In this document: positions 1 through 64,000 of the stretch, piece after piece
Layout of the letters: every line of letters begins with the position of its first letter
How positions within the stretch are numbered: position 1 is the first letter of the stretch
From: a virus
Lineage: Duplodnaviria > Caudoviricetes
DNA length: 64,000 nt
Direction: 5' to 3' (one strand)
Virus record (IMG/VR): IMGVR_UViG_3300047539_000052
Location: 4,310 to 68,309 of that record
Made by a program: the position numbers and the translations under genes
The notes under the pieces: model-generated
What the model was told of the DNA's origin: nothing
Database searches by the model: none
Seen by the model: the letters and a program-made list of their open reading frames with translations, nothing else

Positions 1-47
1 GCTGGGTTGAGTTGGGAGTTTTTTCCCTCTCGAAAGGATTCTTCCCC

Positions 48-1025
48 ATGAAGAAATTCCGGAAGCTATTCGCCATTTCCCTGTTTGCGCTGCTTTGTGC
101 GCTGCTTTATGCAGTCGGAGCCTCGGCGCAGATTATCGGAAGCGAAGGACATCTGCAGCAAACCGCAGGCATGCCCTGGCAGTTAGGCGGAGATTGGAAG
201 TTCAATTCTTCCTCGACGGCCACGCCGGGTTTTGACGTCCGCGGACTCAGCTATTACCGCCTGACCTGGGTTCCAGTGGGCACGGTCAGCGCCTGCACGC
301 TCTCGATTGATTCGGCGACCAGCGTCGTAGCCGGCACCGGTGCCCTCTCTTCTCCATCCATCGGCGGCATTTTGAGCGCGGCGACCATTGGCTCCTGCGC
401 CACGGCGGGATCGTATGTCACGTCAACGACTGCAGGAATTTCGGCTTACGGGCAGATCACGCCGACCATTACCGGAACCGGTTCGGTCATCGTTGTGTTG
501 TACGGCTATACCGATAGCAAGGCGGCGGGAGCGGGAAGCTCAGTCACAGTTACCTCGCCGGTCGATGGCAGCAATTACGTCGAAGTGAACTGCAAAACGG
601 GATGCAGTGCGGGAAACGCCAATGGTCAAGCGACAATGGCGAACTCCTCTCCGTTTGTCATGGCCAGCGATCAATCAGCGATTCCGGTGACCGGCACTTT
701 CTACCAGGCCACGCAGCCGGTCAGTATCGCGACGGCACCGACTACTCCCACTCAGCCATCCGGATTTAGTTCGTCACCGCTTTCCGGCCAAGTAGCCGCC
801 ACAGCCTCAGCGGTCGCATTAGCCTCCAATTCGACGCATCAAGTCTGCATTACCGCACTCTCGGCTAACACAATTCCCGTCTATGTGGGCGCAACCGGGA
901 TTACAACCTCAACCGGATTTCCCCTGAACGCGGGTGATTTCTACTGCTGGCAAGTGAATAACTCCAACCTTCTTTACCTGATCGCTTCGACTACCGGGGC
1001 ATCCATCGCATGGACGGCGCAATGA
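48..1025 (+). CDS. Ser/Thr/Gly-rich hypothetical protein with N-terminal signal peptide
   Basis: ATG at 48 in ORF 12..1025; MKKFRKLFAISLFALLCALLYAVGASA-Q fits a Sec signal; ATGA overlap with next gene. Confidence 0.7.
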   Translation: MKKFRKLFAISLFALLCALLYAVGASAQIIGSEGHLQQTAGMPWQLGGDWKFNSSSTATPGFDVRGLSYYRLTWVPVGTVSACTLSIDSATSVVAGTGALSSPSIGGILSAATIGSCATAGSYVTSTTAGISAYGQITPTITGTGSVIVVLYGYTDSKAAGAGSSVTVTSPVDGSNYVEVNCKTGCSAGNANGQATMANSSPFVMASDQSAIPVTGTFYQATQPVSIATAPTTPTQPSGFSSSPLSGQVAATASAVALASNSTHQVCITALSANTIPVYVGATGITTSTGFPLNAGDFYCWQVNNSNLLYLIASTTGASIAWTAQ

Positions 1026-2689
1026 AAAAACTGTCGGCGGTTCTCGCTCTCCTATTCGTGAGCGTCTGCGGCCATGCCCAAATCTCGGGCTCATCCAGCC
1101 GACCGCTGACGGTGCAGAATAATGGCACATCTGCGGGTACGGTGACCGGCCAGCGGGTGCTGAATTTTGTATCAGGCTGCACGGCGACATTGACCAGCGG
1201 AGTTTTCAATATTACCTGCAGCTCGGGCGGAGTGACGGTCAACGGGGGATCCAATATTGCCGTTCCAAACTTCCAGAATGGCACTGGCGGAAACATCATC
1301 AACTTCGTGGCCGCCGGTTCGAACATCCAGGCGAGCATTCCGACCGATACCGTTACCAATTCGATGCTGCAGAATAACGGCACAACGGTAGGCGGGGCAA
1401 ACTGCGTATTGGGAGCAAGCTGCACGCCAACCCTCGACGCCATCGGTTCGCCGCAGACCAACACTAACGTTTCTTTTACCGCATCAGCGGGGTACGGCTA
1501 TACCTTCCTGGGCACGGCTCCGGCTTCTACTTCTTCCGGGACGGGCACAGCACCTGGAACTTTATTCAACGCCATGGCGCCGACTGGAGGAGCAACAACG
1601 GGATCAGCCACAACGGCGGGAGCAGGCGGAAATATTTCCTACACGGCGGGCGCAGGCGGATCAGGATCGGGCGGCACAAACGCCAGCGGCGGAGCAGGCG
1701 GAAGTATCAATCTTATCCCCGGAGTAGGCGGAGCGAAGTCTGGCTCTGGAACGGCGGGCGTGAATGGGCAGGTAAATATCGGTCTGGCAGGCACGATCGG
1801 CGGCATCCTGGGCTTTGCCGGGCTGACCAGCGGCACCGCGACTTGCACGGCGCCGGCAGTGGCAGGAACGGCGACAAACGCTGTCGTGTGTAGCAACGGC
1901 TTCAATGTGCCGCAAAACAGCGGGACAGCGGTCAACGGCGGCTCAACTCCGTACTATGCCTTTACGGGAGATACAAAAACTGGCATGGGAGCAGTGGGCA
2001 CCTCAACGTCAGAGGCTGGCCTTTATTCGAACGGAAATCTGATTGCCTATTTCGGCGCCCTCGCCACTGGAATGACGCTCTACAGTACCAGTCCCATTCG
2101 CTGGTCCGATTTCTCCACGTTCAATGACACCTATCTCTGCCGCGCCAGTGCTAGCGTCTTCGAAGTGGGCACGACTTCCTGCAACGCCTTGGGCACGCTG
2201 AACACTGGAGTCATCAACACAGGGACTTCGGTAGCAGCCGGCGGCTTTACAGCGGTCAGCATTGGCACGCCGACGCAGATTTACAATACCGCGACGACTT
2301 CCTCCTCGGCCTCGATCTCGGCAACTACGATGATTGCCAATGGAGCGGCGGACCGGAATTATCGCTTCAATGCCTATGTCGGCCAACTGGCGGCGGGAGC
2401 CACCTGCTCCGTCGCAGGTTCCATAGCCATCAACATCGTTTACACCGATCCCATCACTGGAACCGCCTATACCTATGTCGTGCCCGTTCTCCTGAGCGGC
2501 GGTACCGCAATGGGCGCGAACGTTCCGCTCTCCACTTCTACGCCGACGGTTGCGAACGTAGGCAACGCGACGATCCAATTCCGCGCGAAGGCGTCCACCA
2601 ATGTGCAGTTCTCGACGACCTACGCGCAGGGTACGTGTAGCTCTGGATCACCCACTTACAGCATTTACCCGGATTTGGAGGCGCTTTGA
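1022..2689 (+). CDS. Gly/Thr-rich fibre/adhesin-like protein with signal peptide
   Basis: ATG 1022; MKKLSAVLALLFVSVCGHA-Q; glycine-rich GGAGG-type repeats. Confidence 0.65.
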   Translation: MKKLSAVLALLFVSVCGHAQISGSSSRPLTVQNNGTSAGTVTGQRVLNFVSGCTATLTSGVFNITCSSGGVTVNGGSNIAVPNFQNGTGGNIINFVAAGSNIQASIPTDTVTNSMLQNNGTTVGGANCVLGASCTPTLDAIGSPQTNTNVSFTASAGYGYTFLGTAPASTSSGTGTAPGTLFNAMAPTGGATTGSATTAGAGGNISYTAGAGGSGSGGTNASGGAGGSINLIPGVGGAKSGSGTAGVNGQVNIGLAGTIGGILGFAGLTSGTATCTAPAVAGTATNAVVCSNGFNVPQNSGTAVNGGSTPYYAFTGDTKTGMGAVGTSTSEAGLYSNGNLIAYFGALATGMTLYSTSPIRWSDFSTFNDTYLCRASASVFEVGTTSCNALGTLNTGVINTGTSVAAGGFTAVSIGTPTQIYNTATTSSSASISATTMIANGAADRNYRFNAYVGQLAAGATCSVAGSIAINIVYTDPITGTAYTYVVPVLLSGGTAMGANVPLSTSTPTVANVGNATIQFRAKASTNVQFSTTYAQGTCSSGSPTYSIYPDLEAL

Positions 2690-2708
2690 TGGGCCGGATT
2701 CGACGAAT

Positions 2709-3287
2709 GTGGGGGCTAGTGTCTATGACGGTGACTCAATCACGGTAGGTTCATTCGCCACTCCCTATCCTGATTTCCTGAGCGTGTTCGCGGGAGGATG
2801 GAAATCCTACAACGTCGCAGCGCCCGGACGCACGACGGCACAGATTCTATCGGGGTTTTCGTCCAGCGTTGCACCCTTGGCGAGTTCCGGCCTCAACATC
2901 TATACCGTCCTCGGTGGAACAAATGACTGTTTGCAAAGCGTATCGGCATCAACGGCATGGAGCAATCTAGCCAGCATCGCAGCGGCTGCACACAGCGCAG
3001 GGTTCAAGGCTATCGTGATGACCCTGCCGAGCCTAAATGGCTATAACACTTGTCGCGATGCGCTGAACACACTGATCTATGCGAACTGGTCCGGAACCTT
3101 TGACGGGCTTGCGGATATCGCAGGGAACGCCAATCTGGGAGCGGATGGGGCGTACAGCAATGCAACGTATTTCAACGCCGATGGCATTCATCCCACAACC
3201 TATTCCGAGCAAACCATTATGGCCCCGCTCGAACAGACGCAGATCAATGCGCTGGTTTCTGCACACTACGGCGGAGCTGGGCACTAA
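2709..3287 (+). CDS. SGNH/GDSL hydrolase (esterase) domain
   Basis: Blocks DGDSIT, LGGTND, DGIHP; only a GTG at 2709 precedes the catalytic block, so it may be a frameshifted C-terminal domain of 1022..2689. Confidence 0.75.
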   Translation: MGASVYDGDSITVGSFATPYPDFLSVFAGGWKSYNVAAPGRTTAQILSGFSSSVAPLASSGLNIYTVLGGTNDCLQSVSASTAWSNLASIAAAAHSAGFKAIVMTLPSLNGYNTCRDALNTLIYANWSGTFDGLADIAGNANLGADGAYSNATYFNADGIHPTTYSEQTIMAPLEQTQINALVSAHYGGAGH

Positions 3288-3304
3288 GGAAGGAATTTCC
3301 CTCG

Positions 3305-3601
3305 ATGACCTACATCCGTATGACCGATGGCCGGGATAAAGGCCAGATCAAAGATGTTCCCTTTGTCACGGCAATGGAATTGATTAAGTTCGCGAAAGCG
3401 TTGCCCATCGACTTTAACGGGCCGAATCCGCTGGCGGTGCGCGAAGTACCAAAGGCCGCAAGCGTCTGTTGCCTACTGTTGCCCCTGTGCGTCTGTACCT
3501 GTGGGAAATGTCGATCTACGCGCGGCGGCTCCGAGAATATGTCGCGCCTGAATCAAGTGACTCGCGCCGCGCCTCCGGTCGTCCGCAAAAAGTCCCGGTA
3601 A
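3305..3601 (+). CDS. small hypothetical protein
   Basis: ATG 3305 after AGGA-rich upstream sequence; 3' half may be frameshifted. Confidence 0.4.
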   Translation: MTYIRMTDGRDKGQIKDVPFVTAMELIKFAKALPIDFNGPNPLAVREVPKAASVCCLLLPLCVCTCGKCRSTRGGSENMSRLNQVTRAAPPVVRKKSR

Positions 3602-3778
3602 TGCTTTTGTGGTTCCAAAACAACTTGAACTCTTTCCGGTCATGGAAAAATCCTCTTCCAATCCGCCGCGGAAGCAGTGCGAATTGCCTGCCGATTCCTC
3701 ATTTCCATCGCTCGCGGAAGTGATCTGTCCCATGACCGACGATGAGCTGCTCGCCGATTTTGAGAAGAAGTTCCCGCT

Positions 3779-5025
3779 ATGAATTCCCTGGTCCGCACCA
3801 ACACGATCGCGGCAACGGAAGAGCCGGTCACGCTCGCAGCCATGAAAAATTGGCTGAAAGTTCCGGCCTCAGTGGTCAATGACGATGCGGACATTACCGA
3901 CCTGATCTCGGAAGCACGCATGCAGGCGGAACTGCTCTCGAACTGCGCTCTGGTGCGATCGACCTTCGTGCAATATCTGGATCACTTTCCGGCATGGGGC
4001 GGACGGGAATTCGACTACTACGGGTCGAATCCGGGCGGAGGCTCAGGCAGCGGAGGCTACGGCGGGATCGGTTATGACCGGCATCAGAAATGGCATGGCG
4101 AAATCACGGTTAAACGTCCGCCATTGGTTTCAGTCAAGGGCATCGTCTTTATCGGCACAGATGGCAGGCCCTATACCCTCAATCCGGGCCAGGACTTCGT
4201 TGTCGACATCGCAAGCAAGCCGGGCCGAATTCGTCCGGTTCCCTACACCATCTGGCCTTTAACGCTTCACGTTCCGGCGGCAATCGCTATTTCTTTCACG
4301 GCAGGCTATGCGCCGAACTCCGACAGCGTCTCCGGAGCCACAACCGCGGAGCCGGAAACGGAAACCGAATCGATCAATCCCAGTTGGCAGCCCAGCATCG
4401 CAACCAAACAATACAGCTACCTGATCGACCCGAATTCGAATGTCGAAGTGCAGATGAATGCGGGAACGCCTTCTACCGCCTCGGGAGACAATCCGCCGGC
4501 ATGGCCAACCGCAATCGGGGGAACGGTATCAGATGGCGGCTGTCTCTGGCAGAACTGTGGACCGATCCGCGGCTTCTGGGCGCCCGGCGTGCCCTACGCG
4601 GGCAAAATGCCTACGTCATCAACGATTTCAATTCGAACCTGCAATTGCTCAACGTGGCCTCGCTGATCAGCCAAAATATCGTTCCCTACTCCTCGCAGGT
4701 AGTCGGCATGGAGCCTTTACCCTGGTCGCAGACCGTGGGCGGCCTGACCACGGATAACGGGCTCATGGGTGCGTGGAGGTGTTTGGGAGCCTACAACGCG
4801 CTGGGCGATACCGGACTGGCGCTGCCGAACTCCCCGGAACAGCAAGCCGCGGTCACCATTGATCTGACATTGCCGAAAACCGTGAATCGCTTTGTAAAAG
4901 CCCTGGTCACGCACTGGTATTACAACCGCGAGCCCGTCGTAGGCGGATCGGTCAATAAAGTTCCCCAGCATCTTGAAGAAATGCTCGGCGAAGTCACCAT
5001 CTACGATTACTGCCCGACACCGTAA
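3779..5025 (+). CDS. head-tail connector (HK97 gp6-like) with a large internal insert; one frameshift near 4605
   Basis: N-term EPVTLAAMKNWLKV..DDADITDLISEAR and C-term LVTHWYYNREPV..VPQHLEEML lie in two frames (3779..4666, 4384..5025) joined by a 1-nt indel. Confidence 0.75.
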
Positions 5026-5086
5026 AGAAGTTCCGAAAAGTTTGCCAAAAGTTTCACCCAAACCATAAATCCAGGAGAAATCACTC

Positions 5087-5461
5087 ATGTCTCAGACCGT
5101 GCTTACCCCGATTACGCTGAAAGAAAACAATTACGCCGTCACCGCCGGCGACCTTAACATCACCCTCACCGCGATGGACGCCTCCAATGGCAATTCCTTT
5201 GCTGCCACCGGACAGGAAATTCTGCTGTTCGCGAATACCGACACAGCCACGCACACGGTCACCATCACCTCCACGGGAGATACGATCGGCCGCACCGATT
5301 CCTCGCTCACAAGCTATACCGTTCCCGTCGCGAGCGGCGGCACTAGCGGTATTTCCGCCGTTCAAATGAAACTTCTCACGGGCTGGATTCAGGCTGGAAG
5401 CGTGGTGTACTTGGCTACCAGTTCTGCGCTGGTGAAAGTGGCCGTCCTCCGCTACCAGTAG
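5087..5461 (+). CDS. hypothetical protein (probable virion component)
   Basis: RBS CAGGAG; position within head-tail cluster. Confidence 0.6.
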   Translation: MSQTVLTPITLKENNYAVTAGDLNITLTAMDASNGNSFAATGQEILLFANTDTATHTVTITSTGDTIGRTDSSLTSYTVPVASGGTSGISAVQMKLLTGWIQAGSVVYLATSSALVKVAVLRYQ

Positions 5462-5581
5462 GCGGCTTGCAGTAAACGTGTCTCGGCTCTCCGGGGCGGC
5501 GGGATGGCGGCTAACCGGCCGTTGGCATCCTAGCCGCCGGGAGCCGCGGCGCGGACATTCCAGCGAATCGACGTAACCCAA

Positions 5582-5944
5582 ATGGTCCTTCGCAGGCTCA
5601 GTTCGGCGCGCCGGACGATTGGCGGAATGTCGCGCCAGGTCACGCTCTACACCCTGGGTTCGCGGGCTGCGGATGGGGGAAACATCCCACCCAGCCCGTG
5701 GATTACCTCCTGGGCGGATATTCGCTCACTCAAGGGCGAAGAACTCGACAAGGCGGACCAGATCGCGCAGGCCGTCGAACTGATTGTCACCATTCCTTAC
5801 CAGACCGGAGTTGAACTCAATATGCAGGTCAGCTTCGAGCAGGAAATGTGGCAGATCAACTACATCGAGGATGAAGACCGGCGGCACGTCTTTCTGGATC
5901 TCTATTGCGCTGAAATTGGCCAGAACGCAGGGGAAAACTCATGA
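5582..5944 (+). CDS. head-closure / head-tail adaptor (SPP1 gp16-like)
   Basis: WADIRSLKGEE..IVTIPY...NMQV....WQINYI pattern; size and position. Confidence 0.75.
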   Translation: MVLRRLSSARRTIGGMSRQVTLYTLGSRAADGGNIPPSPWITSWADIRSLKGEELDKADQIAQAVELIVTIPYQTGVELNMQVSFEQEMWQINYIEDEDRRHVFLDLYCAEIGQNAGENS

Positions 5945-6360
5945 GAGCTTGGCACAGTTCCTTGTCCACGAAGCCAGCCGCTACTTCTGCTTCTGGCATC
6001 ATCGGCTCTCAGCAGTGGAATGATATTCAGCCGGTGGGCTATGTGACGTCAAACTATTCCGCGAGTGGAACCGTTCCCACAACGGTTGACCTCATCCGAG
6101 CGATCGGCGGAAGTGGCGGCATCGCGTTGCTACTCACTCCTAAACTCAGTTCGATAAGCGGGGCCAGCGGGACGTTCTATGTCGGCCAAGTCTATAAGGC
6201 AATCAAAGCCGATGCCGCCGCCGGAGCCGTGAACTTCGCTGATCTGAATGGCGCACTCATTGGTGGCGCCTCTTCCTATTCGCTTACCCAGCAGGGACAG
6301 TGGGCCGAGTTTTCCTGGAATGGTACTTCTTGGGACGCATTTGGAGGACAGGCCGCTTGA
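5941..6360 (+). CDS. hypothetical protein
   Basis: ATGA overlap with upstream gene, 139 aa. Confidence 0.55.
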   Translation: MRAWHSSLSTKPAATSASGIIGSQQWNDIQPVGYVTSNYSASGTVPTTVDLIRAIGGSGGIALLLTPKLSSISGASGTFYVGQVYKAIKADAAAGAVNFADLNGALIGGASSYSLTQQGQWAEFSWNGTSWDAFGGQAA

Positions 6361-6481
6361 GAATGTCCACGCTTCAACTCATCCGAGCCGGACTCGTCTG
6401 CCAGAAGAGGCGAATGCGCTATTTTCGGAAGACTGCAATGGCCGCCGCGAGACAAAGACACAGAGGATAGCACACACCCAA

Positions 6482-8093
6482 ATGAAACCCACATTCATCG
6501 CATCGGTCGCGTTCATATTGGCGTTGGCATTCTCTGCGTCTTTGTGTCTCGGCGGAGCGGCTTTCGGACAGACTCCGGGCCTCGCGACACGGATTGCGCA
6601 TGGCTCAACGCTTCCCTCGGGTGCGGAGCAATTCAGCGAGTTCGAACTGACGTCCGGGACGCCGACTCTTTATATCTGCAATGCGAATCCCTGCACCAAT
6701 TCCGGGCAGTGGGTGACCTCGACCGGAAGCGCCGGCTACGTCAATGTGGCGCTCTCGAATTTGTCCGGCGTGGCCATCAATACGGCGCTCTACTCCGCAA
6801 CCGGCGTGAACATGACCATCTCGGGATTTCCCGGAACTAGCGGGAATTCGCCGACCAGCAGCTATGTTCTTGGCGGAAATGCCTATACGAGCACCTCGCA
6901 GACCCCGGGATCGATTTATGTCCAACCCGGCTCAACTTCCGCGGTCGGCGCTACTCCAGGCAATATCAACCTGATCGGACAGGCGGGATACGGGACTACG
7001 GGCTCCGGCTCGAATATCTACGTGCAAGCGGGCGCCGGCGGATCCACTTCGCCGCGAGCCGCCGGGTTAATCAGTTTCGGCGGCGGCGGCGCCTCGGCCG
7101 TCAGTTCCGAAAGCTCTCCACTCACCGGCAGTTATGTGCCGTCGCTTTATGTCAACGCGGGCGCGAGCACCTTTGGCGGGGAAGTGGATTTCGTGAATGT
7201 GGGCAGTTCGAACGGCGTGATCCGGGTGACCGGGATGCCCTTCGCATTTTATGCGGACAATACCTATGACTTCGATCTGGCCGCCTATCGTCCGAAGAAT
7301 GTTTACATCGGGACGGGCCTTTATCTGGGCTCGACAACGGTTGGATTCACCGGGATTACGAGTGCCATCTCGGGCAACCTGATGGCGGCTGGAACGGTGG
7401 CAGGATCTTCGATTCCACTCTGCACGGATGCCTTCGGGAGATTTGACGATTACGACCGTGAGCTGCCCGAGCTTTCCGACTACAGGCACGTTGACCAATG
7501 GCAATTATGTGAGTGCGAGCGGAACGGCGGCGGAGCAGGATTCCGGCGTGCTGGCCGGACCCTACACAACCCTTCCCTGGGAGACGGCGCCGAATTGCTC
7601 GGGCGGAAGTCTCGGCACCATTACAAGCGCAAACAAGAGCTACGTCTTCGGTATCACGCTCGAATTTCCACTCAGCACCTCGAAGATCTTTTACGACGTC
7701 ACCAACTCGGACAATACCGGCAACGAATACGATCTGGCAGTTTATCAGGGCGCGCCGAGCGGGACTGAAAACCGATTACTGCATACCGGATCGAGCGCCT
7801 CGACGGGACAGCCGGGAACCACCTTCGCGCCGGCGAATGGCTGGCAGCATTTGAACTGGTACGAGGGAACAACCGTACTCCAGCCGGGGCGCTATTACGT
7901 GATGTTCACCTCAAGCTGCACTTCGGGCGGAGCGTACTGCGCGGAGATTGCGTCGAACGCATCGAGCGAAATGTTTTACTGGCCAGGGAGCGGGGGAGTA
8001 AGTATTTCTTCCGGAGGCAATTCGCCCACAACGTACTCCAGTTCCGCCGATTCTCCGGGCTCGAACACCGTGCCCTGCCTGCTGGTGGAGTAA
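6482..8093 (+). CDS. Ser/Gly-rich fibre-like protein with signal peptide; one frameshift near 7433
   Basis: MKPTFIASVAFILALAFSASLCLGGAAFG-Q at 6482; CTDA|SGDLTIT restored by removing one base. Confidence 0.6.
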
Positions 8094-8097
8094 GCGG

Positions 8098-8592
8098 ATG
8101 ATCGAAAGCGGACTTTACACCTGGGCGATTACAAACGCTGCGATTCAGCCGTTGCTTGGACAAAGCGCTCAAGAAAAGACGGCCAAAACTTATAGCGCCT
8201 TTTATTTTTCGTTTCTGCCGAAAACACCGACCCTACCGGGAATTATTCTCGATCGCTTGAAGGGCATGGATGAAGTGGACTCGTTTGATCCGCGGACTGC
8301 ACAGCCGGGAGTCTTGCAGTGGGCGCGCTTCCAGTTCGGGGCGGTCGCGCAAGACAGTTCGGCGAATCCGGCGAATCCCTCCGGCTATCTGAGCGCGGCG
8401 CGGCTCTCGAAAGAATTGCGCTTGCAGATCATGGGACTCTGCACCGGGAATGCTGCACTTCCGGATGGCACGCTGATAAAAGACCTTCGCATCGATGACG
8501 AATACGATGCGCACTTTGAGGTGGGCGGCGAAGGTTACGTCTATCGAAGAATGCTGCTGTTTACCATCTGGTTTGAAGACCTTTCTTCCTAA
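8098..8592 (+). CDS. putative tail terminator/completion protein (DUF3168-like)
   Basis: MIESGLYTWAITNAAIQPLLG N-terminus, ~165 aa, immediately before tail tube genes. Confidence 0.55.
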   Translation: MIESGLYTWAITNAAIQPLLGQSAQEKTAKTYSAFYFSFLPKTPTLPGIILDRLKGMDEVDSFDPRTAQPGVLQWARFQFGAVAQDSSANPANPSGYLSAARLSKELRLQIMGLCTGNAALPDGTLIKDLRIDDEYDAHFEVGGEGYVYRRMLLFTIWFEDLSS

Positions 8593-8595
8593 ATC

Positions 8596-9072
8596 ATGGC
8601 CCCTCCTCTCACCGTTGGATACGCCGGCCGAGGCACATTGCTGGAATATTCGCTCGACAATGTAACGTTTACGGTTCTTGCACAACTGCAGCAGTTTGAA
8701 CCCTCGGGATCGAAGCAGACGATTATCGAGCAAACGAATCTTTCTTCGCCCGGCAACTTCGCGCAATTTCTTGCGGTGCAGATCGATGCGGGAGAAATCT
8801 CATTTTCGGGCGTGCTCAATCCCGAAGATCTGTCTTACCTGACCTTGCTGCAGCTTCACGGCAATATGACGCTCGTCTACTGGTGGGCTTCGCTGATTGA
8901 CGGCAGCAGTTTTTACTTTCAGGCATTTGTAAGCGAGATCGTGGCCTTCGTCGCCAAGTGGAATAAGGCTTATACGTTCAGCGGCAAGTTGCGCTTGACC
9001 GGCGGCATGACAAGTCCGCTCGGAACCTTCGACGCGGCCACGTTTGATCCGCTGGTCTTCGGCGCGTTTTAA
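8596..9072 (+). CDS. tail tube protein paralog 1 (lambda gpV/TP901-1-like)
   Basis: GRGTLLEY...TNLSSPG....IDAGEISFSG...DGSSFYFQAFV pattern. Confidence 0.65.
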   Translation: MAPPLTVGYAGRGTLLEYSLDNVTFTVLAQLQQFEPSGSKQTIIEQTNLSSPGNFAQFLAVQIDAGEISFSGVLNPEDLSYLTLLQLHGNMTLVYWWASLIDGSSFYFQAFVSEIVAFVAKWNKAYTFSGKLRLTGGMTSPLGTFDAATFDPLVFGAF

Positions 9073-9144
9073 CTCTCGCTTTTAGTTCCATCCGATTTTT
9101 TCTGTAGCACCCATCAATACAAAATACAAAAGGAGAAACACCCA

Positions 9145-9597
9145 ATGGCAAATCCAGTTGGATATCAGGGGCGCGGAACCACGATTGGCTTCAATCTCAC
9201 GCCTTTCACCGGCGCCTACACACTGCTTCCTCAACTCGAAAAATTCGAGAAGACGAACGCAAAAGTGGACTTCGATGACATCACCTGTCTCGACAGTCCG
9301 GGCGTGAACAAATTCCCCTTGCCGATCGTAGTCGATAACGGTAAGTGGAGCGGAGAAGGCGTCTACGATCCGCAGAACGCGGGCATCACCGCGCTTCAGG
9401 GCTACATGCAGGCGCTCACGCAGTTGGGCTTCAAGGTGACCTTGGTCGATGGATCGACATTCACCGGACTCTGCTATGTGGAAGAGTTCTCCGCAGCGAA
9501 GGTCGATCGCTACAAGGCCAACATGTTTGGCTTTGGCATTATGGTTTACGGAGTTGAGACCCTGACTCCACTTGGCGGCGGGGCAGTTTCCGAGTAG
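9145..9597 (+). CDS. tail tube protein paralog 2
   Basis: GRGTTIGF...TCLDSPG....VDNGKWSGEG...DGSTFTGLCYV; RBS AAGGAG. Confidence 0.7.
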   Translation: MANPVGYQGRGTTIGFNLTPFTGAYTLLPQLEKFEKTNAKVDFDDITCLDSPGVNKFPLPIVVDNGKWSGEGVYDPQNAGITALQGYMQALTQLGFKVTLVDGSTFTGLCYVEEFSAAKVDRYKANMFGFGIMVYGVETLTPLGGGAVSE

Positions 9598-9669
9598 TTT
9601 TCGGCGGTTGTCTTTGGGTGGGGCGGACCACAGATACAGGTCCGCCCATCTCCTGCTAAGATTCGTTCC

Positions 9670-9996
9670 ATGCGAACCTTTCTGCGAGCCTTTTTGTTCT
9701 CGTGCCTTTTTTATTTTCTTGCCATCGTGGTTCTCTTCAGACTTGGCGCATTTAGCCAAACGAAGCCGGAACAGCCTTCCTACGAACTCACCGAACTGCA
9801 GAAGGCTCACCTCGATGCAACTCGGCAGGAAGTCTTTCGCTGGCAGGACAAACTGAATGAAGCGCTGGGAAAATTCAGCGCACAATGTACGCAAGCGCAA
9901 AAAGAAAATAAATGGCCAAACGTGCAATGCAGTCTTGAAGATCTCAGCGTGAAGCCACAAACTACGCCTGAGCCCGCAGCAGCGCCCAAGAAGTGA
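9670..9996 (+). CDS. small coiled-coil protein with signal peptide/TM anchor
   Basis: Hydrophobic N-terminus ending GAFS-Q; helical remainder with two Cys. Confidence 0.55.
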   Translation: MRTFLRAFLFSCLFYFLAIVVLFRLGAFSQTKPEQPSYELTELQKAHLDATRQEVFRWQDKLNEALGKFSAQCTQAQKENKWPNVQCSLEDLSVKPQTTPEPAAAPKK

Positions 9997-10000
9997 CCCT

Positions 10001-10650
10001 ATGAATCAAGCTCTGATCGAAGCCATCACCGGCGAACCAGTCACGGTAAAGCTTGGCAAGCCGGGGAAGCAGAAAGAGTATCCGCTCGCTACCCCATGCA
10101 GGCGGTGATTCTCTACCAGAAGCAAACGGCGATACTCGATCGGGAGCGCGCCAAGAATCGCCCAGCCCTAACGACCGAAGAAAGACGGTCCAAGAAATCC
10201 CTCTGGCAGAAGCTGATGCTCGAAGCGGATCAAATGCGTCCGCCAAAAGGCGAGGCGTGGGACCAGGGAAAATTTCTCGAATTCGACACACTGCTCGACG
10301 AGGCCGCCGAACTCAAGATTACACTCGATGAAGATGCCGGACGGGGCGACAGTTTGTATGACCGCTACAACTGGCGAAAGATGTCGAGCGAGCGCGATCC
10401 CGAAAGACTCTTACTGGCGCTCTGGGTCGGACTGCATACCTTCACGGAGGAAAACGGGAAGCAGTTCTATAAAGAAGCAGTCACGCGGCACGAACTCGGT
10501 CGACTGGTCGATCTGCAAAACGCCGACGTGGTAACCGTTGCCATCGCCAAAGCCTTGCAAGGCCATCTGATCGCACCTCCGGAATTTGAAGCGTCCGAGA
10601 TGGAAGGTGCGGACCCAAACGCCCAGACGCCGGCAACTCCGGCGGCCTAA
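10001..10650 (+). CDS. tail assembly chaperone (gpG-like); probable 1-nt indel near 10090
   Basis: ATG 10001 MNQALIEAITGEPV joins the 10096..10650 frame as YPLAYPMQAV; ends shortly after a slippery site. Confidence 0.65.
10614..10620 (+). promoter_or_regulatory. programmed -1 ribosomal frameshift site C CCA AAC (gpG/gpGT)
   Basis: XXXYYYZ heptamer in the gpG zero frame (codons D-P-N); the -1 frame is open from 10614 to 11027. Confidence 0.8.
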
Positions 10651-11027
10651 AGCTACCCTCTGAAATCAGTATCGGGAAACTGTGGGCCATCGCTCGAACC
10701 GATTTAGGTTTGGGCGATGATGAGTTTCTGAGCGTGATTCCAGCGGCACTCGAACTCCTGATGCGGCGGCTTCAGGTGCATGACAGAAAAGCATTACATG
10801 GGCCAGCAATGGTCTGCGCGGAGGTTTGGAATGCGGCAGGAATGCACCTCGACCGGGATAAACTTCCCGAAGGATTAGTCCCGAAAGACTTCCTCCCTGA
10901 GCTTCCGGAAGAACGAATGCAGCGATTGGTGGAGGAAGAAGAAGAAAGAAACTATGTGCCTACCGCAGAAGAGCTGGCGGCGTTTAAGGAACGGTTGATG
11001 AAGGCGCCGAAGAGTTTTAAGCACTAA
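10614..11027 (+). CDS. tail assembly chaperone frameshift extension (gpT-like)
   Basis: -1 frame reads ..KLWAIARTDLGLGDDEFLSVIP..; no own ATG. Confidence 0.7.
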   Translation, partial: PKRPDAGNSGGLKLPSEISIGKLWAIARTDLGLGDDEFLSVIPAALELLMRRLQVHDRKALHGPAMVCAEVWNAAGMHLDRDKLPEGLVPKDFLPELPEERMQRLVEEEEERNYVPTAEELAAFKERLMKAPKSFKH

Positions 11028-11029
11028 CC

Positions 11030-11428
11030 CTACCAATTTGCTTTTGCGCGGGCATCCGCTTTGGCGTCCGCTTCATGGGCGCGTTTGACGCGAGCCATTA
11101 GGTTTTGGCATCGCTCCTGATTTGCCTTATGGGTTGGGGGCGGTTCATTGGTGCATTTATAGAAGAGATCGCCTTCGGAATCGCTAAACTTCGCGTTTAC
11201 GTATCTGATTTCTAGTTCCCGCATTACACGCTGATGTTCGAAATTTTGGTTGTCGATGACTTCCTGCATGTGCCGCTGCGCTTCAACGAAGGCAGGATTG
11301 GCGTTTGGATTGGGCTCCTGACCTGCGGCTATTAACATGACCACGACGAAAATAGCCACAATGCCAGCGATAACAACAGAAACGTTTCGAACAGTCTTCG
11401 TCATAAACTGATGCTCCTTCGCTGCCAT
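11030..11428 (-). CDS. antisense moron, membrane-anchored hypothetical protein
   Basis: TM segment VSVVIAGIVAIFVVVMLIAAG; own promoter upstream. Confidence 0.6.
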   Translation of the reverse strand: MAAKEHQFMTKTVRNVSVVIAGIVAIFVVVMLIAAGQEPNPNANPAFVEAQRHMQEVIDNQNFEHQRVMRELEIRYVNAKFSDSEGDLFYKCTNEPPPTHKANQERCQNLMARVKRAHEADAKADARAKANW

Positions 11429-11437
11429 TTGGACGAA

Positions 11438-11466
11438 ACTATCCTCTATTTCTGAGGCCTAGTCAA
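11438..11466 (-). promoter_or_regulatory. sigma70-like promoter of the 11030..11428 moron
   Basis: TTGACT-17 bp-GATAGT on the minus strand, 9 nt before the ATG. Confidence 0.5.
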
Positions 11467-11505
11467 CGATTTTCAAAACTCTAGGGTCTAAAGTCCTCAT
11501 CCCTT

Positions 11506-12165
11506 ATGAATGCAGTTTTCTCCATGAACGGGCTGCCCACGCTGAATGCGCGGCTGGACAAGATCGCGATGGCGGTGGCTAATCCCATCACGCGCGAAGC
11601 GCTGGAGGCTGGCGGGAAGGTGATCCAGAAGCGCGCTGAAGCTGAAGTCCATCGCTTAACCGGGATGCTGGCGGGCGATATTGTGGTAGTTACCCGAATC
11701 AAGCAAGCTTCCGCGCCAGTGGGCCAAGGTCATTTCAATGCCGGCGAGAAGTATGTCTTAATCGGGCCGGGCTGGAATCCAGACTTAACCCGACACTCTG
11801 GCTTATCCGGACAACCTTACGCTTCGAAGACCGGACCAATCGGAAATCGTCAAGCTTCGAATCGTGAAGTAAAAGCGGCGGACCAAACGACGAACCCTGG
11901 AGTGTATGGCTACTTCCTAGAAGTTGGACACCGTGCGCCGGGACAAGGACTAACCCACAATCAGGACTATCGCCGTGCTGCGGCCGCTCTGCGCAAACAA
12001 GGCAAGAAGCTGAATACATATACGACGCCATCCTCCCGCGACTACGGACATCTCAGCACTCCGCCCTATCCGTGGCTGAAACCCGCATTCGATAGCAGCA
12101 AAGATGAAGCGGTAAGCAAAATGGCGGAAGTGATCGAAAGCAGACTCGACGGACTCGGACTGTGA
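11506..12165 (+). CDS. HK97 gp10-like putative tail/neck component
   Basis: REALEAGGKVI...TGMLAGDI...YGYFLEVG...PYPWLKPAFD motifs. Confidence 0.75.
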   Translation: MNAVFSMNGLPTLNARLDKIAMAVANPITREALEAGGKVIQKRAEAEVHRLTGMLAGDIVVVTRIKQASAPVGQGHFNAGEKYVLIGPGWNPDLTRHSGLSGQPYASKTGPIGNRQASNREVKAADQTTNPGVYGYFLEVGHRAPGQGLTHNQDYRRAAAALRKQGKKLNTYTTPSSRDYGHLSTPPYPWLKPAFDSSKDEAVSKMAEVIESRLDGLGL

Positions 12166-12178
12166 AACGGTAGCGAAA

Positions 12179-12457
12179 CTAAATCCCGAAAACGTGCCGA
12201 TTCAATTCTCTATTGGCTGCTTGTCTTTGATCGGATATTCGCTGATAGTGGCTCTGCGCTTCCCGTTCGATGGTGATAGCGCGATCCAATGCCTCTCTAG
12301 CGATGGTCAGCTCCGTATCAATTTCTCGACATTTGGCCACGATAGCGAGAACCTCAACTTCCTCGATGGAGTGCCTGCTCGGAACGTATTGGCCTTTGAC
12401 TTCATTGCAGGTATCGCGCGAAGAACTTTCGAATGTCTCTCTCGTTTTTCTCATCAC
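12179..12457 (-). CDS. antisense hypothetical protein carrying a tail-tip-like peptide
   Basis: Coiled-coil ORF; TTGCCA-16-TAAAAT promoter-like sequence upstream. Confidence 0.5.
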   Translation of the reverse strand: MMRKTRETFESSSRDTCNEVKGQYVPSRHSIEEVEVLAIVAKCREIDTELTIAREALDRAITIEREAQSHYQRISDQRQAANRELNRHVFGI

Positions 12458-12481
12458 CCAATTTTAGCTAGAAACTAATTT

Positions 12482-15400
12482 ATGGCAACTCTCAATGTAG
12501 GCGCGATGGCCGCTCGGCTGGGACTAGATCCCAGCGAGTTCATGGACAAAATGAAAGGTGTCCAAGGATTCAACGGCTTTGTCTCGTCCGAAATGGCGCG
12601 CCAGTGGAAGAAGACAGGAAGAGACGGACAGGAAGGACTTCGCCTCATAGACGAAGCTCTAGGAATCCATGTAGCCCGCCCGGTCGCACGCATCGTAAGC
12701 GAAACCTTTCCCGCGCTTGGTAAAGCTCTGGGTGGCATTCTTCCAGGGATTGCTTTCAGCGCTCTGGGATATGCGATTGTCGAATTCGGGGAACACATCA
12801 GCCAGAAGATGGCAGAGGCCAAAAAGAAGCAGGAAGAGTACAACGAAGCGGTTCGGACAGGGCAGCGAATTAACGAAGAGGCCGATGCTTCCCACGAAAG
12901 AACGATGGATGGGCTGCGAGCCAAGATGGCTCAATTGCAGGGCGATACGAAAGGCGCAGCATTCTTCAAAGGACGCCAAGCCGATTCGGAGGCGATCGAG
13001 AAACTCGCAAAGCAGGTAGATGACGTCACGCAGGCGCTGCATCGCCAACAAGTTGCGGCCGCCGCGCTGATGCCTTGGTGGGAAGCGCTCGGGAAGGCTT
13101 GGCATTCGATTTCCACGGGCGACGCTACGGCTGCAATCGAGACAATTGACAGCGAGACAGAGAGCTTCCGGGAAAAGGCGTCATCGATGGCGCGAAAAGA
13201 CGAAGCGGATCATACCCATGAGGCCGCTAAATTCATCGAAGAGGAGCGCCGAAAGGCTCAAGCTGCTTACGATACGGCGAAGGCCGCACGAGCTGCTGCC
13301 GACGTCGGATGGAGCCTTACCGCTCCCGGGCCGACCGTTCCGCCCTCACGCTATTTGACGGGCAATGAAGCGCTGAAGGCTGGCGCGAATGCGGCCCAAG
13401 ATGACCCCAAAGTCCTAGAGGCGGCCAAGCGCAGATTGGACGCGGCGAATCAGATTGCAAAAGATGCGCAGCATGATGCGGACGAAGCGAAAGCTAAAGC
13501 GCAAGTGGATGCTATCGAGCTTGGAAAAAAGCACGCCGATCAGCTTCGCGCTGAGATTGAAGGCATCAATCGCCTGGTCGGATCTTCTCAAGCTCTAGCT
13601 GCCGCCGCCGAACTTTCCGCTGCCGCTACAGGCAAAGGAACTGCGCAGACGATTCTGGCCACGGCTGCAGGCGAAGCGCAAAAACGAATTCAAGACTTCA
13701 TTGCCGAAGAGGATACGAAGTATTTCGAGAACATGAATGATAAGGTTGCGGCCAATAAGAAATTCATCGCCGCCCTTGATGCCGGTATTCCCAAAATCCG
13801 CGCCGCAGCCCTAGCCGAACAAACCTTCAAAGCGGTTGCTGAAGCCAGCAAGAGCGTAGAGGAATACAACAAGACCATCAAAGAAAGAATTGCGGCACTG
13901 AATGAAGAGGCGGCTGGACATGGCAAAGTAGCCGCCGAAATGGCGAAGATGGATGCGGCATATGATCAGCTCAAGCAGAAGTCTGAAGCTGCTCAAAATG
14001 CGCGAGCCAATCTGGGGCGAATCTCGGGCGCGGAGACGAATCTTGAAGCCTTGATGCCTACCGTTCATACCGCAGGAGCGAAGCAGGCCATCACCGAACT
14101 CTTGGGCCAGATTCACTCCCTGAACGGCGATGTCACCTTTGACCAGATGGACGCGGAAGTTCTACGACTTTCGTCACATCTGAAACTCACTCCGGCGGAC
14201 GTGGCGAAACTGCGCGAAGCTCTCTTACCCTTACAGGGCCTCAAGATTGTCCCGCAGATTGTCGCACCTTCCCTCGCTCCGCTCGCGCTTGCCACGGCGG
14301 TATTACAGAATCTGAAGCACCAGCAGATCCGGCCCACTGTTCAAATGGACCCGCTGGCCGCTGCGTTCAATCGAATCGATGCTGCCATCAAAGAAATGGG
14401 CGGTAACGTCACCCCGGCGAAACTCGATGCCGCGATTACCAAAGTAACGGAGGATCTGAAACTCGCGCCTCCGGAAATCGCCAAGATTCGCGAAGCCTTC
14501 GCGCCGCTCGCGAATAAAGTCTATGCGCCGGTGGTTGCCCCATCCCTTGCGGCCTTGCCCGCGGTCAAAGCCAACCTCCTAGAACTCGAAAAGCAAATCA
14601 CTCCCAGCCTAAATACAAGCGGCATGATGGCGGCGGTTGCGCAATTACTGCGGCAAATCGACACGCTGGGTACGGCTTTTACTTTGGACAAGATGGATGC
14701 GGAAGTCGTAAAGCTCACCGACCATCTGAAACTGGCCCCGGCTGAAGCCGAAAAACTCCATCAAGCCATCGCGCCCATGCAGGGCATAACTTTAGCGCCC
14801 AAGCTCATTCCGCCCTCGGTCGAGGTACTTGCCGGCGTGCATGCGGAATTCGAAAAGATCAGTCACGCGCGGCTCACTCCTACCCTGGTCGCTCCCACGC
14901 TACAAACCGGCGCAATTATTGCGGCGGTCGATCAAATTGAAGCTGCCATCAAATCGATGGGCGGCGATGTAACCTGGGCCAAAGTGGACGCGGCGGTAAC
15001 CAAGGTAACCAGCGACCTGAAACTGATGCCGGCGGAAATCTCCACCATCCGGGCGATTCTCGCGCCGCTGGAGAATCAGAAGATCTCTCCGGTGATCGCT
15101 CCGTCAACTGCGTCGCTTCAGGCAGTTTATGCCAACCTCGAAACCCTAGACCATAAACAGGTTTCCCCTAGCATTGAGACTTCGCAGATGAGGGAAGCTA
15201 TCGCCCGACTGCACAGTCAACTCGATGGACTTGGGTCCGGTTTCGACTGGACCAAGAATGTCTCGTTCTCGGAAATCGATGGCGGCCTGAAGAAAATTTC
15301 AGAAGATTTGAAACTGGCCCCACAGCAAGTGGCGGCTCTTGAGGAATCTCTAAAACCTTTACAGAACTTCACCGCTGCGGCGACGGTATCGCTTTCCATT

Positions 15401-18400
15401 CCGAACTTGCCCGCAGTCTATAGCGCACTTGAGGAAGTAAAGAAGCAGCAGATCAGGCCCACGCGTGCAGACCGATGGGATGACGCGGGCGGTTGCCGAA
15501 CTGCTCGGCGATCTGGACAGGCTCGGAGGGAATGCAACTTGGGTCAAGATGGACGCCGAGATTACCCGGCTCACGGAACACCTGAAGCTCGCGCCCTCGG
15601 AGGCCGCGGAACTCCGCCGCATCATCGAGCCGATGGGGAGCCAGAAGATCGTCCCGACGGTTGCGCCCACGGTCGAACTCTCGGACGTTTACGCGAGACT
15701 CAATACCATTCGGCAGACGCAGGTTCGCCCGCAGATTCAGACTTCGCCGATGTTGCAGGCGATTGCGAAGGTGCATTCCGACCTTGGTGATCTGGGAAAT
15801 ATCACCCTCGATAGACTGGATGCGGAGATTCGCAAGGTAGGACAAGACTTCAAACTGCTGCCTTCCGAAGTAGAGGAGATTAAGCAGGTTCTCAACGGCC
15901 TGAATGTCACGGTCGCGCCTGCCGTGGCTTCGCCTGAACTTCGAAAGAAAGTGGACGGAGACCTCGAATCTTTGGTGAACAAGCAATTTAACCCAAAGAT
16001 TACGCCGACGATTGAAACCGAACACGCCGCGGCAGCGGTCAACCAGATTCGCGCCTACATGAAGAGCATGGGTGACGACCTCACCTGGCCGAAGCTCGAT
16101 GCGCAGGTCAATCAATTTAGCGGCGATCTGAAACTCCTGCCGGCGCAGATCTCAGCCATCCGCGATGTGCTGGCCCCCTTGCAAAATGTGAGCATTGCAC
16201 AAACCGCGAGCGCGTCCGAGGGGATTTCCAAAGTGAAGGCCAACCTCTTAGGCATTCAGACGCAGCTCACGCCAACCATTCAGACCGACGGCATGAAACA
16301 GGCCATCGCCGAATTGCATGCCGAACTGCACACGCTGGACGGAAATACTGCATTGCCCATCATGGATGCGGCGGTAAAGAAACTGACGGATGATCTGAAG
16401 CTGGCGCCCGCTGAAGTCGCGAAGATTCACCAAGCGTTGTTGCCTCTCAAGGACGCCGCTCTCGCGCCGGTGGTGGCTCCATCCGTGCATCTGGCCGATG
16501 TCAACGCCGCGCTCAGTACGGTAGAGCACCAAAAATTCACTCCACAGATTCAGATCGGCCCATTGATGCAGGTTATCGCCAACCTGCGAAAAGAACTTGG
16601 ATCGGTGGGCGATATCAGTCTGGCGAAGCTCAATGCGGAAGTGGTCAAACTCGGGGCTGATTTCAAACTGCTGCCCGCGGACGTGGACCGGATCCAGCAG
16701 GCGATCAATCACCTAACGCCGGTTGACGTGGCGGTGCGGACGGCGGCGATTGAAAAGGCAGACGCCAATATCCTAGCCCTGGGACAAAAGCAGCCGGCTC
16801 CGACGATTCAGACCAGTGGCCTGAGTGAAGCCATCAGACAGATCCTTTCCCAAATCGATAGCCTTGGCGGCATCGTAACCTGGGAAAAACTGGACGCGCA
16901 GATCATCGCGCTTACCGACCATTTGCATCTGGTTCCCGAGCAGGTAGCCGAACTCCGCCGCATCATCGAGCCGATGCAGTCCATCAAATTCACGGCTACG
17001 ATTCCGCCCGAGATGGTTGCGGAAGCGGAGGCGAAGCTCCGGAAGTTGGCGGCGCCGCTAGTTCCCACCGTCCAGACCGGGAACCTGGATCGTGCCATCT
17101 CTGTATTGTCATCCGAACTGAAGCGCATGGATGGGCCGACCGCGTTTCCGAGGATGGATGCGGAAGTCGTGAGGCTCACCAAGGATCTAAAGCTTGCGCC
17201 GGAAGAGGCTGCGAAGCTTCATCAAGCTCTGCTGGGCCTGCAAGATATCAAGGCTGAACCGAAAGTAGTTCCCACGCTGCATCTGGCGGATGTGAATGCC
17301 GCTCTTGAAACCATAGCGCATAAACAGTTTGCACCTCAGATTCAGACGTTCGCATTAACGCAAGCGATTGCCACTCTGAAAAGAGACCTAGGGACGGTCG
17401 GGAATATCAGCCTGTCCAAGCTTGATGCCGAGATTGCAAAACTGGCGAGCGACTTCAAGTTGATGCCTCCCGATGTCGAAGAGCTTCGGAAGGCCCTGGC
17501 GAATGTGAAACTCAACGTTACGCCCATCGTTGCCAGCGCTGCCAAAGAACAGGCGCTTGCGCAACTCGCGGAACTTCGAAAGACAATCGCTCCCCGAGTG
17601 GAAATTGCGTCCAGTTCGCCCGAAGCCATATCCATTCCCGCGCCGACTGTCGGAACGCCGGAAGCCCCGAATGTCCCGAACCTCGCTGCTCCATCGGTTG
17701 AAACTCCCAAGATTCCACTCGCTGCCGCTCCAACACTTCCGAAGGTTCCCGCTCCGACCATTGAAGATTTGACTACTCCTCCTATTACGTTCTCAGCGCC
17801 TTTAAACATTCCCGCGCCCACGGTCGGCACGGCGCAAACTCCCACTCCTACGCAAGCCACGGCTCCCGAGATTGCTGCGCCCAAAATCGCCCTACCCACT
17901 CTGCCGCCTGAAGCAACTGCACAACTAGAGGCCTTTCTCGACAAAACTAAAGAGGAAGGCGGCACGCTTACCTATTCGAAGATGGATGCGGAGATTGTAA
18001 AACTGGGAGCCGACTTCAAACTCCTGCCGGGAGACGTGGCCGCGTTGCGCGATGCCTTCTCCTTCCTTCTCAAACCCGCGCAGCAGATCGACATGGTGCT
18101 GGAATCCCTGCTCACGAAAAATATCAGCCCCAAACTCAAAGCAGTCGCCAAAGAACTCCAGCATTACATCGCGACCACGGGAGACGTCTCCTCATCAGGT
18201 ATCAACTATGAAATTGACAAGCTCACACAGGAGCACGGAGTCGAAGCCCAGGCATCCGTCATTAGGCAGCCCGTACAGGTTGTGGAGCAAAGGATTGAAG
18301 CGCAACAGGAATTGGATAAACCACAAGACCCAGCAGAGGCGAAGCGACTTATGCACGCCCAGCAGTATGCAGAAGAGCTGCACAAGATCACGGATGAAAT

Positions 18401-19967
18401 ACTATCGCAAAACGCGGCACAGCTTTCTGGTTCCGCCAGGTATGAGGCAGAACTGCAAAAGATCCTCCCCTATCTGGAAGCGTCGGCGAAACTAGCCGGC
18501 ATTTCTCCAGAGAACTTCAGTAAGGAAATCGACAATCTTCGCAAAGCTTACAGCGATCTGCAAAACGCGAAGATCGGAGGCGAGTTTGAGAAGCTTGTCC
18601 ATCAAATCCAGCTTGCCAGCATCGAAGCCTCAGCCTTTGCAACAGCCGATCCCTCCGCCAGACAAGAAGCGGAAGCACAGAAACTCGGTTTCGAATACCA
18701 CGCGAATGCGAAGCAGATTGCACTCGTCAAGAATGGCTTGATCGATCTCCAGCGAATTGAGAATGTGGGCAAAGCCTGGCTTAACGTAGATGCGCTGAAT
18801 GCGGCCGGGGCGAAGATGCAGGAACTCCAGCAGCAGATGGCCTATCTGAATCAGGCTGCAAAATCCGGGCAGACCATCACCGATAAAGGCGAAATTATCC
18901 AACTCTCCCCGCAAGCTCTCGCTGCCGTCAAATTGGAGATGCTCGATATTCAGAGCGAAGAAGACAAGATCGCACTAAAAACCGGAGACGTTAACGCCGG
19001 ATTCCAAGCTTGGATTACGCAATTACAGCATGTCCAAAGCGCCGGAGAGCTAACCCTTGAAGGCCTCGATCAGACCATGAAAGGGTTTGAAGATACCGCC
19101 ATCAATTCCCTGATGGCGGTGATGACCGCGCAGCGCGGCGAGCACCTAAAGCTGATCCGCGAACTGGATAAGATGTGGTCCCAATATTTCGATGGCCTCG
19201 CCAAAATGGCCATGAAGCAGGGGATGAACCAGCTATTAGCTCCGCTACTGAAACCCTTCCAGAAACAGCCGCCGGGGCAGGAAGATCCATTCGCTCCTAC
19301 GGCAAAGGGCGCCCTTACGGGTCTGGGATCATTTCCGAAGGCCGGAGGCGCGGCTGGTCTCACGCAAGCGGGTGGCTTGCTATCGGCGGCCGCACGAGAA
19401 CTTAGCGCGGCAGCAGCAGCCTTGCGAGGTGGCGCGGTGGGCGCCCCTACTACTTCTAGCGGAATTCCTTTCTTAGGGGGAATGGGCGGCGGCGGAGGCG
19501 CGGATGCTGGCGGTTCTCTCGGAGCCGGAGGAGACTTCGCTGGTTTCTTTGCCGAGGGCGGCGACGTCACTCCTGGAAGCAGTTTTGTCTCTGGCGAAGC
19601 CGGAGCGGAACAAGTGGACCTCGATCGCAGCGGGGGCGCCCACATTACGCCATTAGGATTCAGCGCTTCGGGCGGTGGAGATACGCATCAACACTTCGAC
19701 ATGAGGGGCGCAGTCGTAACCGATGATCTGATGCGACGAGCGGAAGCGGCAGCCTTAGTCCATGCCAGCCAAAAGCAGATGATGGGTGCCATGCCTGCAC
19801 AGCAGAGAGAAATCAATTTGAGGAAGCGGGAGTTTGAAAACCTCGAATTCTCGGTGAGTCGGCTTTCTCCAGGGGATGTTTTCATTGAATTTGTAGGTAA
19901 AGCGGAAGGATGGATCGGTACGGAACGGAAATGCTCCCACCGCAGCGCTAACTGCGAGACAAACTAG
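12482..19967 (+). CDS. tape measure protein (~2,490 aa); one frameshift near 15464
   Basis: N-term MATLNVGAMAARLGLDPSEF, helical Ala-rich body, internal repeats, C-term FFAEGGDV..GEAGAE; ORFs 12482..15790 and 15465..19967 join as RPT|VQTDG by removing one base. Confidence 0.85.
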
Positions 19968-19994
19968 ACGCGATAGGAATTGTCTTCGATCCAT
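19755..19994 (-). CDS. small protein with twin-arginine-like N-terminus, overlapping TMP 3' end
   Basis: MDRRQFLSRLVCLAVSAAVGA. Confidence 0.4.
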   Translation of the reverse strand: MDRRQFLSRLVCLAVSAAVGAFPFRTDPSFRFTYKFNENIPWRKPTHREFEVFKLPLPQIDFSLLCRHGTHHLLLAGMD

Positions 19995-20204
19995 GCGTTC
20001 AACAAGAGAGGCGCTTAGTCTCCGCCTCTAGCAGTTTCGCCGTCAATCGTACCAACCAAGCCAAATCTTTAAGAGTAATTCCATAGCCGCACATGGCCTC
20101 GCGCTTGATTCTCGCGAAACGTTCCACATCATCTTTGCCTAGCTTGTGCGCCATTTTCTGAGAGTCTTTTTCTGAGAGTCTAGTCCTCCGCCCCTGAAAC
20201 CTCT

Positions 20205-21671
20205 ATGCCTGCTTCCCTTGTCCAAAGTGCCACGTCAACTCTGAGCGGTGGCACAACTACGACCGCGACCTTTACGAATCCCGCGAAAGTTGGAAACTTT
20301 GTTATCGTCTCCTTCTGGTTCGCCCTGCCATCGGCAGACTCCGGCCCTCCGGTCATTACGGATACCTACAACAATTCCTTTATCATGGCCACTCTCGGGA
20401 ATGTCTTCGTTCCGGGAAGCGAGAGCACCACGCCGGTTTATCTCTATGCAGGCGTCGCTTATGCCGTAACGACTACCAGTGGCCCGGGGCAGGCGGTCAC
20501 CATCGTCTGGGATACGGCAGAAGTAAACTTTGTCACCATCTCAGAATGGAACAATTTGGAAGGACTCGAGGATGCAGTTTTTGCCGGCGTAAATGTGGCC
20601 GCAGGAACGCCCACCGCCGCGCCGACCGTAGGGCCAGTCACTCCGCCCTCGGATGGAGAGCTGGTTTATTGCATGTTCGTCTCCGACGGTCTGAATTACA
20701 GCGGGAATCCAGCTGCTGGAGCCGGCTTTAATCTTATCCAATCGGTTTACTATCCGAATTTCGCGTGGGGCGATGAGTACGTAATTCAAAGTGCCGAGGC
20801 TCCCGTCACCGGCACTTTCGAGGCAGGCGGCGTTTTCGCATCTCCCACCGGCTACGTTGCGGTTATCGTTACCTTCACCTCAAACGGCCCTCCGGCCTCC
20901 GGCACGTTAATGGAGAGAAGCTTTGCCTGCAATGGCTGCTTTGAATCTACGAGCGCTTATGGAGACGTGCTAAAGAGTTTGGCCCTCAGCATGGCCGGGT
21001 TTGTTGTTCCCCCAGGTGATTGCTGGCGAGTCTACGCAGGAAGCTACGTCCCTCCGACCGTAACGCTACAAGATATCGATTGTCGCGCGGCCATCAAGGG
21101 AGATTTCCGCCTATCAAGTCGTGATACTTGCAACGGAGTAAAAGGCCAGTACATCCCCGGATTTCTTCCCATCAATCCTTTAGGGCCACTTTCTTCCTCT
21201 CCGGCAAGTTCGGCGTGGAAGAAAACCGACTTCCCTCCGGTCCAGCGCGCGAACTACATCGAGGAAGATGATGGAATCATCCTCTGGAAAGATATCCAAC
21301 TGGATTTCACAATCAGTCTTTGGATGGCGCAGCGCATTGCGCGGATCGTGCTGGAACGATTAAGACGGCAGGTTACGGTTTCGCTTCCGGCCAAGCTTAC
21401 CGGCCTCGCTCTGCTCGCAGCCGACACGGTTGAATTTCTGCACGCGCGTTGGAATACGGCAGTTCCGCCTCCGCCCACTACCTTTCAGATTTCTCACACG
21501 GCTTTAAGGATGGAATCTCAGGCGGATGGAGTACCGGGGTTTGGCGTGGATTTAGTGCTGCGGCAGACCGATGCGGAAGTGTATGAGTTCGATCCGCCAA
21601 CCTCGCCGACGAATTGGGGATCGTACTCTGGATATGGTCAAACTGGAATTGGGGAAGGCAACGTAGAGTGA
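20205..21671 (+). CDS. tail-tip/host-specificity protein, C-terminal half, with an extra N-terminal beta-rich domain
   Basis: ERSFACNG..DVLKSLALSMAG....WRVYAGSY..P; NGVKGQY; WKDIQLDFT...AQRIARIVLERLRRQVTVSLP motifs of J-like tip proteins. Confidence 0.7.
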   Translation: MPASLVQSATSTLSGGTTTTATFTNPAKVGNFVIVSFWFALPSADSGPPVITDTYNNSFIMATLGNVFVPGSESTTPVYLYAGVAYAVTTTSGPGQAVTIVWDTAEVNFVTISEWNNLEGLEDAVFAGVNVAAGTPTAAPTVGPVTPPSDGELVYCMFVSDGLNYSGNPAAGAGFNLIQSVYYPNFAWGDEYVIQSAEAPVTGTFEAGGVFASPTGYVAVIVTFTSNGPPASGTLMERSFACNGCFESTSAYGDVLKSLALSMAGFVVPPGDCWRVYAGSYVPPTVTLQDIDCRAAIKGDFRLSSRDTCNGVKGQYIPGFLPINPLGPLSSSPASSAWKKTDFPPVQRANYIEEDDGIILWKDIQLDFTISLWMAQRIARIVLERLRRQVTVSLPAKLTGLALLAADTVEFLHARWNTAVPPPPTTFQISHTALRMESQADGVPGFGVDLVLRQTDAEVYEFDPPTSPTNWGSYSGYGQTGIGEGNVE

Positions 21672-21955
21672 GAATGCGGAAAGCTAAAGCCCGCTGCTGT
21701 CGTGTAAGCGGGCTCTAGGTGCTGCTCTTTTGGCGCTCAGCCCATCCTCTGAAGAACCGTCTGAGACTTGAACTCCCGTTTCGCCGGTCCTCTGCGACAG
21801 CCCAGTAGCAGGATCACGTGTCGGTCCCCTTTACTCTCAGCCGCCTCGGGGACGAGATCTCCGTCAGTTTCTTCTCAGTCTTGCGGGCCTTGCTGTTTGT
21901 GGAATGTCTCGCGACGTTCGCTCGAAAAATCCTATCACGCGGCCTTGGAGTTTGC

Positions 21956-22534
21956 ATGAAACTGAAACTTTTATCTGTGATAATCGCGGCTCTAATTCTG
22001 AGTTCCGCGGCCTTTGCCCAACTGCCCTGTTTTGGCACAGCACCAGTCACGCCAAACCTGGGCTTCTCAATTCCGGTCTACAACTTCAACAACTGGAATG
22101 TGAACATCAATGACGATTTCTCCTGCCTGGATAATTACTTATCGGGAGCAACCGCCATTCCAGCAATCAAGATTACAGGAGCGCCTTCTGGCAGCGTTGT
22201 CGCGGCAGATGGAACGGGATATGTAACCCCGCTGCTCTCGGTCGCAAGCGGCACAGTTACCTTTCCCACAGCGACCTATTCGTCTGGTGCGTGTGGAACG
22301 GTGCAGAGCCTGACGGCAACGGGTGCGCTTTCGACAGACCGGATCAGTACCACTCCTAACGCTAACTGGGCCACGATTTCCGGCGGCGGATTCGTTCCTG
22401 GCGTCTCTGGAAATCCGCTGACGGTAGTGCCCTTTATCAGTTCCGGTCAAGCCAACTTCCAACTCTGTAACTACTCCTCATCGAGCGTTACAACGACGGC
22501 CTCCACTACGGCCAATTGGGGAGTGACGCGGTGA
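21956..22534 (+). CDS. fibre-like protein with signal peptide
   Basis: MKLKLLSVIIAALILSSAAFA-Q; TPNLGFSIP...WNVNINDDFSCLD resembles tail-fibre N-termini. Confidence 0.6.
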   Translation: MKLKLLSVIIAALILSSAAFAQLPCFGTAPVTPNLGFSIPVYNFNNWNVNINDDFSCLDNYLSGATAIPAIKITGAPSGSVVAADGTGYVTPLLSVASGTVTFPTATYSSGACGTVQSLTATGALSTDRISTTPNANWATISGGGFVPGVSGNPLTVVPFISSGQANFQLCNYSSSSVTTTASTTANWGVTR

Positions 22535-25161
22535 GGAGAGCGCTCCTTATAGTTCTCGGGCTCCTGGTAGTCTCGGGCTCGGCATGGGCGACGGAATATT
22601 ATATTTCGCCCACGGCCTCGGGCTCGAATAACGGTACCTCCTGCGCAAACGCATGGGCCTACACCAACAGCTTAGTTGGCAGCTCCCAGGCCGCCAACGT
22701 TACCATTCACTTTTGCTCGGGCACTTACACGGCCAGCGCCGACGGCACGATCGTCACTTTCACGGCCAGCGGAACCAGCGGCAATCCCGTGACCATGATC
22801 GCGGACCAGGGAGCGGTCATCTTTCAGGCACCCTACTTCAATGGTTCCAGCGGGGCGATTTCGAATAGCGGCTCGACCTCTTACGACGTGCTGAATGGCG
22901 ACGGCAACCTGACCATTCAGAATACAGCCAATGGAAGCTCGCTAGCCAATCAGCAGCAGAGCGTTGGCATGGGGTTTACCAATTGCACCCACTGCACCAT
23001 CGAAAATACCACGGTTAAAAACATATACGTCAACGCTGGCAGCTCCTCGAGCGCCACAAATACCAGTGGGGGAAATACCGCCTGCATCGTCATCAACGGA
23101 TCGTCGACCAGTTCCGTGATCAGCGGCAACACGGTCTCGCAATGCAAAACCGGGATCCAGCTGGGAACCGATTCCGGGGGTGATGCTTCGAATGCGCAGA
23201 TCACGGGGAACACAATTTCCGATATGGATTGGGGGATCAATGTCGGCGGCGGCGACTCCGGCGATACCATCAACAATCTTGAAATCGACCATAACAGCAT
23301 TACCAACTGGACCAACTGGCAGTATCCGACCGGCGCCTATCACCAGGACGGAATCATACTTTTCAATGTGGGCAATCCGAGTGCCGGCCTGAGCGCGATC
23401 ATCCACGACAATCACATTTTTGGAAATCTCGGCACAGGTTCGCCCACCGGCTTTATTTACTGCGCCGATTTCACGACCTGCACCATTTACAACAATCTGC
23501 TGGATAACACCGGGAACATCATTTACGGGATTATGTGGCTTGGCCAAAGCTCCGACCTTGGCAAGAACATGAGCGTGTACAACAACACGATCATCGGCGC
23601 CACTGCCTCCGACGTTTGCATCATGCTGAACATCACCGGGACCGCCTCAATAGAAAACAACGTCTGCACCGGACCCGCCGGCATGTTCATTTACAGTACC
23701 TATCTCAGCACGCTTGCTGATTTTCTGGGAGTGATCTCGGTATCGAATCACAACGTCTGGAACGTTGGCGCGGGCAATGCCTGGGGATCACAGGCCAGCG
23801 GCAATACCGCAAGTTATGCGACCTGGCAGGGCGATGGGAAAGATGCGAACAGCTCGCAGGCCACGCCGAACCTGAATAGCGGTTTCATCCCACAGCCGAC
23901 TTCTTCCGCCATTGGAGAAGGCGCGAATCTCTACAGCACGCTTTCGGGCGATGTGCTGAATACGGATTATGCGGGCAACTCCCGCGGCGGGTCTTCCTGC
24001 ACGCCGGTAGCGGGCACTGCGGGATGCTGGGATGCGGGTGCGCTCATGTATATGGGCGGCGGAGGCGGCGGAGGCGGACTCGCCACGCCAACCTGTAGTC
24101 CAGGCACGGAGACCACGAACAATACCATAAGCGTATCTTGCACGGTTGTCTCGGGAGCAACTGGTTGCTATACCCTGAGCGGCACAGCTCCGACGGCTCC
24201 GACGCCTGGAACCTGCGGCGGCGGATCGACTACTTATTCAGCGGCAATCAGCGTCACCTCAAACTCCGCCCACAATCTTCAGATTCTCGCGACCGAATCC
24301 GCGCAGACCAATAGCAGCGTGCAGAGCTATACCTACACCTTCACTGTGGGTCCGATCAGTTGCGTTCCTGCCACGGAGACATTTACCACGTCGGTCACGA
24401 CAAGCTGCAATAACCCAACCGTTGGGGCGCTCGAGTATTACACAACGGATGGATCTACGCCCATCTGCGCCTCCTCACCTGCTCTGACTGGCCTTGTGAC
24501 TTTCACGACGACGACAACCATGAAGGTCATCGCCTGCCAAACCGGCTATAACAGTTCCACCGTTACCAATGTCTATACCCTTAGCGGCGGTGGCGGCGGC
24601 ACTTTGGCAACGCCAACCTGCTCGCCAGGTACGGAGACGGCGAACAACAGCGTAAGCGCAGCCTGCGTGTTTACCTCGGGAGAAACAGGCTGCTATCGAC
24701 TGGACGGAACGGCACCGACTGCGCCGACTCCAGGAACTTGTGGCAGCGGATCGACTGCTTATTCGGCGCCAATCAGCATCACTTCGAATGCAGCGAACAA
24801 TCTCCAGATCCTGGCAACTGAATCCGGGTTCACCAACAGCGCGGTGCAAAGCTATTCCTACACTTTCACGGTGGCCACTCCGGTTCCTTCACCACCAGCG
24901 GGAACTTACACCAGCACCCGCAGTGTGACCTTAAGCACGGGCACAACCGGCGCGGCCATTCATTATGCCATCGGCTCAACGCCAAACTGCTCCTCCACTC
25001 TCTATTCAACGGCAATTTCGGTTTCTTCTTCCGAGACTGTGGAATCGATTGGCTGCCTCTCCGGCTATAACAATAGCGCCGTAGATAGTGCTGCCTATGT
25101 GATCGGTGGTGGTGGATCACCCTCGCCTGCCGGATTAAGCCTCGTCGTGGGAGGGCCATAA
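22531..25161 (+). CDS. parallel beta-helix (pectate-lyase-like) protein with chitobiase/Fn3-like C-terminal repeats and signal peptide
   Basis: GTG start overlapping upstream TGA; RRALLIVLGLLVVSGSAWA-T; I.I.NN-type repeats, YHQDGIIL; repeated ATPTCSPG/ATPVPSPPAGTY modules. Confidence 0.75.
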   Translation: MRRALLIVLGLLVVSGSAWATEYYISPTASGSNNGTSCANAWAYTNSLVGSSQAANVTIHFCSGTYTASADGTIVTFTASGTSGNPVTMIADQGAVIFQAPYFNGSSGAISNSGSTSYDVLNGDGNLTIQNTANGSSLANQQQSVGMGFTNCTHCTIENTTVKNIYVNAGSSSSATNTSGGNTACIVINGSSTSSVISGNTVSQCKTGIQLGTDSGGDASNAQITGNTISDMDWGINVGGGDSGDTINNLEIDHNSITNWTNWQYPTGAYHQDGIILFNVGNPSAGLSAIIHDNHIFGNLGTGSPTGFIYCADFTTCTIYNNLLDNTGNIIYGIMWLGQSSDLGKNMSVYNNTIIGATASDVCIMLNITGTASIENNVCTGPAGMFIYSTYLSTLADFLGVISVSNHNVWNVGAGNAWGSQASGNTASYATWQGDGKDANSSQATPNLNSGFIPQPTSSAIGEGANLYSTLSGDVLNTDYAGNSRGGSSCTPVAGTAGCWDAGALMYMGGGGGGGGLATPTCSPGTETTNNTISVSCTVVSGATGCYTLSGTAPTAPTPGTCGGGSTTYSAAISVTSNSAHNLQILATESAQTNSSVQSYTYTFTVGPISCVPATETFTTSVTTSCNNPTVGALEYYTTDGSTPICASSPALTGLVTFTTTTTMKVIACQTGYNSSTVTNVYTLSGGGGGTLATPTCSPGTETANNSVSAACVFTSGETGCYRLDGTAPTAPTPGTCGSGSTAYSAPISITSNAANNLQILATESGFTNSAVQSYSYTFTVATPVPSPPAGTYTSTRSVTLSTGTTGAAIHYAIGSTPNCSSTLYSTAISVSSSETVESIGCLSGYNNSAVDSAAYVIGGGGSPSPAGLSLVVGGP

Positions 25162-25165
25162 CTTT

Positions 25166-25978
25166 ATGTCAACTCCTCCAGTGGTTAACTATGGAGTCGG
25201 CGGATACGGAGTCGTCAGCACTAGCGGTGGTGGTGGCGGCGGGGGCGGCGGCGGGGGCTCGCCTTATATTCCCGTGGGCGGGCAGAACCTGGCCATTCCG
25301 GGGCTAATCTACCCCTCGGAAGCCGACCTGAAACAATTCGATGGCGTTGCCGAATTTATTTCGCCCTTCACCGGACAGGAAGAAGAGCAGAGTTTTCTTG
25401 ATCAGCACTGGGAGCTTGATCTTACCTGGCCGGAAATGACCTGGGAGCAGTTCGCTCCTCTGCAGGCTTGGACGGGCGCCCTGCATGGCAAGTCGGGAAC
25501 CTTTGTATGGGGCCCGCCGCTCGCTACCAGTCCGCGGGGCCTCGGAACCGCCGCGGGCGCACCAACCTGCGTCGGCACAGACCTGGTGGGCAGCAATGTC
25601 CTAACCCTGCAGGGCTGGACTCCGAGTACCACCGGAGTTCTCCTGCCGGGAGATTTCCTGTCGCTCTACAACGCGGAAACCGGCTATCGTCTCTATCAAT
25701 ACGTTGGAATACTTCCGTTATCCTCAAATGGCGGCGGCAACGCTTCGGCAGCGATCTTTCCCTCTCTTCGGGACGTACCGGCGGCGGGGCAGGCCGTAAT
25801 CCTGACCAATCCGCTCGGCACATTCCGCCTGGCGGAGAATCGCCGCTCTGCGCCGGCAAAAAAGACGAAGACGTTTACTTTGAGTCTGAAATGTCGGGAG
25901 GGCCGCCGAACGCGCCTACTCTGCTTTTGTCGAAGCGGTTCGCGAATTCTCTCCTCCAGTTGTGCAGACGTGGAATGA
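25166..25978 (+). CDS. distal tail / minor tail protein
   Basis: SPFTGQEEEQ...WELDLTWPEM...ALHGKSGTFVWG; LLPGDFLS; AIFPSLR; natural end probably near 25900. Confidence 0.65.
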   Translation: MSTPPVVNYGVGGYGVVSTSGGGGGGGGGGGSPYIPVGGQNLAIPGLIYPSEADLKQFDGVAEFISPFTGQEEEQSFLDQHWELDLTWPEMTWEQFAPLQAWTGALHGKSGTFVWGPPLATSPRGLGTAAGAPTCVGTDLVGSNVLTLQGWTPSTTGVLLPGDFLSLYNAETGYRLYQYVGILPLSSNGGGNASAAIFPSLRDVPAAGQAVILTNPLGTFRLAENRRSAPAKKTKTFTLSLKCREGRRTRLLCFCRSGSRILSSSCADVE

Positions 25979-26269
25979 ACTTCATCCACGAGTCAAAGCA
26001 GGATGGATTGCGGCGGCTGAAGCAGCACGAAGGTAAATTGTGTCCATCCCTCAAGTCCATATTACCCGGGCGGCTTATCGAATGATTGAAGGCACAACGC
26101 CCGCGCCTGAAACGCAAACCGTTATTGTCGCCGGCCCAAACGGAGCCGTTGTCTTTGAGTACGTTTTTGTGGATGAGATCCCTTCGCCGCCGGTGCAAAG
26201 CCAGATCGAACAACTGGAAAAACTCTACAAGCTCGATTCCTAGTCTCCCATACTCTCCCACATTCTCCC

Positions 26270-27281
26270 ATGCCCCGAAATCTCTCTCCTTCTGTACTGG
26301 CCGCACTGGCTTCGCCGCAGAAGTCGATGGCCCTATTTCTTGAAATCGTCTTCGAGAATGAAACGGTCTATTTGTGGAGTGGGTTGGGAACTTTCACAAA
26401 TGCAGGGCCAGCCTGGGATCCAGCCGCAACCTTTCCCTATGGCACAACTTTCACCGGATTGGGCTGGATGGGACGCATCGAGAGTGTGCCGCAGAATTCT
26501 GAACTTACCGCGGAAAACATGACGCTGATGTTGAGCGGAATTCCCGGGGAACTGCTGGGCGACGTCATCAATAACGTTCGGCTGGGCGGCTCGGCACAAC
26601 TCTGGCTCGGCTTCTTTTCCGGCGGCTCAGTGCTGGCGGATCCACTGCAACTCTGGCTCGGCGAATTGGATGTGCCAACAGTCAGCGATGGTGGGGATAC
26701 CTGCACCATCTCGATCACGGTAGAAAATTCTCTGCTGGCCTTAAACCTCGCATCCAATCGCCGCTTCACCACCCTCGATCAGCAACTCGATTTCCCTGGC
26801 GACTCGGGATTCGATTACGTCTGCGCCATGCAGGATCTGTATTTGAATTATCCCTGCGGGATCCTCGCCGGAACAAGCATCCTTCCGGGCAACCTGAACG
26901 CAGCTCCTTCGGTAGCCAACGCGCTCACTATTACGATCTATGCGGGTGGGGCGATCGGGCCGGTTGGTACTCAGGTCATCGCGATCGGACAGGTGATTTC
27001 GGTTGTGGGCACGGCCTATTTTGTCAGCGGCCCCTTCGCCTCTACCAATCCCGATGCCTCGACGCGAGTCGTGACATCGGTTGGGCTCTGGAGTTCGAGC
27101 GATACCAGCGTGGCCACGGTGACGAATGGAAGCGGGGCAATCTTGAGCGATGGCGGATGGCAATTTTGGTACGGGCGGCGGCGTCGTCACCGGCATCGGC
27201 CCGGGTAACTGCACGATTACTTTTTTTTTGGGCACGGTCTCCTGCTCGCTTACCGTCTCGGTTCCCGGGGTAGCGGAATGA
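26270..27281 (+). CDS. minor tail (hub) protein with C-terminal Ig-like domain; frameshift near 27161
   Basis: ALFLEIVF....YLWSG...FTGLGWMGRI; RRFTTLDQQLDFPGDSGFDYV; WSSSDTSVATV Ig-like motif continues in the shifted frame to TGA 27281. Confidence 0.7.
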
Positions 27282-27736
27282 CGGGCAACGGAATGACCAA
27301 GGCGCCGGAGCTGAAACGCCGTCGACACTGGGAGCGCCATCTGGCCGCGCAATTCAAGGCGGCGGCGAAACGCAGCTTCTCCTGGGGAACTTTTGACTGC
27401 GCGCTATTCGCGTGCGATTCGATCGCCATTCAGACCGGAATTGATCCGGGCGCGAGCTATCGAAATCGGTACAAGACGCGAGCCGAAGCCGAAGCCATTC
27501 TCGGAGCGGGGAAAGACGCGCTGGCGCAAACTGCCGAGAAAATTACCAAGCAGTTCGGCATGAAAGAAGTCGGCGTACACCACGCGCGGCGGGGAGATCT
27601 GGTCTTCCTCAATAACGGCACGCCCCAAGGTGCGCTCGCAATCATCGATTTCACCGGAACCTTCGCCCTGTGTCCGGGAAGTAAGGGCCTCATGCAAGTG
27701 AAGCGGCATCGCTGGCGCCGCGCCTGGAGAGTCTGA
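27278..27736 (+). CDS. NlpC/P60-like tail-associated protein
   Basis: FSWGTFDCALFA...TGIDP...Y.T..EA...ARRGDLV. Confidence 0.7.
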   Translation: MTGNGMTKAPELKRRRHWERHLAAQFKAAAKRSFSWGTFDCALFACDSIAIQTGIDPGASYRNRYKTRAEAEAILGAGKDALAQTAEKITKQFGMKEVGVHHARRGDLVFLNNGTPQGALAIIDFTGTFALCPGSKGLMQVKRHRWRRAWRV

Positions 27737-27737
27737 C

Positions 27738-29549
27738 GTGTCGAGAACTGCTACAGAAATCGGGATGATCGCGGGCGGCGTCGCCCTCGCGGCGGCTGCC
27801 TTTTATCTTGGTCCGGGCGCGCTCGCCATCTTTTCAAATACCGCCATCCTGAATACCCTGATGGGCATTGGGATCTCCGACGGCCCTGAGTGGCACGGCG
27901 GGACTCCTGAATACCCCGGCCGACCCTTCGAATATCGGCCCCCAAGGCCAGCTTCCGGTTGAGACTCCGAATCCTCTGTGGAGGATTGTCTATGGGATCT
28001 TCCAGTTCGCCGGCACCGTGACCTTTGTGGATGGACCTTTCCTGGGCTGGGCTGGGACGGGAAGCGGAACCCGAGTGCAACAACCAATACATCCAGCGGG
28101 TCCACACCCTTACCGCCCATCAGATTGCCGGATTTATCGCAGTGGTCATCGACGGGCAAACCTACAATTTTGGCACCGATCTGTGCATGCTGACGACGGA
28201 GAATAATGGCGGCGCAGAAGACGTCAATGCAATCGGTCCAGTCGGGGCATGTGGGGATTCATCAATAACTCGAATCCCTGGCTGGGCGCGATTTGTTTCG
28301 CCTTCGACTGTGGGCGATCCCGGCAATAGCACGCAGCCCTTTTCCTACTCTGGTAACCGGGGCGCAGATTACCGGGCGAAGAATGGACCGCAACCATCAT
28401 CGGCTCGACTCGCTGGCCTGCCGGCGCCCTGCAGCGCGGCCGAGCCAAGGTGCATGTCCTGCTTATCAAATTCGTCCGTCGAATAATAATCTGCTCCCCG
28501 GTCCCTACGGTGGCGCTCCTCAGCCTTACGTACTTTCGACCGGCCGTATTCCCGACCATTGAATTCAAGATCATGGGAAGGATCATCAAGGATTATCGCG
28601 TGGTCACGGCATGGCAGGCGGACACTACTTACCCCGCCTACGGTTACGTCTTGGCCACGGGCGGCGGTAGTGGAAGCGGCAGCGCTGGCATCCCGATCGT
28701 CAGCTCTGGCCTCGTCGGCTCTACGATTTCTGCGATCAGCGAGGCCGGCAACGTGGTCTCGGTCACCGCCTCGGGGAATGTCTTCACGACGCTGGGTTCC
28801 GGCAGCGGCGACGTTTTTGTAACCATTTGTCCTTATACCAGCCTGCCGGGCGGTGGAACGAGCGGCGCGACCATTCCTAATTTTGCGGGCGTCAACGGTG
28901 CGGCATTCCCCGGGAGGCACAGGCCATCACCGATGGAAGCGTGACCTGGTCACTGAATGTGGGAGGCGCCATCGACCATCTATTCTACCATTGGCGGTGG
29001 AACGAGCGGGCAGCGGGCAGACCGGGCTGAATGCTCAAACCTCCATCAAACTGGGCGGCCCCGGTGCAAATATCGCCGCCCTCAATGGCGGAACTGGCAC
29101 TTACTTGGTCGCGGATGCCTGGCAGGGATCTACTGCGTATGCAGCGAATGCCGTAATCGAAGCGCCGATCGGCGTATTGCAAATGGCGCAGTCGGCTTTT
29201 ACTTCGGGAGTGACTCGGCCGCCCTTCGCAGCCGAATGGCGTCCCGGCTCTCGATTCCTGAACGTTAATTTAGTCGGACAGGTAGTAGCAGAGACGAACC
29301 GGCGGCGGAAGCTGGGTCTGCCTGGGACGATCGATGTATGCCACTTGCATGCCAGATGATGACAACACAACGAATCAAGGCGGCTTCTCGAATCCCGCGT
29401 TAGTCGTAGCCGATTACCTCCAGACACCGAAGAATCAATTTGGCTTAGGCACAACCCTTACCGGAGATTCGATTGATACGATTATCGCGGCCGCCAACAT
29501 CTGCGACGAGCCCGTGGTTATCGAGGTCTTCCCGCCGCCCGCTGGTTAA
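27738..29549 (+). pseudogene. tail-tip/host-specificity protein, N-terminal half, multiply frameshifted
   Basis: Pieces WRIVYG, HQIAGF, TIEFKIMGRIIKD and FSNPALVVADYL...AAANICDE lie in successive frames; at least 5 indels. Confidence 0.6.
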
Positions 29550-29563
29550 TCCGGAGAATTCAA

Positions 29564-30010
29564 ATGGATCTTTCTACGCTTTCAGACCGCAAAGCGCTGG
29601 CGGCGAAGTATGCCGCAAAACATAATCTCGATACCGTTCTGGTCTGCGCCGTCTGCGAACAGGAAAGTTCCTGGGACACTTTCGCCATTCGCTTTGAACC
29701 AGCATTCGAAACTCGCTATATTCATCCCGCCCTGCCGGCGGCGCCATCCACGCTGGAGCTTACGAAAGCCATATCATTTGGACTCATGCAATTGATGGGC
29801 GAGACGGCAATCGAATTCGGATGGCACGGCACATTTCTGACAGAGCTCTGCGATCCCGATATCGGTGTGGATTTCGGCTGCGCCAAACTGCGGCATTGTC
29901 TGGACATTCGCGCGGCCGGAGGCGAAACCCAAGCTCTATTGGCCTATAACGGTGGATCGAATCCGCTCTACCCGTCTCAGGTTCTGGCGCGAAAACCGCA
30001 CTACGAATAG
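29564..30010 (+). CDS. lytic transglycosylase (SLT-family) endolysin
   Basis: AVCEQESS (catalytic Glu), SFGLMQL, DPDIGVDFG, ALLAYNGG; RBS GGAG. Confidence 0.85.
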   Translation: MDLSTLSDRKALAAKYAAKHNLDTVLVCAVCEQESSWDTFAIRFEPAFETRYIHPALPAAPSTLELTKAISFGLMQLMGETAIEFGWHGTFLTELCDPDIGVDFGCAKLRHCLDIRAAGGETQALLAYNGGSNPLYPSQVLARKPHYE

Positions 30011-30071
30011 ACCCTCTTAACCCTGTCTCCAAGTTCCTGTGGTGGGAACTATTTTTCAGGGGGAAACAAAA

Positions 30072-30293
30072 TTGAATAAACTACAAGCCTACTGGAACTC
30101 TCTGCCCCATGAAGTGCAAGCAGCGATCATGTTGTTTGGGGGCGCGGCGGTGGCAATCCTGAAACACAATTTCGCGGATGCGCATGGCTGCCTAACCTCA
30201 ATCTGCTTAAAGGGCTATCTCTGGGCAGCGCTGCACGGCGGACTGGCAGCAGTCGTGGCCCTCTACATTCCGTCCAGTTTAGGAAAGCACTGA
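30072..30293 (+). CDS. putative holin
   Basis: Two hydrophobic segments, follows endolysin; TTG start. Confidence 0.5.
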   Translation: MNKLQAYWNSLPHEVQAAIMLFGGAAVAILKHNFADAHGCLTSICLKGYLWAALHGGLAAVVALYIPSSLGKH

Positions 30294-30664
30294 TGAATCC
30301 GTTTGACGCCTTAGCAACCTTCATCCTCGGCAGACTGAAAGAGTCTGCCGAGATGCAGATCGCCAGATTTCTCTTTGGACTGCTCTTTTCCGCCGTGGTG
30401 TCGTTCCTGTATGGCTTCAGTGCGGCGGTCGCGCTTTGCGGGGTTGCAATTCTGGCCGGAGCGCCAACGGATCTCACTCCGGCATGGACATTCGTTCTTG
30501 CGCTGGGAAGCGGAGCGGGCTGGGCCGCCATCTCAGCTACGAAGGCGTTCCGGGCGGCTCCGGACAAACTGATGAAAGGCGTCCAGGTCGTGCTTCCGGA
30601 GGCAGAGGCGGCAGAGGAATTCGCCCAAAAGTTTCAGACGCAGACTCTCACCAAGCCGAAGTAG
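30293..30664 (+). CDS. membrane protein (lysis cassette)
   Basis: Two long hydrophobic helices. Confidence 0.5.
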   Translation: MNPFDALATFILGRLKESAEMQIARFLFGLLFSAVVSFLYGFSAAVALCGVAILAGAPTDLTPAWTFVLALGSGAGWAAISATKAFRAAPDKLMKGVQVVLPEAEAAEEFAQKFQTQTLTKPK

Positions 30665-30699
30665 GGGGGGGTCAGGGGGAAACAGGGGGAAACAGGGGG
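30664..30699 (+). repeat. G-tract tandem repeat with G-quadruplex potential
   Basis: G8-TCA-G5-AAACA-G5-AAACA-G5 between convergent stop codons. Confidence 0.7.
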
Positions 30700-30709
30700 A
30701 ATATGGCGA

Positions 30710-31045
30710 TTAGGCAGATCGCGCCCTGATTTCCGGAGAGCGAATCATCGGCAATTCCTCAACTGCCGAGTGAACATTAACCACTGCGGCCCGGATGTCG
30801 ATCGTCTTCGCTTCGACCCGGATGCCGTCGATGGCGTCCAGCCCCACAAGTTGAACTTTCGCGAGATCTGACAGGTGAATGGCCAGGGTTTTCACTTCCC
30901 TAATGGTCTCGTGGAGAGAGGCGAGCGCCTTGTCGTAGTCCGCTTGAGCGCCTTGTTCGTCAGTTTCCGACTGGCCAAGCTGCAAGTAGCCGAGAACTGC
31001 CTGGAGATGGTTGGTAATGCGGAACACACTTTCTCTTTCCTTCAT
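30710..31045 (-). CDS. antisense hypothetical protein
   Basis: RBS AGGAG and TATACT -10-like element upstream. Confidence 0.55.
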   Translation of the reverse strand: MKERESVFRITNHLQAVLGYLQLGQSETDEQGAQADYDKALASLHETIREVKTLAIHLSDLAKVQLVGLDAIDGIRVEAKTIDIRAAVVNVHSAVEELPMIRSPEIRARSA

Positions 31046-31128
31046 AAAAACTCCTAAGAAGCCAGTATAAAAATCGGCCGAAAGAAAGAGTGTGCGCTAT
31101 CGCTCACATTCTAAAAGAGGTTATTAGC

Positions 31129-31479
31129 ATGCTACGCTTCCTGCCCGCATTAGCAATCTCGGCAATCATTATCGCCATCTGCATCCTGGCCCCAGCCATC
31201 ACAATCCCGGTCGAAATCTCGTGGCATTCGACCTGTACAGAGTGCAGGTTTGAACTCTTTAGGGGATCTCATGGCGCGGAGGCCTGCGTCGGCGTGAAGC
31301 ATCCTGTCCCGTATGTCGTTGGAATTACAGGTACAAGCTACGTCGACAATACCGGAATCGAGGGAGACGGGCCCTATTCCTACAACGTGCGGGCGGTCGA
31401 TCCAGATGGGCGAGTGAGCGGCTGCGCGCCGGAAGATGTCATGTGCGAATTGGGCGCGAAACACTGCGCAATCAAATAA
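31129..31479 (+). CDS. Fn3-like domain protein with signal peptide
   Basis: Hydrophobic N-terminus; ISW...FELFRG...YVD...YSYNVRAVD Fn3 pattern. Confidence 0.6.
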   Translation: MLRFLPALAISAIIIAICILAPAITIPVEISWHSTCTECRFELFRGSHGAEACVGVKHPVPYVVGITGTSYVDNTGIEGDGPYSYNVRAVDPDGRVSGCAPEDVMCELGAKHCAIK

Positions 31480-31517
31480 ATAACTTTCCAAAACTCAAAA
31501 ACGGAGAAATCTTTCAA

Positions 31518-31835
31518 ATGGCAATCGCAAAGCTCGAAACAGAACTTCTGAATATCGCCAAAGATGTTAAGGCAGGCCTCGAAGCGGCCGGCGAAGACGC
31601 TATCAAACTGGCTTCCTTCCTTGAGGCCAATTCCTCAAAAATTACCGCCCTGGCAAGTCTGGCAGGCCCGCAGGCAGCGGCCGTTACGACCACCGGAATC
31701 AGCCTGGTCAATCTGGCCATCACCGCCGTTAAAGATGCGGGAGCTTCGGCGGCAGCGAACGGGGTCAATGTGAAACTAGACTCTGCGGCTGTGGCGGACG
31801 TGAAGGCCGTTATTGCAGCCATCGAGAAAATCTAG
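31518..31835 (+). CDS. Ala-rich hypothetical protein
   Basis: RBS GGAG, ATG 31518. Confidence 0.55.
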   Translation: MAIAKLETELLNIAKDVKAGLEAAGEDAIKLASFLEANSSKITALASLAGPQAAAVTTTGISLVNLAITAVKDAGASAAANGVNVKLDSAAVADVKAVIAAIEKI

Positions 31836-32103
31836 CGGCGTATCATTTCAGGCATGGATCGGAGAAGCCGTGAGCAGCCAATGGGTTCATTCGATCTGTA
31901 TGGCCTGTTGCGATGAGAAACTAGCGAACCGAATTCATCTTGTCTATCATCCAGTGAAGCGGCAAGATGATGGAGAACCCGTGCCGGAGGCGTGCTGCTT
32001 CTGCGGAACTATGCACGTCTCCGGCCTCTATATAAGAAATGATCCGAGAGTCTTACGATGCAATGGGAAGCATGAACGATGAGCACTGGAGGCGACAGTC
32101 AGA

Positions 32104-32310
32104 ATGCGTGCCGACCTGAACTATAACCGAGAGAACGGAAATATTGAAGTGCGCCTATATGCCGAGGGAAGTGCTGAAGAAGTGCTCTTTTGGGCGCTGC
32201 AAGATCGCAACGTCCAGCCTGTGCGAGTTGAATACAATCACTTCCGCGGCATAAAGTTTACTCTCGAACTCCCCAAGCGCCCGAAGAAACCGACCGCTAA
32301 AACTGCATGA
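32104..32310 (+). CDS. hypothetical protein
   Basis: RBS GGAGG; ATGA overlap with next gene. Confidence 0.45.
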   Translation: MRADLNYNRENGNIEVRLYAEGSAEEVLFWALQDRNVQPVRVEYNHFRGIKFTLELPKRPKKPTAKTA

Positions 32311-32828
32311 CCTCTCTCCCTAAACCTGAACCTCTCACCGCTTCTCAAGTAGAAGAGCTGGGCGAAGAATACCTCCAGCTTGAAAGCGACATCGGCGAGA
32401 TCAAGAAGAAAGCCACAGAGGAAATCACTTCTTTGGCCACGCGCTCGGAAGAAATTCGCAACAAGTTAATTGACCAAGTAGGACGTTACGGGGGCGCCCA
32501 CGCGGAGAAATCCAAACTGCTTTATGGCCTGAAATTGGAAGTCATGGGCACGTTTGGCATGAGCAGTACGGTCGACGCCGCGGCGGTAGAGGAATTCCGG
32601 CTGGCTCTGGTGGAAGAGAAGCAGCCTCGCTTGCTGAAAATGTTCTTCGAAAAGACCATACGCTGGACGCTCGCGCCCCAGGCCTCAATCCTGGTACGAG
32701 TGGCACATCAGGCCGGCAAACTCCCCGATAAACTCTTCATGCTCTTCGCAAAATGCACGGTTTCGAAGCCGCAGAGTCCAAGATTGGTTGTCAGGCCACG
32801 AGAGAAGGCGGCTGCGGCGGCAAGCTAA
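32307..32828 (+). CDS. Mu Gam-like host-nuclease inhibitor family protein
   Basis: N-terminal coiled coil, then KSKLLYG.K.EVMGTFG pattern. Confidence 0.45.
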   Translation: MTSLPKPEPLTASQVEELGEEYLQLESDIGEIKKKATEEITSLATRSEEIRNKLIDQVGRYGGAHAEKSKLLYGLKLEVMGTFGMSSTVDAAAVEEFRLALVEEKQPRLLKMFFEKTIRWTLAPQASILVRVAHQAGKLPDKLFMLFAKCTVSKPQSPRLVVRPREKAAAAAS

Positions 32829-33265
32829 AACGACTCCCCGCGGAATGTGGTCCTGGCATCGGCCTCTGTTCCTTGATCCATGATCGTGTACGGATCGCGC
32901 CCCGGTCCATGATTCGGCGCATAGGGGCGATGACCTTCGATCTGGAAAAATTCGCAAGCTTCGTGCTGCTCAACTTGGAGTATCTGCTCAAGCAGCCATC
33001 GGCACCAAGCGCGGTCATCAAACGCAGCAGGCGGAACGATCATATAGTGGAGAACGCGAAACCTGCATTCCGGATGGTAGCTATCTGGAACGTCGATCTC
33101 GATAATCAGCGTCAGGCCGGCGCTGCCTTGCCCTCGATCAATCTCTGACAGCGTGAACTGCCAGCCGGCTTTGTACTTGAGACGGCTAACGAGGGAGGCG
33201 AGTCCCAGCGGGTAGGTTGCTACTTGCGACATTACGCCGGTTGCTGAAGCGAGTGCATTATCCAT
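32825..33265 (-). CDS. hypothetical phage protein
   Basis: 146-aa ORF with natural composition. Confidence 0.55.
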   Translation of the reverse strand: MDNALASATGVMSQVATYPLGLASLVSRLKYKAGWQFTLSEIDRGQGSAGLTLIIEIDVPDSYHPECRFRVLHYMIVPPAAFDDRAWCRWLLEQILQVEQHEACEFFQIEGHRPYAPNHGPGRDPYTIMDQGTEADARTTFRGESF

Positions 33266-33318
33266 TTATCAAAATCTCTCCGCCCGGCTGGCCCTGAAAC
33301 GGTCAACCGGGCCTCTCT

Positions 33319-33543
33319 TCATTTGCGCTGGTCGCGAATCTCCTTCAGGAGAAGATTTGCGATGCCTGCGATGGCACGTATTGTGCCGTTATCGGTGAAA
33401 GCGGTTGGATTGGTACATCGGGAGCCGGCCTCTGTGCAATTGCAGATTTGGCAGTGCTGATGCTCCTTGAATGGAGGGCCGTCCACGAAGACGTAGACTT
33501 TTTCCACTTCGGTTCCGCAACTGCAGCAGCCCTTCAGGCTCAC
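33319..33543 (-). CDS. Cys-rich putative zinc-binding protein
   Basis: CCSC...CQICNC. Confidence 0.45.
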   Translation of the reverse strand: MSLKGCCSCGTEVEKVYVFVDGPPFKEHQHCQICNCTEAGSRCTNPTAFTDNGTIRAIAGIANLLLKEIRDQRK

Positions 33544-33558
33544 CCTTAACCTCCCTTT

Positions 33559-33873
33559 TTACGCGGCTTTCCCCGGCACAATCGCATCCTTTGCTGCCTT
33601 GGCAATCCTAAACTTTACAACCGTCTTGGCCTTGATCTGGATGGGCTGGCCGTTCTGCGGATTTCGCCCCATGCGCGCCTTCCGGTGGGCTTTGACCAAC
33701 CTTCCAATTCCCGGCAGGATGAATACTCCATTCTTCTTGGTTTCCTTCATTGCCAGATCCGCCAAATTCTCCAGGAACACCGTCACCATCTTTCTCGATA
33801 GGGTGAGCTTAATGGCCAGCATGGTTACGAGCTGAGTCTTGGTCAACGGCTTGATCGTCTTGATTGTTGTCAT
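33559..33873 (-). CDS. hup: HU/IHF-family histone-like DNA-binding protein
   Basis: LPGIGRL...RKARMGRNPQNGQPIQIKAKTVVKFR; RBS GGAGG. Confidence 0.9.
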   Translation of the reverse strand: MTTIKTIKPLTKTQLVTMLAIKLTLSRKMVTVFLENLADLAMKETKKNGVFILPGIGRLVKAHRKARMGRNPQNGQPIQIKAKTVVKFRIAKAAKDAIVPGKAA

Positions 33874-33931
33874 CGTTTGAATATCCTCCAGAGCGCATGG
33901 TAGCTGGGTTTTCGGCTGATTTCCACTATTT

Positions 33932-34744
33932 ATGAAGGCTCCCGTCGCGCTTACATCTGAAGAATTGCTGGCTGTGCTCGCCCTGGCGCGGGCGCGGCGG
34001 CTGCGGGACTGGGTAATTCTGCTTACGCTCTATTGGGGCGGTTACCGCGTGAGCGAGGTAGTGCGCAGCTCCACGCATCAAATGGGACTCTTTTTTACTC
34101 GCGAACGGGCGGAGCAGCGCCTGCGGGATAAAGGGGAAGGCGCCAGCATCCGGGAAGTGCAGCGCAAGGTACGCGGCCGGCTGCGAACCTGCTTCCTGGT
34201 TGAATCGGCCCAGTCGGTTATCCGGCCCGGGCTGCGCGAGGATGCGATCGAGGGGCAGGAAATCACGGTCCAGCGGCTGAAGGGATCCCTCGAGACCGTC
34301 CAGTTGCTCCAGGAGCACGAAAACCCGCTTTTGAACGAAAAAGCGGCCTGGGAAGAGTGGCTGGCGGATCGGCATCGCTACGGGAAAAAAGGCGGAGCTA
34401 AAACGGTGCAAAACAACGTTTTGGAGCCTAACGGCCGGAACGACCCGCTATTCAATATCTCGCGAAGCCAACTCTTCCGCCTCTACCGATCCTACGCGCG
34501 CGAGGCCGGCTTACCCCGCCGCAAGCTTCATCCGCATTGCCTGAAGCACACGCTCGGTACCGATCTGGTCGAATCTGGAATGTCGCTCCCAGAGGTGCAG
34601 GTTACGCTGGGGCACAAATCGCTGGCGTCTACGGGGCAGTACACGCTACCAAAAGAAGAGGCGGTTTCTCGAGCGGTGGGGCGGGCGATTCGCGGCAAGG
34701 AAGAATTCAAGCGAGCGAGGCAGGGCGATCTGTTTACTTCCTGA
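33932..34744 (+). CDS. tyrosine recombinase (short, FimB/XerD catalytic-domain type)
   Basis: RDWVIL..GYRVSEV, RLKGS, HPHCLKH, LGHKSLASTGQY. Confidence 0.85.
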   Translation: MKAPVALTSEELLAVLALARARRLRDWVILLTLYWGGYRVSEVVRSSTHQMGLFFTRERAEQRLRDKGEGASIREVQRKVRGRLRTCFLVESAQSVIRPGLREDAIEGQEITVQRLKGSLETVQLLQEHENPLLNEKAAWEEWLADRHRYGKKGGAKTVQNNVLEPNGRNDPLFNISRSQLFRLYRSYAREAGLPRRKLHPHCLKHTLGTDLVESGMSLPEVQVTLGHKSLASTGQYTLPKEEAVSRAVGRAIRGKEEFKRARQGDLFTS

Positions 34745-35042
34745 TCTTGAGCGCTTCATTAATCAGCAGGACGTGCGGCCACACCTTTTTGGCGAACTTC
34801 CGTGTTTGCTCGTTGTACGGGTCGTAGCACGCTTCGGTCCAGACGAGGCCATAAATCTCCCCGAAGGCTTTCAGGCACTCCTCTGGAATGATCGTCGCCT
34901 TCGGCACATACTCCACACCATCTATGATGATTTCTCTCATTTCTTCCAGTCCTGCATAGCTGGCCTTACCAATTCCCGCGAATTGACTCTCCTGCCGCTG
35001 TGATACTGCCTCCAATGTTCCACTTCTGAGGGTAGCGCGCAT
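34734..35042 (-). CDS. hypothetical protein (true start probably MREIIIDG)
   Basis: Convergent overlap with recombinase 3' end. Confidence 0.45.
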   Translation of the reverse strand: MRATLRSGTLEAVSQRQESQFAGIGKASYAGLEEMREIIIDGVEYVPKATIIPEECLKAFGEIYGLVWTEACYDPYNEQTRKFAKKVWPHVLLINEALKIRK

Positions 35043-35190
35043 CGACTGAAGCGAAATGCAGTGCAGCCATCATAGGGCGCAATGCCATGACAGACTCGGC
35101 AGAATGCGTTTAAGCCTGATCCGTGCTGGCTGCGATAGTCCCCGCACTGGCAAAGGTCGCTTCCTATTGGAGTGTCGCTACGCACTCGGC

Positions 35191-35463
35191 TCATTCCTCC
35201 ATCTCCTGCTCCTTACCGGCAACGATGCCATACAGGTATCTTTCCCTTAACAATGGATCCATGCCTTCGTCCTGCAACTTCCGCCAGCATTTATTGCAGC
35301 ATCGAATCTGTAGGTCTTTGGTCGGAATCAGGGTTCCTACCTGAAGCGAGTCCCACATCATCACTGCTTGAGCCTTGACTATCCCTTTCCCACACTTGGC
35401 AAAGTAGGTATGTCCATCGATGAGTGGAGTTTCGGACTCGTAGAGATGGGGATCTGATTTCAT
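35191..35463 (-). CDS. hypothetical protein
   Basis: 90-aa ORF with CxxC. Confidence 0.45.
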   Translation of the reverse strand: MKSDPHLYESETPLIDGHTYFAKCGKGIVKAQAVMMWDSLQVGTLIPTKDLQIRCCNKCWRKLQDEGMDPLLRERYLYGIVAGKEQEMEE

Positions 35464-35482
35464 AGATTATCGAATGCTTCTT

Positions 35483-36100
35483 TTACCATTGCATTGAATT
35501 GTTCCGCATCCCTAGCCCTAGCCGCAGCCCCAGCCGCAGCCCTAGCCGCAGCCCTAGCCGCAGCCCAAGCCCTAGCCCTAGCCGCAGCCCAAGCCGCATG
35601 CCCCTAGCCGCATCCCCAGCCGCAGCCCAAGCCGCATCCCAAGCCGCAGCCCTAGCCGCAGCCCAAGCCGCAGCCCCAGCCGCATCCCAAGCCCTAGCCC
35701 TAGCCGCAGCCCAAGCCGCAGCCCCAGCCGCAGCCCTTATATCTTCCCGCCCCGTTTCCAGATATTCTTTGGTGATAGCCGGACAATCCCAGAGATGAAT
35801 CACGCTTAAGGCCTGTTGTCGCGCGAACAATCGCAATAACGGAGTGGCGTCTATGCTTGCGAGAATCTTCCTGCGTTTCGCCACAATTTTATCGCTCTGG
35901 GTTTCAACTATGCCTTCCAGTTCAACTTGATGGAGCATTTCTCCCGGTGCAAATTGCAGCGCATCAAATGGAGCAGCACTCGCATGTAATCCAGATACAC
36001 ACATTTCAACTTTGCCATCATGTTCCAGCCATTCGCCAACGGCAGGTAAAGGTCTGCCGTCTCGCAGTTTCTGGCCGGTGAAATGGTAATACTTCTTCAC
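35483..36100 (-). CDS. phage protein with AAWAAARAAAWDAA repeats; frameshift inside the repeat
   Basis: C.SGLHAS..PFDALQFA N-terminal pattern; Ala/Trp repeat slips into RLGL repeat. Confidence 0.65.
   Translation of the reverse strand: MKKYYHFTGQKLRDGRPLPAVGEWLEHDGKVEMCVSGLHASAAPFDALQFAPGEMLHQVELEGIVETQSDKIVAKRRKILASIDATPLLRLFARQQALSVIHLWDCPAITKEYLETGREDIRAAAGAAAWAAARARAWDAAGAAAWAAARAAAWDAAWAAAGDAARGMRLGLRLGLGLGLRLGLRLGLRLGLRLGLGMRNNSMQW
35507..35738. repeat. tandem 6/12-nt repeat (GCCGCA/GCCCTA-type units)
   Basis: Directly visible tandem array. Confidence 0.9.
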
Positions 36101-36516
36101 GCGACCCTCCGGCTTCCGTTTTCTTGATTACACGCGGCGTGCGCAAGCGCTAGATTATCCATATGCGAATCGTGGCGCGCCCCGTTCATACCTTTAGGTT
36201 CGATGTGGGCTAGTTCCACGTCTGCATAATCACACTCGCGCAAATCGCCGCCGCAGTAAAAGCATTTCAGTTCTCCACGGGCCATGAGCGCATGTTTCCT
36301 TCGGCGCAATTCTGCATTGGAGCACAGTTCACGGTAACCTCGCGGATGGAACTCGTCTGTAATTCGCCGCACGCCAGCCCCAACGTACACGCGATTCTTC
36401 TTTTCTTTCTTCAGTGGCCGGCCTCGGCCACAACAATAGAAGGATCGATGGAGCAAGCATAATTCACCCTTGCGCAGTCGGTTTTTCACGCTCGCCTCCC
36501 GTACAACTGTTCCCAC
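36097..36516 (-). CDS. HNH/NinG-like endonuclease
   Basis: CFYCG...ELAHIEP....DNLALAHAACNQ. Confidence 0.7.
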   Translation of the reverse strand: MGTVVREASVKNRLRKGELCLLHRSFYCCGRGRPLKKEKKNRVYVGAGVRRITDEFHPRGYRELCSNAELRRRKHALMARGELKCFYCGGDLRECDYADVELAHIEPKGMNGARHDSHMDNLALAHAACNQENGSRRVA

Positions 36517-36800
36517 TCAGCCAACTTCTGCCGCTGCGTCTTAACTCGTTTCTGATTGTTCTCCCACGCTCGTTTGTGTCCAAGTGGCCATTTCTTCCCC
36601 GTCTGCCGCGCAATCTCATCCAGCCAAACTTTGTACGGGTAATACTTCTTTTCTCCGAAGGGGTACGCTTCTCGCAATCTTGCCCGGAAAGCTTTCTCGC
36701 CTTCTGGCGTTGTAATATCCCCGCCTTCGCTCTCGCACAGATCGAGCACACTCGAAATTACTTCGGCGGCCTGCTTGCGCCAATGGGACTCGAATTTCAT
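36486..36800 (-). CDS. hypothetical phage protein
   Basis: LREAYPFGEKKYYPYKVWLDEI. Confidence 0.55.
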   Translation of the reverse strand: MKFESHWRKQAAEVISSVLDLCESEGGDITTPEGEKAFRARLREAYPFGEKKYYPYKVWLDEIARQTGKKWPLGHKRAWENNQKRVKTQRQKLAEWEQLYGRRA

Positions 36801-36989
36801 CTATCAGGCAGATTTCTCCTTGAAAGTTATCGTGATCTCGTCGTCTGGGACAAAGATGTGTTCTCCATCATGGCCACTTAGTTCCATGCAGGTTGTGCCG
36901 ACCTGCTCACACTCGGAATCGTCGCATTGGACGCCATGTGCTTTGCAGATTTTTGGCCCATCTTCCCAGCAGTGAGGGGTTGGCATAAT

Positions 36990-37211
36990 TTAATCTCCGG
37001 CTAGCGGAAGTCGCTCCTGCCCACTGAGAACTTCCCACCTCAGTTTGGACAGTTCCCCCTGAAGCGTTTCCCGTTGTGCTTTGTATTCCGCCCTGAATTG
37101 GGCCAAGCCCTGATCCAGATCGTCAATCGCCTTGAGTAAGAGTGAGAGCTGTAGAAGTCTGTCTGTGTCTGACATCCTCTGCTTGATAGTGGGGATTTCT
37201 TCTTTCGCCAT
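36990..37211 (-). CDS. small coiled-coil hypothetical protein
   Basis: RBS AAGGAG. Confidence 0.5.
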   Translation of the reverse strand: MAKEEIPTIKQRMSDTDRLLQLSLLLKAIDDLDQGLAQFRAEYKAQRETLQGELSKLRWEVLSGQERLPLAGD

Positions 37212-37235
37212 GGACTATTCTCCTTAAAATGGGAA

Positions 37236-38622
37236 CTATATACTTAACTCCCTATCTCCTTGCGTTGCTTCGCTTTGAGCGAACAGCCCAACATGGTGCT
37301 CAATCCGGGCAGGAACCAATTTGCAATACTCTGCGTCTTGGTCAATGCCCACCACCTCGTCCCATCCAGCCTGTAGAGCGCCGATGATCTCCGATCCGCT
37401 GCCTGAAAACGGGACAAGCAGACGGCGCGGCTTGGCCGATTTAGGCGGAAGCAAGAGCGTTGCCAGCCATCGGCACAGGTCTATCGGCTTGACTGTGGGA
37501 TGGTGGTTTCGTGTCGAAGGAGTGACTTCGTTAAAGCTATGACGCTCCGAACTGTCGGCCTTGGATGTGTAGAAGAATCGGGATGCGCCGCCAGTACTAT
37601 GCGTGAATTTGGGCTTTCCACAAGGCGGATATTGGCCCAGAATCCCTTGCGAATCCCGCCGCGTTCCCTCTGGCGGATAGCCACCGCTGCTCAGTTCGCC
37701 GCTCTGTCCGTCAAGAATTGCTGCGCTTTCTTCGTCCAGAGCGACGTTCGCGGGATAGCGCCCCGCATCATGCGCCGTGCTTTTGAACTCGTGTTGCTCC
37801 GGGCTGTCGTTGAACGAGGGCTTACAGGTCGCATTGCTACTGCCCCAAACGCCGTCACCTTGCGGCCCTGCGATTCTTCCTCCGTCCACGTAGAGCGCCC
37901 CACTTCCGAACATCTGCGCCAGTTCTGCATAGCTCTTGCCTTGGCTTGGAGCCCGGAAACATAGCACAGGCTCCCATGCTGGCTTGAGAGCACAGGTCTT
38001 GTGACCGACCCACGGCGCGGATGCCTCAGAACCGGGTGCGGTTTTAACGGGCTGATCTTGTACTGCCCCAAATTTCGTTTGGCGAGTCTCGGCGTACCGC
38101 TGGCCCTCGTATCGGCTGTTATTAGGGCCACTAGAAGTTCCGACGATGTTGCCGCGCGCATTTCCGTTTGCCTTGTCGATCAGCTTCGATATGTCCTGAG
38201 CCTTCGGGGAATCCCTGCCCGTGCAGCCACATGAGCGTATCCCACGGTTGGAAGCCAGCATCCTCAAACCCACAAGCGAGACGATGCCAAGTTCGCGTTC
38301 CGCCGAAGCAAAGCGCCAAAGCGCCCGGATGCAGCACAGAGAGCATCGCTACGGCCTGCTCGTGATACCACGCCTGAATTGCAGCGCCAGCGGAGCCGCC
38401 GTAGCTCGGCGCGGACGAATGGCGCACCTTCGCCCGGTCGAATGGCCCCACGCCGCTCTTGTGGAACGTAGCATCGCCCGGTTGACGGACGTCGAGCCGA
38501 TCCCACTCCTTTCCCATGAACTCAAGGCCGTAAGGTGGATCACAGAGGGCGGCATGGAACTTGCCGTCCAGAGAGGGCGCAACCTCTGCTAGTTTGCCGT
38601 GATGAATAGAATACGGTTTCAT
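37236..38622 (-). CDS. N6-adenine/N4-cytosine DNA methyltransferase (beta class); 1-nt frameshift near 38205
   Basis: DPPYG and GGTRTWHRL in 38131..38622; HPTVKP and VPFSGSGS in 37236..38273; GQGFP|KAQDI restored by removing one C from CCCC. Confidence 0.85.
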
Positions 38623-38763
38623 CTGTCTCCAACAGGGAGTTAACTATATAATTCCCCTTAAAATGGCTCCGCTACTCTGTCCAAGTCTTTGACAACCTGC
38701 TGCGGCCCCTTCTTCCCCTTAACTGCTTTCTTGCTCAATTCGAGCGTCTCCTCTAAATCTCCG

Positions 38764-39427
38764 TTACGGGGTGAGCCATTCCATCGCCACATCAAATTCC
38801 TTTCTGGGCAGGGCTGTAATGAGCGCGGAGGATACTTCTAATCCGTGTGCTGACCGGAAGTACTCTTCAATCTGAGCCTCCGTCTTGCCGGATACCCTCA
38901 TGGCGGAGGTCCAGGCTCGTTCCTGATAGCCAGCTTGCGCGAGGCGGGCTCGGGGGAGATTCGGCGGCTGACGAAGCGCGCGGCGAAACTTCCACTTCTG
39001 GATCGTCCCTATCGCCAAAGATCAGCCCCAGCCTCTTCAGCCAAGCCTTCAGCGCTCCGGTTTGGGCAATGGCTAGGGCGTGGCCGTCTAAATCCCGGCC
39101 TGTTCCATACGAGGAATAGACTTCACTTCTTCGCCCATCGCTTACTGTAAAGACTGTCTTGACTGTGACTTCCGTGTAATCCCGACCGGCGACGTCGGAG
39201 GCGAAGTACCTTTCGTGGCATTCAACGTCTGACGGGATTAAGAGGAGTCCGCGGCTGTGCAACTCCGGGCGGAAGGCTCTCGCTACGTCCGCAATTCTCA
39301 GGTAGGAAAACTCTCCATTATTCCCAAGTTTTAGGATTGGCTCAATGGCTGCGCAAGCTTCGGCTAATCGGGCGCCAATTGAGCGCGGAAGGAAGAAATT
39401 TCTGATTGTTTGATAGACTGTTCCCAT
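38764..39427 (-). CDS. ERF-family single-strand annealing protein; frameshift near 38950
   Basis: FSYLRIADV..AFRPELHSRGL..., ALAIAQTGALKAWLKRL. Confidence 0.55.
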
Positions 39428-39564
39428 ATTGTCTCTCTCCGTTTCAAATGGGGCTGGATTTCTGGGATTATTCTCTTGGAAGAGGCGTACTCCCTGAATC
39501 TGGCCCCGAGCTTTTTTCAGAAGTCTTTAGTTTTTAGCTTTGTGATGAGCCGATGCCCTTTCTT

Positions 39565-39589
39565 GGGTAATAATATACTTGACTGACTA
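39565..39589 (+). repeat. left terminal inverted repeat GGGTAATAATATACTTGACTGACTA
   Basis: Matches reverse complement of 41715..41739. Confidence 0.9.
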
Positions 39590-39607
39590 AGGCTTTTCTG
39601 CTACATT
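39579..39607 (+). promoter_or_regulatory. transposase promoter, probably leaderless mRNA
   Basis: TTGACT-17 bp-TACATT ending 6 nt before ATG 39614; no SD. Confidence 0.55.
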
Positions 39608-39613
39608 TTAAGC

Positions 39614-40579
39614 ATGGAAAGCCCAAAGACACTCCAGCAAGCAATTCAATTCTTCAGCGACTTCGAGAACTGCCGTCACTTCATGATCGCCGTGCGCTGG
39701 CCGGACGGAAAGGTCCGATGTCCTCAGTGTGGCTCCGAAAAAGTCACATACCTGAAGAACGCCCGCGTGTACCGGTGCTATGAACCACACCCACTCCAGA
39801 AGTTCTCCCTCAAGGTCGGTACGGTTTTTGAGGATTCGCCGCTCCCGCTGGAGAAGTGGCTCCCCGCTGTGTGGTTGCTGGTCAATTGCAAGAACGGTAT
39901 CAGCAGTTATGAAATTGGGCGCGACCTCGGCATCACCCAGAAGTCGGCGTGGTTCATGATGCACCGCATCCGCCTCGCAATACAGTCCAAATCCTTCATG
40001 AAAATGGGCGGCCCCGGCTCTGAAGTGGAAGCGGATGAAACCTTCATCGGTGGCAAGGCCCGGAACATGCACATCAGTGAGCGCCAGCGCCGAATCACAG
40101 GCACAGGCGGAAAAGATAAAACCGCCGTCATGGGAATTCTTGAACGTGGCGGAAAGGTCCACGCTACTGTGATTACCAGCCGCAAGAAAAAAGAATTGCA
40201 AGGGGAAGTCCGAAAGCACGTCGAAGCTGGCGCGGCCCTCTATACTGACGCGCTGCTTTCCTACGAAGGACTTGAGGGCGAATACGCGCATAAAGTTGTC
40301 GATCATGCTGTGCAATACGTAGACGGGCGCATCCACACCAACGGCCTCGAAAACTTCTGGAGTCTTCTGAAGCGCGGCATCAATGGCACTTATGTTAGCG
40401 TCGAGCCGTTTCATTTGTTTCGCTACTTGGATGAGCAGACTTTCCGCTACAACAACCGTGCGACAGAAGATAATCCTCTGACTGACGCGGACAGATTCCA
40501 CTTAGCCTTATCGCAGATCGCGGGGAAGCGGTTAACCTTTGCGGAGGTGACTGGCAAGGTGGGAGAAACGGCCTTCTAA
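39614..40579 (+). CDS. IS1595 (ISXO2-like) DDE transposase
   Basis: Zn ribbon WPDG..CPQCGS; EVEADETFIGG; LYTD; HTNGLENFWSLLKR; YLDEQTFRYN. Confidence 0.95.
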   Translation: MESPKTLQQAIQFFSDFENCRHFMIAVRWPDGKVRCPQCGSEKVTYLKNARVYRCYEPHPLQKFSLKVGTVFEDSPLPLEKWLPAVWLLVNCKNGISSYEIGRDLGITQKSAWFMMHRIRLAIQSKSFMKMGGPGSEVEADETFIGGKARNMHISERQRRITGTGGKDKTAVMGILERGGKVHATVITSRKKKELQGEVRKHVEAGAALYTDALLSYEGLEGEYAHKVVDHAVQYVDGRIHTNGLENFWSLLKRGINGTYVSVEPFHLFRYLDEQTFRYNNRATEDNPLTDADRFHLALSQIAGKRLTFAEVTGKVGETAF

Positions 40580-40767
40580 TCCTTTGCGGAAGAAGCGCGG
40601 GAAGCGGCCTTCCGCTTCCGCGTCTTCGCCCGTTTTTCGGCGTCGAGTTTCGCCTTAATTTCAGAATGCGGCACCGCAACGAGTCGCCGCATAAAATTCG
40701 TGAATTGGCCGAAGTCGCCCTCAACATTCTTGGCGGAGTGGGTTGGGCGAGTTGGCTTTTGTGGCAC
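40576..40767 (-). CDS. small basic IS-associated protein
   Basis: FTNFMRRLVAVPHSEIKAK; converges on transposase stop. Confidence 0.5.
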   Translation of the reverse strand: MPQKPTRPTHSAKNVEGDFGQFTNFMRRLVAVPHSEIKAKLDAEKRAKTRKRKAASRASSAKD

Positions 40768-40784
40768 GATAGGAAAAGTGTGCC

Positions 40785-41615
40785 TTGTCGCCCCGCAAAA
40801 GTCAATTCTCCGCGCCTGATGGTTTTTTCTGGCAATTGCTCGATTCTCTGGAGGCCAAGGGAGTGGCTAGCGTGTTGCAAGGCTACTTCGATGAAAGCGA
40901 ACGTGATGGTGGAATTTTCTGCGTTGCTGGATTCACTTTTGCTCCCCGGCAAGCGAAGAAATTCTGCAAAGACTGGTCGCACCTGTTTTCCGGTTATCGT
41001 GGTGGCTTGCATATGCGTGACCTAACAGCACGTCGCCGCGCGTTCAATGGAATCAGCAACGGAGAACGCGAGCGCCTAATAATCGAAGCCATCAGGATTA
41101 TAAAAGTTCGCATGAGTGCAGCCTTTGCTGTTTCCTGCAATGTGGATGAGATATCTGCGACCGCACCAAAGGGGGTCAAGGGTTTCAGTCGTGCCTATCC
41201 GCTTTGCTGCCACCTGTGTATGTCGGCGGTTGGGAAGTTTCTGCGCACATCGAACAGTACGGATCGGGTCGTGTACATCTTTGAAGCGGGACATCCACAC
41301 GAAGGCGAAGCCCGCACCTTCATCAGACAGGTCATGTTGAGTCCAGTGGTGAGAGAAAGCTACCGCCATCACGGGGATGCCTTTCTTCCGAAAGAAGATG
41401 CTGTGCCGCTACAAGCCGCCGATCTTCTCGCATGGGAGTGGGCGAAGTTTCGCGACGAAACCTTAGAAAAGAATCTTCGTCCGATCCGCAAGTCGTTTCT
41501 TGCGCTCGTGCAACGTGATCCAAAACTATTCCGCATGAGGCACGTCACCGGGGAACGGCTTAAGCGATTTATGGGCCACGTCAAGGAGCTCGGATTAATG
41601 CAGTCAGAGGAATAA
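40785..41615 (+). CDS. DUF3800-family passenger protein
   Basis: YFDES...FCVAGF, LHMRD, YIFEAG, PLQAADLLAW. Confidence 0.8.
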   Translation: MSPRKSQFSAPDGFFWQLLDSLEAKGVASVLQGYFDESERDGGIFCVAGFTFAPRQAKKFCKDWSHLFSGYRGGLHMRDLTARRRAFNGISNGERERLIIEAIRIIKVRMSAAFAVSCNVDEISATAPKGVKGFSRAYPLCCHLCMSAVGKFLRTSNSTDRVVYIFEAGHPHEGEARTFIRQVMLSPVVRESYRHHGDAFLPKEDAVPLQAADLLAWEWAKFRDETLEKNLRPIRKSFLALVQRDPKLFRMRHVTGERLKRFMGHVKELGLMQSEE

Positions 41616-41714
41616 GGGTTAATGGCCTAGATGCTGATCTGCTGGAACGTATTTGGAAAGCCATCCGGGGAAAGGTTTGAAAAGCTACCCCCTGTCACGG
41701 CGCTTTCTATTCTA

Positions 41715-41739
41715 TAGTCAGTCATCTATATTAGTACCC
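41715..41739 (-). repeat. right terminal inverted repeat GGGTACTAATATAGATGACTGACTA
   Basis: Matches 39565..39589. Confidence 0.9.
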
Positions 41740-42327
41740 TTTCTTGTCGAATAGCGTCTCCAGGGGCCGCCCCACGAGCCCTTCCGCATCTCGGCTGTTT
41801 ACGATGGCGCACTTTGATTTGAAGCCTCTCCGAACGAACTCCGTAGCCTCTTCGAGCGTCATCTCTCCAAACGATGGGACCACATCAAGGCCCAGCTTCG
41901 CCGCCACATCGCAGACATTTTCGTAATTCAGCCACCATTTGCCGCCGACCAATACGTCGAACACGATGATTTTCTTGAGCGGGGAATAGTCGCCGCCCTT
42001 CTGGATACCAGCACCGTAGCCTTCTCCATAGATCACGGCATCTGCGGACACTCCCTCTTCGTCGGGGAACACGCTCCGCAGTTTGTCTAGGGTGACGTTT
42101 TCGTACAGCCACTTCACGAGGTCAGCGTGAATCTGTGCGTTATCGGTCTTTCCGCCGAAGACAATCTTCCCGTCGCGGTAGATGCAACGAATATTTGTGC
42201 CGTCAACTTTCTCGGTCCAGTGCCACGTTTTCAGAAGGCTGTAGGTGCGATTCTTCAGTTCGCCCACGCGGACCTTGAATGTATTTTCATCGCGCTCGTA
42301 AAGCGTCTCTATTTTGCCGTACTCCAT
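41731..42327 (-). pseudogene. RNA ligase (Rnl2-like nucleotidyltransferase), 3' end interrupted by the IS
   Basis: TEKVDGTN (motif I), GEGYG, FDV, EGLV; missing tail HRLITKLKTKDF* lies beyond the IS at 39517..39564. Confidence 0.8.
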
Positions 42328-42341
42328 CGCCGCCTGCTTTC

Positions 42342-42608
42342 TCAGAACTCTAAATACCCATCCCCATCGCAGTACCAACAGTCCCAGCCTTCTATCGTTA
42401 GGCCACTTCCTAAGCACTTGGGACAGGGGATATCATCGCTAAAATCCTCGTCCTCCAATTCTTCAAAGAGCACGCACTCGCATTCGCAGCCTTGCTCAAC
42501 ACACCGACTGTGACAATTTGCCGCGCACTCTGGACAGACAATCAGACTTCTACCTTTCTTGGCTCCCACCGAGGCTAAGCCAGTTTTAAGTTCTTCGATT
42601 TTGTCCAT
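42342..42608 (-). CDS. Cys-rich hypothetical protein
   Basis: CPEC..., CPKC.GSG...C..CDG. Confidence 0.55.
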   Translation of the reverse strand: MDKIEELKTGLASVGAKKGRSLIVCPECAANCHSRCVEQGCECECVLFEELEDEDFSDDIPCPKCLGSGLTIEGWDCWYCDGDGYLEF

Positions 42609-42693
42609 CACTCACCATCTCCTCTCAGATCGCAGGTAGGTACCTATCCCAAAACTGCCAGTTCGGGCCACTGCTTAGTAGACAATTACCTTT

Positions 42694-42921
42694 TCACATA
42701 TTCTCCGCATACTCCACCGCCCTTTGTCTTCTCCTGACAAAAGTCTGAACATCCTCTAACCTGAACCTTATGGAATGTGCTCCAAAGCTGATGTACTGAA
42801 TCCTTCGAGACTGTCTTAATCTCTTTAAGGTTGCGGCACTGATTCTCAAAAGCTCGCAAACCTCTTTCTGAGTCAATAAGTTAGCTATGGGAGCCTGATC
42901 GAGATGTCTTGAAATTGTCAT
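42694..42921 (-). CDS. excisionase-like HTH DNA-binding protein
   Basis: LLTQKEVCELLRISAATLKRL...IRFRLEDVQTF. Confidence 0.8.
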   Translation of the reverse strand: MTISRHLDQAPIANLLTQKEVCELLRISAATLKRLRQSRRIQYISFGAHSIRFRLEDVQTFVRRRQRAVEYAENM

Positions 42922-44876
42922 TGATTGAGTTCCATGTACGCTCTTATGAACCCTTCAGCTTGCCCGCTTACTAGGGCGTTCCCGTATCCCCTGAGTCGTC
43001 CGACTCTGTTTTTTCCTTTTTGGAGGAGCGGCGAGATGATCGTTGAATCGCCATACCGCATAAGTCCCAGATCAGCGGCAGCCCCATCAGCCAACGCGAG
43101 TGACCCGGATTCAACTGCCCCAACTGGCCGGTACTTTTCGTCGCGGCAGTAGAGCCATTCGGCGCCGGACCAGAAGCCGTTAAGAGTTGATGAACTTCTT
43201 CGTTCAGCGGCTTGCCTCGCGTTTGTTCGCGGTGCTTCTCGTGGTAGTCCTCGGATGCGTCGTTGCTCCGAAAGTCCCGACTTGCAGGTGTGGCCCAGGT
43301 CGCCGTTCGCGTCAGAGAGTTGAATACTCCGCTCGCTCGGGTCGCATTGTTCGCGTTGTCGTCCATTGGCGTCGGCCACGATGCGAGTTTCACAATCCCG
43401 CCCATCAGTTTCTCCTCCTTGCGTTTGCCGCCTCTTGAGGTCTGTCCGCCCTCCATTGCGTTCGGAGTCGGCCAAGCGCTCAGTTCCACTACTTTCCTCG
43501 AGTAGTCCGTATTCCCCGCTTCGTTGTATTCCTCCGTTGCTGGGCTGCCTGCCATCGGAGTCGGCCAAGAGGCTAAACTCGCGTCCTGATTCAGGTCCGC
43601 GCATCCGTGCTTCGTTCCGTGTTTCGCCTTCTGTCCCTTGCCGCGTGCTGTTACGTCGTGCGCTTGCGGAGTCGTCCAAGAGGCCAGTTGTGAAGCTATC
43701 GCCAAGTCTCCCTGTTTCCCGCTCGGGCCTCCGTTCGTCTTCCCTTTGCGATTCTCGTATCCTCGCAATCGACGTGCTTCGTACTGCTCCACTGTCGAGC
43801 CGTCGTGCCCTGCCTTGGGACTGGGCCACCCAATACAGCCTTTGCCTCCTGTGGGGAGCGCCGAAGCCGCAAGCTGGGGTATCAACCGCCCCGACGGTGT
43901 AACCCTGTCCTTCCAAGTCAGACGAAACAAGGTCGAGCCAAGCGAGTCCGTTTGTGAGCGAATCTTCTCCGCTATCCTCGTCGAGAAGTTCTCCGATTGC
44001 TTCCGCCTCGTCACCTGAATTGCGGCCGCAATCTTGATAATCTTGTTCGGCCCCCAGAGGTTCGCCATCACGTTCACGCAATAGAGCACGATCCGCACAT
44101 TCTCCCGCGCATAGCCTTTGGTTGAGTCGATTCGGTCGAGTGAGGGGCTGTCCCAGGTCTTGCCGCCATCGAGATTCAGCGGTAAGCCCGTCACCTGACA
44201 CACGCCCGCATCGATCACAGACTGAATCTCCTCCTCGTACTGATCTAGGGAGTACTCCAATCCCTTCAATGAGGCTCTGTGTTTGGCCAAAGTCAAAAGT
44301 ATCTTGGCTCGGTGGCTCCGGCGGTAGGCCACAAATGTCGCAGAAGTCTTCGTCTTCGATCCCGGCTTCTCCCTCCAGGCCGAAGACCTCGCCTTGTAGC
44401 ATTCTTTGCATTTCGTCCGGTAGCCGCCCCCAATCGATGGCTGATTCTTGTAGAAGTCGGACAAGAGTTTCACGGTGCCACAGCCGGCGCACATCTTCCG
44501 GTCGTCCGCTTCCGCTGGCAACTTGCTCTCCGAAGACAATTCTGGGGCGACATTCGGCAATAAGCCGATTAAACTCTGGCCATAGGTGTCGCTCATCGGA
44601 ACCTCCTTCGCGCTTTCCGGAAACAGAGAACGGTTGGCACGGGCACGATCCCGTCCAGACGCGCTGCGAATCTTCCCATCCTGCACATCTGAGCGCATAG
44701 CTCCAGACTCCAATTCCGGCGAAGAAGTGGCACTGGGTAAAACCTCGCAAATCTTCGGCTCGGACTTGCTGAATATCTCTTCCATCAATTTCCCCCGGTG
44801 CTATGACTTTGGCGGCCATCAAATGTTTCAGCCACTCCACGTTGAACTTGTCGTGTTCGTTGTAGTAGGCAGTCAC
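42918..44876 (-). CDS. C5-cytosine DNA methyltransferase, alpha-type frame
   Basis: GTG 44876 overlapping upstream TGA; FFAGIG (I), GSCPCQPFS (IV), GEQV (VI), PHRRQRLYWVA (VIII), GRLRGYGNA (X). Confidence 0.9.
   Translation of the reverse strand: MTAYYNEHDKFNVEWLKHLMAAKVIAPGEIDGRDIQQVRAEDLRGFTQCHFFAGIGVWSYALRCAGWEDSQRVWTGSCPCQPFSVSGKREGGSDERHLWPEFNRLIAECRPRIVFGEQVASGSGRPEDVRRLWHRETLVRLLQESAIDWGRLPDEMQRMLQGEVFGLEGEAGIEDEDFCDICGLPPEPPSQDTFDFGQTQSLIEGIGVLPRSVRGGDSVCDRCGRVSGDGLTAESRWRQDLGQPLTRPNRLNQRLCAGECADRALLRERDGEPLGAEQDYQDCGRNSGDEAEAIGELLDEDSGEDSLTNGLAWLDLVSSDLEGQGYTVGAVDTPACGFGAPHRRQRLYWVAQSQGRARRLDSGAVRSTSIARIRESQREDERRPERETGRLGDSFTTGLLDDSASARRNSTRQGTEGETRNEARMRGPESGREFSLLADSDGRQPSNGGIQRSGEYGLLEESSGTERLADSERNGGRTDLKRRQTQGGETDGRDCETRIVADANGRQREQCDPSERSIQLSDANGDLGHTCKSGLSEQRRIRGLPREAPRTNARQAAERRSSSTLNGFWSGAEWLYCRDEKYRPVGAVESGSLALADGAAADLGLMRYGDSTIISPLLQKGKNRVGRLRGYGNALVSGQAEGFIRAYMELNQ
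42971..44785 (-). CDS. overlapping alternative-frame ORF (MTase beta-type subunit) containing an HNH-like nuclease domain
   Basis: G-rich SD before ATG 44785; CAGC..CKEC, CQVTG, SLDRIDSTKGY..NVR...N; W(P/T)TP repeats; LNPGHSRWLMGLP (motif IX-like). Confidence 0.8.
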   Translation of the reverse strand: MEEIFSKSEPKICEVLPSATSSPELESGAMRSDVQDGKIRSASGRDRARANRSLFPESAKEVPMSDTYGQSLIGLLPNVAPELSSESKLPAEADDRKMCAGCGTVKLLSDFYKNQPSIGGGYRTKCKECYKARSSAWREKPGSKTKTSATFVAYRRSHRAKILLTLAKHRASLKGLEYSLDQYEEEIQSVIDAGVCQVTGLPLNLDGGKTWDSPSLDRIDSTKGYARENVRIVLYCVNVMANLWGPNKIIKIAAAIQVTRRKQSENFSTRIAEKIRSQTDSLGSTLFRLTWKDRVTPSGRLIPQLAASALPTGGKGCIGWPSPKAGHDGSTVEQYEARRLRGYENRKGKTNGGPSGKQGDLAIASQLASWTTPQAHDVTARGKGQKAKHGTKHGCADLNQDASLASWPTPMAGSPATEEYNEAGNTDYSRKVVELSAWPTPNAMEGGQTSRGGKRKEEKLMGGIVKLASWPTPMDDNANNATRASGVFNSLTRTATWATPASRDFRSNDASEDYHEKHREQTRGKPLNEEVHQLLTASGPAPNGSTAATKSTGQLGQLNPGHSRWLMGLPLIWDLCGMAIQRSSRRSSKKEKTESDDSGDTGTP

Positions 44877-45322
44877 GCAATCCTTTTCCGCACGGGCTCG
44901 GGCGGCGCGTTTCTCCAAGCCCAGGAGACTGACTCCGATTCTTTGCGAAGCGCCTCAACTGAGGGAGCATCGATGATCGAGAAATTCACGATACTTTCTG
45001 CTGGCGAGTCCCTTGTTAGAATGGCAAACGCCTTGTGGAAAGCTGCGCGAAATTCCTCTTCGGTCATGTCGCCTTTGCGGTCGTTGCAGGTGATACAGGC
45101 GGGCACAATATTGTCGATGGTATCGGCGCCGCCCCGCGACCGTGGCGTCTTATGCTCCTTGGTCGCGTCCAGCAAAGTTAGTGGCGCATAGCAGTAGTAG
45201 CAGCGCATTCCGCACTTGAAAAACTTTCCTTCCCACTGGCGCTCGGTGTGTGTACGCAACGTGCAAAACCTCCAACTTTCTGTTAATTCCTGTTGATAAA
45301 GCCCTTTAAGAAATTTCCACAT
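44873..45322 (-). CDS. HNH endonuclease
   Basis: CYYC...TKEHKTPRSRGG.D.IDNIVPACITCNDRKG. Confidence 0.9.
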   Translation of the reverse strand: MWKFLKGLYQQELTESWRFCTLRTHTERQWEGKFFKCGMRCYYCYAPLTLLDATKEHKTPRSRGGADTIDNIVPACITCNDRKGDMTEEEFRAAFHKAFAILTRDSPAESIVNFSIIDAPSVEALRKESESVSWAWRNAPPEPVRKRIA

Positions 45323-45729
45323 GATGAGATTTCCTTGTGCAAACTTCGGATATTTCAAACCAGGGCGGAAGTCTCTTTTAGCAAACCCTGTTCCGCCCCA
45401 GTTTCCTCGTAGTCAGCTTTTCCTTGTTGTTCCGTTCTACTCAACACGGGATATGAAACAGATTTCCCGCGAAGACCGTTGTCATTCAATCCACTTCTTA
45501 GCTCTTTGTATCTAAACGTTTGTGCTCCGAACTTTGGGGCTTCCGGGTCCGCTACCCACCGGCACGCTTGCTGTTGGTCGGTTTCAACCCTTTGCATTTA
45601 CACGCAGCCCTACGCAAACACTCTCCCGCATCATTGTGATAGCCTTCGTGATCGCCGCAAGCGCACATCCGAGGACCGCCTTCGTAACACCAATGCGGCA
45701 CATACGGAGAGTCGTCGCTCGGCCCCGGA

Positions 45730-45987
45730 TTACTTCGGCTGATTTCTCCCGGCATTCTTTCCCTCCACTGGGTGAAACTCCCACGGGTTCCAGCCGAAAG
45801 CCTCGGCATAATGTTTCTTCATTTCCGCCACGACTTCAGGAAGCGCCGATTTCAATTGTCGTACATGAAAATCAGCAGGCATCGCCAATAGGAGCGCGTG
45901 CGCCAGATTGTCGAGTGTGTCAATGTCGCGACCTAACTGATCTTCCTGGTCTTCTGTGATCGCAGTGTTATCGCCACGTTTCGCCAT
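45730..45987 (-). CDS. hypothetical protein
   Basis: RBS GAGGAG within a conserved leader. Confidence 0.55.
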   Translation of the reverse strand: MAKRGDNTAITEDQEDQLGRDIDTLDNLAHALLLAMPADFHVRQLKSALPEVVAEMKKHYAEAFGWNPWEFHPVEGKNAGRNQPK

Positions 45988-46070
45988 CACTCACCATCTC
46001 CTCACTGAGTTGTATGGGCAGTCGGACCCATCCCAAAGCTGCCAGTTCAAGCCACCGCTACGTAGACAAA

Positions 46071-46178
46071 TCATTCAATCCACTTCTTAGCCAGTGCAAC
46101 GTGCAACACAATTGCAATCAGAAGACATCCAAGTCCGAAATCTAGCGGGTTCTCCATGAGCCAATTAAGGATTTCCAT
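46071..46178 (-). CDS. 35-aa membrane peptide
   Basis: MEILNWLMENPLDFGLGCLLIAIVLHVALAKKWIE*, read manually (below ORF-track cutoff). Confidence 0.45.
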   Translation of the reverse strand: MEILNWLMENPLDFGLGCLLIAIVLHVALAKKWIE

Positions 46179-46180
46179 AA

Positions 46181-46939
46181 CTACTCATAAGCCGCAGCTT
46201 CTTCTCTAGTTAGAAAGAAGTGAATCCCTCCGCCGCACTCCGTCCAACGATCTTCATTCCATGTGTCGCAACGCACGATCTGACCGACTCGGTATTCAAT
46301 GTTTCCGTTGTATTGGCTGATTCCAACTTCTGCACCGATTACTTCCAGAACTTTGACGTGGGAGGCGCGGCACTTGCGCCCGGTAGCATGGCTGCGTTTT
46401 GCCGTGTCACCCACCACTAGCTTGACCAGAACTCCATTGCGGCATTTCTTCCAGCCCCAGAGTGGGCCATCAATGGGAAGAATGGCGATACGCGCTAAAA
46501 CCAGAGCCGCATCCTTGAGGTCTTTCAGGTCCGCCCCCCTCAGGTCCGCCCCGCTCAGGTGCGCCCCGCTCAGGTACGCCCTGCTCAGGTCCGCCCCGCT
46601 CAGGTTCGCCCCGCTCAGGTTCGCCCCGCTCAGGTCCGCCCCGCTCAGGTGCGCCCTGCTCAGGTCCGCCCTGCTCAGGTACGCCCTGCTCAGGTCCGCC
46701 CCGCTCAGGTTCGCCCCGCTCAGGTCCGCCCCGCTCAGGTACGCCCCGCTCAGGTCCGCCCCGCTCAGGTTCGCCCCGCTCAGGTTCGCCCCGCTCAGGT
46801 CCGCCCCGCTCAGGTCCGCCCCGCTCAGGTTCGCCCCGCTCAGGTACGCCCCGCTCAGGTGCGCCTTTTTGCCGCCTTCTCGATTGCCTAGCCATGCGGC
46901 ATGGAGTTCTAGGACGTGCTTGATTTCTTCTGGAGTCAT
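46181..46939 (-). CDS. pentapeptide-repeat protein with C-terminal domain (DUF5758-like)
   Basis: ~22 A(N/D/Y/H)LS(G/R) repeats; GWKK...KCRAS..KVLE...GGGIHFF. Confidence 0.9.
46531..46865. repeat. tandem 15-nt repeat (CCGCTCAGGTNCGCC), ~22 units
   Basis: Directly visible; encodes the pentapeptides. Confidence 0.95.
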
Positions 46940-47332
46940 AAGTTCTTACGAATTGGTGAGAGCCGTCAATCGAACGGTGCGTTAGGTTTGCGCTATAAAG
47001 AGCATGCGGTCATCCCACCAAACTTTTAATTTCATTTCTCTTCCTGCTTTTGCACGCGCTCTCGAATCTCTTTCGTAGTGAATGAATGCTTACCTTTCAC
47101 GCGCGTACAGAACCGCGCCCACAGCGTTAACGCAATGACGAATACTCCAGTCACTGCAAAACCGATGATGAAGTAATGAATCATTTGCCTTTTCTTTGTC
47201 TAATTTCCCCCTGCGGGTCTACTCCCTCAGAGCTTCTCCGCAGGGGATTATTTGTACGGCTGTATCTGCCGATTACTGAATAGGCCGCACAAACTTTGCC
47301 CCAGAGCTGGCGTGCCTGGAGCAAACTCTTTA

Positions 47333-47581
47333 CTAAGCTGTCTTCTTTAACTTGGCCCAGCGTGCTTTCTGAGCCAAGGAGATCCGGCGGCGAGCGGAGA
47401 TTGATAAGACGTTTCTGCGAGGCGTCTCTCCGGGCGGGCTGGCGCGGGTCATGCCGGTGCGGGGTTGAATGCCGGTTCCGGTTCCATTCAGAGCGGCTAG
47501 AGCGTGCTTAATCTGCTCTAGTTCCCGCTCGGTTTCGCGGCGGTACTCGGTTAAGTTCTGTACGACGGATTCCATTGACAT
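47333..47581 (-). CDS. small basic nucleoid-associated-like protein
   Basis: Coiled coil plus SISARRRISLAQKARWAKLKK. Confidence 0.55.
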   Translation of the reverse strand: MSMESVVQNLTEYRRETERELEQIKHALAALNGTGTGIQPRTGMTRASPPGETPRRNVLSISARRRISLAQKARWAKLKKTA

Positions 47582-47689
47582 GCTTTGTTTTCCTTTCTGT
47601 TGGGAAGGGCCTGATCTCAGTTTGCGGGGCGGCTAGGGAGGTGACCGATTGCGACGCCGCCCCGCAGTTTGTCGATTCCGCGCAGGTAC

Positions 47690-47974
47690 TCAGGCTGCGA
47701 CGGTTTGCTGTTTACCCGGCGTCATCGCCTCGGGTATCAGGTAGGTGGTTTGCCAGCCGATCGGCATGTTCTGACCGCCCCGGAAGATGAACGTGGTCCC
47801 TCCGAGAGCTTCGTCGCCTCCGGTGACGGTGCGGAATTCCAGGTTGTGTCCCAGACCTCCGACGATTTTCTGCAGATCGACTATCGAGTCTGAGGTGCAG
47901 GTTAAGTTTGTGTTGTTGGGGAGTTGAAGAAACACAGAGTACTGCTTTACGGTTTTAGCGTTGGTTGGCTGCAT
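47690..47974 (-). CDS. hypothetical protein
   Basis: RBS AAGGAGG. Confidence 0.55.
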   Translation of the reverse strand: MQPTNAKTVKQYSVFLQLPNNTNLTCTSDSIVDLQKIVGGLGHNLEFRTVTGGDEALGGTTFIFRGGQNMPIGWQTTYLIPEAMTPGKQQTVAA

Positions 47975-48023
47975 TGTTGGTTTGTTACCTCCTTGAAAAA
48001 CACTTTATTGCTAAACTTTTGGG

Positions 48024-48302
48024 TTAGTCGGCTGCGATGATCTTGTAAAAGTTAAAATTGGCCGGCGGCGGAATCAGCTCGGCTTCAGGTGCGCCGATAA
48101 TTGTCGCCATTCTCCTGAACTGGCGCATGGCATTCTCCCGCGTAGTTTTGCCGATGACTTTAAACGGTATGCCCAGGCCGTATGTATCTGGAATGACTTC
48201 GCCTTCGGAACATTCGCCCAGGCTGCCATAGCTCATATAGCCATCCTCGCGGAGAAGGGTTTCGGCCACGAACCTCCACTCGCTTATCAGTTCAACTTCC
48301 AT
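48024..48302 (-). CDS. hypothetical protein
   Basis: GA-rich RBS. Confidence 0.5.
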   Translation of the reverse strand: MEVELISEWRFVAETLLREDGYMSYGSLGECSEGEVIPDTYGLGIPFKVIGKTTRENAMRQFRRMATIIGAPEAELIPPPANFNFYKIIAAD

Positions 48303-48428
48303 CTCTTCCCTCGCTTTCCCGTCACTTCCACAGGTTGAACGCGATCAGGGCTACGATCGGCGCCATGAATAGAAGCAGTCCGGCAAGAATCGACTTCACC
48401 GGATAACGTTTGCGTTTGATGAGAGGCA

Positions 48429-48677
48429 TCATTTAATTGCCTTCGTTTGCTTCTGGCCGATTTCGCCCACTAAACGATTCCACGCATACTTATCCGTCAG
48501 TGCGGGATTTTGCACCCGAGTCTGGTCGATGTCGAAGTAACAGGTGGGCGCGTACTTGCTGGCAAGCGTTTCGTGATGAGTGCGAATCGCTAGAACCACC
48601 GCGAACACGCCATCGCTCGGCTCGTAATCTACTACGCCATTTAGGCCGCAGCCTTCGCATACCCATGCTTGTCGCAT
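48429..48677 (-). CDS. hypothetical protein
   Basis: Part of tightly packed leftward run. Confidence 0.5.
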   Translation of the reverse strand: MRQAWVCEGCGLNGVVDYEPSDGVFAVVLAIRTHHETLASKYAPTCYFDIDQTRVQNPALTDKYAWNRLVGEIGQKQTKAIK

Positions 48678-48681
48678 TTCT

Positions 48682-48993
48682 TTAGCGTCCTGCCGCAGCT
48701 TGCATAGACCGTTCTGTCTCTTCCATCCTTCGCATTTCAGCCGCTTCTTCCCGAATCATCTGAGCCGCTTCTACCATTCCTAGTTTCATGGCAGACTGCT
48801 TGAGGAAGTCCGGCAAAGCTAGGTATGGAGGGACTGGTTCACTGGCCTTCTCTACGATTCGGAGCGCCAGATCGTATAGGTACTGTCTTAAAGCGGAGTT
48901 GTTTTCAAAGTGCAAATGAGTGAGGCGCGCGTTTTCCTGGGCGCGTTCGACCGCTTCTTCTAGATTTCTAATCATGGTGCCGGAGTAGGTCAT
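48682..48993 (-). CDS. hypothetical protein
   Basis: ATGA overlap with 48990..49298. Confidence 0.5.
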   Translation of the reverse strand: MTYSGTMIRNLEEAVERAQENARLTHLHFENNSALRQYLYDLALRIVEKASEPVPPYLALPDFLKQSAMKLGMVEAAQMIREEAAEMRRMEETERSMQAAAGR

Positions 48994-49298
48994 TGCTTTA
49001 CCTCTTGAGTGATTTCGCGCCAGAAGTTTTCTCCGAAGAGAACGCGGGCGCCTTTAGCATGGAATACGAGGTTATCGCCGCTGTCGCAGATGCGAACTTC
49101 CCGCCCAGCGCGCATGGCAGCGGCGCACTTTACCTTAACCGATATGACGCCTTCTTCTTCATCTGGGTACTTTGGCTTTCCGCTGCAGAACCAGATTCCG
49201 GCGGAGTGGTATTCGCTGTCAGGTTCGAAGATATAAAGCACCCACGGGCCTTTACGGTTCTGGCTGTATTGCAGCTCGGTTAAGGTATGGACTGGCAC
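48990..49298 (-). CDS. hypothetical protein
   Basis: Coupled start/stop overlaps on both sides. Confidence 0.5.
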   Translation of the reverse strand: MPVHTLTELQYSQNRKGPWVLYIFEPDSEYHSAGIWFCSGKPKYPDEEEGVISVKVKCAAAMRAGREVRICDSGDNLVFHAKGARVLFGENFWREITQEVKQ

Positions 49299-49594
49299 TA
49301 GAGTTCTCCCTTCGCAGCCTTGATCGCAGCCCTAACCTGGACAATCACTTCATCGATTCGTGAGTCCACGCCAGTGAGTCCATTTGCCCATGATTCCAAA
49401 GTTGGCAAAGAGACTAGGAGCGCTTCCAGTAATTGGGGCGCAGCGCCACGCAATCTCAGCCAAGGGTCAAGTTCAGCGAGGACTTTGTGATGCTCTGTCG
49501 TGTCGATCCGATCAAGTGTCGCTTGAGTTGGCGCTGAGTTCGCTTGACCAGACGCCAAATAGTAATCGCGGGCCGTCTCGCGGATTCGTGCCAT
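49298..49594 (-). CDS. hypothetical protein
   Basis: AAPQLLEAL..VRAAIKAAKGE phage-type motif; start lies inside the duplicated ATPase fragment. Confidence 0.45.
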   Translation of the reverse strand: MARIRETARDYYLASGQANSAPTQATLDRIDTTEHHKVLAELDPWLRLRGAAPQLLEALLVSLPTLESWANGLTGVDSRIDEVIVQVRAAIKAAKGEL

Positions 49595-49701
49595 CCAGTT
49601 TGCTCAAGAGCGCCAATTGCGCAGCGCTCGACATCTTGTCCGCTTCGTCTACCAGAACAAGGTGCATCTTCAATCCGCTCATGGGCACGTAATGGCACGA
49701 G
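49580..49701 (-). repeat. 122-bp direct copy of the ATPase gene interior (52144..52265)
   Basis: Direct alignment; differences are synonymous in the ATPase frame. Confidence 0.95.
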
Positions 49702-50204
49702 AAATCACTCATTTCGATTTTCGATCCCAGTACGGTGTTTTGCATTTGGCGCAACGAAGTGGTTTTTCTTCGGTCTTCCACTGATGGCCGCAGACCTCGC
49801 ATGTGCATTTAATGATCTCGACCTTGATGGTTTGAGTTGCCATATGCACCAAGGTGTACTCCTTTAAGCAGAATTCTGTCAATAGGGGAATGAAAATAGT
49901 TTTCGGAAATCGTGTGCGAAAGCGGGGCGGAATTGCGGCGGGAACGATAAACTATTCAAATCTGCACAAACTATGAGGCATTCCCATGGCTCGTCCGCCA
50001 ACCGATCCAAGATCCATCCAGCCCGTTAAGCCTGAGACTCCACAGGAAACCTGGGCGCGCGTCCTCACTGTGCCGGGATTCCGCCATTTGCAGACTGAGC
50101 GAAAGCAGCCGATCCGCGCGAAAGACTTCAGTGAAAGCACGTAGGATGGGTCTGCACGTAAATTCGGTACGTTTAGGAGGTCGGCGGAGAAATCTGCCAG
50201 AGCG

Positions 50205-50237
50205 AACAAAAGCCCCGGCTGGTGACACCGAGGCTTT
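50205..50237 (-). terminator. intrinsic terminator ending the leftward cassette transcript
   Basis: AAAGCC.CGG..CCG.GGCTTT hairpin followed by T-run on the minus strand, just after stop 50252. Confidence 0.55.
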
Positions 50238-50251
50238 CCTGACAGTCTTCT

Positions 50252-50566
50252 TTATCCCGGATTGATTGAAATGAGTGTAGCACGATCCGAATTTGGTTTC
50301 GCGGCGGCGAAATTGCTCCGGAGTGAAAACCGGGCGCACTCACTATTTTGCCGCTTCGCTCGGTCATCGCGCAGCCGCTCGTATCTGCACGTGGCAGCGA
50401 GGTAAAATCCGGGCAAGCCTTCAATATGCTTGGGCGGCCTTCCTCCTAATCTGCCATTCCTGGCACTAGCTTTAGCTTTGGCTTTACTGGTCACTCCAGC
50501 ATTTTTAGCTGCAATGCAGGAAGGACAAACTAATTGAGTGTGAGGATGAAGCTTGCAGTTTGGCAT
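50252..50566 (-). CDS. small basic protein
   Basis: SKAKAKASARNGRLGGRP motif; N-terminal Cys/His cluster. Confidence 0.6.
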   Translation of the reverse strand: MPNCKLHPHTQLVCPSCIAAKNAGVTSKAKAKASARNGRLGGRPPKHIEGLPGFYLAATCRYERLRDDRAKRQNSECARFSLRSNFAAAKPNSDRATLISINPG

Positions 50567-50701
50567 AAATGAATTCCCTTCTGAATATTGTGTGCTATGC
50601 TTTTTCGCGCGTCCGGCGTGATTTGCGACGTGTGCTCCTTTTCTGGGTTAGCTGCTTGAAAAAAGCTGTGCCAAAGCAAGATTTCACGCTTGGACGCTAA
50701 A

Positions 50702-50959
50702 TTAGCATTCCAGTTCTGCGGCTTCTTTCAACGTCAGCTCTTCCCCGCTGGAGTTTTCAAATCGGTATTCATCAGCCCTGTCGTGCCATGTGTACTTTGT
50801 TCGCTCCAGTCCGCAGACGGTGCAAGTGTCAGAGATCAGCACGTTGCCATTCCATCCGGGATTCCCCCTGATGTCATCGTTTCCCCATTCGTGATTGTTT
50901 TCAACTACTTCTAAGAGGGTTTCGGTGCGCGTCATCTTGTTGCTTTTCGGCGTTGCCAT
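50702..50959 (-). CDS. cassette gene, hypothetical protein
   Basis: RBS AAGGAG directly after hairpin E1. Confidence 0.65.
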   Translation of the reverse strand: MATPKSNKMTRTETLLEVVENNHEWGNDDIRGNPGWNGNVLISDTCTVCGLERTKYTWHDRADEYRFENSSGEELTLKEAAELEC

Positions 50960-50979
50960 AATGATTCTCCTTTTCGTTT

Positions 50980-51033
50980 TAGCTGCTCAGAACTGCGTCA
51001 AGTTCTAAAACCGGGCGCAGTCCTCAAAAGCTA
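50980..51033 (-). repeat. intergenic hairpin element E1
   Basis: TAGCT TTTGAGG ACTGCGCC-loop-GACGCAGT TCTGAGC AGCTA. Confidence 0.9.
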
Positions 51034-51327
51034 GTCGGTCACCATGTTGCAGCCATCCGGTCCTAGCTTGCTCAAAAGTTCCGACTCCTCGGCATCTATC
51101 GAATAGTAGATTTCCGTCCAGTCCTCCGCGTTTAATGATGCCTGCTCGCCGTCCACGATGGCCTGTTTGATCTCGCGCAAGTGATTGCGCCAGTCTTTCG
51201 ATTCGCGGTCACTGCCAGCGGTCACGGGTGATTTGATCTTGGCCTTGAGTGACGAAACGATCTGCGTCCACTCCAAATTCGTGATGACATCGCATGGCGT
51301 TGGGGCTACCTGCTGCTTGGGTTTCAT
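51031..51327 (-). CDS. cassette gene, hypothetical protein
   Basis: ATG 51327 after E2 and AAGGAG; TAG stop is the first triplet of E1. Confidence 0.65.
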   Translation of the reverse strand: MKPKQQVAPTPCDVITNLEWTQIVSSLKAKIKSPVTAGSDRESKDWRNHLREIKQAIVDGEQASLNAEDWTEIYYSIDAEESELLSKLGPDGCNMVTD

Positions 51328-51351
51328 GGGGCTGATTCTCCTTTTCAGTTT

Positions 51352-51406
51352 TAGCTGCTCAGAAGTGGGCCAAGTGGGAAAACCGGGCGCACTCCTCAAA
51401 AGCCTA
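51352..51406 (-). repeat. intergenic hairpin element E2
   Basis: TAGGCT TTTGAGG AGTGCGCC-loop-GGCCCACT TCTGAGC AGCTA. Confidence 0.9.
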
Positions 51407-51817
51407 ACGTTTCCCTTCCAATTCGCACGCTGTATCGTGTTCTTCGCCATACCATGAGCGATTCGCACAAGTGCAAAGGCTCTCATCCTGCTCATTCGTG
51501 ACCGGCCCCGGCCCTAAATTGATGCGCTCGCAAAGGTTGTTAATCTGCCTGTCGGTCAGCGGCTGCGTACCATCCTCGAAGTGCTCGAAGTCTTTTCGCT
51601 CGCCTTCTAGCGTTCTAGCTTGCCAATAGCGCAGCGCCGCCAAAATGGTTGCAACGTCTTCGTGGGACAGTTCGCCGTCAACGTATAGGCGCAAGTTGTC
51701 TGGGTTATGGCTGTTGCGCAGCGCTTGCGCGAGTGTCGGAGTCGTCGGTCTAAGCACTTCGGCTGCGGCTCCTGATATCTGATCCAGTGTCTGCTGTAAT
51801 CGTTTGCTTTTAGTCAT
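51404..51817 (-). CDS. cassette gene, hypothetical protein
   Basis: ATG 51817 after E3 and GAGGAG; TAG stop begins E2. Confidence 0.65.
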   Translation of the reverse strand: MTKSKRLQQTLDQISGAAAEVLRPTTPTLAQALRNSHNPDNLRLYVDGELSHEDVATILAALRYWQARTLEGERKDFEHFEDGTQPLTDRQINNLCERINLGPGPVTNEQDESLCTCANRSWYGEEHDTACELEGKR

Positions 51818-51838
51818 CTGAATTCTCCTCATTTGAAT

Positions 51839-51892
51839 TAGCTGCTCAGAAGTGGGCCAAGCGCGAATACCGGGCGCACTCCTCAATCGCTA
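51839..51892 (-). repeat. intergenic hairpin element E3
   Basis: TAGCG ATTGAGG AGTGCGCC-loop-GGCCCACT TCTGAGC AGCTA. Confidence 0.9.
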
Positions 51893-52573
51893 GGCTGCAA
51901 GTAGTTCTGTTTCCAAACGCTGCAAAGATTCCCGCACATTGTTATTCGAATCCTTTACGATGCGAGCGAAGTTTGGCGCGGCTGCATCTCCGGGCGCTTC
52001 AGACTTCCAAACGCGGGCTAACAGGTCGGCCGCTTGTGAACCTAATCCATACGTGCTGAATTCCAGCACCTTAGAGCGTGATAGAAAGCGATCCTCTAAG
52101 CCAGCCGTGGTATTGCAAGTAAAAATGAAGACCGTGGCCGGAGGCGGATTCGTGCCATCCAGTTTGCTCAATAGCGCGAGCTGTGCAGCGCTGCTCATCT
52201 TGTCCGCTTCGTCTACCAGAACAAGGTGCATCTTCAATCCGCTCATGGGCACGTAATGGCACGAGTAGCACGCACGATCCAGGTTTGCGATATTACACTC
52301 CTGCGATGGAATGTGATGCAGCTCTGCCGGAATTGCGGCGGCCAGGGCGAGCGCCATTGTAGTTTTGCCCGTACCGGCTGCGCCACAAAACAGGAATGAC
52401 GTGGGATAAGGACTGGCCGCGAACTTGGCCATGATCCTTTTCTGCTTTTCCAGGCCGGCGAAGTCTTCAAACTGGCGCGGCTGATACTTCATGGTTAAGG
52501 ACTGCGGGAAATCGAATCCAGTTTGCAGGATTGCCGCATCTGGCGCGGCCGGAGAACTTAATTGCAATTCCAT
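51890..52573 (-). CDS. AAA+ ATPase, clamp-loader (RFC/DnaX)-like
   Basis: KYQPRQFEDFAG, GAAGTGKT (Walker A), LVDEADKM (Walker B), FIFTCN, RFLSR. Confidence 0.85.
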   Translation of the reverse strand: MELQLSSPAAPDAAILQTGFDFPQSLTMKYQPRQFEDFAGLEKQKRIMAKFAASPYPTSFLFCGAAGTGKTTMALALAAAIPAELHHIPSQECNIANLDRACYSCHYVPMSGLKMHLVLVDEADKMSSAAQLALLSKLDGTNPPPATVFIFTCNTTAGLEDRFLSRSKVLEFSTYGLGSQAADLLARVWKSEAPGDAAAPNFARIVKDSNNNVRESLQRLETELLAA

Positions 52574-52611
52574 GATCGTGCTCCTGATTCAGAGTTAGCT
52601 GCTCTGGTAGT

Positions 52612-52640
52612 AAGCTAGTCCGAATAGGATAAACTGTCAA
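52612..52640 (-). promoter_or_regulatory. leftward sigma70-like promoter PL
   Basis: TTGACA-17 bp-TAGCTT; followed by AGCAGCTAA at 52595..52603. Confidence 0.75.
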
Positions 52641-52876
52641 GAGGAAAATCGAATTTATTTTTCGCGGCGGGAATCTTCAACAAGCCTGAAAACGGGGCGC
52701 ACTCAGAATTACTACCTGTTTCCTTTGCGATCTACTCGGACGGCGAGCGAGCGCCAGGTTTTGGAATCATGGCCAGCACACATATAAAGGATGAGCGCTC
52801 GAAACCTGCGAATTCCCTGCTAGGCAATTCCTACACAGCTCTAAACGAAATAAATAGGACACAATGCAATTAGCTA

Positions 52877-52906
52877 TTGACAGTTTATCCTATTGTACTG
52901 TAGGTT
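52877..52906 (+). promoter_or_regulatory. rightward sigma70-like promoter PR
   Basis: TTGACA-18 bp-TAGGTT; first 18 nt identical to PL; followed by AGCAGCTAA at 52914..52922. Confidence 0.75.
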
Positions 52907-52946
52907 AGTAAGTAGCAGCTAACCTTCGGACTCGGAGAATAAGACA

Positions 52947-54053
52947 ATGGCTCACAATATCTGGCAGCGTAATGGTGTAGCACATATGTTTTGCGTTGGA
53001 AACCGTGAAGCAGCCTGGCACAAACTAGGCCAGCGCACCGATGGCGCAGTGAACTGGATGGAAGCCATGACGTTAGCTGGTCTGGATTGGACCGTGGAAA
53101 AACAACAGCTCTATCTGCCGGTCGGATCAGACTTCGCTGCAATACCGGCATGGGGAATCGTGCGCAGCACAGACAAAGCATACTTGGGCACGGTGGGAGC
53201 ACAGTATCAGACAATCCAGAATGAATACGCTTTTGATTTCGTAGACGCGCTAATTGAGAGCGAGACGGGCGCACATTACGAGAGCGCTGGCGCTTTGGGC
53301 AATGGCGAGCGCATTTGGTGCTTGGCCAAAGTTCCTCAGACGATCATGGTAGCAGGCGAAGACAAGAGCGAAGTGTACTTGCTTTTCACGACTAGCCATG
53401 ATGGCAGCATGGCAGCTACAGCGAAGATGTCCACGGTTCGGGTAGTGTGCCAAAACACGCTAAATATGGCGCTTTCTGCTGGTGGCGCCATGGTGCGAGT
53501 GAAGCACACGCGCGATGCAGAGCGCCGTCTGGATCATGCGAAGCGCTTAATGCAAGGTGTCGGAGCGGATGCCAAAGCGCTCGAAGAGAAGCTAAACCTG
53601 TTAGCCGCGCGCAAGATGACGCGCGAAACAATGGCCAGCATCTTCGACCGTTTGTTCCCTAAGCCAAAGGATACCGAATCCAATACCACGCGCCGTGAAA
53701 ACGTGCTCGCCGATATTCTCCGCCTGTACGAATCGAATGATAAAAATGCTTTTCCCGTCATTCGTGGCAGCGCTTATAACCTTTTGAACGCTGTGACGGA
53801 GTACACCGACCATGAACGATCTGCTCGAATCACAGACGGCCGGAAGGACTATAGCGTAGAGAAAGCACGCGCGGAAAATGCACTTGTGGGAACCGGTGAC
53901 CGGCTGAAGAGTGAAGCGCTCGAAGTGATCCTGCAATCTACGGATGGCGCGCCATTGATGCCAGCACGCGCAATCTATTCGCGGCCGATCGTTCCACAGT
54001 CTGCGCCCGGATCTGGCAGTCTGCTGGATTCCGTTATTTCACAATATAACTAG
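52947..54053 (+). CDS. DUF932 / TIGR03299-family phage-plasmid protein
   Basis: REAAWHKLG, Y..IQN...F.F.D, ESAGALGNGERIW, LLFTTSHDGS, RVVCQNTL, NAVTEY.DH. Confidence 0.9.
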   Translation: MAHNIWQRNGVAHMFCVGNREAAWHKLGQRTDGAVNWMEAMTLAGLDWTVEKQQLYLPVGSDFAAIPAWGIVRSTDKAYLGTVGAQYQTIQNEYAFDFVDALIESETGAHYESAGALGNGERIWCLAKVPQTIMVAGEDKSEVYLLFTTSHDGSMAATAKMSTVRVVCQNTLNMALSAGGAMVRVKHTRDAERRLDHAKRLMQGVGADAKALEEKLNLLAARKMTRETMASIFDRLFPKPKDTESNTTRRENVLADILRLYESNDKNAFPVIRGSAYNLLNAVTEYTDHERSARITDGRKDYSVEKARAENALVGTGDRLKSEALEVILQSTDGAPLMPARAIYSRPIVPQSAPGSGSLLDSVISQYN

Positions 54054-54104
54054 CTTCTGAGGACCGCATCCGAGCTTACGCTTTGGTGCGGTTTTGAGCA
54101 GCTA
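54051..54104 (+). repeat. intergenic hairpin element E4
   Basis: TAGCT TCTGAGG ACCGCAT-loop-GTGCGGT TTTGAGC AGCTA. Confidence 0.9.
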
Positions 54105-54126
54105 ATCCAAATGAGGAGAAATTCAG

Positions 54127-54379
54127 ATGATTACCTATCATGTCGGCGAGTCTCGAAACGGAAGGATTAAATTCACTACGGATGTCGATTGTCTCAGTCC
54201 TGACATCATCCGCTATAGCACGCAAGTCTTCCCAGATCGTAACGCGGGTACTGGATCAAGCTGGAATCCTGGTCACGCGCGGATTCGACGTTTGCATTGA
54301 CGATGAAACGGGATGCGATGAGCTGCGCCCGTACCGTGTAGACGGAAGGATCACGGGCTATGTTTTCGCTGAAAACTAG
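54127..54379 (+). CDS. cassette gene, hypothetical, probably one frameshift near 54240
   Basis: ATG 54127 after GAGGAG; the frame ending at the TAG of E5 is offset by one base. Confidence 0.45.
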
Positions 54380-54432
54380 CTTCTGAGGATTGCGCCCGGA
54401 TTCTCTCATCTTGGCGCAATTTTGAGCAGCTA
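54377..54432 (+). repeat. intergenic hairpin element E5
   Basis: TAGCT TCTGAGG ATTGCGCC-loop-GGCGCAAT TTTGAGC AGCTA. Confidence 0.9.
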
Positions 54433-54452
54433 ACTCAAAACGGAGGCACATT

Positions 54453-54911
54453 ATGACTAGCGCGGACATGGTAACGGATTTCAAACTGAGAAGTGACTTT
54501 TACGAGACGCCCGTGGGCACGTTCGAGTATTATGCGCACGCGGAAGAGGCTTGCAAGCGCTGTGACTTTGCGCCCGAGCTGTGTATCACGCATCGCGTGG
54601 AAATGGCCACAATTCAATCGCTCCTCAAAGCAATCAACGCACATTGCGGGAAAATGGCAGAAGAGTATGACTTTTCTACCTACCGCGTTACGGGTTTCAT
54701 TCCTGAGAAGTATTGGAATCTTGTAGCCTTTGCCGTGGAAGGCGGAAGCGAAGGCTATTACATTCACGTTGGAGCGATCACGCGCCAGGAGCGCCAAGAC
54801 GATGCGCCAGCATACATAGACTTTGGCTGCGCCAAGACGTACAGCTCCGACAGCGCTTATGCAATGGCCAAAGAAGTATCTCGTTTCCTTTCGGCGGCTG
54901 CTTGGAATTAG
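54453..54911 (+). CDS. cassette gene, hypothetical protein
   Basis: RBS GGAGG after E5; ends TAGCT. Confidence 0.7.
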   Translation: MTSADMVTDFKLRSDFYETPVGTFEYYAHAEEACKRCDFAPELCITHRVEMATIQSLLKAINAHCGKMAEEYDFSTYRVTGFIPEKYWNLVAFAVEGGSEGYYIHVGAITRQERQDDAPAYIDFGCAKTYSSDSAYAMAKEVSRFLSAAAWN

Positions 54912-55785
54912 CTTGTTTAGGTTCCCTATCGCGCCAGCGCTTCCCCAAACGCTGGCGCATTTTCTTGCGTGCTAGAATCTTCGGCATGGAAGATAGCTTC
55001 CCGCATCCTATCGCGCCCCGGAATCGTAATTCCCTCACGATGACGCGGCGAGCTGTGCCGATCTCCCACCAGCGCGCCAAAGATGCTGCGATGCGTTTGA
55101 TTCATTCTCACTTCGGACAACCAGACCATGCGCGAATCTCGATTCCGCTCAACCTGGACGATGATGACGTGGTAATCATGGATTACATAGAGCAACAGCT
55201 CATTCGAGAGCTAGACCTGGACAGCGCTCGCCCCAAACTGGCCAGCGATTACATCCCGCCCAAGCGCTCGAGCTGATCTTGGCCAGCGCTTCCCTTTCTG
55301 CCAGCGATTCGCAAGCCATTGGCGCACGATCCGCGCAAGCTCTCAAGGCGAAGGATCAGCGAAGTTTATTCTGTACACATTTGTAAAGACTCCAAGTGGT
55401 ACGCTAACTCGGATGGTACGAAACCCTCCAAATATAGGGCCATGTGACATGCCTTAATGCTGTATTATCAGCGGGATAGGGGTATGGGGTCACATCTCTC
55501 GGGCCAAGGGCGCTGCGACCGGCTTGCAGTTTCGCACGAAAACCCGCACCGAATGAAAAACGCCGAAATGAGGTTTTTGCATGGAATGGCAAGATGAAGC
55601 GATCGCTCATCTCGAAGCCGTCCGCCGGCTGATCGAAGCGCAGAAAGAATCGTATACGTTTGCCGGCTGCGCCATTCAGGAAGTGGAAGCGCTGAAGGTT
55701 TACGTCCTCGAAGTGTTTCCAAGGTCGGGTTCTATCTCCTCAGATTGCTAGGAGTTACGGAGTTACCTCGGTAACAGGAGAATTT

Positions 55786-56439
55786 TTGATGAAACAGGCA
55801 GAATGGTTTGCGACACGGTTCCTTTCTTTCTCGGCGCTCGCCGAATTTTCTCTACTCGTGTCGACATGGTCTGTTCCGGCGACGTCCGGCAACCAAACGC
55901 ATCCCTGGTCGCAGTACTCCGTTCCAAATCCATCCCTATTCATGCTATCCAGTCATCGCTGCAATCGCGATTGCCGCCGCCACGGCTGCCGCTTTCCCGC
56001 GTCCAGCGAAACCGCGTCATGCTTTCTCGTGCCCGTCGAGATCGAATCCATTCCCCTCTATCACTTGAATCAGAATCAGAGTCTTGCCACGCGCTATGAG
56101 GTAACAAAAATCCAGGCTTTCGCTATGCAGGCTGCGGGGCGGGGAAAGTTCATCAATCATAAACGCGCTTTTCAACTTGCGGAACTAGAGCCTCTGCTGC
56201 ACCAGTTTGTGTGCAGTTCCTCGTCCGACTCCAGAGCCAGTATTTCCCTGAGCGAGATTCAGGCAAATGTCGGCATCACGCCAAATAGTGCCAGTCCGAA
56301 CGAACCTCCCCTACGGCACTTGGTATTGAGAGCACAGCAGAAGATCAACGCGATCGGCCGGCGCCTGGAGGGAACGTATGACCCGAAGGCACCGTTAGCG
56401 TTTGGATCGTGGCCACAGGTCGGGGCATCTTTAGCGTGA
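55786..56439 (+). CDS. hypothetical protein
   Basis: 217-aa ORF after CAGGAG; start uncertain. Confidence 0.4.
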   Translation: MMKQAEWFATRFLSFSALAEFSLLVSTWSVPATSGNQTHPWSQYSVPNPSLFMLSSHRCNRDCRRHGCRFPASSETASCFLVPVEIESIPLYHLNQNQSLATRYEVTKIQAFAMQAAGRGKFINHKRAFQLAELEPLLHQFVCSSSSDSRASISLSEIQANVGITPNSASPNEPPLRHLVLRAQQKINAIGRRLEGTYDPKAPLAFGSWPQVGASLA

Positions 56440-56900
56440 TTTATTTTGGTCGTTCCGTCCGATCAGACATTTGACGAAGTCGTTGACCTGATTGACCGCG
56501 TACTGTTGCGGGCTCGACCAGGCGGCGAAACGCTATCGGATGAGATGTGCCAGATCCTAGCCGCCATTGTCTTCGATTCCTATGAACTCTTCCCTGCGAT
56601 CAAGGCCCATCGTGAGCCTGGCCACTCTCGAGCGGGCTAGGAAACTTGGGACGTTGAATAAAGATGACCGCACGCCGCAGTATGATGGGGCGGAGTCCGC
56701 GAAACCGGAGAAACTGCTCGAAGCGGTCAATGTGCAGGGAAATCACATTCGCAAGCTTCAGAAAAGCGCCGGAGAGATCCAGCAGCAGGTCTTCAACTTG
56801 AAACTGCGCAACGCGATTGTGGTAGCGATCATCACGGCGGGGCTGACGCGAGCGCCGGAGATTCTGGGAATTCTGACTCGGTTGTTTCGATAAAGACTTT

Positions 56901-57122
56901 ATGAGCGCATCGGTGGCTGTAATTCATCCCGTTCTAGCGCCAGCCGAAGTGCGGGCCTTGCAACTGGCGGCGGATGGGGAGAGTTGCGGATCGAGCGCGA
57001 GGCTTCTGGGACTGGCTTTGGCCACGCTCAAGAATCAACGGCATTCCGCCTGCTTAAAGCTCGGAGCGGATAATACCTGCCACGCGGTTGCGCAAGCGAT
57101 TCGCCGGGGCTTGATTCAGTGA
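56901..57122 (+). CDS. stand-alone LuxR-type HTH regulator
   Basis: LAPAEVRALQLAADG.S....ARLLGLA..T.K.....KLGA....AVAQAIRRGLI. Confidence 0.8.
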   Translation: MSASVAVIHPVLAPAEVRALQLAADGESCGSSARLLGLALATLKNQRHSACLKLGADNTCHAVAQAIRRGLIQ

Positions 57123-57721
57123 AGAAGCTCTCGTATGGGAAGAAGATCCGCCGAACCCTGCGAACGCCTCTGGGCCGACTGCTTACGCCGGACGGCCTGG
57201 AAGCAGTTTTGAAGCAGGAAGCGGAACGAGTTCGCGTTCGAGCTGCGCTGCTCGATCTTACCTGGCCGGAGCGCCAACGGATCTCACTCCGTCCTCCGCA
57301 GATTTGTCCCGAGTGCGGAAAGATAACCGATGGCTCAAGATTTTGTGAAGCTCATCAGCTTAAAAATCGGTCGTTACGAGATGGCGCTGATCGCAGTCGA
57401 GTCCGACGCGAAGATGGCTTCAAGCGACTTTACGACTCCTGGGCCTGGCGCGGGCGAAGAGGGATCCGGAGACAGGTCTTAGCGCGTGATCCTTTCTGCC
57501 AGATTGGGATATTGTGCGAGGGCCGCGGATTCAGCGTGGACGTGGATCACATCATTCGGGCAGAAGTGTATATCGCACAGCATGGCGGCGATTCCGGAAT
57601 GTTCTTTGATCTGGATAATTTACGAGGATCGTGCCATGAAGACCACGCAAGGAAAACGTCTTTAGAAAATCGCGGACTGTGGGATGAGCGAGAAGTAGTG
57701 AAGGCTTTAGCCAGCATCTAG
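57119..57721 (+). CDS. terminase-associated HNH endonuclease (HK97 gp74-like) with N-terminal extension
   Basis: QVLARDPFCQ..C.....VDHII...DLDNLRGSCHEDHARKT, upstream of terS. Confidence 0.85.
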   Translation: MKKLSYGKKIRRTLRTPLGRLLTPDGLEAVLKQEAERVRVRAALLDLTWPERQRISLRPPQICPECGKITDGSRFCEAHQLKNRSLRDGADRSRVRREDGFKRLYDSWAWRGRRGIRRQVLARDPFCQIGILCEGRGFSVDVDHIIRAEVYIAQHGGDSGMFFDLDNLRGSCHEDHARKTSLENRGLWDEREVVKALASI

Positions 57722-57970
57722 GTCGCCGTCCTGGTTAAACGTGACGATCTCTTCCGGTTCACGACCAAGAACTTCTGATAGTTCTTCTATCGCATCCTGC
57801 CGCGAGAAGCCAATGGCTGTGGTGGCCGGAATCCACACTTTCGATGTTTCCCGCTCTATCACGCCCACGAAGAAATGCTCCTCCGAAAAGACGTGGCGCA
57901 GAGCATCTTTCAGTTCCTCTTCCTCAAGATAAACTGTCTCGAAATATCGATGGACAACAGCGGCGTACAT
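57707..57970 (-). CDS. antisense moron, acidic hypothetical protein
   Basis: TACAAT -10 element 9 nt before ATG. Confidence 0.55.
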   Translation of the reverse strand: MYAAVVHRYFETVYLEEEELKDALRHVFSEEHFFVGVIERETSKVWIPATTAIGFSRQDAIEELSEVLGREPEEIVTFNQDGDLDAG

Positions 57971-58017
57971 AGTGAGCGAATTGTACGCTGTGCATCAGGA
58001 AGCGAGAAAAGCATTTT

Positions 58018-58545
58018 ATGGGCGGCGTTCGAGGTCGATCAGGCGGCAAGAATCGTAAAACGCTGGCGCAGAAGCTGCGGGACGGCAATCCGGGCAAACG
58101 GAAACTGAACCGGAAGGAACGGCAGGCACTCCCCGGCGAGCCGAAGTTGCCGAGCGGCATGACCCGAGAAGCGCAAGCGGTATGGCCGGAGATTGTGGCC
58201 ATCCTGAAAGAGAATAATGCGCTGTTTATCACGGACGGACTAGCCATTGCGGCTTTGTGCTCCAGTTTTGTACTCTTCCGCAAAGCAGAGACGGCAATTG
58301 AAAAGTCTGGGGCTTTTAACGTTACCGTGGATGAAAAAACTGGAATCGGAGAATTAAGAACTTCTCCAGCCGTGCGAGTGCGAAGCGATGCTCTGAAGCA
58401 CATGCGGGCAGGTTGGCAGGCCTTTGGACTGGATCCAGTATCACGATCGGGATTGAGTGTGGGGAAGATCCCGGACAGACAGCCGGAGACGGCACTGGAT
58501 GCGATTTTACGAGCAAAAAGCGCCGGTGATGACGTGGTCAATTAA
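58018..58545 (+). CDS. terS: terminase small subunit (P27 family)
   Basis: GNPGKRKLN..EP, A.AVW..I...L, SPAV, FGLDP.SRSGL. Confidence 0.9.
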   Translation: MGGVRGRSGGKNRKTLAQKLRDGNPGKRKLNRKERQALPGEPKLPSGMTREAQAVWPEIVAILKENNALFITDGLAIAALCSSFVLFRKAETAIEKSGAFNVTVDEKTGIGELRTSPAVRVRSDALKHMRAGWQAFGLDPVSRSGLSVGKIPDRQPETALDAILRAKSAGDDVVN

Positions 58546-58669
58546 GTGGTTGAAATGGCGATTCTGGGATCGAATTAGCTTGGCCACGGCAGTGCGTCAC
58601 GGCGTTCCCTTAGAAGTTTGGGAGAAATGGCAGAGGGAATGGTTGGCGCTGGAATCTAAGAAATCGTGA
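58529..58669 (+). CDS. Trp-rich mini-gene between the two terS 3' copies
   Basis: MTWSIKWLKWRFWDRISL...EWLALESKKS; start uncertain. Confidence 0.35.
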   Translation: MTWSIKWLKWRFWDRISLATAVRHGVPLEVWEKWQREWLALESKKS

Positions 58670-58680
58670 TCCAGCACAAA

Positions 58681-58787
58681 TATCACGATCTGGATTGAGT
58701 GTGGGGAAGATTCCAGACAGACAGCCGGAGACAGCACTGGATGCGATCCTGCGAGCGAAGAGTGCAGGGGATGACGTGGTGAATTAA
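58681..58787 (+). repeat. displaced second copy of the terS 3' end (58439..58545)
   Basis: Same 34 amino acids plus stop; 13 substitutions, all synonymous; no start in frame. Confidence 0.95.
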
Positions 58788-58789
58788 AC

Positions 58790-59002
58790 ATGGCAAATGG
58801 TTGGCCCGATACGTTCCGTATCCGACCCGAAGCTTTGAACGTCCAGGAAATTGAAATGAGCGCTCCCGCCAACTTAATCGAGATCCCGTTGACCACGAAG
58901 ATTCTTCCCTGCGGCAAGTGTGGAAGGAATCTAGTAGTCAGCACGAAGACTGTACTGGTCTATTGTCCGGGATGTTCGCAGGGGCTGGGAGAGAAACGCT
59001 AG
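58790..59002 (+). CDS. small zinc-ribbon protein
   Basis: CGKCG...CPGC. Confidence 0.5.
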   Translation: MANGWPDTFRIRPEALNVQEIEMSAPANLIEIPLTTKILPCGKCGRNLVVSTKTVLVYCPGCSQGLGEKR

Positions 59003-59005
59003 GCC

Positions 59006-59263
59006 ATGATGTTTTGGGTCCGGGACCGGAATGCGGAAATGGCATGGGTCGATCATTGCGGCATCCGATACAAATGCCCCGTTCCCCTATTGCTGCTTTC
59101 CCCTCGTCATGGCGTCCGCATCTTTTGGAGAACGGTTCTTTGGATGCTCGGGCTCGGAAATTCTCCCGGTCCCGTCCCAATCGGCAACGGCCCATTCCTT
59201 TTGAGAGAGTTCCCAACGCTCGCCAGTTACACGTCAGAATCGCGTGATCCAACATTCGAGTAA
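59006..59263 (+). CDS. hypothetical protein
   Basis: Packed between 59002 and terL. Confidence 0.4.
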   Translation: MMFWVRDRNAEMAWVDHCGIRYKCPVPLLLLSPRHGVRIFWRTVLWMLGLGNSPGPVPIGNGPFLLREFPTLASYTSESRDPTFE

Positions 59264-60380
59264 GTGGAAGACATCGGCTGCCGAGAAATTATTAGCCGAG
59301 CACTGCCGCAGAATCCCCACCGTTGCAAGATATTCATTAGACGTTCTGACTGGAAACATTCCAACCGGAAGGCTGATGTTTCTGGCGGTTGAACGGTTTG
59401 TCGATGATCTTCAGAACGGTCCTTCCCGCGGATTACGCTTCGATCAGGGCGCCGCAGTCGCAATCATCAAATTCTTTCGCGACCTGGCTTTCCCTTCAAA
59501 GCCTCCAGTGGGATATGAGCAGTTTGTCTTGGCGAATCTCTTCGGCTGGAAGAAAGCGGATGGATATCGCAGGTTTCAGACGGCCTACATTGAAATCGGT
59601 AAAGGTAACAGAAAAACTCCGCTTGCTTCGGGAGTGGGATTATACGGCATCACCGGAGACGAAGAACCCAGCTCAGAAGTCTATCTAGTCGCCCCGACAA
59701 AAGAGCAGTCCGCGATTGGCTTCAAGGACGCGGCTCTCATGGTCGACGCTTCGCCAGAACTCAGGAAACTGGTCAAGAAGTATGGCTGCTCGAACCGCTA
59801 CACCAGCGGGAATTTAAGCTGTGGCGCGTCTTTCATGCGGCCGATCGCAGCCGACCGAGACAATCTCGACGGTCCCAGACCGCACGTTGTCATCGTTGAC
59901 GAGTTACACGAACATAAAGATTCGCAGATCGTAGACAAGCTGGTCGCAGGATTCAAGCACCGCAGACAGCCGCTAGTCTTTGAAATTACGAATTCTGGCC
60001 ATGACCGGGAAACCATCTGCTGGCAGCATCACGAATACACGAGACAGATCCTTGAGAAGATCTTCACCAACGATTCCTGGTTCGGCTTCATCTGCCACTT
60101 AGACGTATGCGACGATTGCCGATCAAGAGGGAAAGATCAGCCAAATTGCGACAACTGCGATAACTGGCTGGATGAAAGTGTCTGGGTCAAAGCGAATCCC
60201 GGACTCGATGCAATTCTTCCGCGAGACTACCTGCATAAGCAAGTGAAGGCGGCACTGGAGATGCCATCCAGCCGGAATCTGATCCAGCGGCTAAACTTTT
60301 GCATCTGGACGCAGAGCGTAGAGCATTTTATCTCTCCGGAGGCGTGGAGAGCTTGTGCGTGGGAAGAAGTGGCGGTTTAA
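59244..60380 (+). CDS. terL: terminase large subunit, N-terminal ATPase part
   Basis: YIEIGKGNRKT, VIVDELHEH, FEITNSG, WVKANPGL, RLNFCIW. Confidence 0.9.
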   Translation: MIQHSSKWKTSAAEKLLAEHCRRIPTVARYSLDVLTGNIPTGRLMFLAVERFVDDLQNGPSRGLRFDQGAAVAIIKFFRDLAFPSKPPVGYEQFVLANLFGWKKADGYRRFQTAYIEIGKGNRKTPLASGVGLYGITGDEEPSSEVYLVAPTKEQSAIGFKDAALMVDASPELRKLVKKYGCSNRYTSGNLSCGASFMRPIAADRDNLDGPRPHVVIVDELHEHKDSQIVDKLVAGFKHRRQPLVFEITNSGHDRETICWQHHEYTRQILEKIFTNDSWFGFICHLDVCDDCRSRGKDQPNCDNCDNWLDESVWVKANPGLDAILPRDYLHKQVKAALEMPSSRNLIQRLNFCIWTQSVEHFISPEAWRACAWEEVAV

Positions 60381-60592
60381 GGCTCTTTCTGCCAGAAATT
60401 TACGCAGTAGGTTGTGGTTTGATAGGCCCTTCCGTTCCGAGTTAGGCCTTCCTTCTGCACTCTCACTAAGTGGGACTTTCTTCCAAAGCCTGTGACCCTT
60501 CCCCGGAGAGCCGGATTGGTCCGATTCCATTCTTCGGTAGTCACAACCATATCGCCGATCGCGAACAGGTTGCGGTTTCGAAAGCCGAGCAT
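60377..60592 (-). CDS. antisense gene filling the gap between the terL halves
   Basis: MLGFRNRNLFAIGDMV..GRVTGFG..VRVQ (SH3/KOW-like); TACAAT immediately upstream. Confidence 0.55.
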   Translation of the reverse strand: MLGFRNRNLFAIGDMVVTTEEWNRTNPALRGRVTGFGRKSHLVRVQKEGLTRNGRAYQTTTYCVNFWQKEP

Positions 60593-61283
60593 GAGCGAAT
60601 TGTATATCGGTGACCCCGTAGCCTGGCGCCGGCACAAAATAGAATATTTGAAAGGCTGCATCTGCTTTGGCGGATTGGATCTCGGAGCGGTCAACGATTT
60701 CACTTGTTTAGCGCTTTACTTCCCAAAGCAGCCAAAGGTTCTGAAACCTGTATTACTCCTCTGGTCATGGGTTCCAGCCGACGTCGATCAGCACAAAGTC
60801 CTGAAAGAGCGCTACGGATTCGAGCAGTGGGTCGAAGGCGGATTCCTGAAACTTACTTCCGGCGTGCGCACCGACTATGCCGTCTTGCGGGAAGACATCC
60901 TGCAACTGGACCGGGATTACGTGATTGAAGAATTAGCCTACGATCCGCGATTTTCCTTCCAACTCGTTCAAGAATTGATGGCCGAGAGCGTCAACGTCGT
61001 CGAACACCGCCAGGGTCCAATCTCAATGACCGGGCCGATTCAGGAATTTCAGCGGCAGATTTTGGGCAAAGACTTCGTACACGGCATGAATCCCTTACTC
61101 ACATTCAACGTGGACAATCTAGTCGTAGAAGATGACGGGCGCGGCAATTTGATGTGCGCAAAACCGGGGAATCCGAACTCTCCACGGAAGATTGATGGGG
61201 CTGTTGCTTCGATCATGGCAACGGGGCGAGCGGCGGCGAATCCAGACGCTTGCGGATCTAGCGGACAGGTTTACTTCGCATGA
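60591..61283 (+). CDS. terL: terminase large subunit, C-terminal nuclease part
   Basis: GGLDLGAVNDFT, ELAYDP, V.HRQG, KIDGAVASIMA. Confidence 0.9.
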   Translation: MSELYIGDPVAWRRHKIEYLKGCICFGGLDLGAVNDFTCLALYFPKQPKVLKPVLLLWSWVPADVDQHKVLKERYGFEQWVEGGFLKLTSGVRTDYAVLREDILQLDRDYVIEELAYDPRFSFQLVQELMAESVNVVEHRQGPISMTGPIQEFQRQILGKDFVHGMNPLLTFNVDNLVVEDDGRGNLMCAKPGNPNSPRKIDGAVASIMATGRAAANPDACGSSGQVYFA

Positions 61284-61293
61284 GACAGCTTCC

Positions 61294-61446
61294 ATGAGAC
61301 ATCGTGGCCTCTTCTTAATCTGCGGATTCTTCATGCTCATGGGTGGTGTCTTCCATTTCTCCCGAGCTGCGTCCTTGATTGTGGGCGGCCTTGTCCTGCT
61401 CATCGCCGGCTGCATTTCGGCCGCGAACGTCCGGAGTGTTGAATAA
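61294..61446 (+). CDS. small two-TM membrane protein between terL and portal
   Basis: Hydrophobic 50-aa ORF whose stop abuts the portal ATG. Confidence 0.6.
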   Translation: MRHRGLFLICGFFMLMGGVFHFSRAASLIVGGLVLLIAGCISAANVRSVE

Positions 61447-64000
61447 ATGCGCCTGACCAAGCGAATCGGCGGATTTTTCTCTAGTCTGTCCTTTCGCGCC
61501 GATGCTGGGTTAGGAATAATTGGCTCGCCTTCGCCTGATTCAGATTACTGGTATCACGGCCTCGGTCACAGAAGTGCGGCCGGGCCGAATGTTTCTCCGG
61601 GTACGGCCACACGACTAGCTGCGGTCTTTGCCTGCACGCGCGTATGCGCGGAAACCCTGGGCTCGCTTCCCATTGGCATCTATCGAGAGCGCAAAAGCGG
61701 CGGACGTGATGCGGCTACGGATCATCCCGCGCAAGAATTATTCCTCAAGCCGAACCAATGGCAGACAGGAATGGAATTTTTCGAACTGATGCAGGCGCAT
61801 CTTGAACTCCGCGGTAACGCTTATGCAATAAAAGTACCGGGGAACGGGCGGGCGATCGATCAACTCATCCCAGTGCATCCCGATCGGGTCCGAGTTTACT
61901 TACTTCCGAACAGCCGACTGCGCTACGAAGTCACGCAGTATTCCACTGGACAAATTGATCGCTACACTCAGGATGAAATCCTGCACATGCGGGGATGGTC
62001 CTTCGATGGAATTTTAGGAATCTCCACGGTCAGCGCATTGGCCGAAGTGATCGGAGTCGGCCTTGCGCAACAAGAACACCGAGCCCGTTATTTCCGCAAC
62101 AACGCGATTCCGGGCATGGCGATTGAGTCAGCGTTGAAGCAGACTGAGGAAGCGCGCGAGAAGCTGACCAACTCGATCGAGGAAAAATTTACCGGCGAAG
62201 GCGCTTTCAGAGTCATGTCTTTGCCGCCGGGCATGACGGTTAAAATGCTCGGGCTCACGAATAAGGATTCGCAGTTAATCGAAGCGTCAGCGGCATCGCG
62301 AGTCGAAATATGTGGCGCTTGGCGCGTACCTCCGCATAAAATAGGCGACTTGTCCCGCGGCACGTTCTGTTTACCGGGAGACGTTCTAGTCTCGACGGAA
62401 TTCGGCCCAAAGCCCATCCGCGACATCGTGGAAGGTGAACGTGTCTGGAGCATGAACTCGGAGGGCGCATTAGTCCTCAACAAAGTTCTGCGCTCGGCCT
62501 GCACCGGCGAAGATCGCATCCTCACCATCCGCGCGATGAATCGGACGATCCGCTGCAACGCAAAACACAAACTTTTAGTCCGTCGTGAAATTCAGGAAGA
62601 ATACAAAGGCGGCCGCGGAAGATATCACGTAAGAAAAGACGGCTGGAAATATCGCCGCGCATTCGCGAATGATTACGTTCCTGCCGGCGAACTGAAGCCA
62701 GATGACGAACTGGTCGCGGTCAATGCGCTCCCTGAGCAAAACGGAACCGATGCACCCACACGGAAAGCGACAGTTCCCTTCATGGAAGTGCTGGGGCTGC
62801 TGCTTGGTGATGGCTTCTACGCGAGAACGGCCAAGACTGGCAAGGGAACAACTTTTGGAATCTCGCACGCGGAAAATGCGAGCTTCATGCCCTACTATGT
62901 GCGGCAGATTGAGAGTCTATTCCAGCGCCGCACGCTAAATCATTCAAGTTTCAATCGCGTTCTCCGCGCCCATCTTCGCGATAAGAACACGACCATGTTT
63001 TATTCACAGGCCGCCTATGAGGAGCTCGAAGCCTGCGGCCTGGTCGGCACGGCGAAAACAAAAAGCATTCCAGAATGGATTTTCGGCCTCACGAACGAAC
63101 TGAAGTTTGCGTTTTTGCGTGGCTACCTCGACGCGGATGGAACGATTCAAAAAGATGGGCACCACATTAGATATGTGTCCGTCAACCATGACATGCTCGA
63201 CCAAGTGCGTCATTTGTGCGTCAGTGCGGGCATTCATGTCGGCAACCTTTTTGATGCTGAGATAACGAGTGATTTCGGCGGTGATCATGGGGAATACACG
63301 CATATTCTTTGGGGCTTCGTCTGCTCCAACATCGAGGACCTTGAGCGCATCGGAAGCCATACGCCGATGTACCGAGAACGAATCGAGGCGCGGCGTGCGA
63401 ATCGATTTAAGAGAACCTGCCATGTCTATCCGTCCGAAAGAAAATTATTTAGCGACTTCGGTCCGGGCATGCACTCGACTGCGATTCAGAGTATCGATAC
63501 GTCCCAGGATGCCGAACCGGTCTTTGATCTCTCGGTGGATGGGGACCACAACTTTATTGGCGAGTTAGTTATTATCAAAAACAGCAACATTGAGCAGCAG
63601 AACATCGAGTTTGCAACCGATTGCCAGCGGCCCCGAATCGTGCGCCTGGAGCGGCGTTTGGACGCTGACGTTGTTTCTTCATTGCGTGCATTTGAATCCG
63701 CAGCGGGAGATTTCTTCGCAGTTTTCAATATGGATGCGCTCTACCGCGGCGACATGAAATCGCGTTACGAGGCTTATCAGCTCGCGGCGCAGACCTGGAT
63801 GCCGCGTAACGAGATCCGCGCTCTTGAAGGCAGAAATCCAATCCCAGGACTCGATGAGCCGCTGGTGCCGGTCAACATGGAAACAATTTCGCAAGCGCAA
63901 GCTCGCAATACTGCGAACAATGCGAGAGCGAAGGCCAGCGTAAATACGAGTGGCGAAGAAGATGACGCATCCGGGCCGGGCTCCGGTGGGGCGGAGACGC
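61447..64000 (+). CDS. HK97-family portal protein with intein (3' truncated by window edge)
   Basis: AVFACTRVCAETLGSLP, GNAYA, ILHMRG, VPPHKIG..RGTF|SNIEQQ, RGDMKSRY, NEIRALE; frame open to 64000. Confidence 0.95.
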   Translation, partial: MRLTKRIGGFFSSLSFRADAGLGIIGSPSPDSDYWYHGLGHRSAAGPNVSPGTATRLAAVFACTRVCAETLGSLPIGIYRERKSGGRDAATDHPAQELFLKPNQWQTGMEFFELMQAHLELRGNAYAIKVPGNGRAIDQLIPVHPDRVRVYLLPNSRLRYEVTQYSTGQIDRYTQDEILHMRGWSFDGILGISTVSALAEVIGVGLAQQEHRARYFRNNAIPGMAIESALKQTEEAREKLTNSIEEKFTGEGAFRVMSLPPGMTVKMLGLTNKDSQLIEASAASRVEICGAWRVPPHKIGDLSRGTFCLPGDVLVSTEFGPKPIRDIVEGERVWSMNSEGALVLNKVLRSACTGEDRILTIRAMNRTIRCNAKHKLLVRREIQEEYKGGRGRYHVRKDGWKYRRAFANDYVPAGELKPDDELVAVNALPEQNGTDAPTRKATVPFMEVLGLLLGDGFYARTAKTGKGTTFGISHAENASFMPYYVRQIESLFQRRTLNHSSFNRVLRAHLRDKNTTMFYSQAAYEELEACGLVGTAKTKSIPEWIFGLTNELKFAFLRGYLDADGTIQKDGHHIRYVSVNHDMLDQVRHLCVSAGIHVGNLFDAEITSDFGGDHGEYTHILWGFVCSNIEDLERIGSHTPMYRERIEARRANRFKRTCHVYPSERKLFSDFGPGMHSTAIQSIDTSQDAEPVFDLSVDGDHNFIGELVIIKNSNIEQQNIEFATDCQRPRIVRLERRLDADVVSSLRAFESAAGDFFAVFNMDALYRGDMKSRYEAYQLAAQTWMPRNEIRALEGRNPIPGLDEPLVPVNMETISQAQARNTANNARAKASVNTSGEEDDASGPGSGGAET
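62368..63582 (+). mobile_element. intein with LAGLIDADG homing endonuclease (405 aa)
   Basis: Starts CLPGDVLV; CNAKH block B; LGLLLGDG and FLRGYLDADG; VFDLSV..HNF..LVIIKN followed by Ser+1. Confidence 0.93.

Follow-up and report, generated by a model that had tools for sequence, protein, structure and literature searches.

Late proteins of tailed phages are taken to be made in the cytoplasm, and the whole particle is thought to be built there. This raises the question of why the late region of a tailed phage should encode several proteins with N-termini resembling signal peptides (leaders), and where such proteins would act. We analyzed a window of 64,000 nt, which comprises most of a 68-kb siphovirus from peat and permafrost metagenomes. 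An integrase gene (33932-34744) identifies the phage as temperate, and its host is probably a member of the Terriglobales (Acidobacteriota; peat). The leader-bearing proteins SP1 to SP7 and one associated enzyme are encoded as follows:

48-1025, plus strand: SP1, 325 aa; predicted leader 1-27 (GASA/Q, the slash marking the predicted cleavage site)
1022-2689, plus strand: SP2, 555 aa; predicted leader 1-19 (CGHA/Q), Gly/Ser/Thr-rich fibre-like stalk, C-terminal jelly-roll head at about 415-555
2709-3287, plus strand: SGNH/GDSL esterase, about 192 aa, no leader; Pfam Lipase_GDSL_2, E 2.6e-11
6482-7432, plus strand: first frame of SP3; predicted leader 1-29 (AAFG/Q), fibre-like stalk ending in LCTDA
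7434-8093, plus strand: continuation of SP3 in the +1 frame; C-terminal domain of 219 aa, 4-nt gap to the gene at 8098
9670-9996, plus strand: SP4, 108 aa; leader or signal anchor (GAFS/Q), then a helical, charged part of 80 aa with 2 Cys
21956-22534, plus strand: SP5, 192 aa; predicted leader (AAFA/Q), small beta-rich domain, 4 Cys
22531-25161, plus strand: SP6, 876 aa; predicted leader (SAWA/T), right-handed beta-helix at about 21-510, Gly linker, CHB_HEX_C / Fn3_assoc repeats at about 515-860
31129-31479, plus strand: SP7, 116 aa; very hydrophobic, more anchor-like N-terminus, Cys-rich domain; located downstream of the lysis region

A megablast search found no match to 25 kb of the window among GenBank phages, and viral contigs scanned with the single proteins SP6 and the tail protein at 26270 yielded no relatives. 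Five MAGs hold SP6 homologues, and the adaptor gene of the phage is absent from all five.

Leader anatomy, conservation and cysteine parity

Signal-peptide N-termini had been claimed for the genes at 48, 1022, 6482, 9670, 21956, and 22531 in the preliminary description, and the translations bear this out for all six, in which a basic n-region is followed by an uncharged and hydrophobic h-region, and positions -3 and -1 carry small residues. SP1-SP6 all conform to the pattern of Sec-type leaders (signal peptidase I), in which a positively charged n-region and small -3/-1 residues are combined with an h-region of about 8-16 residues. The predicted sites likewise place Gln after cleavage in the five proteins encoded at 48, 1022, 6482, 9670, and 21956, as had been proposed, and Thr in the product of 22531, the start codon of which is GTG. 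The suggested seventh gene at 31129 has a hydrophobic N-terminus of the same kind, but its designation as an Fn3 protein has to be dropped, as there was no Pfam Fn3 match; SP7 in fact matched nothing in Pfam or PHROGs.

Using a crude von Heijne-type leader score, we compared the seven proteins with the other 77 predicted proteins. The distribution was bimodal, with all seven at 5.5 or higher and each of the other 77 at 4.2 or lower. The late region holds all seven (7 of 40 late genes versus 0 of 44 elsewhere; Fisher p = 0.004).

The leaders are also kept in relatives. We found 140 SP6 homologues, and the leader score was passed by 86 of 119, with a conserved mature start directly after the leader. 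In the SP1 family, 74 of 150 members passed, the leader standing directly before the N-domain in every member that shares this domain, and 10 of 18 SP2 homologues have a leader. Among the collinear relatives described below, the SP3 homologue of L076 and the L001 homologues of SP1 and SP6 carry leaders as well. As judged from these translations, the N-terminal segments are real, conserved Sec-type leaders.

A second line of evidence comes from cysteine parity. The mature forms of all seven proteins contain an even number of cysteines (SP1, 6; SP2, 10; SP3 in its read-through form, 8; SP4, 2; SP5, 4; SP6, 26; SP7, 6), and the other proteins of the phage are split between 30 even and 31 odd. Even numbers also dominate among the leader-bearing members of the SP1 family (69 even versus 5 odd, p = 9e-16) and among the SP6 homologues (66 versus 20, p = 3e-7). 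Cysteine content is barely raised within the phage (1.94% in the SP set versus 1.57%), so that the signal of oxidative folding is carried by parity and not by content. This even-Cys signature would be indirect support for export.

In view of these data, it is highly improbable that the proteins are not exported and that their hydrophobic N-termini are due to chance, to wrongly assigned starts, or to cytoplasmic membrane tethers. The long h-regions of SP4 and SP7, which could be uncleaved signal anchors, point in this direction, as does the fact that 6482 is not the only position at which its longer ORF could start. However, the leaders are kept across hundreds of homologues, the mature domain begins right after the cleavage motif, and both the strong parity signal and the bimodal score distribution speak against such an explanation.

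Insertion slots, coupling and expression

To place the leader genes in their genomic context, we compared L001 and L074-L080, which are collinear relatives whose common head genes share 55-80% identity with those of the phage. Slot 1, which follows the capsid genes and is occupied by SP1 and SP2 here, is empty in L075, L076, L078, and L079, and different leader genes are inserted there in L001, L074, and L080. Slot 2 follows the head-closure gene; L001 and L077 have no insertion at this site, and two giant leader proteins are encoded there in L076. The survey of related phages that had been recommended thus revealed the same slots, either empty or filled with other leader genes, and the leader genes are optional cargo and not core virion parts. 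Among nine more distant Terriglobales prophages, L094 and L095 each encode one clear leader-bearing protein of the structural module and five encode none; three weaker leader flags in L090 and L091 are doubtful. Our literature searches did not reveal any earlier account of leader-bearing cassettes for Acidobacteria phages.

The SGNH esterase belongs to the same inserted cassette as SP1 and SP2, and the entire cassette is missing from the four relatives with an empty slot 1. Its start is probably a GTG codon 20 nt past the SP2 stop. That this member of the cassette has no leader is an observation that runs counter to the idea of an exported cassette.

The claim of translational coupling was confirmed by an ATGA overlap at 1022-1025 (SP1/SP2) and a GTGA overlap at 22531-22534 (SP5/SP6). 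SP5 and SP6 lie between J-like and Dit-like tail-tip genes, with a gap of 4 nt between SP6 and the Dit-like gene at 25166, and a terminator-like hairpin and a spacer of 284 nt precede SP5. According to the PHROG matches of its neighbors, SP4 is flanked by the major tail protein genes on one side and by the tape-measure gene on the other.

The preliminary description had regarded Sec signals as unexpected in the morphogenesis operon of a tailed phage. This was overstated in light of HK97 gene 15, lambda Lom, Cor-type proteins, and XepA of PBSX (PMC3594210, PMC6834076). HK97 gene 15 has the tail chaperone and tape-measure genes as its neighbors, and the moron-encoded Lom and Cor-type proteins belong to the envelope (PMC3594210). 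The SP genes could in this sense be morons for lysogenic conversion or superinfection exclusion, which are expressed from the prophage and remodel or block the host surface against related phages. The temperate nature of the phage, the variability of the cargo at identical sites in close relatives, the position of SP4, which is analogous to that of HK97 gene 15, the hairpin and spacer before SP5, and the derivation of SP6 from an enzyme of host polysaccharide loci (see below) would all suit morons. Against this stand the tight couplings of SP1/SP2, SP5/SP6, and SP6/Dit and the composition of the SP genes, whose GC3 of 0.59-0.66 is in the same range as that of the flanking genes. Scans for promoters and terminators found no excess of sigma-70-like or terminator-like sites, although Acidobacterial promoters may not fit the scan. 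RNA contigs from three peat and permafrost metatranscriptomes covered the tape-measure, J-like, SP6, and lysis genes alike and gave no sign of SP-only expression, bearing in mind that contigs cannot rank expression and that DNA carry-over is possible. Moreover, a lysogen that exported a depolymerase constitutively would strip itself of its coat. We therefore consider a moron function of this kind rather improbable. As a side aspect, the lay-out of the RNA contigs cannot separate lytic from prophage expression.

Folds and relatives of the leader-bearing proteins

Behind its leader, SP1 consists of a beta-sandwich (about 44-154), a flexible linker (about 160-240) with the repeat motif ..PV.GTFYQATQPVS.., and a second beta-sandwich (245-325). 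It belongs to a family with 1486 representatives. The AF2 model has a pLDDT of 78, with values above 90 for both sandwiches. The top PDB match to this model was XepA (Foldseek E 1.3e-4; VIA Z 9.3), which aligns to residues 40-325 and is the sole match that spans both domains; YomS reached a Z of 8.1. The Z for XepA exceeds the jelly-roll background only slightly. A profile of 47 SP1-family members searched against PDB sequences returned nothing at E up to 10, and the XepA match was thus not seen by sequence. XepA of PBSX is produced late and exported, and particles do not contain it (PMC6834076); SP1 as modeled resembles this exported non-virion protein.

Only the head of SP2 was modeled confidently, with poor values elsewhere. 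This head resembles CBMs, TNF/C1q heads, and phage fibre tips (Z 7-8.8), and the ten cysteines of SP2 are arranged in close pairs. The head recurs in mosaic homologues both with a leader (P0124, P0126, P0127, P0129-P0133, and P0136) and without (P0125, P0134, and P0137-P0139); a locus search for the leaderless P0125 returned distant loci only.

In this record, the SP3 gene is interrupted by a frameshift, and the ORF at 6482 does not represent an intact gene of 428 codons. Frame analysis and GC3 showed that the frame goes bad after LCTDA (nt 7432); from 7434 onward, coding character is found in the +1 frame as far as the stop codon at 8093, and the read-through product has about 536 aa. Across the junction, the motif LCTDA-x-G..TT..C is restored. 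The homologue in L076 is a protein of 1862 aa with an identical mature start motif, and the ESM Atlas placed the C-terminal domain of SP3 with viral clusters at 0.93.

For SP5, we found two close homologues; in the Atlas, it falls among viral small proteins, with a gp53-like fibre tip at 0.85 that serves as a lead only. Searches of PHROGs, NCBIfam, and PDB sequences gave nothing significant for SP1-SP5 and SP7; weak matches to PsaL and ATP-synthase-c that appeared in these searches were rejected as composition effects.

These folds bear on the possibility that the SP proteins are optional outer parts of the virion, such as side fibres, a depolymerase spike, or a capsid decoration, which fold in the periplasm and attach to the particle at lysis. 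Fibre-type modules together with jelly-roll heads are found in SP2, SP3, and SP5, and the N-domain of SP1, which is encoded directly after the capsid genes, matches phage capsid cement or decoration proteins with a similar Z of 7-8. SP5 and SP6 are embedded among the J-like and Dit-like genes and coupled to the latter. The modules of SP1, SP2, SP3, and SP5 are otherwise typical of virion fibres, and many of their relatives are leaderless parts of ordinary fibre-like phage proteins, which runs counter to a role as free proteins. In addition, gp085-gp087 of Cellulophaga phage phi18:3 (NC_021794) have leader-like N-termini and were annotated as structural from MS/MS proteomics, so that a leader is compatible with particle association, but the MS detection could also reflect co-purification. 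Other points weigh against docking. The empty slots in collinear relatives indicate that the particle does not need the SP proteins, a leaderless J-like protein already provides the phage with a central fibre, and XepA, the nearest structural analogue of SP1, is reported to be absent from particles (PMC6834076).

SP6 argues in the same direction. Pfam matches were NosD (E 1e-5), CHB_HEX_C_1 (2.2e-25), and Fn3_assoc (1.9e-17), and PF13229 is present in some homologues. Its cellular homologues in Terriglobales (L065-L070 and L073) lie inside Wzx-type polysaccharide clusters, between DegT and GT2 genes. They share the leader, the mature start, and 44-59% identity over residues 1-510, but are shorter, at about 520-550 aa, and end without the CHB_HEX_C tail of SP6; they may act as lyases, hydrolases, or epimerases. 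By its sequence, SP6 is a predicted beta-helix enzyme homologous to secreted enzymes from host polysaccharide loci, and this link points to the host polysaccharide that the phage may handle. The alignment of mature SP6 with the cellular enzymes begins at its very N-terminus, and only about 20 residues precede the conserved core. As the mature protein begins directly with the beta-helix, there is no room for an N-terminal adaptor domain that could bind the particle. Altogether, we consider attachment to the virion possible but unlikely.

Proposed role and comparison with known systems

The preliminary description had left the choice between a late-expressed exported system and virion parts matured through export. 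The former fits best with the variable cargo, the homology of SP6 to secreted polysaccharide-locus enzymes, and the XepA-like SP1. We thus lean modestly toward the view that the seven SPs are accessory proteins of the late phase, which are exported via Sec, fold in the periplasm, act on the sugar coat of the host, and are freed at lysis. We infer the following course. Seven optional cargo genes would occupy a small number of fixed slots in the late operon and be transcribed together with the virion genes. The host Sec system would move the products out of the cytoplasm, signal peptidase I would remove the leaders and expose a mostly N-terminal Gln, and the proteins would fold with disulfide bonds in the periplasm until cell lysis frees them. 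Outside the cytoplasm, they may bind and cut the polysaccharide coat, with SP6 as a beta-helix enzyme of the host polysaccharide-cluster type carrying sugar-binding-type modules, SP1 as a putative XepA-like double beta-sandwich, SP2, SP3, and SP5 as presumed fibre-like stalks with jelly-roll heads, and SP4 as a candidate small envelope protein. The likely gains would be that progeny escape the slime matrix and that receptors on the dying cell and its debris are destroyed or masked. The SLT-type endolysin of the phage is encoded at 29564-30010.

We propose that a sizeable and recurrent share of the late program is routed via the secretion and disulfide machinery of the host. If the SPs are free enzymes and lectins, they would constitute an exit and receptor-destroying toolkit for slime-rich soil bacteria and a source of stable extracellular enzymes acting on polysaccharides. 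If they dock on particles, assembly would span two compartments; a scheme in which Sec-exported, periplasm-oxidized outer parts (side fibres, a spike that cuts polysaccharide, and an XepA- or cement-like capsid protein) join the cytoplasm-built particle only at lysis, and which recurs across soil and marine phage lineages, is a tentative and rather unlikely generalization. Either way, host-range prediction and virion annotation of soil phages, nearly all of which are uncultured, would have to consider leaders.

Envelope-targeted morons (HK97 gp15, lambda Lom and Bor, and Cor of phi80/N15/HK022) are comparable in that they are optional, lie in or beside the tail operon, and have envelope-bound products, and their presence, like that of the SP genes, varies between related phages (PMC3594210). 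However, each lambdoid moron is a small solitary gene that has a promoter and a terminator of its own, deviates in composition, and is expressed from the prophage (PMC3594210), whereas the SP genes are seven in number, mostly large, fibre- or enzyme-like, translationally coupled, and neighbor-like in composition, with no signals of their own detected.

XepA shares with SP1 the arrangement of two antiparallel beta-sandwiches and a linker, and it is a phage protein of the late phase that ends up outside both the cytoplasm and the particle, which is the role we propose for SP1. Proteins of the XepA/YomS type form a pentameric dumbbell. SP1 differs in its predicted classical cleavable leader, its longer repeat linker, the lack of detectable sequence similarity, the position of its gene after the capsid genes instead of in a lysis cassette, and its diderm host.

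SP6 shares with tailspike and tail-fibre depolymerases the CASH/NosD-type beta-helix, the sugar-binding-type modules that follow it, and tail-tip genes as neighbors. In classical tailspikes, a particle-binding domain forms the N-terminus and a leader is absent, whereas SP6 is the reverse on both counts.

The phi18:3 proteins gp085-gp087 are similar to the SP set in being large late proteins encoded in succession; all three have Sec-type N-termini, which are followed by Gln in two cases. In contrast to the phage analyzed here, phi18:3 is a podovirus with a Bacteroidota host, and its three proteins are almost devoid of cysteine (0, 1, and 3 residues) and were detected in virion preparations.

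Leaders and cysteine content of the late proteins

The preliminary description had named six genes with signal peptides in the virion module (starts at 48, 1022, 6482, 9670, 21956, and 22531; here SP1 to SP6) and a seventh, with an Fn3 domain, at 31129 (SP7). In translation, the six indeed begin with a Sec-type leader in which a basic stretch and an uncharged, hydrophobic one precede an AxA-like site, with Gln after the cleavage site in five of them. SP7 shares these leader features, but its Fn3 domain found no support in Pfam. The proposed translational coupling is visible as an ATGA overlap at 1022, a GTGA overlap at 22531, and a distance of 4 nt from the latter gene to the Dit-like gene. 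On a crude leader score resting on the basic stretch, the hydrophobic stretch, and the AxA-like site, the seven SP genes reached at least 5.5, and the remaining 77 proteins all stayed at or below 4.2. All seven belong to the late half of the genome (7/40 genes vs 0/44 elsewhere; Fisher p = 0.004). The N-termini of SP4 and SP7 may be signal anchors. For comparison, five cultured rumen phages are reported to have 2, 1, 0, 0, and 0 signal peptides (PMC5723332).

Many homologues of SP1, SP2, and SP6, and one of SP3, retain the leader. The SP1 family has 1486 representatives at E <= 1e-3; among the best 150 of these, 74 were over the leader score and about 15 others had visible leaders, and in every member with the SP1-type N-terminal domain the leader lies immediately before it. 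For SP6, 86 of 119 homologues were over the score, and a conserved mature start (..IY..Q..G..G.SC.NA..) directly follows the cleavage motif. Leaders were also found in 10 of 18 SP2 relatives and in an SP3 relative of 1862 aa in the compared locus L076. Judged from the sequences, the leaders are predicted to be functional features and not products of chance.

Proteins whose disulfides form outside the cytoplasm are known for even numbers of cysteines, and this parity can be tested independently of the leader itself. The predicted mature SP1 to SP7 contain 6, 10, 8, 2, 4, 26, and 6 cysteines. Each of these counts is even, and the residues often lie in close pairs; the phage's remaining proteins have 30 even and 31 odd counts. 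Even counts also prevailed among leader-bearing SP1 family members (69 vs 5 odd; p = 9e-16) and SP6 homologues (66 vs 20 odd; p = 3e-7). Export and periplasmic folding of the SP proteins are predicted with strong support.

The phage and the insertion slots of its late operon

The virus record is 68.3 kb long, with the window covering bases 4310-68309, and it is circularly permuted, as the portal reading frame spans its ends.

Siphovirus gene map (window positions; from PHROG and Pfam matches)
Window's end: terminase and portal
Just upstream of the window: prohead protease and major head protein
3779: head-tail adaptor
5582: head closure
8596 and 9145: two major tail proteins
11506: gp10-like protein
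12482-15790 (1102 aa) and 15801-19967 (1388 aa): two paralogous coiled-coil giants in tape-measure position
20205: J-like fibre piece
25166: Dit-like protein
26270: L-like protein
27278: K-like protein
29564: SLT endolysin
33932: integrase

This map, including the integrase, indicates a temperate phage. Peat and permafrost metagenomes of 19 studies contain near-identical DNA, and the probable host is a member of the acidobacterial order Terriglobales, as the nearest cellular relatives of one phage gene are in Terriglobales genomes. The two giants are consecutive, have repeats in common, and are 37% identical over 466 aa, as if a tape measure had been duplicated or split. The tail-tip order (20205-27736) is unusual in that the J-like piece, SP5, and SP6 precede the M/Dit-, L-, and K-like genes; in the prophage L072, the order is the canonical H-M-L-K-J, and leader proteins come after it. 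A strong hairpin directly follows the second major tail gene (9600-9650), and a terminator-like hairpin with a 284-nt spacer follows the J-like gene (21680-21955). This spacer is variable in the population, as one DNA contig of run X1 jumps from 21671 to 21947.

The head module is common to seven viral contigs at roughly 55-80% protein identity, and two sites in the late operon differ in content among the compared loci.

Content of the two slots
Slot 1 (between the 176-aa post-capsid gene and the adaptor gene), window: SP1, SP2, and a leaderless SGNH esterase
Slot 1, L001: three leader genes (SP1 relative, 1297-aa protein, SP6-type beta-helix)
Slot 1, L074 and L080: lipoprotein-like gene and large proteins, one leader-bearing
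Slot 1, L075, L076, L078, and L079: empty
Slot 2 (after the head-closure gene), window: SP3
Slot 2, L076: two giant leader proteins
Slot 2, L001 and L077: empty

The SGNH/GDSL esterase gene (2709-3287) lies directly 3' of SP2, with a GTG start 20 nt past the SP2 stop; it would be a cytoplasmic enzyme in a cassette otherwise predicted to be exported. Of nine Terriglobales prophages at a greater distance, two (L094 and L095) have a single clear leader protein apiece in the structural module, that of L094 (925 aa) lying between the tape-measure and Dit-like genes; three weaker flags in L090 and L091 are doubtful, and five of the nine have none in this module. Leader genes also stand in runs next to structural genes in the Terriglobia prophage L072 and in the unrelated viral contigs L003, L028, L100, and L102. 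This recurrent, sporadic, and slot-bound pattern fits accessory genes, and by their distribution the leader genes are predicted to be cargo and not core particle parts.

SP3 is not one intact reading frame: the frame changes after ..LCTDA (nt 7432), and the C-terminal domain continues in the +1 frame (SGDLTITTVSC..) from 7434 to a stop at 8093, which leaves 4 nt to the start of the next gene. A single additional T near 7433 would account for this (7418-7440). As the major head protein gene is likewise split by a short out-of-frame stretch (ORFs 2112-3119 and 3129-3524; contig positions 3060-3130, just upstream of the window), whereas it is a single ORF of 480-527 aa in L001 and L074-L079, the frameshift in SP3 may be an assembly error, and the virus record probably contains indel errors.

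Folds and possible roles of the SP proteins

The predicted SP1 model has two confident beta-sandwiches with a flexible repeat linker between them. XepA of prophage PBSX is its best structural match in the PDB and the only one over both domains; XepA is reported to appear late, to be exported past the membrane, and to be absent from mature particles (PMC6834076). The likeness is modest and structure-only, and the N-domain is nearly as similar to capsid cement proteins. SP2 has a mosaic build in which the stalk varies and the jelly-roll head is conserved; this head resembles carbohydrate-binding modules, TNF/C1q heads, and phage fibre tips. The contig L102 (IMGVR_UViG_3300031999_000005, 104 kb) has five consecutive leader/lipobox genes at 6240-16079 (445, 931, 126, 232, and 1011 aa), and one of the proteins ends in an SP2-type head. 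The SP3 C-domain and SP5 resemble small viral proteins.

SP6 consists of the leader, a CASH/NosD-type beta-helix, and several CHB_HEX_C/Fn3_assoc modules (Pfam). Its cellular relatives (520-550 aa, 44-59% identity) lie inside polysaccharide clusters; in L065, the surroundings include Bac_transf, DegT, three GT2 genes, a Wzx-type flippase, and UDP-glucose dehydrogenase (Pfam). As mature SP6 aligns with these relatives from the first residues, it has no tailspike-type adaptor domain. In seven loci of Terriglobales MAGs (L065-L070 and L073), the secreted beta-helix protein of 520-550 aa is encoded at about 9900-11600 of each locus, at a fixed place between the DegT aminotransferase and GT2 in a conserved Wzx-type cluster, and is a candidate periplasmic polymer-modifying enzyme.

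We lean towards the view that the SP proteins are free accessory proteins, released at lysis and directed at the host polysaccharide coat, because of the accessory pattern, the cellular ancestry of SP6 and its missing adaptor, and the analogy to XepA. That they instead dock on particles after lysis is a weaker possibility, in agreement with the fibre-like nature of the SP modules and the existence of leaderless relatives. Docking also finds a parallel in Cellulophaga phage phi18:3, whose gp085-087, structural proteins by MS/MS annotation, all have leader-like N-termini; of nine other phi18:3 proteins checked (the portal and eight proteins annotated as structural from MS), none has one. SP4, a predicted small envelope protein, matches HK97 gene 15 in position. 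For some of the genes, above all SP4, expression from the prophage for conversion or exclusion is a less likely possibility. Several observations speak against it: the composition of the SP genes resembles that of their neighbours, they have no standout signals of their own, their couplings are tight, and RNA contigs fall on structural genes and SP6 alike.

Comparison with known late-region proteins

In the literature, we found no account of many large, fibre- or enzyme-like, leader-bearing, and cysteine-paired proteins across a virion operon. Single exported or envelope-targeted phage proteins from late regions are already known, namely XepA, Lom, gp15, and Cor, and the window is a siphoviral, temperate case of a recurring, still undescribed theme of leader-bearing late proteins.

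Follow-up and report, generated by a model that had tools for sequence, protein, structure and literature searches.

What is to be made of a phage tail-tip gene that is in two pieces, the second of them encoded upstream of the first? In the 64,000-nucleotide stretch of viral DNA analyzed here (the window), ORFs together with Pfam and PHROG matches give the order TMP, X-tipC, a 238-aa protein, an 881-aa beta-helix protein, Dit, hub, an NlpC-like protein, tipN and lysin, in which tipN and tipC are the N-terminal and C-terminal parts of a tip protein and X is an unrelated domain fused ahead of tipC. Our reading, to which we give about three chances in four, is that an acidobacterial peat siphophage lineage makes its gpJ/pb3/megatron-type hub from two genes, that X-tipC has been relocated, and that the frame breaks in the window's own copy of tipN are most likely errors.

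The tape measure protein (TMP; 12482..19967, plus strand) is very long, some 2,450 codons, and repeat-rich, and it is spread over two overlapping ORFs (12482-15790 and 15465-19967). Its N-terminal end resembles the start, and its C-terminal end the end, of the single TMPs of 819-832 aa found in L004 and L005. Between 15349 and 15579 its ~270-nt repeats move by +1 in phase, and an extra G after 19827, present in four of the four runs compared, moves the stop to 19836, the homologous end. A small antisense ORF of 51 aa with no Pfam match (19999..20154, minus strand) lies at the left edge of a cassette whose parts are all on the plus strand: domain X (20205..20891), 229 aa that open the 488-aa X-tipC protein and are specific to the lineage; tipC (20892..21671), in one ORF with X and comprising the C-terminal 259 residues of a J/pb3-type hub protein; the 238-aa protein (21818..22534); and the 881-aa protein (22516..25161), with four CHB_HEX_C and Fn3_assoc sugar-binding repeats according to Pfam, which is probably a tail spike or depolymerase, to judge from its sequence. 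Comparison of contigs shows that 21672-21946 is replaced in strain variants. Beyond the cassette, also on the plus strand, come Dit, the distal tail protein, lambda gpM-like (25166..25978; phrog_1302, E 1.7e-25, and synteny with relatives); the hub protein, like that of lambda (gpL) and GTA (26270..27208; phrog_2048, E 8e-35) and 55-58% identical to the hubs of relatives; a DUF6950/NlpC-P60-like protein at the lambda gpK position (27278..27736; PF22262, E 2e-30); tipN (27738..29549), ending ...VIEVFPPPAG; and, directly 3' of tipN, the lysin, an SLT-type lytic transglycosylase (29564..30010; PF01464).

The comparisons support the view that one lambda-J/T5-pb3-type tip protein has been divided, by a single cut, into these two halves. 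The first-pass annotation had the first part stopping directly before the lysin and its continuation lying 8.7 kb upstream behind an unrelated domain, and that is how we find them: the frame 29289-29549 ends ...AAANICDEPVVIEVFPPPAG and a stop, the lysin starts at 29564, and the sequence resumes at residue 230 of the ORF 20205-21671, running on to its last residue, 488. By tblastn, residues 421-497 of the intact tip of L003 align with 29304-29534 and residues 497-755 with 20892-21668, at 75-79% identity, and tipC matches the final 255-260 residues of intact tips at 73-75% identity. Both halves match phrog_31 and phrog_5616, and the profile positions run on across the break, from 530-575 to 581-745 in the former and from 231-288 to 291-462 in the latter. 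Set against one full-length tip, the kind of check which that annotation had suggested, the halves fall in the same families and are contiguous, and the cut, by intact-tip tblastn and by PHROG profile coordinates, is exact and single.

No one polypeptide spans HDII to HDIV in the window: a stop follows VIEVFPPPAG at 29549, and the sequence continues, on the same strand, in the ORF at 20892. The gpJ-type gene position, after TMP, Dit, the gpL-like hub and the gpK-like NlpC gene, is occupied by tipN, which starts 1 base after the NlpC-like gene; tipC lies elsewhere, between TMP and Dit. A PPA(S)G motif had been reported at both break ends, and it is there in the window pair (PPPAG before the stop, GPPASG at the other end); the overlap does not hold in the P0007/P0034 pair. 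Likeness of the DNA after the tipN stop (GTTAATCCGGAGAA versus GTTAATGGAGAGAA) overlaps the ribosome-binding site of the lysin, and we treated it as chance. The same lysin as the window's, its start conserved, stands behind an uncut tip in L033. Joining of the halves by a split intein was dropped from consideration: Pfam gives no intein match in P0001, and tipN has its stop at the very place of the cut.

Is the order real? The record is a metagenome contig from IMG/VR; depth falls between 25.9 and 29.7 kb, where contigs also diverge, and loose ends occur at 25901/25902 in three runs. An assembly chimera would account for these: different strains, or two phages, would have been wrongly joined into the swapped order, and the genome itself would be conventional. 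We consider this very improbable. The order TMP-[tipC, fiber, beta-helix]-[Dit, hub, NlpC, tipN]-lysin, odd as it seemed when first annotated, is real, since each of the three block junctions is borne out by independent contigs. Contigs that match exactly and come from different samples run from TMP into X-tipC (19829-20905 and 19829-20216) and from the 881-aa gene into Dit (22183-25216 and 22585-25216, 50 nt into Dit); L022, which comes from a separate sample and is ~74% identical, carries the end of the NlpC gene, tipN and the lysin, with junction DNA conserved between it and the window. The joint between X and tipC is likewise spanned by exact Logan contigs (20275-20947 and 20444-930), and P0185 and P0190 lie together on a JGI contig of 68,637 nt.

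The window's own tipN (27738-29549) is not one open frame, a point that had been missed earlier. It contains ~16 frame changes and, compared with the in-frame 707-aa P0004, is short of ~125 central codons, the center having collapsed at ~28790-29006. Such damage is what one might expect if a single block swap had cut an intact tip gene and left a defective phage or a decaying prophage; TMP, too, has its frame change and its 1-nt difference at 19827, and an inverted relic of tipC at 12344-12442 shows that rearrangements have occurred in the past. We nevertheless think real decay unlikely. Despite 16 frame skips, 546 of 582 codons are identical to those of P0004 (94%), in stretches that include 57/57, 74/74 and 83/83; the indels bring almost no amino-acid change and, relative to L022, nearly all of them are extra bases in the window, and neither feature fits neutral decay. 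The same cut occurs in frame, moreover, in L022, P0004, P0190 and ~17 other clusters that are 56-67% identical, and divergence of this kind could not build up in a dead gene with length and motifs kept. The break sites correspond to 1-nt deletions in Logan contigs of three runs. On the other side, none of the contigs was identical to the window tipN, so that a real, recently decayed copy in this strain keeps some probability. Because the codons are 94% identical to those of an in-frame 707-aa protein, the breaks are most likely, on this comparison of sequences, consensus or assembly error in a strain-variable stretch, and not decay.

The cut itself is widely shared. At least 19 protein clusters consist of N halves that stop at one and the same place, ...AAANICDEPVVIEVF: in P0004, P0005 and 17 further clusters (490-617 aa) VIEVF is followed by 0-5 aa before the end, and the contigs that carry them reach 237 kb. 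In-frame counterparts of the window tipN are 707 aa long in P0004, 724 aa in L022 and 523 aa in P0190; the one in L022 is a single ORF (149-2323) that ends PPPAA and a stop, and the lysin follows. The C half is found in at least 17 clusters, in which tipC sequences 80-91% identical to each other are preceded by unrelated X domains: an NHL propeller, TIG, Big_2, a leader of ~35 aa, and the P0032 and X225 types, with the window's 229-aa domain among them. In six cases a tipN and an X-tipC are found on contigs of the same length (68,637, 43,731, 236,980, 23,892 and 13,181 nt, plus L035), equality of length being the basis on which halves are paired in the other split genomes. Because related phages share the cut, we take it for a functional arrangement rather than a damaged gene. 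The first-pass annotation had supposed that a swap of two adjacent blocks broke the gene, and this idea founders on the same in-frame cut in many diverged relatives and on the normal gene order of L035. There, tipN (4776-5744) and X-tipC (5811-7070), cut at the same place, are adjacent; L035 represents a second lineage, and split and relocation are therefore separate events. The tipN tree shows strong clustering of split and of uncut forms; in the tipC tree a second split clade branches from within the uncut ones.

Because uncut-tip relatives have no fiber or beta-helix genes after the tip, the lysin or small genes coming directly next, an ancestral order of tip, fiber, beta-helix and lysin is without support. 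It is simpler to suppose that an older gene split came first, and that the cassette with all its genes (X-tipC, 238 aa, 881 aa) later moved into the variable slot between TMP and Dit. The gene occupying that slot in relatives (L005 4222-5343) is not similar to X. A scan of 19.6-30.4 kb for promoters and terminators gave background levels. At the three block junctions the only repeats were short, chance-level matches, and Pfam and PHROG reveal no recombinase among the ORFs of 12-30 kb; lacking both junction-flanking repeats and recombinase, the locus does not qualify as an invertible or shufflon-type switch of the Mu Gin or P1 Cin kind. IMG/VR scans with the hub, the 881-aa protein, L022 tipN and alignment A2 turned up no further split genomes of the first lineage. 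A first scan of GTDB genomes gave no matches and a second gave uncut tips only; among 401 genomes of the order of G001 there were two matches, both uncut. L007 and L009-L014 have the lysin alone in common with the window.

Where in the protein does the cut fall? On the AlphaFold model of an uncut relative, P0011 (pLDDT 83, pTM 0.85), it maps to a beta-hairpin loop between strands 482-487 and 493-497. Foldseek matches this model best to T5 pb3 (3e-17), then to lambda gpJ (4e-12) and to GTA 6tba (7e-11); the hub-domain fold is in this sense a property of the uncut P0011 model, rather than of the window's own chains, and a single-sequence AlphaFold model of P0001 (pLDDT 30) was unusable. Profile searches of the PDB gave no matches with a small alignment, A3, and several with a larger one, A4: T5 pb3 (E 7.7e-28), T1 (1.8e-17), F2 pyocin (5.7e-13) and lambda gpJ (8e-12). 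Lambda gpJ and the GTA megatron are both matched by HMM and by Foldseek. T5 pb3 (PDB 7zhj) is one chain with hub domains I-IV, and the family profile aligns to its residues 256-828; tipC contains a segment that aligns to pb3 ~520-710, including a long helix, aligned to ~635-655, that may correspond to the hinge helix of pb3 hdIII.

Hub proteins are divided differently among phages, into one chain in T5 and two in lambda and GTA, and lambda and RcGTA provide precedents for hub domains split between chains and for extra domains in loops (PMC10038345, PMC10721106). Lambda gpL plus gpJ, and the RcGTA hub plus megatron, belong to the same module as we see here: TMP, Dit (gpM), hub (gpL), NlpC-type protein (gpK) and tip (gpJ). 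What differs is that here the gpJ-like chain is cut again, inside a hairpin, with a variable domain on the new N-terminus, and that the gene for the C half has moved upstream of Dit. Whereas pb3 includes the gpL-like part in its one chain, here the fold is distributed over three genes, hub, tipN and X-tipC; and, again unlike pb3, the family ends ~260 residues after the cut, no FNIII or fiber part being seen.

How might such a tip work? tipN (~500-720 aa) keeps its canonical place after the gpK-like gene and stops a few codons after the ...VIEVF strand, right before the lysin, and tipC (259 aa) forms the C-terminal end of another protein, which begins with an X that varies between phages. Because the cut lies in a predicted beta-hairpin loop, we infer that the two chains re-form one hub fold by strand complementation, and X would then be displayed at the cut as an extra module. 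In the window's lineage X-tipC, the 238-aa gene and the 881-aa sugar-binding beta-helix gene make up a 5-kb cassette between TMP and Dit; in the other lineage the tipN and X-tipC genes are adjacent, in the usual order. It could be objected that the two chains never meet: tipN alone might close the tail tip, and X-tipC might be an independent fiber or adhesin that reuses a tipC-like anchor. The genes are after all 8.7 kb apart, with X-tipC among fiber-like genes, and the published variation in hub division, from one chain in T5 to two in lambda and GTA, leaves room for this. We think it improbable, since the cut parts neighboring strands of one hairpin in the model of the uncut relative, tipC holds the pb3 ~520-710 segment with its long helix, and no known split genome carries one half alone, there being six length-matched pairs.

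X itself would, on the preferred reading of a hub re-formed from two chains, be an extra binding or adhesion module seated at the cut, as the domain types (NHL, TIG, Big_2) and their variability suggest. The sole database match of the window X is its own cluster, 97-99% identical; it has no match in Pfam or PHROG, and an Atlas lead points to viral proteins of 175-192 aa. Exchange of receptor-binding domains in tail fibers and spikes offers a parallel, in that here, too, close relatives have unrelated distal domains attached to an anchor that is conserved (tipC, 80-91% identical); the difference is that this anchor comes from the hub core and not from a fiber N-terminus, and that the variable part is N-terminal to it. 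Going a step further, and on ground where we would not quite take an even bet, the cut loop might be a plug-in site: the tipC anchor would complement tipN, unrelated receptor-binding domains (NHL propeller, TIG, Big_2, the 229-aa domain) would be swapped on its N-terminus, in the window's lineage the anchor and spike genes would have become a movable host-range cassette between TMP and Dit, and the split would have arisen, or been reversed, more than once.

Read in this way, the locus presents a third natural division of the hub, and a new one, placed inside the gpJ-like hairpin, always at the same residue position, with a variable domain grafted there. The cut would mark a place where chain breaks and foreign domains can be accommodated in the tail tip; it hints at a way of changing host range while the hub core stays untouched, and it may serve for display in engineered phages or tailocins. 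For annotators there are two cautions: not every truncated J protein beside a lysin is a pseudogene, and where strains vary, a frame break in a metagenome contig can be an artifact. As for the relic mentioned above, it lies just upstream of TMP, on the minus strand, and is a short inverted remnant of another tipC allele (SSRDTCNEVKGQYVP...), found by tblastn (E 1e-5), by a search of the phage's own genome (E 1.9e-4) and as inverted repeat I1.

ORF listing and family scans give the window an unusual order of tail genes. The tape measure protein (TMP; 12482–19967) is followed by a 488-aa ORF (20205–21671), a 238-aa ORF and an 881-aa beta-helix protein with CHB_HEX_C repeats. Next come the distal tail protein (Dit; 25166–25978), a gpL-like hub (26270–27208), a DUF6950/NlpC-like protein (27278–27736), a tip-like stretch of 1.8 kb that ends at 29549, and an SLT lysin (29564–30010). 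The first-pass annotation held that one tip protein is split here into two distant pieces, and this is borne out. In tblastn, the tip of a relative, L003, matches the window contiguously over the break at 75–79% identity: residues 421–497 at 29304–29534, and 497–755 at 20892–21668. Two PHROG profiles are also contiguous over the pieces: phrog_5616 (positions 231–288, then 291–462) and phrog_31 (530–575, then 581–745). The N half, tipN, occupies 27738–29549; the C half, tipC (259 residues, 20892–21671), sits in the 488-aa ORF behind a foreign N-terminal part, X (20205–20891). The annotation had the coordinates right, and also the motifs at the two break ends (PPPAG/PPASG) and the foreign part, put at ~225 aa and in fact 229 aa.

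The gene order, too, is real. Contigs with 0–1 mismatches bridge the end of TMP and X-tipC (19829–20905, 19829–20216 and 19829–20209), span the X/tipC joint (20275–20947 and 20444–20930), and cross from the 881-aa gene into Dit (22183–25216 and 22585–25216), the last two ending at a poly-Gly repeat. The third junction is present in L022, a 2.5-kb contig from a different sample that carries the end of NlpC, a 724-aa in-frame tipN ending PPPAA, and the lysin; its tipN/lysin junction DNA is nearly identical to the window's, the coding DNA ~74% identical. An X-tipC 97% identical to the window's (P0185) and an intact 523-aa tipN (P0190) also share one 68,637-nt JGI contig. Independent contigs thus support the junctions, and misassembly is ruled out as the source of the order.

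A run of ~14 glycines at the Dit N-terminus (25217–25263; GGT/GGC repeats) interrupts short-read contigs. Contigs of three runs match the window exactly to 25901 and then diverge, while others begin to match at 25902; strains seem to have recombined at this point, close to where Dit ends. From there to ~29.7 kb depth is lower, and Logan contigs are 3–9% diverged. Two runs have 734 different letters in place of 21672–21946, the stretch that follows the X-tipC stop. The cassette—X-tipC, the 238-aa gene and the beta-helix gene—is a mosaic among strains.

The split is widespread among relatives. With the L022 tipN as query, a search brought up 19 tipN clusters (56–95% identical, on contigs up to 237 kb) that end 7–12 residues past AAANICDE, at VIEVF plus 0–5 residues, and seven uncut forms (746–887 aa) that continue as ...VIEVFADSTSLSERSYACNG... 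Searches with tipC found at least 17 clusters, 80–91% identical to the window's tipC, behind unrelated N-terminal parts, each with its own start codon: a ~35-aa leader (294-aa proteins), Big_2 (386 aa), TIG (413 and 509 aa), NHL propellers (625–661 aa), the 225-aa type of P0032, and the window's own type (488 aa). Clusters of the two kinds occur on equally long contigs in five cases (68,637, 43,731, 236,980, 23,892 and 13,181 nt), and the pair is seen directly in L035. The two-gene state of the tip is thus conserved.

The uncut forms group as a single clade in the tipN tree, where the split/uncut label is far more clustered than in shuffles, and the split may have a single origin within the window's lineage. 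Transitions between the two states number at least two, since the tipC tree places a second group with the split (P0038, P0040) among uncut forms (nested with support 99). L035, of the second lineage, has the order NlpC, tipN (322 aa, ending AAANICEEQVTVFIGG), 66 nt, X-tipC (419 aa), a fibre-like gene and a lysin-like gene; because its two halves adjoin, split and relocation are separate events.

The annotation's proposal that a swap of two adjacent blocks broke the tip gene did not hold: it gives way to the conserved two-gene protein and a relocated cassette. Four IMG/VR relatives (L003–L006) have TMP, Dit, hub, NlpC and tip in conventional order, with intact tips of 755–887 aa. Directly after the tip in these four and in prophage L033 come small genes or the same SLT lysin (64% identical), and none of the five has fibre or beta-helix genes there. 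The TMP–Dit slot of uncut relatives holds an unrelated gene of 350–380 aa. For these reasons the window's 5.2-kb block (19968–25165) is better read as a cassette occupying a variable slot than as one side of a reciprocal swap.

At their start, the 294-aa X-tipC proteins are similar over 33 residues to the Dit N-terminus of L034, an uncut-type relative (4494–5234 of L034; 45% identity, E 4e-6). Their ~35-aa leader (in P0192, P0195, P0197 and P0033) consists of repeats of VRSTQEA..IS, and repeats of a like kind, VREAF, occur in the L005 Dit; the likeness to the L034 Dit hints that these genes formed next to Dit. Just before the TMP start lies an inverted, degenerate, internally deleted piece of another tipC allele (12344–12442, minus strand; RETFESSSRDTCNEVKGQYVP...IEEVEV), which is evidence of an earlier tipC insertion upstream of TMP; tipC sequences have moved around TMP more than once.

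The window's own tipN lacks a long open frame over 27738–29549 in the ORF listing. Frameshift-aware alignment with its in-frame 707-aa counterpart, P0004, needs 16 frame skips and leaves ~125 central codons absent or jumbled, yet the two agree at 546 of 582 aligned codons (with unbroken stretches of 57/57, 74/74 and 83/83). Relative to L022, every non-triplet difference within the first 800 nt is due to extra bases on the window's side, and Logan contigs of three runs have 1-nt deletions at the same sites (27880, 28071, 28310, 28350, 28378 and 28381). Those runs also contain a short-centre form, joined 28668 to 28806, with GSNPAGGD between the sides matching P0005. The indels are many, cluster where strains differ most and come with hardly any amino-acid change, so the breaks are most likely errors of the consensus and not signs of decay. 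The record has other frame faults, at least two in number, and these lie in TMP, which is very long (~2,450 codons) and made of ~270-nt repeats (MDAEVVKLT.DLKLAPAE...). Between 15349 and 15579 the repeats go out of phase by +1, and TMP therefore appears as two overlapping ORFs; an extra G after 19827, in 4/4 Logan runs, moves its stop to the homologous position, 19836. The tip genes of L033 (8653–10786) and L037 (3–748), both of which are read in two frames and show a single apparent frame change each, are further cases of such breaks in metagenome-derived tips.

A model of the uncut P0011 (pLDDT 83, pTM 0.85; 63-sequence alignment) has T5 pb3, lambda gpJ, T1 and the GTA megatron as best Foldseek matches; the family profile matches pb3 at 7.7e-28 over residues 256–828, and gpJ at 8e-12. 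The cut falls in a loop (488–492) between strands 482–487 (VIEVF) and 493–497 (SLSER); T5 pb3 differs in having 13–19 extra residues at the equivalent place. A long helix within tipC (631–646) aligns with pb3 ~635–655. In published structures hub domains are shared out between gpL and gpJ, or hub and megatron, and strand–strand loops of gpJ receive inserted extra domains (PMC10038345, PMC10721106, PMC11101478). The halves may rebuild the hub fold through strand complementation, which would display X at the cut. The kinds of domain that X comprises (NHL, TIG, Big_2) and their exchange on a nearly constant tipC suggest a binding role for X.

The IMG/VR record is linear, 68.3 kb, and rated 76% complete; the window covers 4310–68309. 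The stretch at 19.9–29.8 kb is present in peat and permafrost metagenomes from ~18 studies. The closest cellular matches are prophages in MAGs of Terriglobales, Acidobacteriaceae and Candidatus Sulfotelmatobacter, which makes an acidobacterium the very probable host. Within 59244–61283 and 61447–63999, the large terminase is spread over two ORFs, with TerL_nuclease profile positions 15–84 and 90–284 lying ~110 nt apart, and the portal gene has an intein containing a LAGLIDADG domain (Pfam).

Follow-up and report, generated by a model that had tools for sequence, protein, structure and literature searches.

Two predicted chains of a phage cytosine-5 methyltransferase in overlapping reading frames, probably invaded by a mobile PacI-type nuclease gene

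Analysis of a viral DNA sequence (the window, i.e., the whole 64,000-nucleotide stretch that was analysed) supports the presence of a two-subunit DNA cytosine-5 methyltransferase (C5 MTase) whose chains, alpha and beta, are encoded in overlapping frames. We consider it likely that this overlapping-frame phage enzyme was later invaded by a mobile nuclease gene of the PacI type. All of the support for this explanation is comparative or predicted.

RESULTS

Two open frames on one strand

All features described here lie on the minus strand. The alpha ORF (44876-42918) and the beta ORF (44785-42971) are both open, with beta in the +1 frame relative to alpha; the locus spans 1.96 kb and the two ORFs overlap over 1.8 kb. 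The maximal ORF of the alpha frame (frame A, 44918-42918) codes for 666 aa from a TTG codon. Because homologs begin with M/V-x-AYYNE, we assigned the alpha start to the GTG at 44876, which has an AAGGA upstream and yields a 652-aa protein with its stop codon at 42918-42920. The second frame (frame B, or A+1) is open at 44788-42971 and codes for 605 aa from a TTG or 604 aa from the ATG at 44785, ending with a TAG at 42971-42973. The original prediction of two same-strand frames of more than 600 codons each thus holds, and all the motifs that it quoted were found, I, IV, VI, VIII and X in alpha and CAGC..CKEC, SLDRIDSTKGY and LNPGHSRWLMGLP in beta.

A Shine-Dalgarno (SD)-like element of its own had been claimed for beta, and the sequence bears this out: GGGGGA (44791-44796), within the alpha codons for P-G-E, lies 5 nt before the beta ATG and is presumably the beta translation signal. 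In nearly all loci of the family the first ATG of beta is found 73 to 115 nt past the alpha AYYNE codon, the commonest distance being 85 nt, as in the window. A promoter and terminator scan of the coding strand detected nothing above shuffled sequences.

The two-frame layout is kept in about 100 diverged viral loci, nearly all of which have both frames open end to end. Among the 80 closest alpha relatives, the beta core is in the +1 frame in every case; in nearly all, the +1 frame also holds motif IX, and alpha is open and includes motif X. Variable inserts notwithstanding, the N- and C-terminal motifs of alpha share one frame across loci. A single scan of genome contigs returned three loci only, too few to judge the distribution in bacterial prophages.

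Stop codons and constraint in each frame

The possibility that alpha is open by chance at this G+C content was addressed by keeping the beta protein fixed, shuffling synonymous codons and counting alpha-frame stops. Over the length of beta, 0 such stops were observed against 22.1 expected, and none of 2,000 shuffles was open, which refutes chance openness. Within the insert described below, 0 were observed and 5.5 expected (0 of 1,000 shuffles). The third frame contains 29 to 31 stops, matching expectation. Over the beta leader 0.8 stops are expected, so the window alone is uninformative for that segment.

Constraint was gauged from codon-position diversity across the family, since the nearest inserted relative of the window, at 37-45% aa identity, is too distant for classical dN/dS. 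Over alpha motifs I to VI, diversity at positions 1, 2 and 3 is 0.22, 0.19 and 0.55 in the alpha frame, with beta as the passenger. Over the insert it is 0.46, 0.40 and 0.59 in the beta frame and 0.59, 0.48 and 0.41 in the alpha frame, and there alpha is the passenger. Where alpha motif VIII lies over the beta core, and where alpha residues 561-600 lie over the motif IX-like segment of beta, diversity is low at all three positions, indicating constraint in both frames. Alpha-type codon constraint is found over motifs I-VI and X, and beta-type constraint over the nuclease.

These data bear on the proposal that one gene only is real, the second ORF being open through base composition alone, created by a frameshift in the assembly, or left over from a broken single-chain MTase. 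The G+C content of the region, 55-59%, does lengthen chance ORFs, and the beta-specific parts read as low-complexity sequence in alpha. However, no shuffle kept alpha open, the third frame is closed by its stops, and the +1 arrangement recurs in about 100 independent, diverged loci in which the terminal motifs of alpha keep one frame across variable inserts. Each frame also shows a coding signature of its own in different segments. We regard the one-gene proposal as extremely improbable. An assembly frameshift artefact was rejected in its own right, as about 100 independent contigs share the layout. So was the synthesis of a single polypeptide through several programmed frameshifts: four shifts would be needed, and the same nucleotides are constrained in both frames.

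A predicted split methyltransferase

Alpha is predicted to be the catalytic C5 MTase chain. It carries in one chain motifs I (FFAGIG, 44709-44726), IV (PCQ, 44634-44642), VI (GEQV, 44520-44531), VIII (RRQR, 43839-43850) and X (GNA, 42975-42983), which vary little or not at all among 51 homologs. The Pfam family DNA_methylase (PF00145) matches frame A only (50.4 bits against a cut-off of 22, E 2.9e-13), phrog_363 of PHROGs, 'DNA methyltransferase', covers residues 14-665 of frame A with two big gaps (E 4e-68), and the alpha core is predicted with a pLDDT of 83-97. Motif IX of C5 MTases is absent from alpha. The motif IX-like segment LNPGHSRWLMGLP (43076-43114, residues 558-570) is found in beta, in the +1 frame, overlapping a conserved C-terminal element of alpha, and for this reason the enzyme is counted as split.

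Beta consists, in order, of a leader, a Zn-ribbon, a nuclease, the beta core, WPTP repeats, the motif IX-like segment and a tail. The core, from GSTLF-LTWK-VTPSGR to the first WPSP (43796-43996, residues 264-330), overlaps alpha motifs VII-VIII. The six W-x-T/S-P repeats (43286-43828), which correspond to a low-complexity, low-confidence loop in alpha, are presumed to be the DNA target-recognition region. Databases contain more than 500 beta homologs, none of them with a Pfam domain. A Pfam search of beta and of its nuclease domain gave no match, and identification went through PHROGs, a PDB profile search and fold comparison; the PHROG matches of beta are to 'endonuclease VII' and MTase families.

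When alpha was modelled with beta residues 268-604, the complex scored 0.84, and the best of three controls 0.01. Among solved complexes, 58 of 80 attain the mark used for such scores, as do 2 of 110 mismatched pairs; because the alignments supplied were our own, these counts apply only approximately. The runs share at least 41% of contacts, and the pLDDT of the partner, at least 39, is low (40-45). In the model, beta residues 563-569 are predicted to contact two motifs of alpha, X (631-637) and VIII (340-342). Resemblance to solved single-chain C5 methyltransferases may account for part of the pass.

The original prediction of a dual-coding MTase resembling M.EcoHK31I is supported by the roughly 100 open loci, the per-frame codon constraint and a complex model that passes its controls. 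M.EcoHK31I (E. coli HK31, YGGCCR; Lee, Kam and Shaw 1995) has its beta chain in a different frame inside the alpha gene and needs both chains for activity, as described in PMC2836561. The likeness is one of layout: beta lies within alpha in another frame, and motifs I-VIII and X belong to alpha and motif IX to beta. Unlike the small nested beta of M.EcoHK31I as described there, beta of the window is nearly as long as alpha, with an overlap of 1.8 kb; it is also beta, not alpha, that bears repeats resembling a target-recognition part, and beta bears a predicted nuclease as well.

An in-phase insert with a PacI-type nuclease

Alignment to 36 uninserted alpha homologs placed an insert of 558 nt at 43956-44513, between GEQVAS-G and TN-GLAWLD, very close to the initial estimate of ~43955-44510 between GEQVASG and GLAWLDLV; the beta alignment leaves an uncertainty of about 40 nt in its edges. 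The insert covers alpha residues 122-307 and beta residues ~78-263, and it is missing from 77 of the 80 closest alpha relatives. Its site is a loop just past alpha motif VI, at the junction of the unconstrained leader of beta with the beta core. The insert is in phase with both genes. Read in alpha, it gives 186 residues without a stop, predicted to form a mostly disordered loop (pLDDT 25-63 versus 83-97 for the core). Read in beta, it is predicted to fold as a nuclease, in agreement with the earlier claim of a nuclease encoded in the beta frame with no alpha-frame stop. About 24 distinct inserted loci, with beta identities of 31-42%, are all stop-free in alpha.

The beta Zn-ribbon (44399-44491, CAGC at residues 99-102 and CKEC at 126-129) aligns with the N-terminal CxxC..CxxC of PacI, and the nuclease core (44000-44338, residues 150-262) is a His-Me finger of the PacI type. 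A profile of 56 homologs matched PacI (PDB 3ldy) at E 4.3e-5, Zn-ribbon included. The AF2 model of the nuclease has a pLDDT of 93. A Foldseek search with this model gave no match at E<=0.001; PacI 3ldy was the top hit (prob 0.99, E 3.6e-3), ahead of Hpy99I and Gme HNH. We accepted the PacI assignment despite this E value because the independent sequence-profile match agrees. The pattern SLDRIDSTKGY..N..N of beta aligns with VDR..GY..N..N of PacI, and in 56 sequences C196, S215, D217, Y225, N229 and N238 are invariant and R218 nearly so. In PacI the active site uses Asp/Asn metal ligands and a Tyr general base (reviewed in PMC4081073 and PMC5714182); the invariant D217, Y225, N229 and N238 are their putative counterparts. 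The prediction of a Zn-finger/His-Me nuclease therefore stands, as a PacI-type His-Me finger. The label HNH-like needs refining, as the catalytic His of a canonical H-N-H is missing and D-R is found in place of D-H.

PacI (PDB 3ldy/3m7k) belongs to the predominantly viral group 20 of His-Me fingers (Jablonska et al. 2017, PMC5714182). Like PacI, the nuclease of the window has the N-terminal ribbon followed by a beta-beta-alpha-metal core, the residues D-R..G-Y..N..N and no catalytic His. Identity in the structural alignment is however ~14%, an extra helical segment separates ribbon and core, and whereas PacI is a stand-alone homodimeric restriction enzyme, the nuclease of the window is a domain of an MTase subunit.

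Introns and inteins are classic carriers of homing endonucleases, and in phage Bas89 a homolog of the nuclease lies within a DNA polymerase I gene whose CDS the depositors entered as a join of two pieces. Nevertheless, we find it very improbable that the insert is spliced out as a group I/II intron with a homing-endonuclease ORF, or as an intein, with the open alpha frame incidental. No Rfam family was matched at E<=1 over 42600-45400. A Pfam search of the alpha reading of the insert yielded no family and no Hint domain, this reading is predicted to be disordered, and the insert is followed by Gly, where an intein would have Cys, Ser or Thr at the +1 position. These searches thus gave no intron or intein signature. 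Moreover, the nuclease ORF continues into the beta core, and in all inserted loci the length of the insert is a multiple of three and alpha is stop-free, against 5.5 stops expected.

Distribution and probable mobility of the insert

Three of the 80 closest alpha relatives have the insert. In the alpha-core tree the inserted loci are scattered, such that 12 state changes are needed, and the AU test rejects a single inserted clade (p-AU 0.0076). The tree is based on 211 columns, and its well-supported branches force only at least two changes; because it is short and poorly resolved, and recombination within the gene is evident, many gains are inseparable from recombination or loss. Two closely related phages, one inserted (L008) and one uninserted (L124), show an identity of 0.9-0.98 distally and of 0.6-0.8 in the ~120 nt flanking each side, which looks like a co-conversion tract. 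No other close inserted/uninserted pair shows such a pattern, and the nearest alpha relatives of the window, at 67% aa identity, are too distant to show it.

In L031 and L024 this nuclease has a gene to itself immediately downstream of the methylase, and L024 and L026 encode it in a nested, self-contained ORF of its own; in the window and most inserted loci it has no stop of its own and runs on into the beta core. Its homologs are free-standing in more than 50 viral contigs, mostly with no methylase nearby, and some podophage genomes have several copies. A homologous 'endonuclease' of Escherichia phage KarlSchell_Bas89 (PQ850613.1) shares ~30% identity over 90% of the domain. Like free-standing and intron-encoded phage homing endonucleases, the nuclease is found inside or beside conserved genes of DNA metabolism; unlike them, which are separate intronic or intergenic ORFs, it forms a fusion with an overlapping gene, and the host frame stays open across it. 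L014, L017 and L024 have a further HNH gene, unrelated to this nuclease, out of frame and at a different site of the methylase gene, which points to the methylase gene as a general landing pad for selfish nucleases. In 136 GenBank phage records the matching region carries no label other than methylase or hypothetical, and the nuclease-bearing form was found in metagenomic viral contigs only.

Of the two options first put forward for the insert, a homing nuclease tolerated in both frames is the better supported, by the patchy distribution, the co-conversion-like flanks, the free-standing and intron-annotated homologs and the lack of an intron or intein signature. The other, a compact restriction-modification unit, can be put as a domesticated nuclease-methylase unit, in which a PacI-like domain tethered to beta would cut unmethylated copies of the site that alpha/beta protects, or neighbouring DNA. 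A single two-frame gene of 2 kb would then form a module that acts like a restriction-modification system or degrades host DNA. It would account for the in-frame, stop-free fusion of the nuclease to the beta core in the window and most inserted loci, for the invariance of catalytic-type residues and for the nuclease gene adjoining the methylase when outside it (L031, L024), and PacI itself is a restriction enzyme. Purifying selection on the fused nuclease over deep divergence fits a domesticated domain as well as a selfish one. Against domestication are the scattered presence of the insert in 3 of 80 relatives, the separate ORFs of L024 and L026, homologs that mostly stand alone without a nearby methylase or are found in a polymerase gene annotated as split, the co-conversion-like flanks of the close pair, and the unrelated HNH gene at another site in L014, L017 and L024. 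A domesticated unit is thus rather unlikely, if a reading with some weight.

DISCUSSION

In our preferred explanation, that of an overlapping-frame methyltransferase later invaded by a mobile nuclease gene, we infer that both chains are translated and active as a heterodimer. Alpha would provide the AdoMet/catalytic fold with motifs I-VIII and X. Beta would be translated in the +1 frame from its own SD and ATG ~90 nt downstream; its motif IX-like segment would complete the alpha fold, and its WPTP repeats would be the likely target-recognition part. The invader was probably a phage nuclease gene of the free-standing type, coding for a His-Me finger of the PacI family preceded by a Zn-ribbon. 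Translation in the beta frame would yield the nuclease as a domain joined to the N-terminal side of the beta core, and being fused in that frame it would borrow the translation signals of beta. Ribosomes in the alpha frame would read the insert as a stop-free, largely disordered loop of 186 residues, with selection removing alpha-frame stops and no RNA or protein splicing required. We further infer an active nuclease with a DNA target and a homing-like mechanism, by which the insert would spread among related methylase genes through cleavage and recombination, carrying flanks along.

The closest precedent is the ShiLan domain/Pacc40 gp60, an out-of-frame HNH in a stop-free, non-splicing insertion in actinophage DNA methylases (Arsenault, Gosselin, Gogarten 2025, PMC11855218). 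Both cases combine a phage methylase gene that contains an insertion, a nuclease ORF in another frame of that insertion, a host frame that is stop-free and gives a poorly structured loop, and the lack of an intron or intein signature. Both have a disjunct distribution (for the window, 3 of 80 relatives, p-AU 0.0076 and the L008/L124 flanks, with recombination confounding the tree), and in both some relatives have the nuclease next to the methylase as a gene of its own (Tiff81 and Sashimi for ShiLan, L031 and L024 for the present family). The N terminus of alpha matches 54 Mycobacterium phage records; the ShiLan papers do not name the methylase class. In contrast to the ShiLan HNH, which has its own GTG and TAA, the nuclease of the window is fused to, and in phase with, a pre-existing beta that supplies the start, and it is of the PacI type, with Tyr replacing His, rather than a canonical HNH. 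What is new here is the in-frame fusion of the nuclease to a second subunit.

The same DNA would carry three layers, a catalytic subunit, a recognition subunit and a mobile nuclease, and the insertion site is the only point of the gene at which 186 additional residues are tolerated by both proteins. ShiLan-type elements raise the question of how a nuclease concealed in another frame comes to be translated, and the locus suggests an answer, namely, landing in phase with a gene that has a start. Of the two ORFs, annotation pipelines report just one, and beta homologs are listed as 'hypothetical'. A functional fusion would be a nuclease-methylase module of very small size and a possible tool. We think it unlikely, on present evidence, that nuclease-beta is a working enzyme that aims a PacI-type nuclease through the recognition subunit of an MTase, making a mobile restriction-modification-like system in 2 kb. 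If it does work, alpha and beta would methylate and nuclease-beta would cut unmethylated targets, a Type I-like sharing of a specificity subunit achieved by overprinting, and a homing nuclease could be captured simply by landing in phase in an overlapping gene.

Two overlapping open frames for predicted alpha and beta chains

The window belongs to a 68-kb IMG/VR virus record, and an ORF scan revealed two minus-strand ORFs that overlap almost fully, frame A (alpha; 44918..42918) and, in its +1 frame, frame B (beta; 44788..42971). The alpha start was assigned to the GTG at 44876 (652 aa), because homologs start with M/V-x-AYYNE; AAGGA is present 4 nt 5′ of this codon. For beta, the most likely start is ATG 44785 (604 aa), which lies 5 nt downstream of GGGGGA. 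Directly upstream of alpha, on the same strand, lies a 161-aa HNH endonuclease ORF (44873-45358; Pfam HNH_5 and HNH) whose TGA shares bases with the alpha GTG (GTGA), suggesting translational coupling.

Alpha harbors C5-methyltransferase motifs I, IV, VI, VIII, and X and passed the Pfam DNA_methylase search. A PHROG methyltransferase profile of 327 positions stretches over alpha residues 14-665, indicating that alpha contains two large extra segments. Pfam searches returned no family for beta; in PHROG searches, its residues 89-241 matched "endonuclease VII" and residues 275-436 matched methyltransferase families. All the alpha and beta motifs quoted in the original prediction were found in the window sequence.

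To determine the number of stops expected by chance, the beta protein was held constant and its synonymous codons were shuffled 2000 times. The alpha frame would be expected to contain 22.1 stops and has none, and 0/2000 shuffles were stop-free, whereas the third frame has 29 stops against 24.8 expected. The reciprocal shuffles gave the same picture. For the insert alone, i.e., the segment of the locus that encodes a nuclease in the beta frame, 5.5 alpha-frame stops were expected and none was observed (0/1000 shuffles). Both frames are thus open as had been claimed, the insert included, and an alpha frame open by chance is not borne out.

Directly downstream of the methylase gene on the minus strand are genes for a small HTH_17 excisionase-like protein (42694-42921) and an RNA ligase family protein (41731-42417; Pfam RNA_ligase, E 3.5e-16). 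A 252-aa pentapeptide-repeat protein with A-[ND]-L-S-G type repeats is encoded at 46181-46939 (minus strand), where the repetitive DNA has several frames open on each strand, apparently as a low-complexity artefact rather than through gene overlap. At 39614-40579 on the plus strand, a 321-aa ORF with a Cys-rich N-terminal segment, which we take to resemble an IS1595/ISXO2-type transposase, is overlapped by a 297-aa antisense ORF.

The predicted two-frame methyltransferase is conserved in viruses

More than 500 beta homologs of 330-760 aa are found in the database, and every one of them lacks a Pfam domain. In about 100 viral loci, retrieved using beta or the alpha N-terminus as a query, the beta core and the motif IX-like segment are always encoded +1 relative to alpha, whose own frame is uninterrupted between motifs I and X, and no more than about five of the loci seem disrupted. 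The first beta-frame ATG occurs 73-115 nt past the alpha AYYNE codons; the window has the commonest spacing, 85 nt. This ATG arises from the alpha codons (V/I)-D-(E/G), and the SD-like purines that precede it come from alpha G-E codons. In one viral locus (L126:3001-4008), alpha has no motif X and the motif IX-like segment scores in f0, the alpha frame, instead of +1; this could be explained by a frameshift mutation, by a sequencing error, or by natural fusion of the frames.

We computed codon-position diversity over the family (positions 1/2/3 of the named frame). Alpha motifs I-VI gave 0.22/0.19/0.55 in the alpha frame and the beta leader that overlies them 0.20/0.53/0.21, the leader being a passenger there. 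Values were 0.32/0.29/0.55 for alpha motif X and 0.46/0.40/0.59 in the beta frame for the nuclease segment. Where alpha VII-VIII overlaps the beta core, and where alpha 561-600 overlaps beta motif IX, diversity is low at all three codon positions, showing that both frames are constrained. As the same nucleotides are under dual constraint, a single frameshifted polypeptide was ruled out. In M.EcoHK31I, a beta chain carrying motif IX is encoded in another frame inside the alpha gene, alpha having motifs I-VIII, X, and the TRD (PMC2836561). This enzyme is a precedent for the predicted alpha/beta methyltransferase of the window, and the proposal of an M.EcoHK31I-like dual-coding gene holds, given the +1 layout and the constraint on each segment.

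Alpha was also modeled in complex with beta 268-604, using our own alignments, so that the calibration counts hold only roughly. The model scored 0.84, compared with 0.01 for the best of three controls, and passed a mark reached by 58/80 solved complexes and 2/110 mismatched pairs; the runs share at least 41% of contacts, with partner pLDDT of at least 39. Beta 563-569 packs on alpha motifs X and VIII, in the place of motif IX in single-chain enzymes, and for this reason the pass may stem in part from resemblance to solved methyltransferases.

The insert encodes a PacI-type nuclease in the beta frame

Alignment to 36 uninserted alpha homologs defined a 186-codon insert at alpha 122-307 (43956-44513), with GEQVAS-G at one edge and TN-GLAWLD at the other, in agreement with the predicted insertion between GEQVASG and GLAWLDLV. 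A minimal homolog, L031, is uninterrupted across the site: GEQVASKDGLAWLD. Among the 80 viral loci with the closest alpha N-termini (63-70% identity), the insert is absent from 77 and present in 3. It always directly precedes the beta core, its size varies from about 420 nt without a Zn-ribbon to about 525-570 nt with one, and both frames are kept at every size. In the alpha frame, no Pfam family was found for the insert, which is predicted to be mostly disordered (pLDDT 25-63 versus 83-97 for the alpha core).

A Zn-finger/His-Me nuclease had been proposed in the beta frame, and this was corroborated. The profile of 56 homologs matches the restriction endonuclease PacI, including its N-terminal CxxC..CxxC ribbon (3ldy, E 4.3e-5). 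Structural comparison of a confident AlphaFold model (pLDDT 93) ranked PacI first (prob 0.99), ahead of Hpy99I and the Gme HNH nickase. The invariant residues of the alignment are beta C196, S215, D217, Y225, N229, and N238. PacI-type His-Me fingers have no catalytic His; they use a Tyr, and the metal is held by Asp and Asn (PMC5714182, PMC4081073). This pattern is matched by the invariant D, Y, and N, and the domain therefore looks catalytically competent.

Probable mobility of the nuclease

In the alpha-core tree, which is short and in which recombination is evident, inserted loci are scattered, requiring 12 changes compared with a shuffled mean of 16.5. Its well-supported branches force at least two changes, and an AU test rejects grouping the inserted loci together (p 0.0076). 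A single close pair of an inserted and an uninserted locus was identified, L008 and L124, respectively, from closely related phages; sequence identity in their flanks is 0.85-0.97 across 1.5 kb to either side. Within the gene, identity is 0.9-0.98 distally and 0.6-0.8 in the ~120 nt on either side of the insert, the pattern expected if the nuclease gene had been copied in with donor flanks by co-conversion. A second diverged block of ~240 nt, in the WPTP repeats of these otherwise near-identical genes (L008:2410-4017 and L124:2498-3676), has an identity of 0.38-0.68 versus ~0.95 around it; it appears to show independent recombination and suggests a recombinational swap of the presumed recognition module.

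The same nuclease also occurs as a separate gene directly downstream of the methylase (L031, L024), as a separate nested ORF that has a start and a stop of its own (L024, L026), and, in more than 50 viral contigs, as a free-standing ORF (139-305 aa) without a neighboring methylase. Homologs in isolate phages carry annotations such as HNH endonuclease, endonuclease VII, or restriction endonuclease, and some Ralstonia podophages have two or three copies. In Escherichia phage KarlSchell_Bas89, the homolog Bas89_0048 falls within a DNA polymerase I CDS for which the annotation joins two pieces (PQ850613.1, 1007-3631). Over the methylase region of the window, no Rfam family, introns included, gave a match, which argues against the group I intron considered in the original prediction.

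At a second site, between the beta end and alpha motif X, three loci carry canonical HNH ORFs unrelated to the PacI-like nuclease, in the +1 frame of alpha (L014:3929-4360, Pfam HNH 24.9 bits; L017:1639-2034; L024:3779-4222). Alpha remains open through them, giving chains of 704-736 aa. The fusion of the PacI-like nuclease to beta and its deep conservation would also be compatible with a nuclease that has come to work as part of the methyltransferase.

Comparison with known systems

The ShiLan domain and the Pacc40 gp60 insertion, described in 2025, are out-of-frame nucleases in a stop-free, non-splicing phage methylase insertion; the authors called translation of the ShiLan nuclease an open question (PMC11855218). 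In contrast, the host gene in the window is itself a two-frame alpha/beta gene, and its nuclease is PacI-type. This nuclease continues in phase into beta as a fusion and so has a predicted translation start. The fusion was found in 0/50,697 GenBank phage records, in which matches start only past the nuclease. The original observation is confirmed and its interpretation supported: the locus joins an EcoHK31I-type two-frame methyltransferase with a ShiLan-type out-of-frame nuclease insertion.

Follow-up and report, generated by a model that had tools for sequence, protein, structure and literature searches.

The early mRNA of bacteriophage T7 carries five RNase III signals, and cutting of this mRNA creates a new 5′ leader together with a stabilising hairpin at the 3′ end (PMC3867540). 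Mismatches in RNase III substrates lead to single-strand cuts that leave stabilising 3′ hairpins (PMC3867540). In T4-type phages, repeated composite motifs (PeSL), consisting of a strong sigma-70 promoter and a transcription-terminating stem-loop, flank ORFans in a variable region; homologous recombination there leads to insertion, deletion or replacement of single genes, with crossovers located within the stem-loop or close to it (Arbiol et al. 2010, PMC2839356; Comeau et al. 2014, PMC4122927). In cluster K mycobacteriophages a conserved motif (SAS) with a single orientation lies just 5′ of start codons and is suspected of being connected with translation start; about half of its occurrences follow imperfect 17-bp inverted repeats whose spacer varies (ESAS) (Pope et al. 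2011, PMC3203893).

Here we describe a family of hairpins of about 60 bases that lie between the small accessory genes of one operon in a peat-soil phage and its uncultured relatives. The stretch of this phage that we analyzed, referred to below as the window, is 64 kb long. Its sole integrase, a generic tyrosine integrase, lies 16 kb from the arrays; because an integrase is present the phage is probably temperate, and its host probably belongs to the Acidobacteria. A preliminary description of the window had located five hairpins and proposed a covariance-model search for related elements. The model (R1) recovered 87 copies, 70 of them distinct, across 31 phage or metagenome contigs from peat and forest soil; counts on structure below use the 70 distinct copies. 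The five window hairpins were found where they had been placed, with R1 scores of 73–86 bits and RNA folds of −23 to −31 kcal/mol. No further R1 match in the rest of the window exceeded 24 bits, the best being antisense strands of the same hairpins (at most 23 bits) and three leader-only remnants, and the search found no hairpin copy in the remaining 59 kb. The features of the two arms, which point in opposite directions from twin promoters, are as follows:

50195..50250, minus strand: canonical intrinsic terminator closing the minus arm (GCCUCGG...CCGGGGC then UUUUGUU; fold −23.4 kcal/mol plus U-tract)
50252..50566, minus strand: last array gene, family F4, small Cys-rich protein with a basic GRLGGRP tail
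50285..50345, minus strand: half copy with TAG, left-arm core GAGTGCGCCCGGTTTTCA and a small GC hairpin, without the GAGCAGCTAA arm
50645..50700, minus strand: degenerate element with right arm AGCAGCTAA, leader and an orphan AGGAG without start codon (R1 16.4 bits)
50702..50959, minus strand: cassette gene, 85 aa, ORFan
50976..51037, minus strand: hairpin element (R1 86.1 bits; fold −24.1 kcal/mol)
51031..51330, minus strand: cassette gene, 99 aa, ORFan
51348..51409, minus strand: hairpin element, TAG shifted by one inserted G (R1 76.1 bits)
51404..51817, minus strand: cassette gene, 137 aa, ORFan
51835..51896, minus strand: hairpin element (R1 73 bits)
51890..52573, minus strand: first array gene, family F0, clamp-loader-like AAA+ ATPase (PF00004, DNA_pol3_delta2)
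52595..52640, minus strand: minus-arm promoter and leader (TTGACA 52640-52635, 17 nt, TAGCTT 52617-52612, 7 nt, GAGCAGCTAA 52604-52595)
52650..52725, minus strand: second half copy, TAG plus left-arm core GAGTGCGCCCCGTTTTCA, upstream of the minus-arm promoter
52877..52922, plus strand: plus-arm promoter and leader (TTGACA 52877-52882, 18 nt, TAGGTT 52901-52906, 7 nt, AGCAGCTAA 52914-52922)
52947..54053, plus strand: DUF932 / TIGR03299 phage-plasmid protein, first plus-arm gene (PF06067 E=2.8e-58; TIGR03299 243 bits)
54047..54108, plus strand: hairpin element (R1 77.1 bits; fold −31.1 kcal/mol, z −5.5)
54127..54379, plus strand: small cassette gene with frame discrepancy
54373..54436, plus strand: hairpin element (R1 75.1 bits; fold −29.1 kcal/mol, z −5.7)
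54453..54911, plus strand: cassette gene, 152 aa, ORFan, last of the plus arm
54909..54985, plus strand: decayed left arm with stop codon TAGCTTGTTTAGG, then canonical terminator GCGCCAGCG...CGCUGGCGC AUUUUCUU

The F0 protein gave a PHROG clamp loader match (83 bits) and is RFC/DnaX-like, yet stays under the NCBIfam cut-offs. The F4 protein had no Pfam or NCBIfam match, and its gene differs by several small indels from other metagenome contigs. The degenerate element had been taken for a variant hairpin at about 50649–50699; a right arm, leader and orphan SD are indeed present (16 bits), but not a full element. Similarly, the half copies reported near 50325 and 52695 do share a left-arm core, GAGTGCGCCC(G/C)GTTTTCA, but represent a different small element, and the copy at 52650..52725 has no stable fold.

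The hairpin element consists of a TAG stop, a 5′ arm, an apical loop of 3–10 nt, a 3′ arm ending in GAGCAGCUAA, a leader of 10–20 nt, an SD and an ATG. It starts with TAG in 83 of 87 copies, and in most of these the TAG frame is open for at least 45 codons or up to the contig end; elsewhere in the window TAG accounts for 9 of 31 stops. As first described, the upstream ORF stops at the TAG in all five window hairpins, this TAG being displaced in one of them (51348–51409) by one inserted G (TTAGGC). Copies become similar no more than 4 nt from the TAG and cease to be so at the SD/ATG, and the distance from hairpin to ATG in the family is just 15–35 nt. A ribosome-binding site and ATG had been said to follow each element, and we find both 15–25 nt past all five; downstream of the first plus-strand hairpin, however, the frame from that ATG does not run to the next TAG. 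Here the ATG with a good SD at 54127 opens a frame of 57 codons that stops at 54300, and the frame that ends with the TAG at 54377 begins at 54140, hence the frame discrepancy of this gene. The X1 and X3 contig pieces that span it (54092-54958 and 53841-54962) have one gap somewhere within.

Helix length is constant at about 22 positions: neither arm has an indel in the 70 distinct copies, and length varies solely in the apical 3–10 nt. The covariation reported for the inner stem extends to the family, with compensatory change in 11 of 20 pairs and 91% of cells paired; double-change cells numbered 117, compared to 36 ± 5 after shuffling and no more than 18 in slid controls. Three mismatches are near-invariant, namely U.C (50/70), C.U (68/70) and the central G.G already noted (65/70). 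Furthermore, all 87 copies are co-directed with the flanking ORFs, and G.U cells outnumber A.C cells (174 vs 71), a strand bias that is moderate and not absolute. Covariation, strict co-orientation with transcription and this excess support the RNA-structure half of the earlier mRNA-processing proposal. The sense RNA is 2.5 kcal/mol stabler than the antisense (50/70, p=0.001), and DNA parameters give no difference. Basal pair 9/63 is broken in 14 of 70 copies and pair 12/60 in 17, yet the 3′ arm is still invariant, so this arm is conserved for sequence and not for pairing alone. Such conservation is also compatible with a DNA site, or with a motif bound by a protein or by the ribosome.

The operon's promoters themselves carry the invariant 3′ arm GAGCAGCUAA, at their predicted +1. 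In eight promoter regions (G)AGCAGCTAA lies 6–8 nt past the −10 hexamer, with no left arm; the plus-arm leader scores 12.9 bits with R1. The minus-arm layout also precedes F0 in L024, L038, L046, L049, L051 and L014; a strict consensus promoter scan did not call the window's minus-arm promoter. An operator-like palindrome, AACCTA...TAGGTT, spans the −10 of the promoters and differs from the AGCAGCTAA motif.

Several known classes of element were considered for the hairpins and rejected. They are not terminators, as had been argued: a U-tract is present in no copy and none was called terminator-like, and the two ends of the unit have canonical U-tract terminators. The reported lack of attC cores likewise holds across the family (RYYYAAC...GTTRRRY in 0/70 copies). 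The hairpins are not PeSL modules, having neither a promoter (none was called) nor a terminator tail, and they belong to no Rfam family.

Gene content between the hairpins varies while the hairpins persist, the pattern for which the preliminary description had proposed to test. The 31 contigs have 48 gene families between hairpins, arranged in many orders and framed by an AAA+ gene that is always first (F0 in 9 arrays) and a small Cys-rich gene that is always last; F4 homologs close the arrays of L030, L032, L042, L050, L051 and L014 and are terminal in every complete array. The 97%-identical relative L014 has other genes between the same hairpins, among them a 77-aa gene in place of the 85-aa cassette gene, and its homology to the window breaks at the degenerate element. 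The entire DUF932 arm (52698–55252) is missing from L014 and from one X1 run contig; in L051 and L024 the DUF932 gene is an ordinary cassette within the array. In peat metagenome contigs, joints fall at hairpin borders: 50656->50964, by which X1 and X3 run contigs skip or replace the 85-aa gene; 51035->51894, which is hairpin to hairpin; and 52698->55252. The runs covered included two metatranscriptomes, in the form of short assembled contigs. The 137-aa gene has a variant with a 219-nt in-frame deletion (joint 51469->51689) and a 64-aa form in L035. L035 is a window/L014 chimera, window-like through the GAGGA of the 5′ arm and L014-like thereafter, with the left base of hairpin 51348..51409 as its window-type half; this is the one crossover mapped inside a hairpin, and HSP ends between contigs showed no general enrichment at hairpins (11/52). 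The proposed shuffling of cassettes thus stands as regards varying gene content, joints and crossover, but not as a dedicated capture system: attC cores are lacking, no recombinase gene adjoins the arrays of the window, L051 or L024, and variants of the hairpin show no linkage to the gene upstream (left arm 0.80 vs 0.77 background, loop 0.28 vs 0.31). Nothing in these sequences points to dedicated machinery, and ordinary homologous recombination across the conserved junction of about 85 nt is enough. Counting against the reading that follows, prophages in Acidobacteriota MAGs carry relatives of the AAA+ operon that lack these hairpins altogether, so the operon functions in their absence.

On balance, we think it rather likely from these sequences that the hairpin is a promoter-less intercistronic element acting at the RNA level that doubles as a recombination patch. 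For the RNA function we infer, most plausibly, a processing and stabilising RNase III-type site that would give each cistron the leader of the primary transcript; RNase III-type cleavage specifically is a tentative suggestion. The mismatch-interrupted hairpin, about two helical turns long, would be cut on one strand of the polycistronic mRNA by a host double-strand-specific RNase. The ideal E. coli RNase III substrate is 22 bp (PMC3867540), although the host here is probably an acidobacterium and specificity may differ. The cut hairpin would stay as a protective 3′ end of the upstream message, and the downstream message would start with the (G)AGCAGCUAA leader, as primary transcripts do at +1. 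Irrespective of content or position, all cassettes would thereby gain an identical stop, 3′ cap, leader and SD. A sub-variant inseparable from cleavage gives the leader a role in translation: the 5′ arm would sequester a standby or enhancer site in it until a ribosome arriving at the TAG opened that site. At the DNA level, the conserved junction would serve as a portable homology patch at which phage or host homologous recombination could swap, insert or delete whole ORFs with expression unbroken, exchange being confined between the fixed AAA+ ATPase and Cys-rich genes.

It is unlikely, in our judgment, that the hairpin is a translational device only, in which GAGCAGCUAA would be a standby or enhancer site needed by every cistron, sequestered by the 5′ arm until a ribosome terminating at the TAG melts the lower stem; cassettes would then be coupled and the RNA uncut. 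The stop codon in the first helix pair (83/87 copies), the motif at the head of hairpin-less leaders of first genes, a 3′ arm invariant even with basal pairs broken and an SD always 10–20 nt downstream would all agree with such coupling. However, in at least 5 copies the upstream ORF ends early or the TAG is mutated (GAG at L014 1869-1930) and the hairpin is intact, a stable helix of about 60 nt between stop and start is unusual for termination-reinitiation, and simple sequestration needs neither a fixed helix length nor fixed mismatches. Sites of the stoperator type lie between genes in mycobacteriophage L5, and a phage regulator binding the asymmetric AGCAGCTAA at +1 and at junctions could silence the accessory operon in the lysogen. 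We regard this as quite improbable. The motif does occur at promoters and at each junction in the single orientation of transcription, its conservation in the 3′ arm exceeds pairing needs, and the phage, with its integrase, is probably temperate; but compensatory changes, fixed helix length and stop-codon anchoring are left unexplained, the promoters already bear a different operator-like palindrome across the −10, and no candidate binding protein is specifically associated with the presence of the hairpins.

Less probable still is an integron-like system, in which the hairpin, folded as single-stranded DNA, would be a recombinase site and ORF circles would be excised and inserted between fixed end genes. 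The array of single-gene cassettes, the imperfect palindrome with fixed unpaired bases after each ORF, the conserved platform and the hairpin-to-hairpin joint resemble such a system. Yet the core boxes are absent, no recombinase adjoins the arrays and the window's generic integrase is distant, hairpin variants are unlinked to the upstream gene, the two window arms face opposite ways, and the mapped crossover lies within shared sequence, as expected of homologous exchange. We consider least probable a selfish REP/MITE-like palindrome that spread through intergenic gaps with no role for the phage: copies are many, short and imperfectly palindromic with near-identical ends, but they are confined to this unit of the window and keep one orientation relative to genes throughout, their borders match stop and start codons, they provide the SD leader, pairing is maintained by compensatory change, and no transposase is associated.

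Compared with integron attC sites, the hairpins are likewise imperfect palindromes with unpaired bases at fixed positions, following each promoter-less single-gene cassette, but they lack R/L core boxes, IntI/attI and any linkage between site and upstream gene, and identity between copies is high. They share with PeSL exchange at a repeated motif, with one crossover mapped in the 5′ arm, and differ in having neither promoter nor terminator tail, one upstream promoter reading the array. SAS/ESAS also combine a conserved motif and an imperfect inverted repeat upstream of the start codon in a single orientation; however, sequence and host phylum differ, and whereas ESAS occur dispersed across the genome in association with particular gene families, here each junction of a single operon is filled, the upstream stop is included, and covariation and cassette exchange are documented. 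Like the T7 early RNase III signals (R0.3, R0.5, R1, R1.1, R1.3), the hairpins are imperfect, mismatched and intercistronic, about two helical turns long and without a terminator tail. There is no sequence relation to the T7 signals. Unlike the T7 signals, the hairpins hold the stop codon within the helix base, their 3′ arm equals the predicted 5′ end of primary transcripts, and their copies, in a phage of what is probably an acidobacterium, are far more alike and mark the points of cassette exchange.

The window, 64 kb out of a 68.3-kb IMG/VR virus record, carries terminase, portal and tyrosine integrase genes, and these mark its source as a tailed, probably temperate phage. The hairpins lie in a divergent unit (50195-54985) that is driven by twin promoters, one per arm, read by eye; canonical U-tract terminators close each of its two ends and are found in the unit only there. 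A consensus scan, whose hexamer and loop limits were strict, missed these promoters and terminators, and the terminators were folded instead. As the preliminary description had indicated, the array adjoins genes for DUF932 and an AAA+ ATPase, and both proved to be the first genes of their arms.

Features of the divergent unit
50976-51037, minus strand: hairpin
51348-51409, minus strand: hairpin
51835-51896, minus strand: hairpin
54047-54108, plus strand: hairpin
54373-54436, plus strand: hairpin
Minus-arm promoter, minus strand: TTGACA, 17 nt, TAGCTT, then (G)AGCAGCTAA 7 nt on
Plus-arm promoter, plus strand: TTGACA, 18 nt, TAGGTT, then (G)AGCAGCTAA 7 nt on
Minus-arm order: AAA+ clamp-loader-like ATPase, hairpin, 137-aa gene, hairpin, 99-aa gene, hairpin, 85-aa gene, decayed element, small Cys-rich gene, terminator
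Plus-arm order: DUF932/TIGR03299 gene, hairpin, small gene, hairpin, 152-aa gene, decayed left arm and terminator

Two genes of the unit showed irregularities. The gene between the plus-strand hairpins (54127-54379) has two frames: an ATG with a good SD at 54127 leads to a TGA at 54300, and the frame closed by the hairpin TAG (54377-54379) opens only at 54140. Contig pieces of two peat runs across this gene (54092-54958 and 53841-54962) each have one gap somewhere along their length, so that the two frames may stem from an indel in the assembly or from a true frameshift. The Cys-rich terminal gene shows a cluster of small indels at 50350-50415 relative to contigs of three other runs and encodes 104 aa in the window versus 63-93 aa in relatives; its 3' end may therefore be mis-assembled or truly variable.

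All five hairpins of the preliminary description were confirmed, with folds of -23 to -31 kcal/mol and scores of 73-86 bits under R1, a covariance model trained on eight copies. Searched with filters off, the rest of the window held no R1 match comparable to these five, and Rfam at the gathering threshold gave no match across the whole window. A pattern scan of metagenome contigs from peat, permafrost and forest soil yielded 29 loci, to which two IMG/VR contigs were added; in this set R1 found 87 copies on the sense strand, of which 70 are distinct. Among viral contigs, one pattern matched a single true relative (L014) beside ten contigs hit by chance, and a second pattern returned L017. We found no similar DNA when 50200-55100 was compared by blastn with a phage collection, no match to a strict pattern across 185,579 species genomes, and no description of the element in literature searches on Acidobacteria phages.

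Alignment of the 70 distinct copies bore out the proposed covarying stem: 91% of cells are paired, both sides have changed in 11 of 20 pairs, and double-change cells number 117, compared with 36 for shuffled alignments and no more than 18 for slid partners. The helix has 22 positions per arm without a single arm indel among these copies, and length variation is confined to the apical 3-10 nt. Three 1x1 mismatches (U.C, G.G and C.U) are near-fixed, which includes the central G.G mismatch noted earlier, and a G.U pair is likewise near-fixed (64/70 copies). In the 3' arm, of which GAGCAGCUAA is a part, TGAGCAGCTAA is near-invariant, including in copies with broken basal pairs opposite; AGCAGCUAA lies within a gene-gene junction. 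Furthermore, G.U cells outnumber A.C cells (174 vs 71), and the antisense RNA is 2.5 kcal/mol less stable than the sense RNA, a gap not seen with DNA parameters. The G.U excess and the sense-strand stability argue, with moderate force, for selection on the transcript.

The element is bound closely to the genes on either side. A TAG opens it in 83 of the 87 copies, in a frame that is long-open upstream in most; outside the divergent unit the phage uses all three stop codons at roughly equal frequency. The helix is followed, 15-35 nt on, by an SD and a start codon, and all copies are co-oriented with the genes. Similarity of copies between contigs sets in no more than 4 nt from the TAG and is lost towards the SD/ATG, so that what is conserved coincides exactly with the intergenic region. 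In eight promoter regions (both window arms and those of the related contigs L014, L024, L038, L046, L049 and L051), (G)AGCAGCTAA lies 6-8 nt past the -10 hexamer without the 5' arm, followed by GGAGCA and ATG. Thus, the 3' arm of every hairpin is the sequence that heads the predicted primary transcripts.

We also observed, in promoters of the AAA+ operon, an inverted repeat spanning the spacer and the -10 (AACCTAC...GTAGGTT; ATAACCTA...TAGGTTAT), which looks like a candidate operator for a dimeric repressor, and that both divergent promoters of the window contain an identical 18-mer, TTGACAGTTTATCCTATT. A Crp/Fnr-type regulator with a cNMP-binding domain and HTH_Crp_2 is encoded immediately 5' of the AAA+ operon in L051 (3-701) and L024 (10837-11736) and is a candidate regulator of its promoter.

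Promoter inverted repeats
Window, 52877-52906
L049, about 4155-4185
L038, about 400-430
L051, about 1040-1075

The preliminary description had proposed to test whether genes between elements vary while the elements persist, and we found that they do, both between the window and L014 and in the order of genes across arrays. The 101 hairpin-adjacent ORFs fell into 48 families, mostly ORFans, the exceptions being DUF932, an LPD29-domain protein and a weak ligase-like protein. The AAA+ gene (family F0) is first in nine arrays and the small Cys-rich gene (F4) is last wherever the distal end of an array was recovered; between these fixed ends, cassette order varies.

Array orders by gene family
F0-F16(DUF932)-F9-F10-F5-F38-F8-F4
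F0-F2-F7-F15
F0-F9-F5
F0-F1-F3-F29
F1-F3-F2-F11

L014 and the window are 97% identical on both flanks, yet between the shared junctions L014 carries three other genes, and it is wholly without the window's 52698-55252. Peat metagenome contigs contain joints 50656->50964 and 52698->55252, and a single peat contig (depth 2) the joint 51035->51894. The most direct case is L035, which is identical to the window over the 137-aa gene and then over the base of the hairpin at 51348-51409, as far as GAGGA; beyond that point it is L014-like in the upper stem, loop, 3' arm and next gene. This chimera is a crossover inside the hairpin. BLAST HSP ends fell at hairpins in 11 of 52 internal ends, which is about chance. 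Copies with the same upstream and a different downstream family had identities of 0.80 in the left arm and 0.28 in the loop versus backgrounds of 0.77 and 0.31; the families are old, and any linkage of a hairpin to its upstream gene could therefore have decayed. Segment identity set against shared neighbour genes gave almost no linkage.

Smaller changes were seen as well. Contigs of two peat runs and L035 share a 219-nt in-frame deletion of the 137-aa gene (window 51469-51689; 64-aa form). At the site of the DUF932 arm, L014 carries another decayed hairpin (2389-2520, minus strand; right arm CCGAGCAGCTAAAAC), then an SD and a mini-ORF of about 10 codons, just 5' of the minus-arm promoter. In the near-identical contigs L028, L033, L036 and L039 (F1-F3-F2-F11), variant bases and loop types are swapped between the two hairpins flanking F2, and these 1-2 informative sites hint at gene conversion between neighbouring copies.

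At L054 5739-6520, a prophage in a Candidatus Sulfotelmatobacter MAG, a Cys-rich homolog (MEKQYCKIHP...) lies directly 3' of the AAA+ gene, with small hairpins unrelated to the element between the two genes, and the locus resembles an operon form that lacks cassettes. AAA+ loci of six Acidobacteriota MAG prophages had no R1 match, and the five searched for repeats had none comparable. Support from these loci for an acidobacterial host of the phage is indirect. The two fixed genes look like an older platform, later filled with cassettes in the hairpin-bearing lineage.

Structure, orientation and borders of the hairpin are conserved, its leader is common to the promoters, the cassettes vary, and one crossover is internal to it. 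By analogy, the two-turn helix with fixed mismatches would be a signal for RNase III-type single-strand cleavage and 3' stabilisation (PMC3867540); if the 3' arm were cut, every downstream cistron would receive the 5' leader of the primary transcript. The main rival holds that leader and helix are purely translational in role. Less likely are a DNA operator role and a dedicated recombination role. Homologous recombination over the ~85-nt junction would suffice for cassette shuffling. We consider improbable a further reading, under which the constant first gene (AAA+) and last gene (small Cys-rich), together with the hairpin junctions, make up a dedicated cassette platform of Acidobacteria phages that works without an integrase; structure-specific RNA cleavage would automatically furnish any captured ORF with the 5' leader of the primary transcript, and the folded junction, rather than homology alone, would be the site recognised in gene capture. 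Two metatranscriptomes gave only short assembled contigs (50089-50626, 55059-55233 and 51055-51305), unable to show ends or transcription.

With 87 copies, covariation and no Rfam match, this is a well-supported, uncatalogued RNA/DNA motif from phages whose host phylum is barely studied. One junction appears to do two jobs, supplying uniform expression signals (stop codon, hairpin, leader and SD) and homology for whole-gene exchange, which offers a testable account of how newly acquired phage ORFans stay expressed. In addition, R1 may serve as a marker of accessory, possibly anti-defence, gene arrays in soil viromes.

Several known systems were compared with the element. The preliminary description found no attC cores, and the same holds across the 70 distinct copies (RYYYAAC in 0, chance GTTRRRY in 10, both in 0), so that attC identity is rejected. 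An integron with IntI, attI and Pc adjacent to the array is rejected too: the sole integrase of the window is a generic 270-aa PF00589 protein (33932-34744), 16 kb off. In L051 and L024, the ORFs examined next to the arrays encode a Crp-like regulator, a HerA-like ATPase and TerL. Terminators, already dismissed for want of a U-tract, are rejected on sequence grounds, since the tails after the helix read AGCUAA(A/C)(A/U)C..., none was called terminator-like, and canonical terminators close the unit. Nor is it a free-living palindromic repeat, as copies occur only in the operon described here and in a single orientation. Identity with PeSL of T4-type phages is rejected because the strict consensus scan called no promoter-like site in any element; the spacing from TTGGCG to TAA... 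is 14 nt, and the 15-35 nt from hairpin to ATG leave no room for a promoter. The element resembles PeSL in that recombination between copies shuffles intervening ORFans here too, as in the chimeric L035 hairpin; PeSL shuffling has been attributed to homologous recombination (PMC2839356). SAS/ESAS of cluster K mycobacteriophages, a family defined within that group, place a short conserved motif just before start codons, with imperfect inverted repeats ahead of it in some cases; compared by architecture, they are built alike. As in the T7 early RNase III signals of about 20-22 bp, an imperfect helix with internal mismatches, here of 22 positions per arm, stands between cistrons; each arm of the unit has one promoter, and terminators close only its ends. 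In doing its two jobs, the element would link T7-type early-mRNA punctuation and PeSL-type ORFan shuffling, until now described in separate systems.
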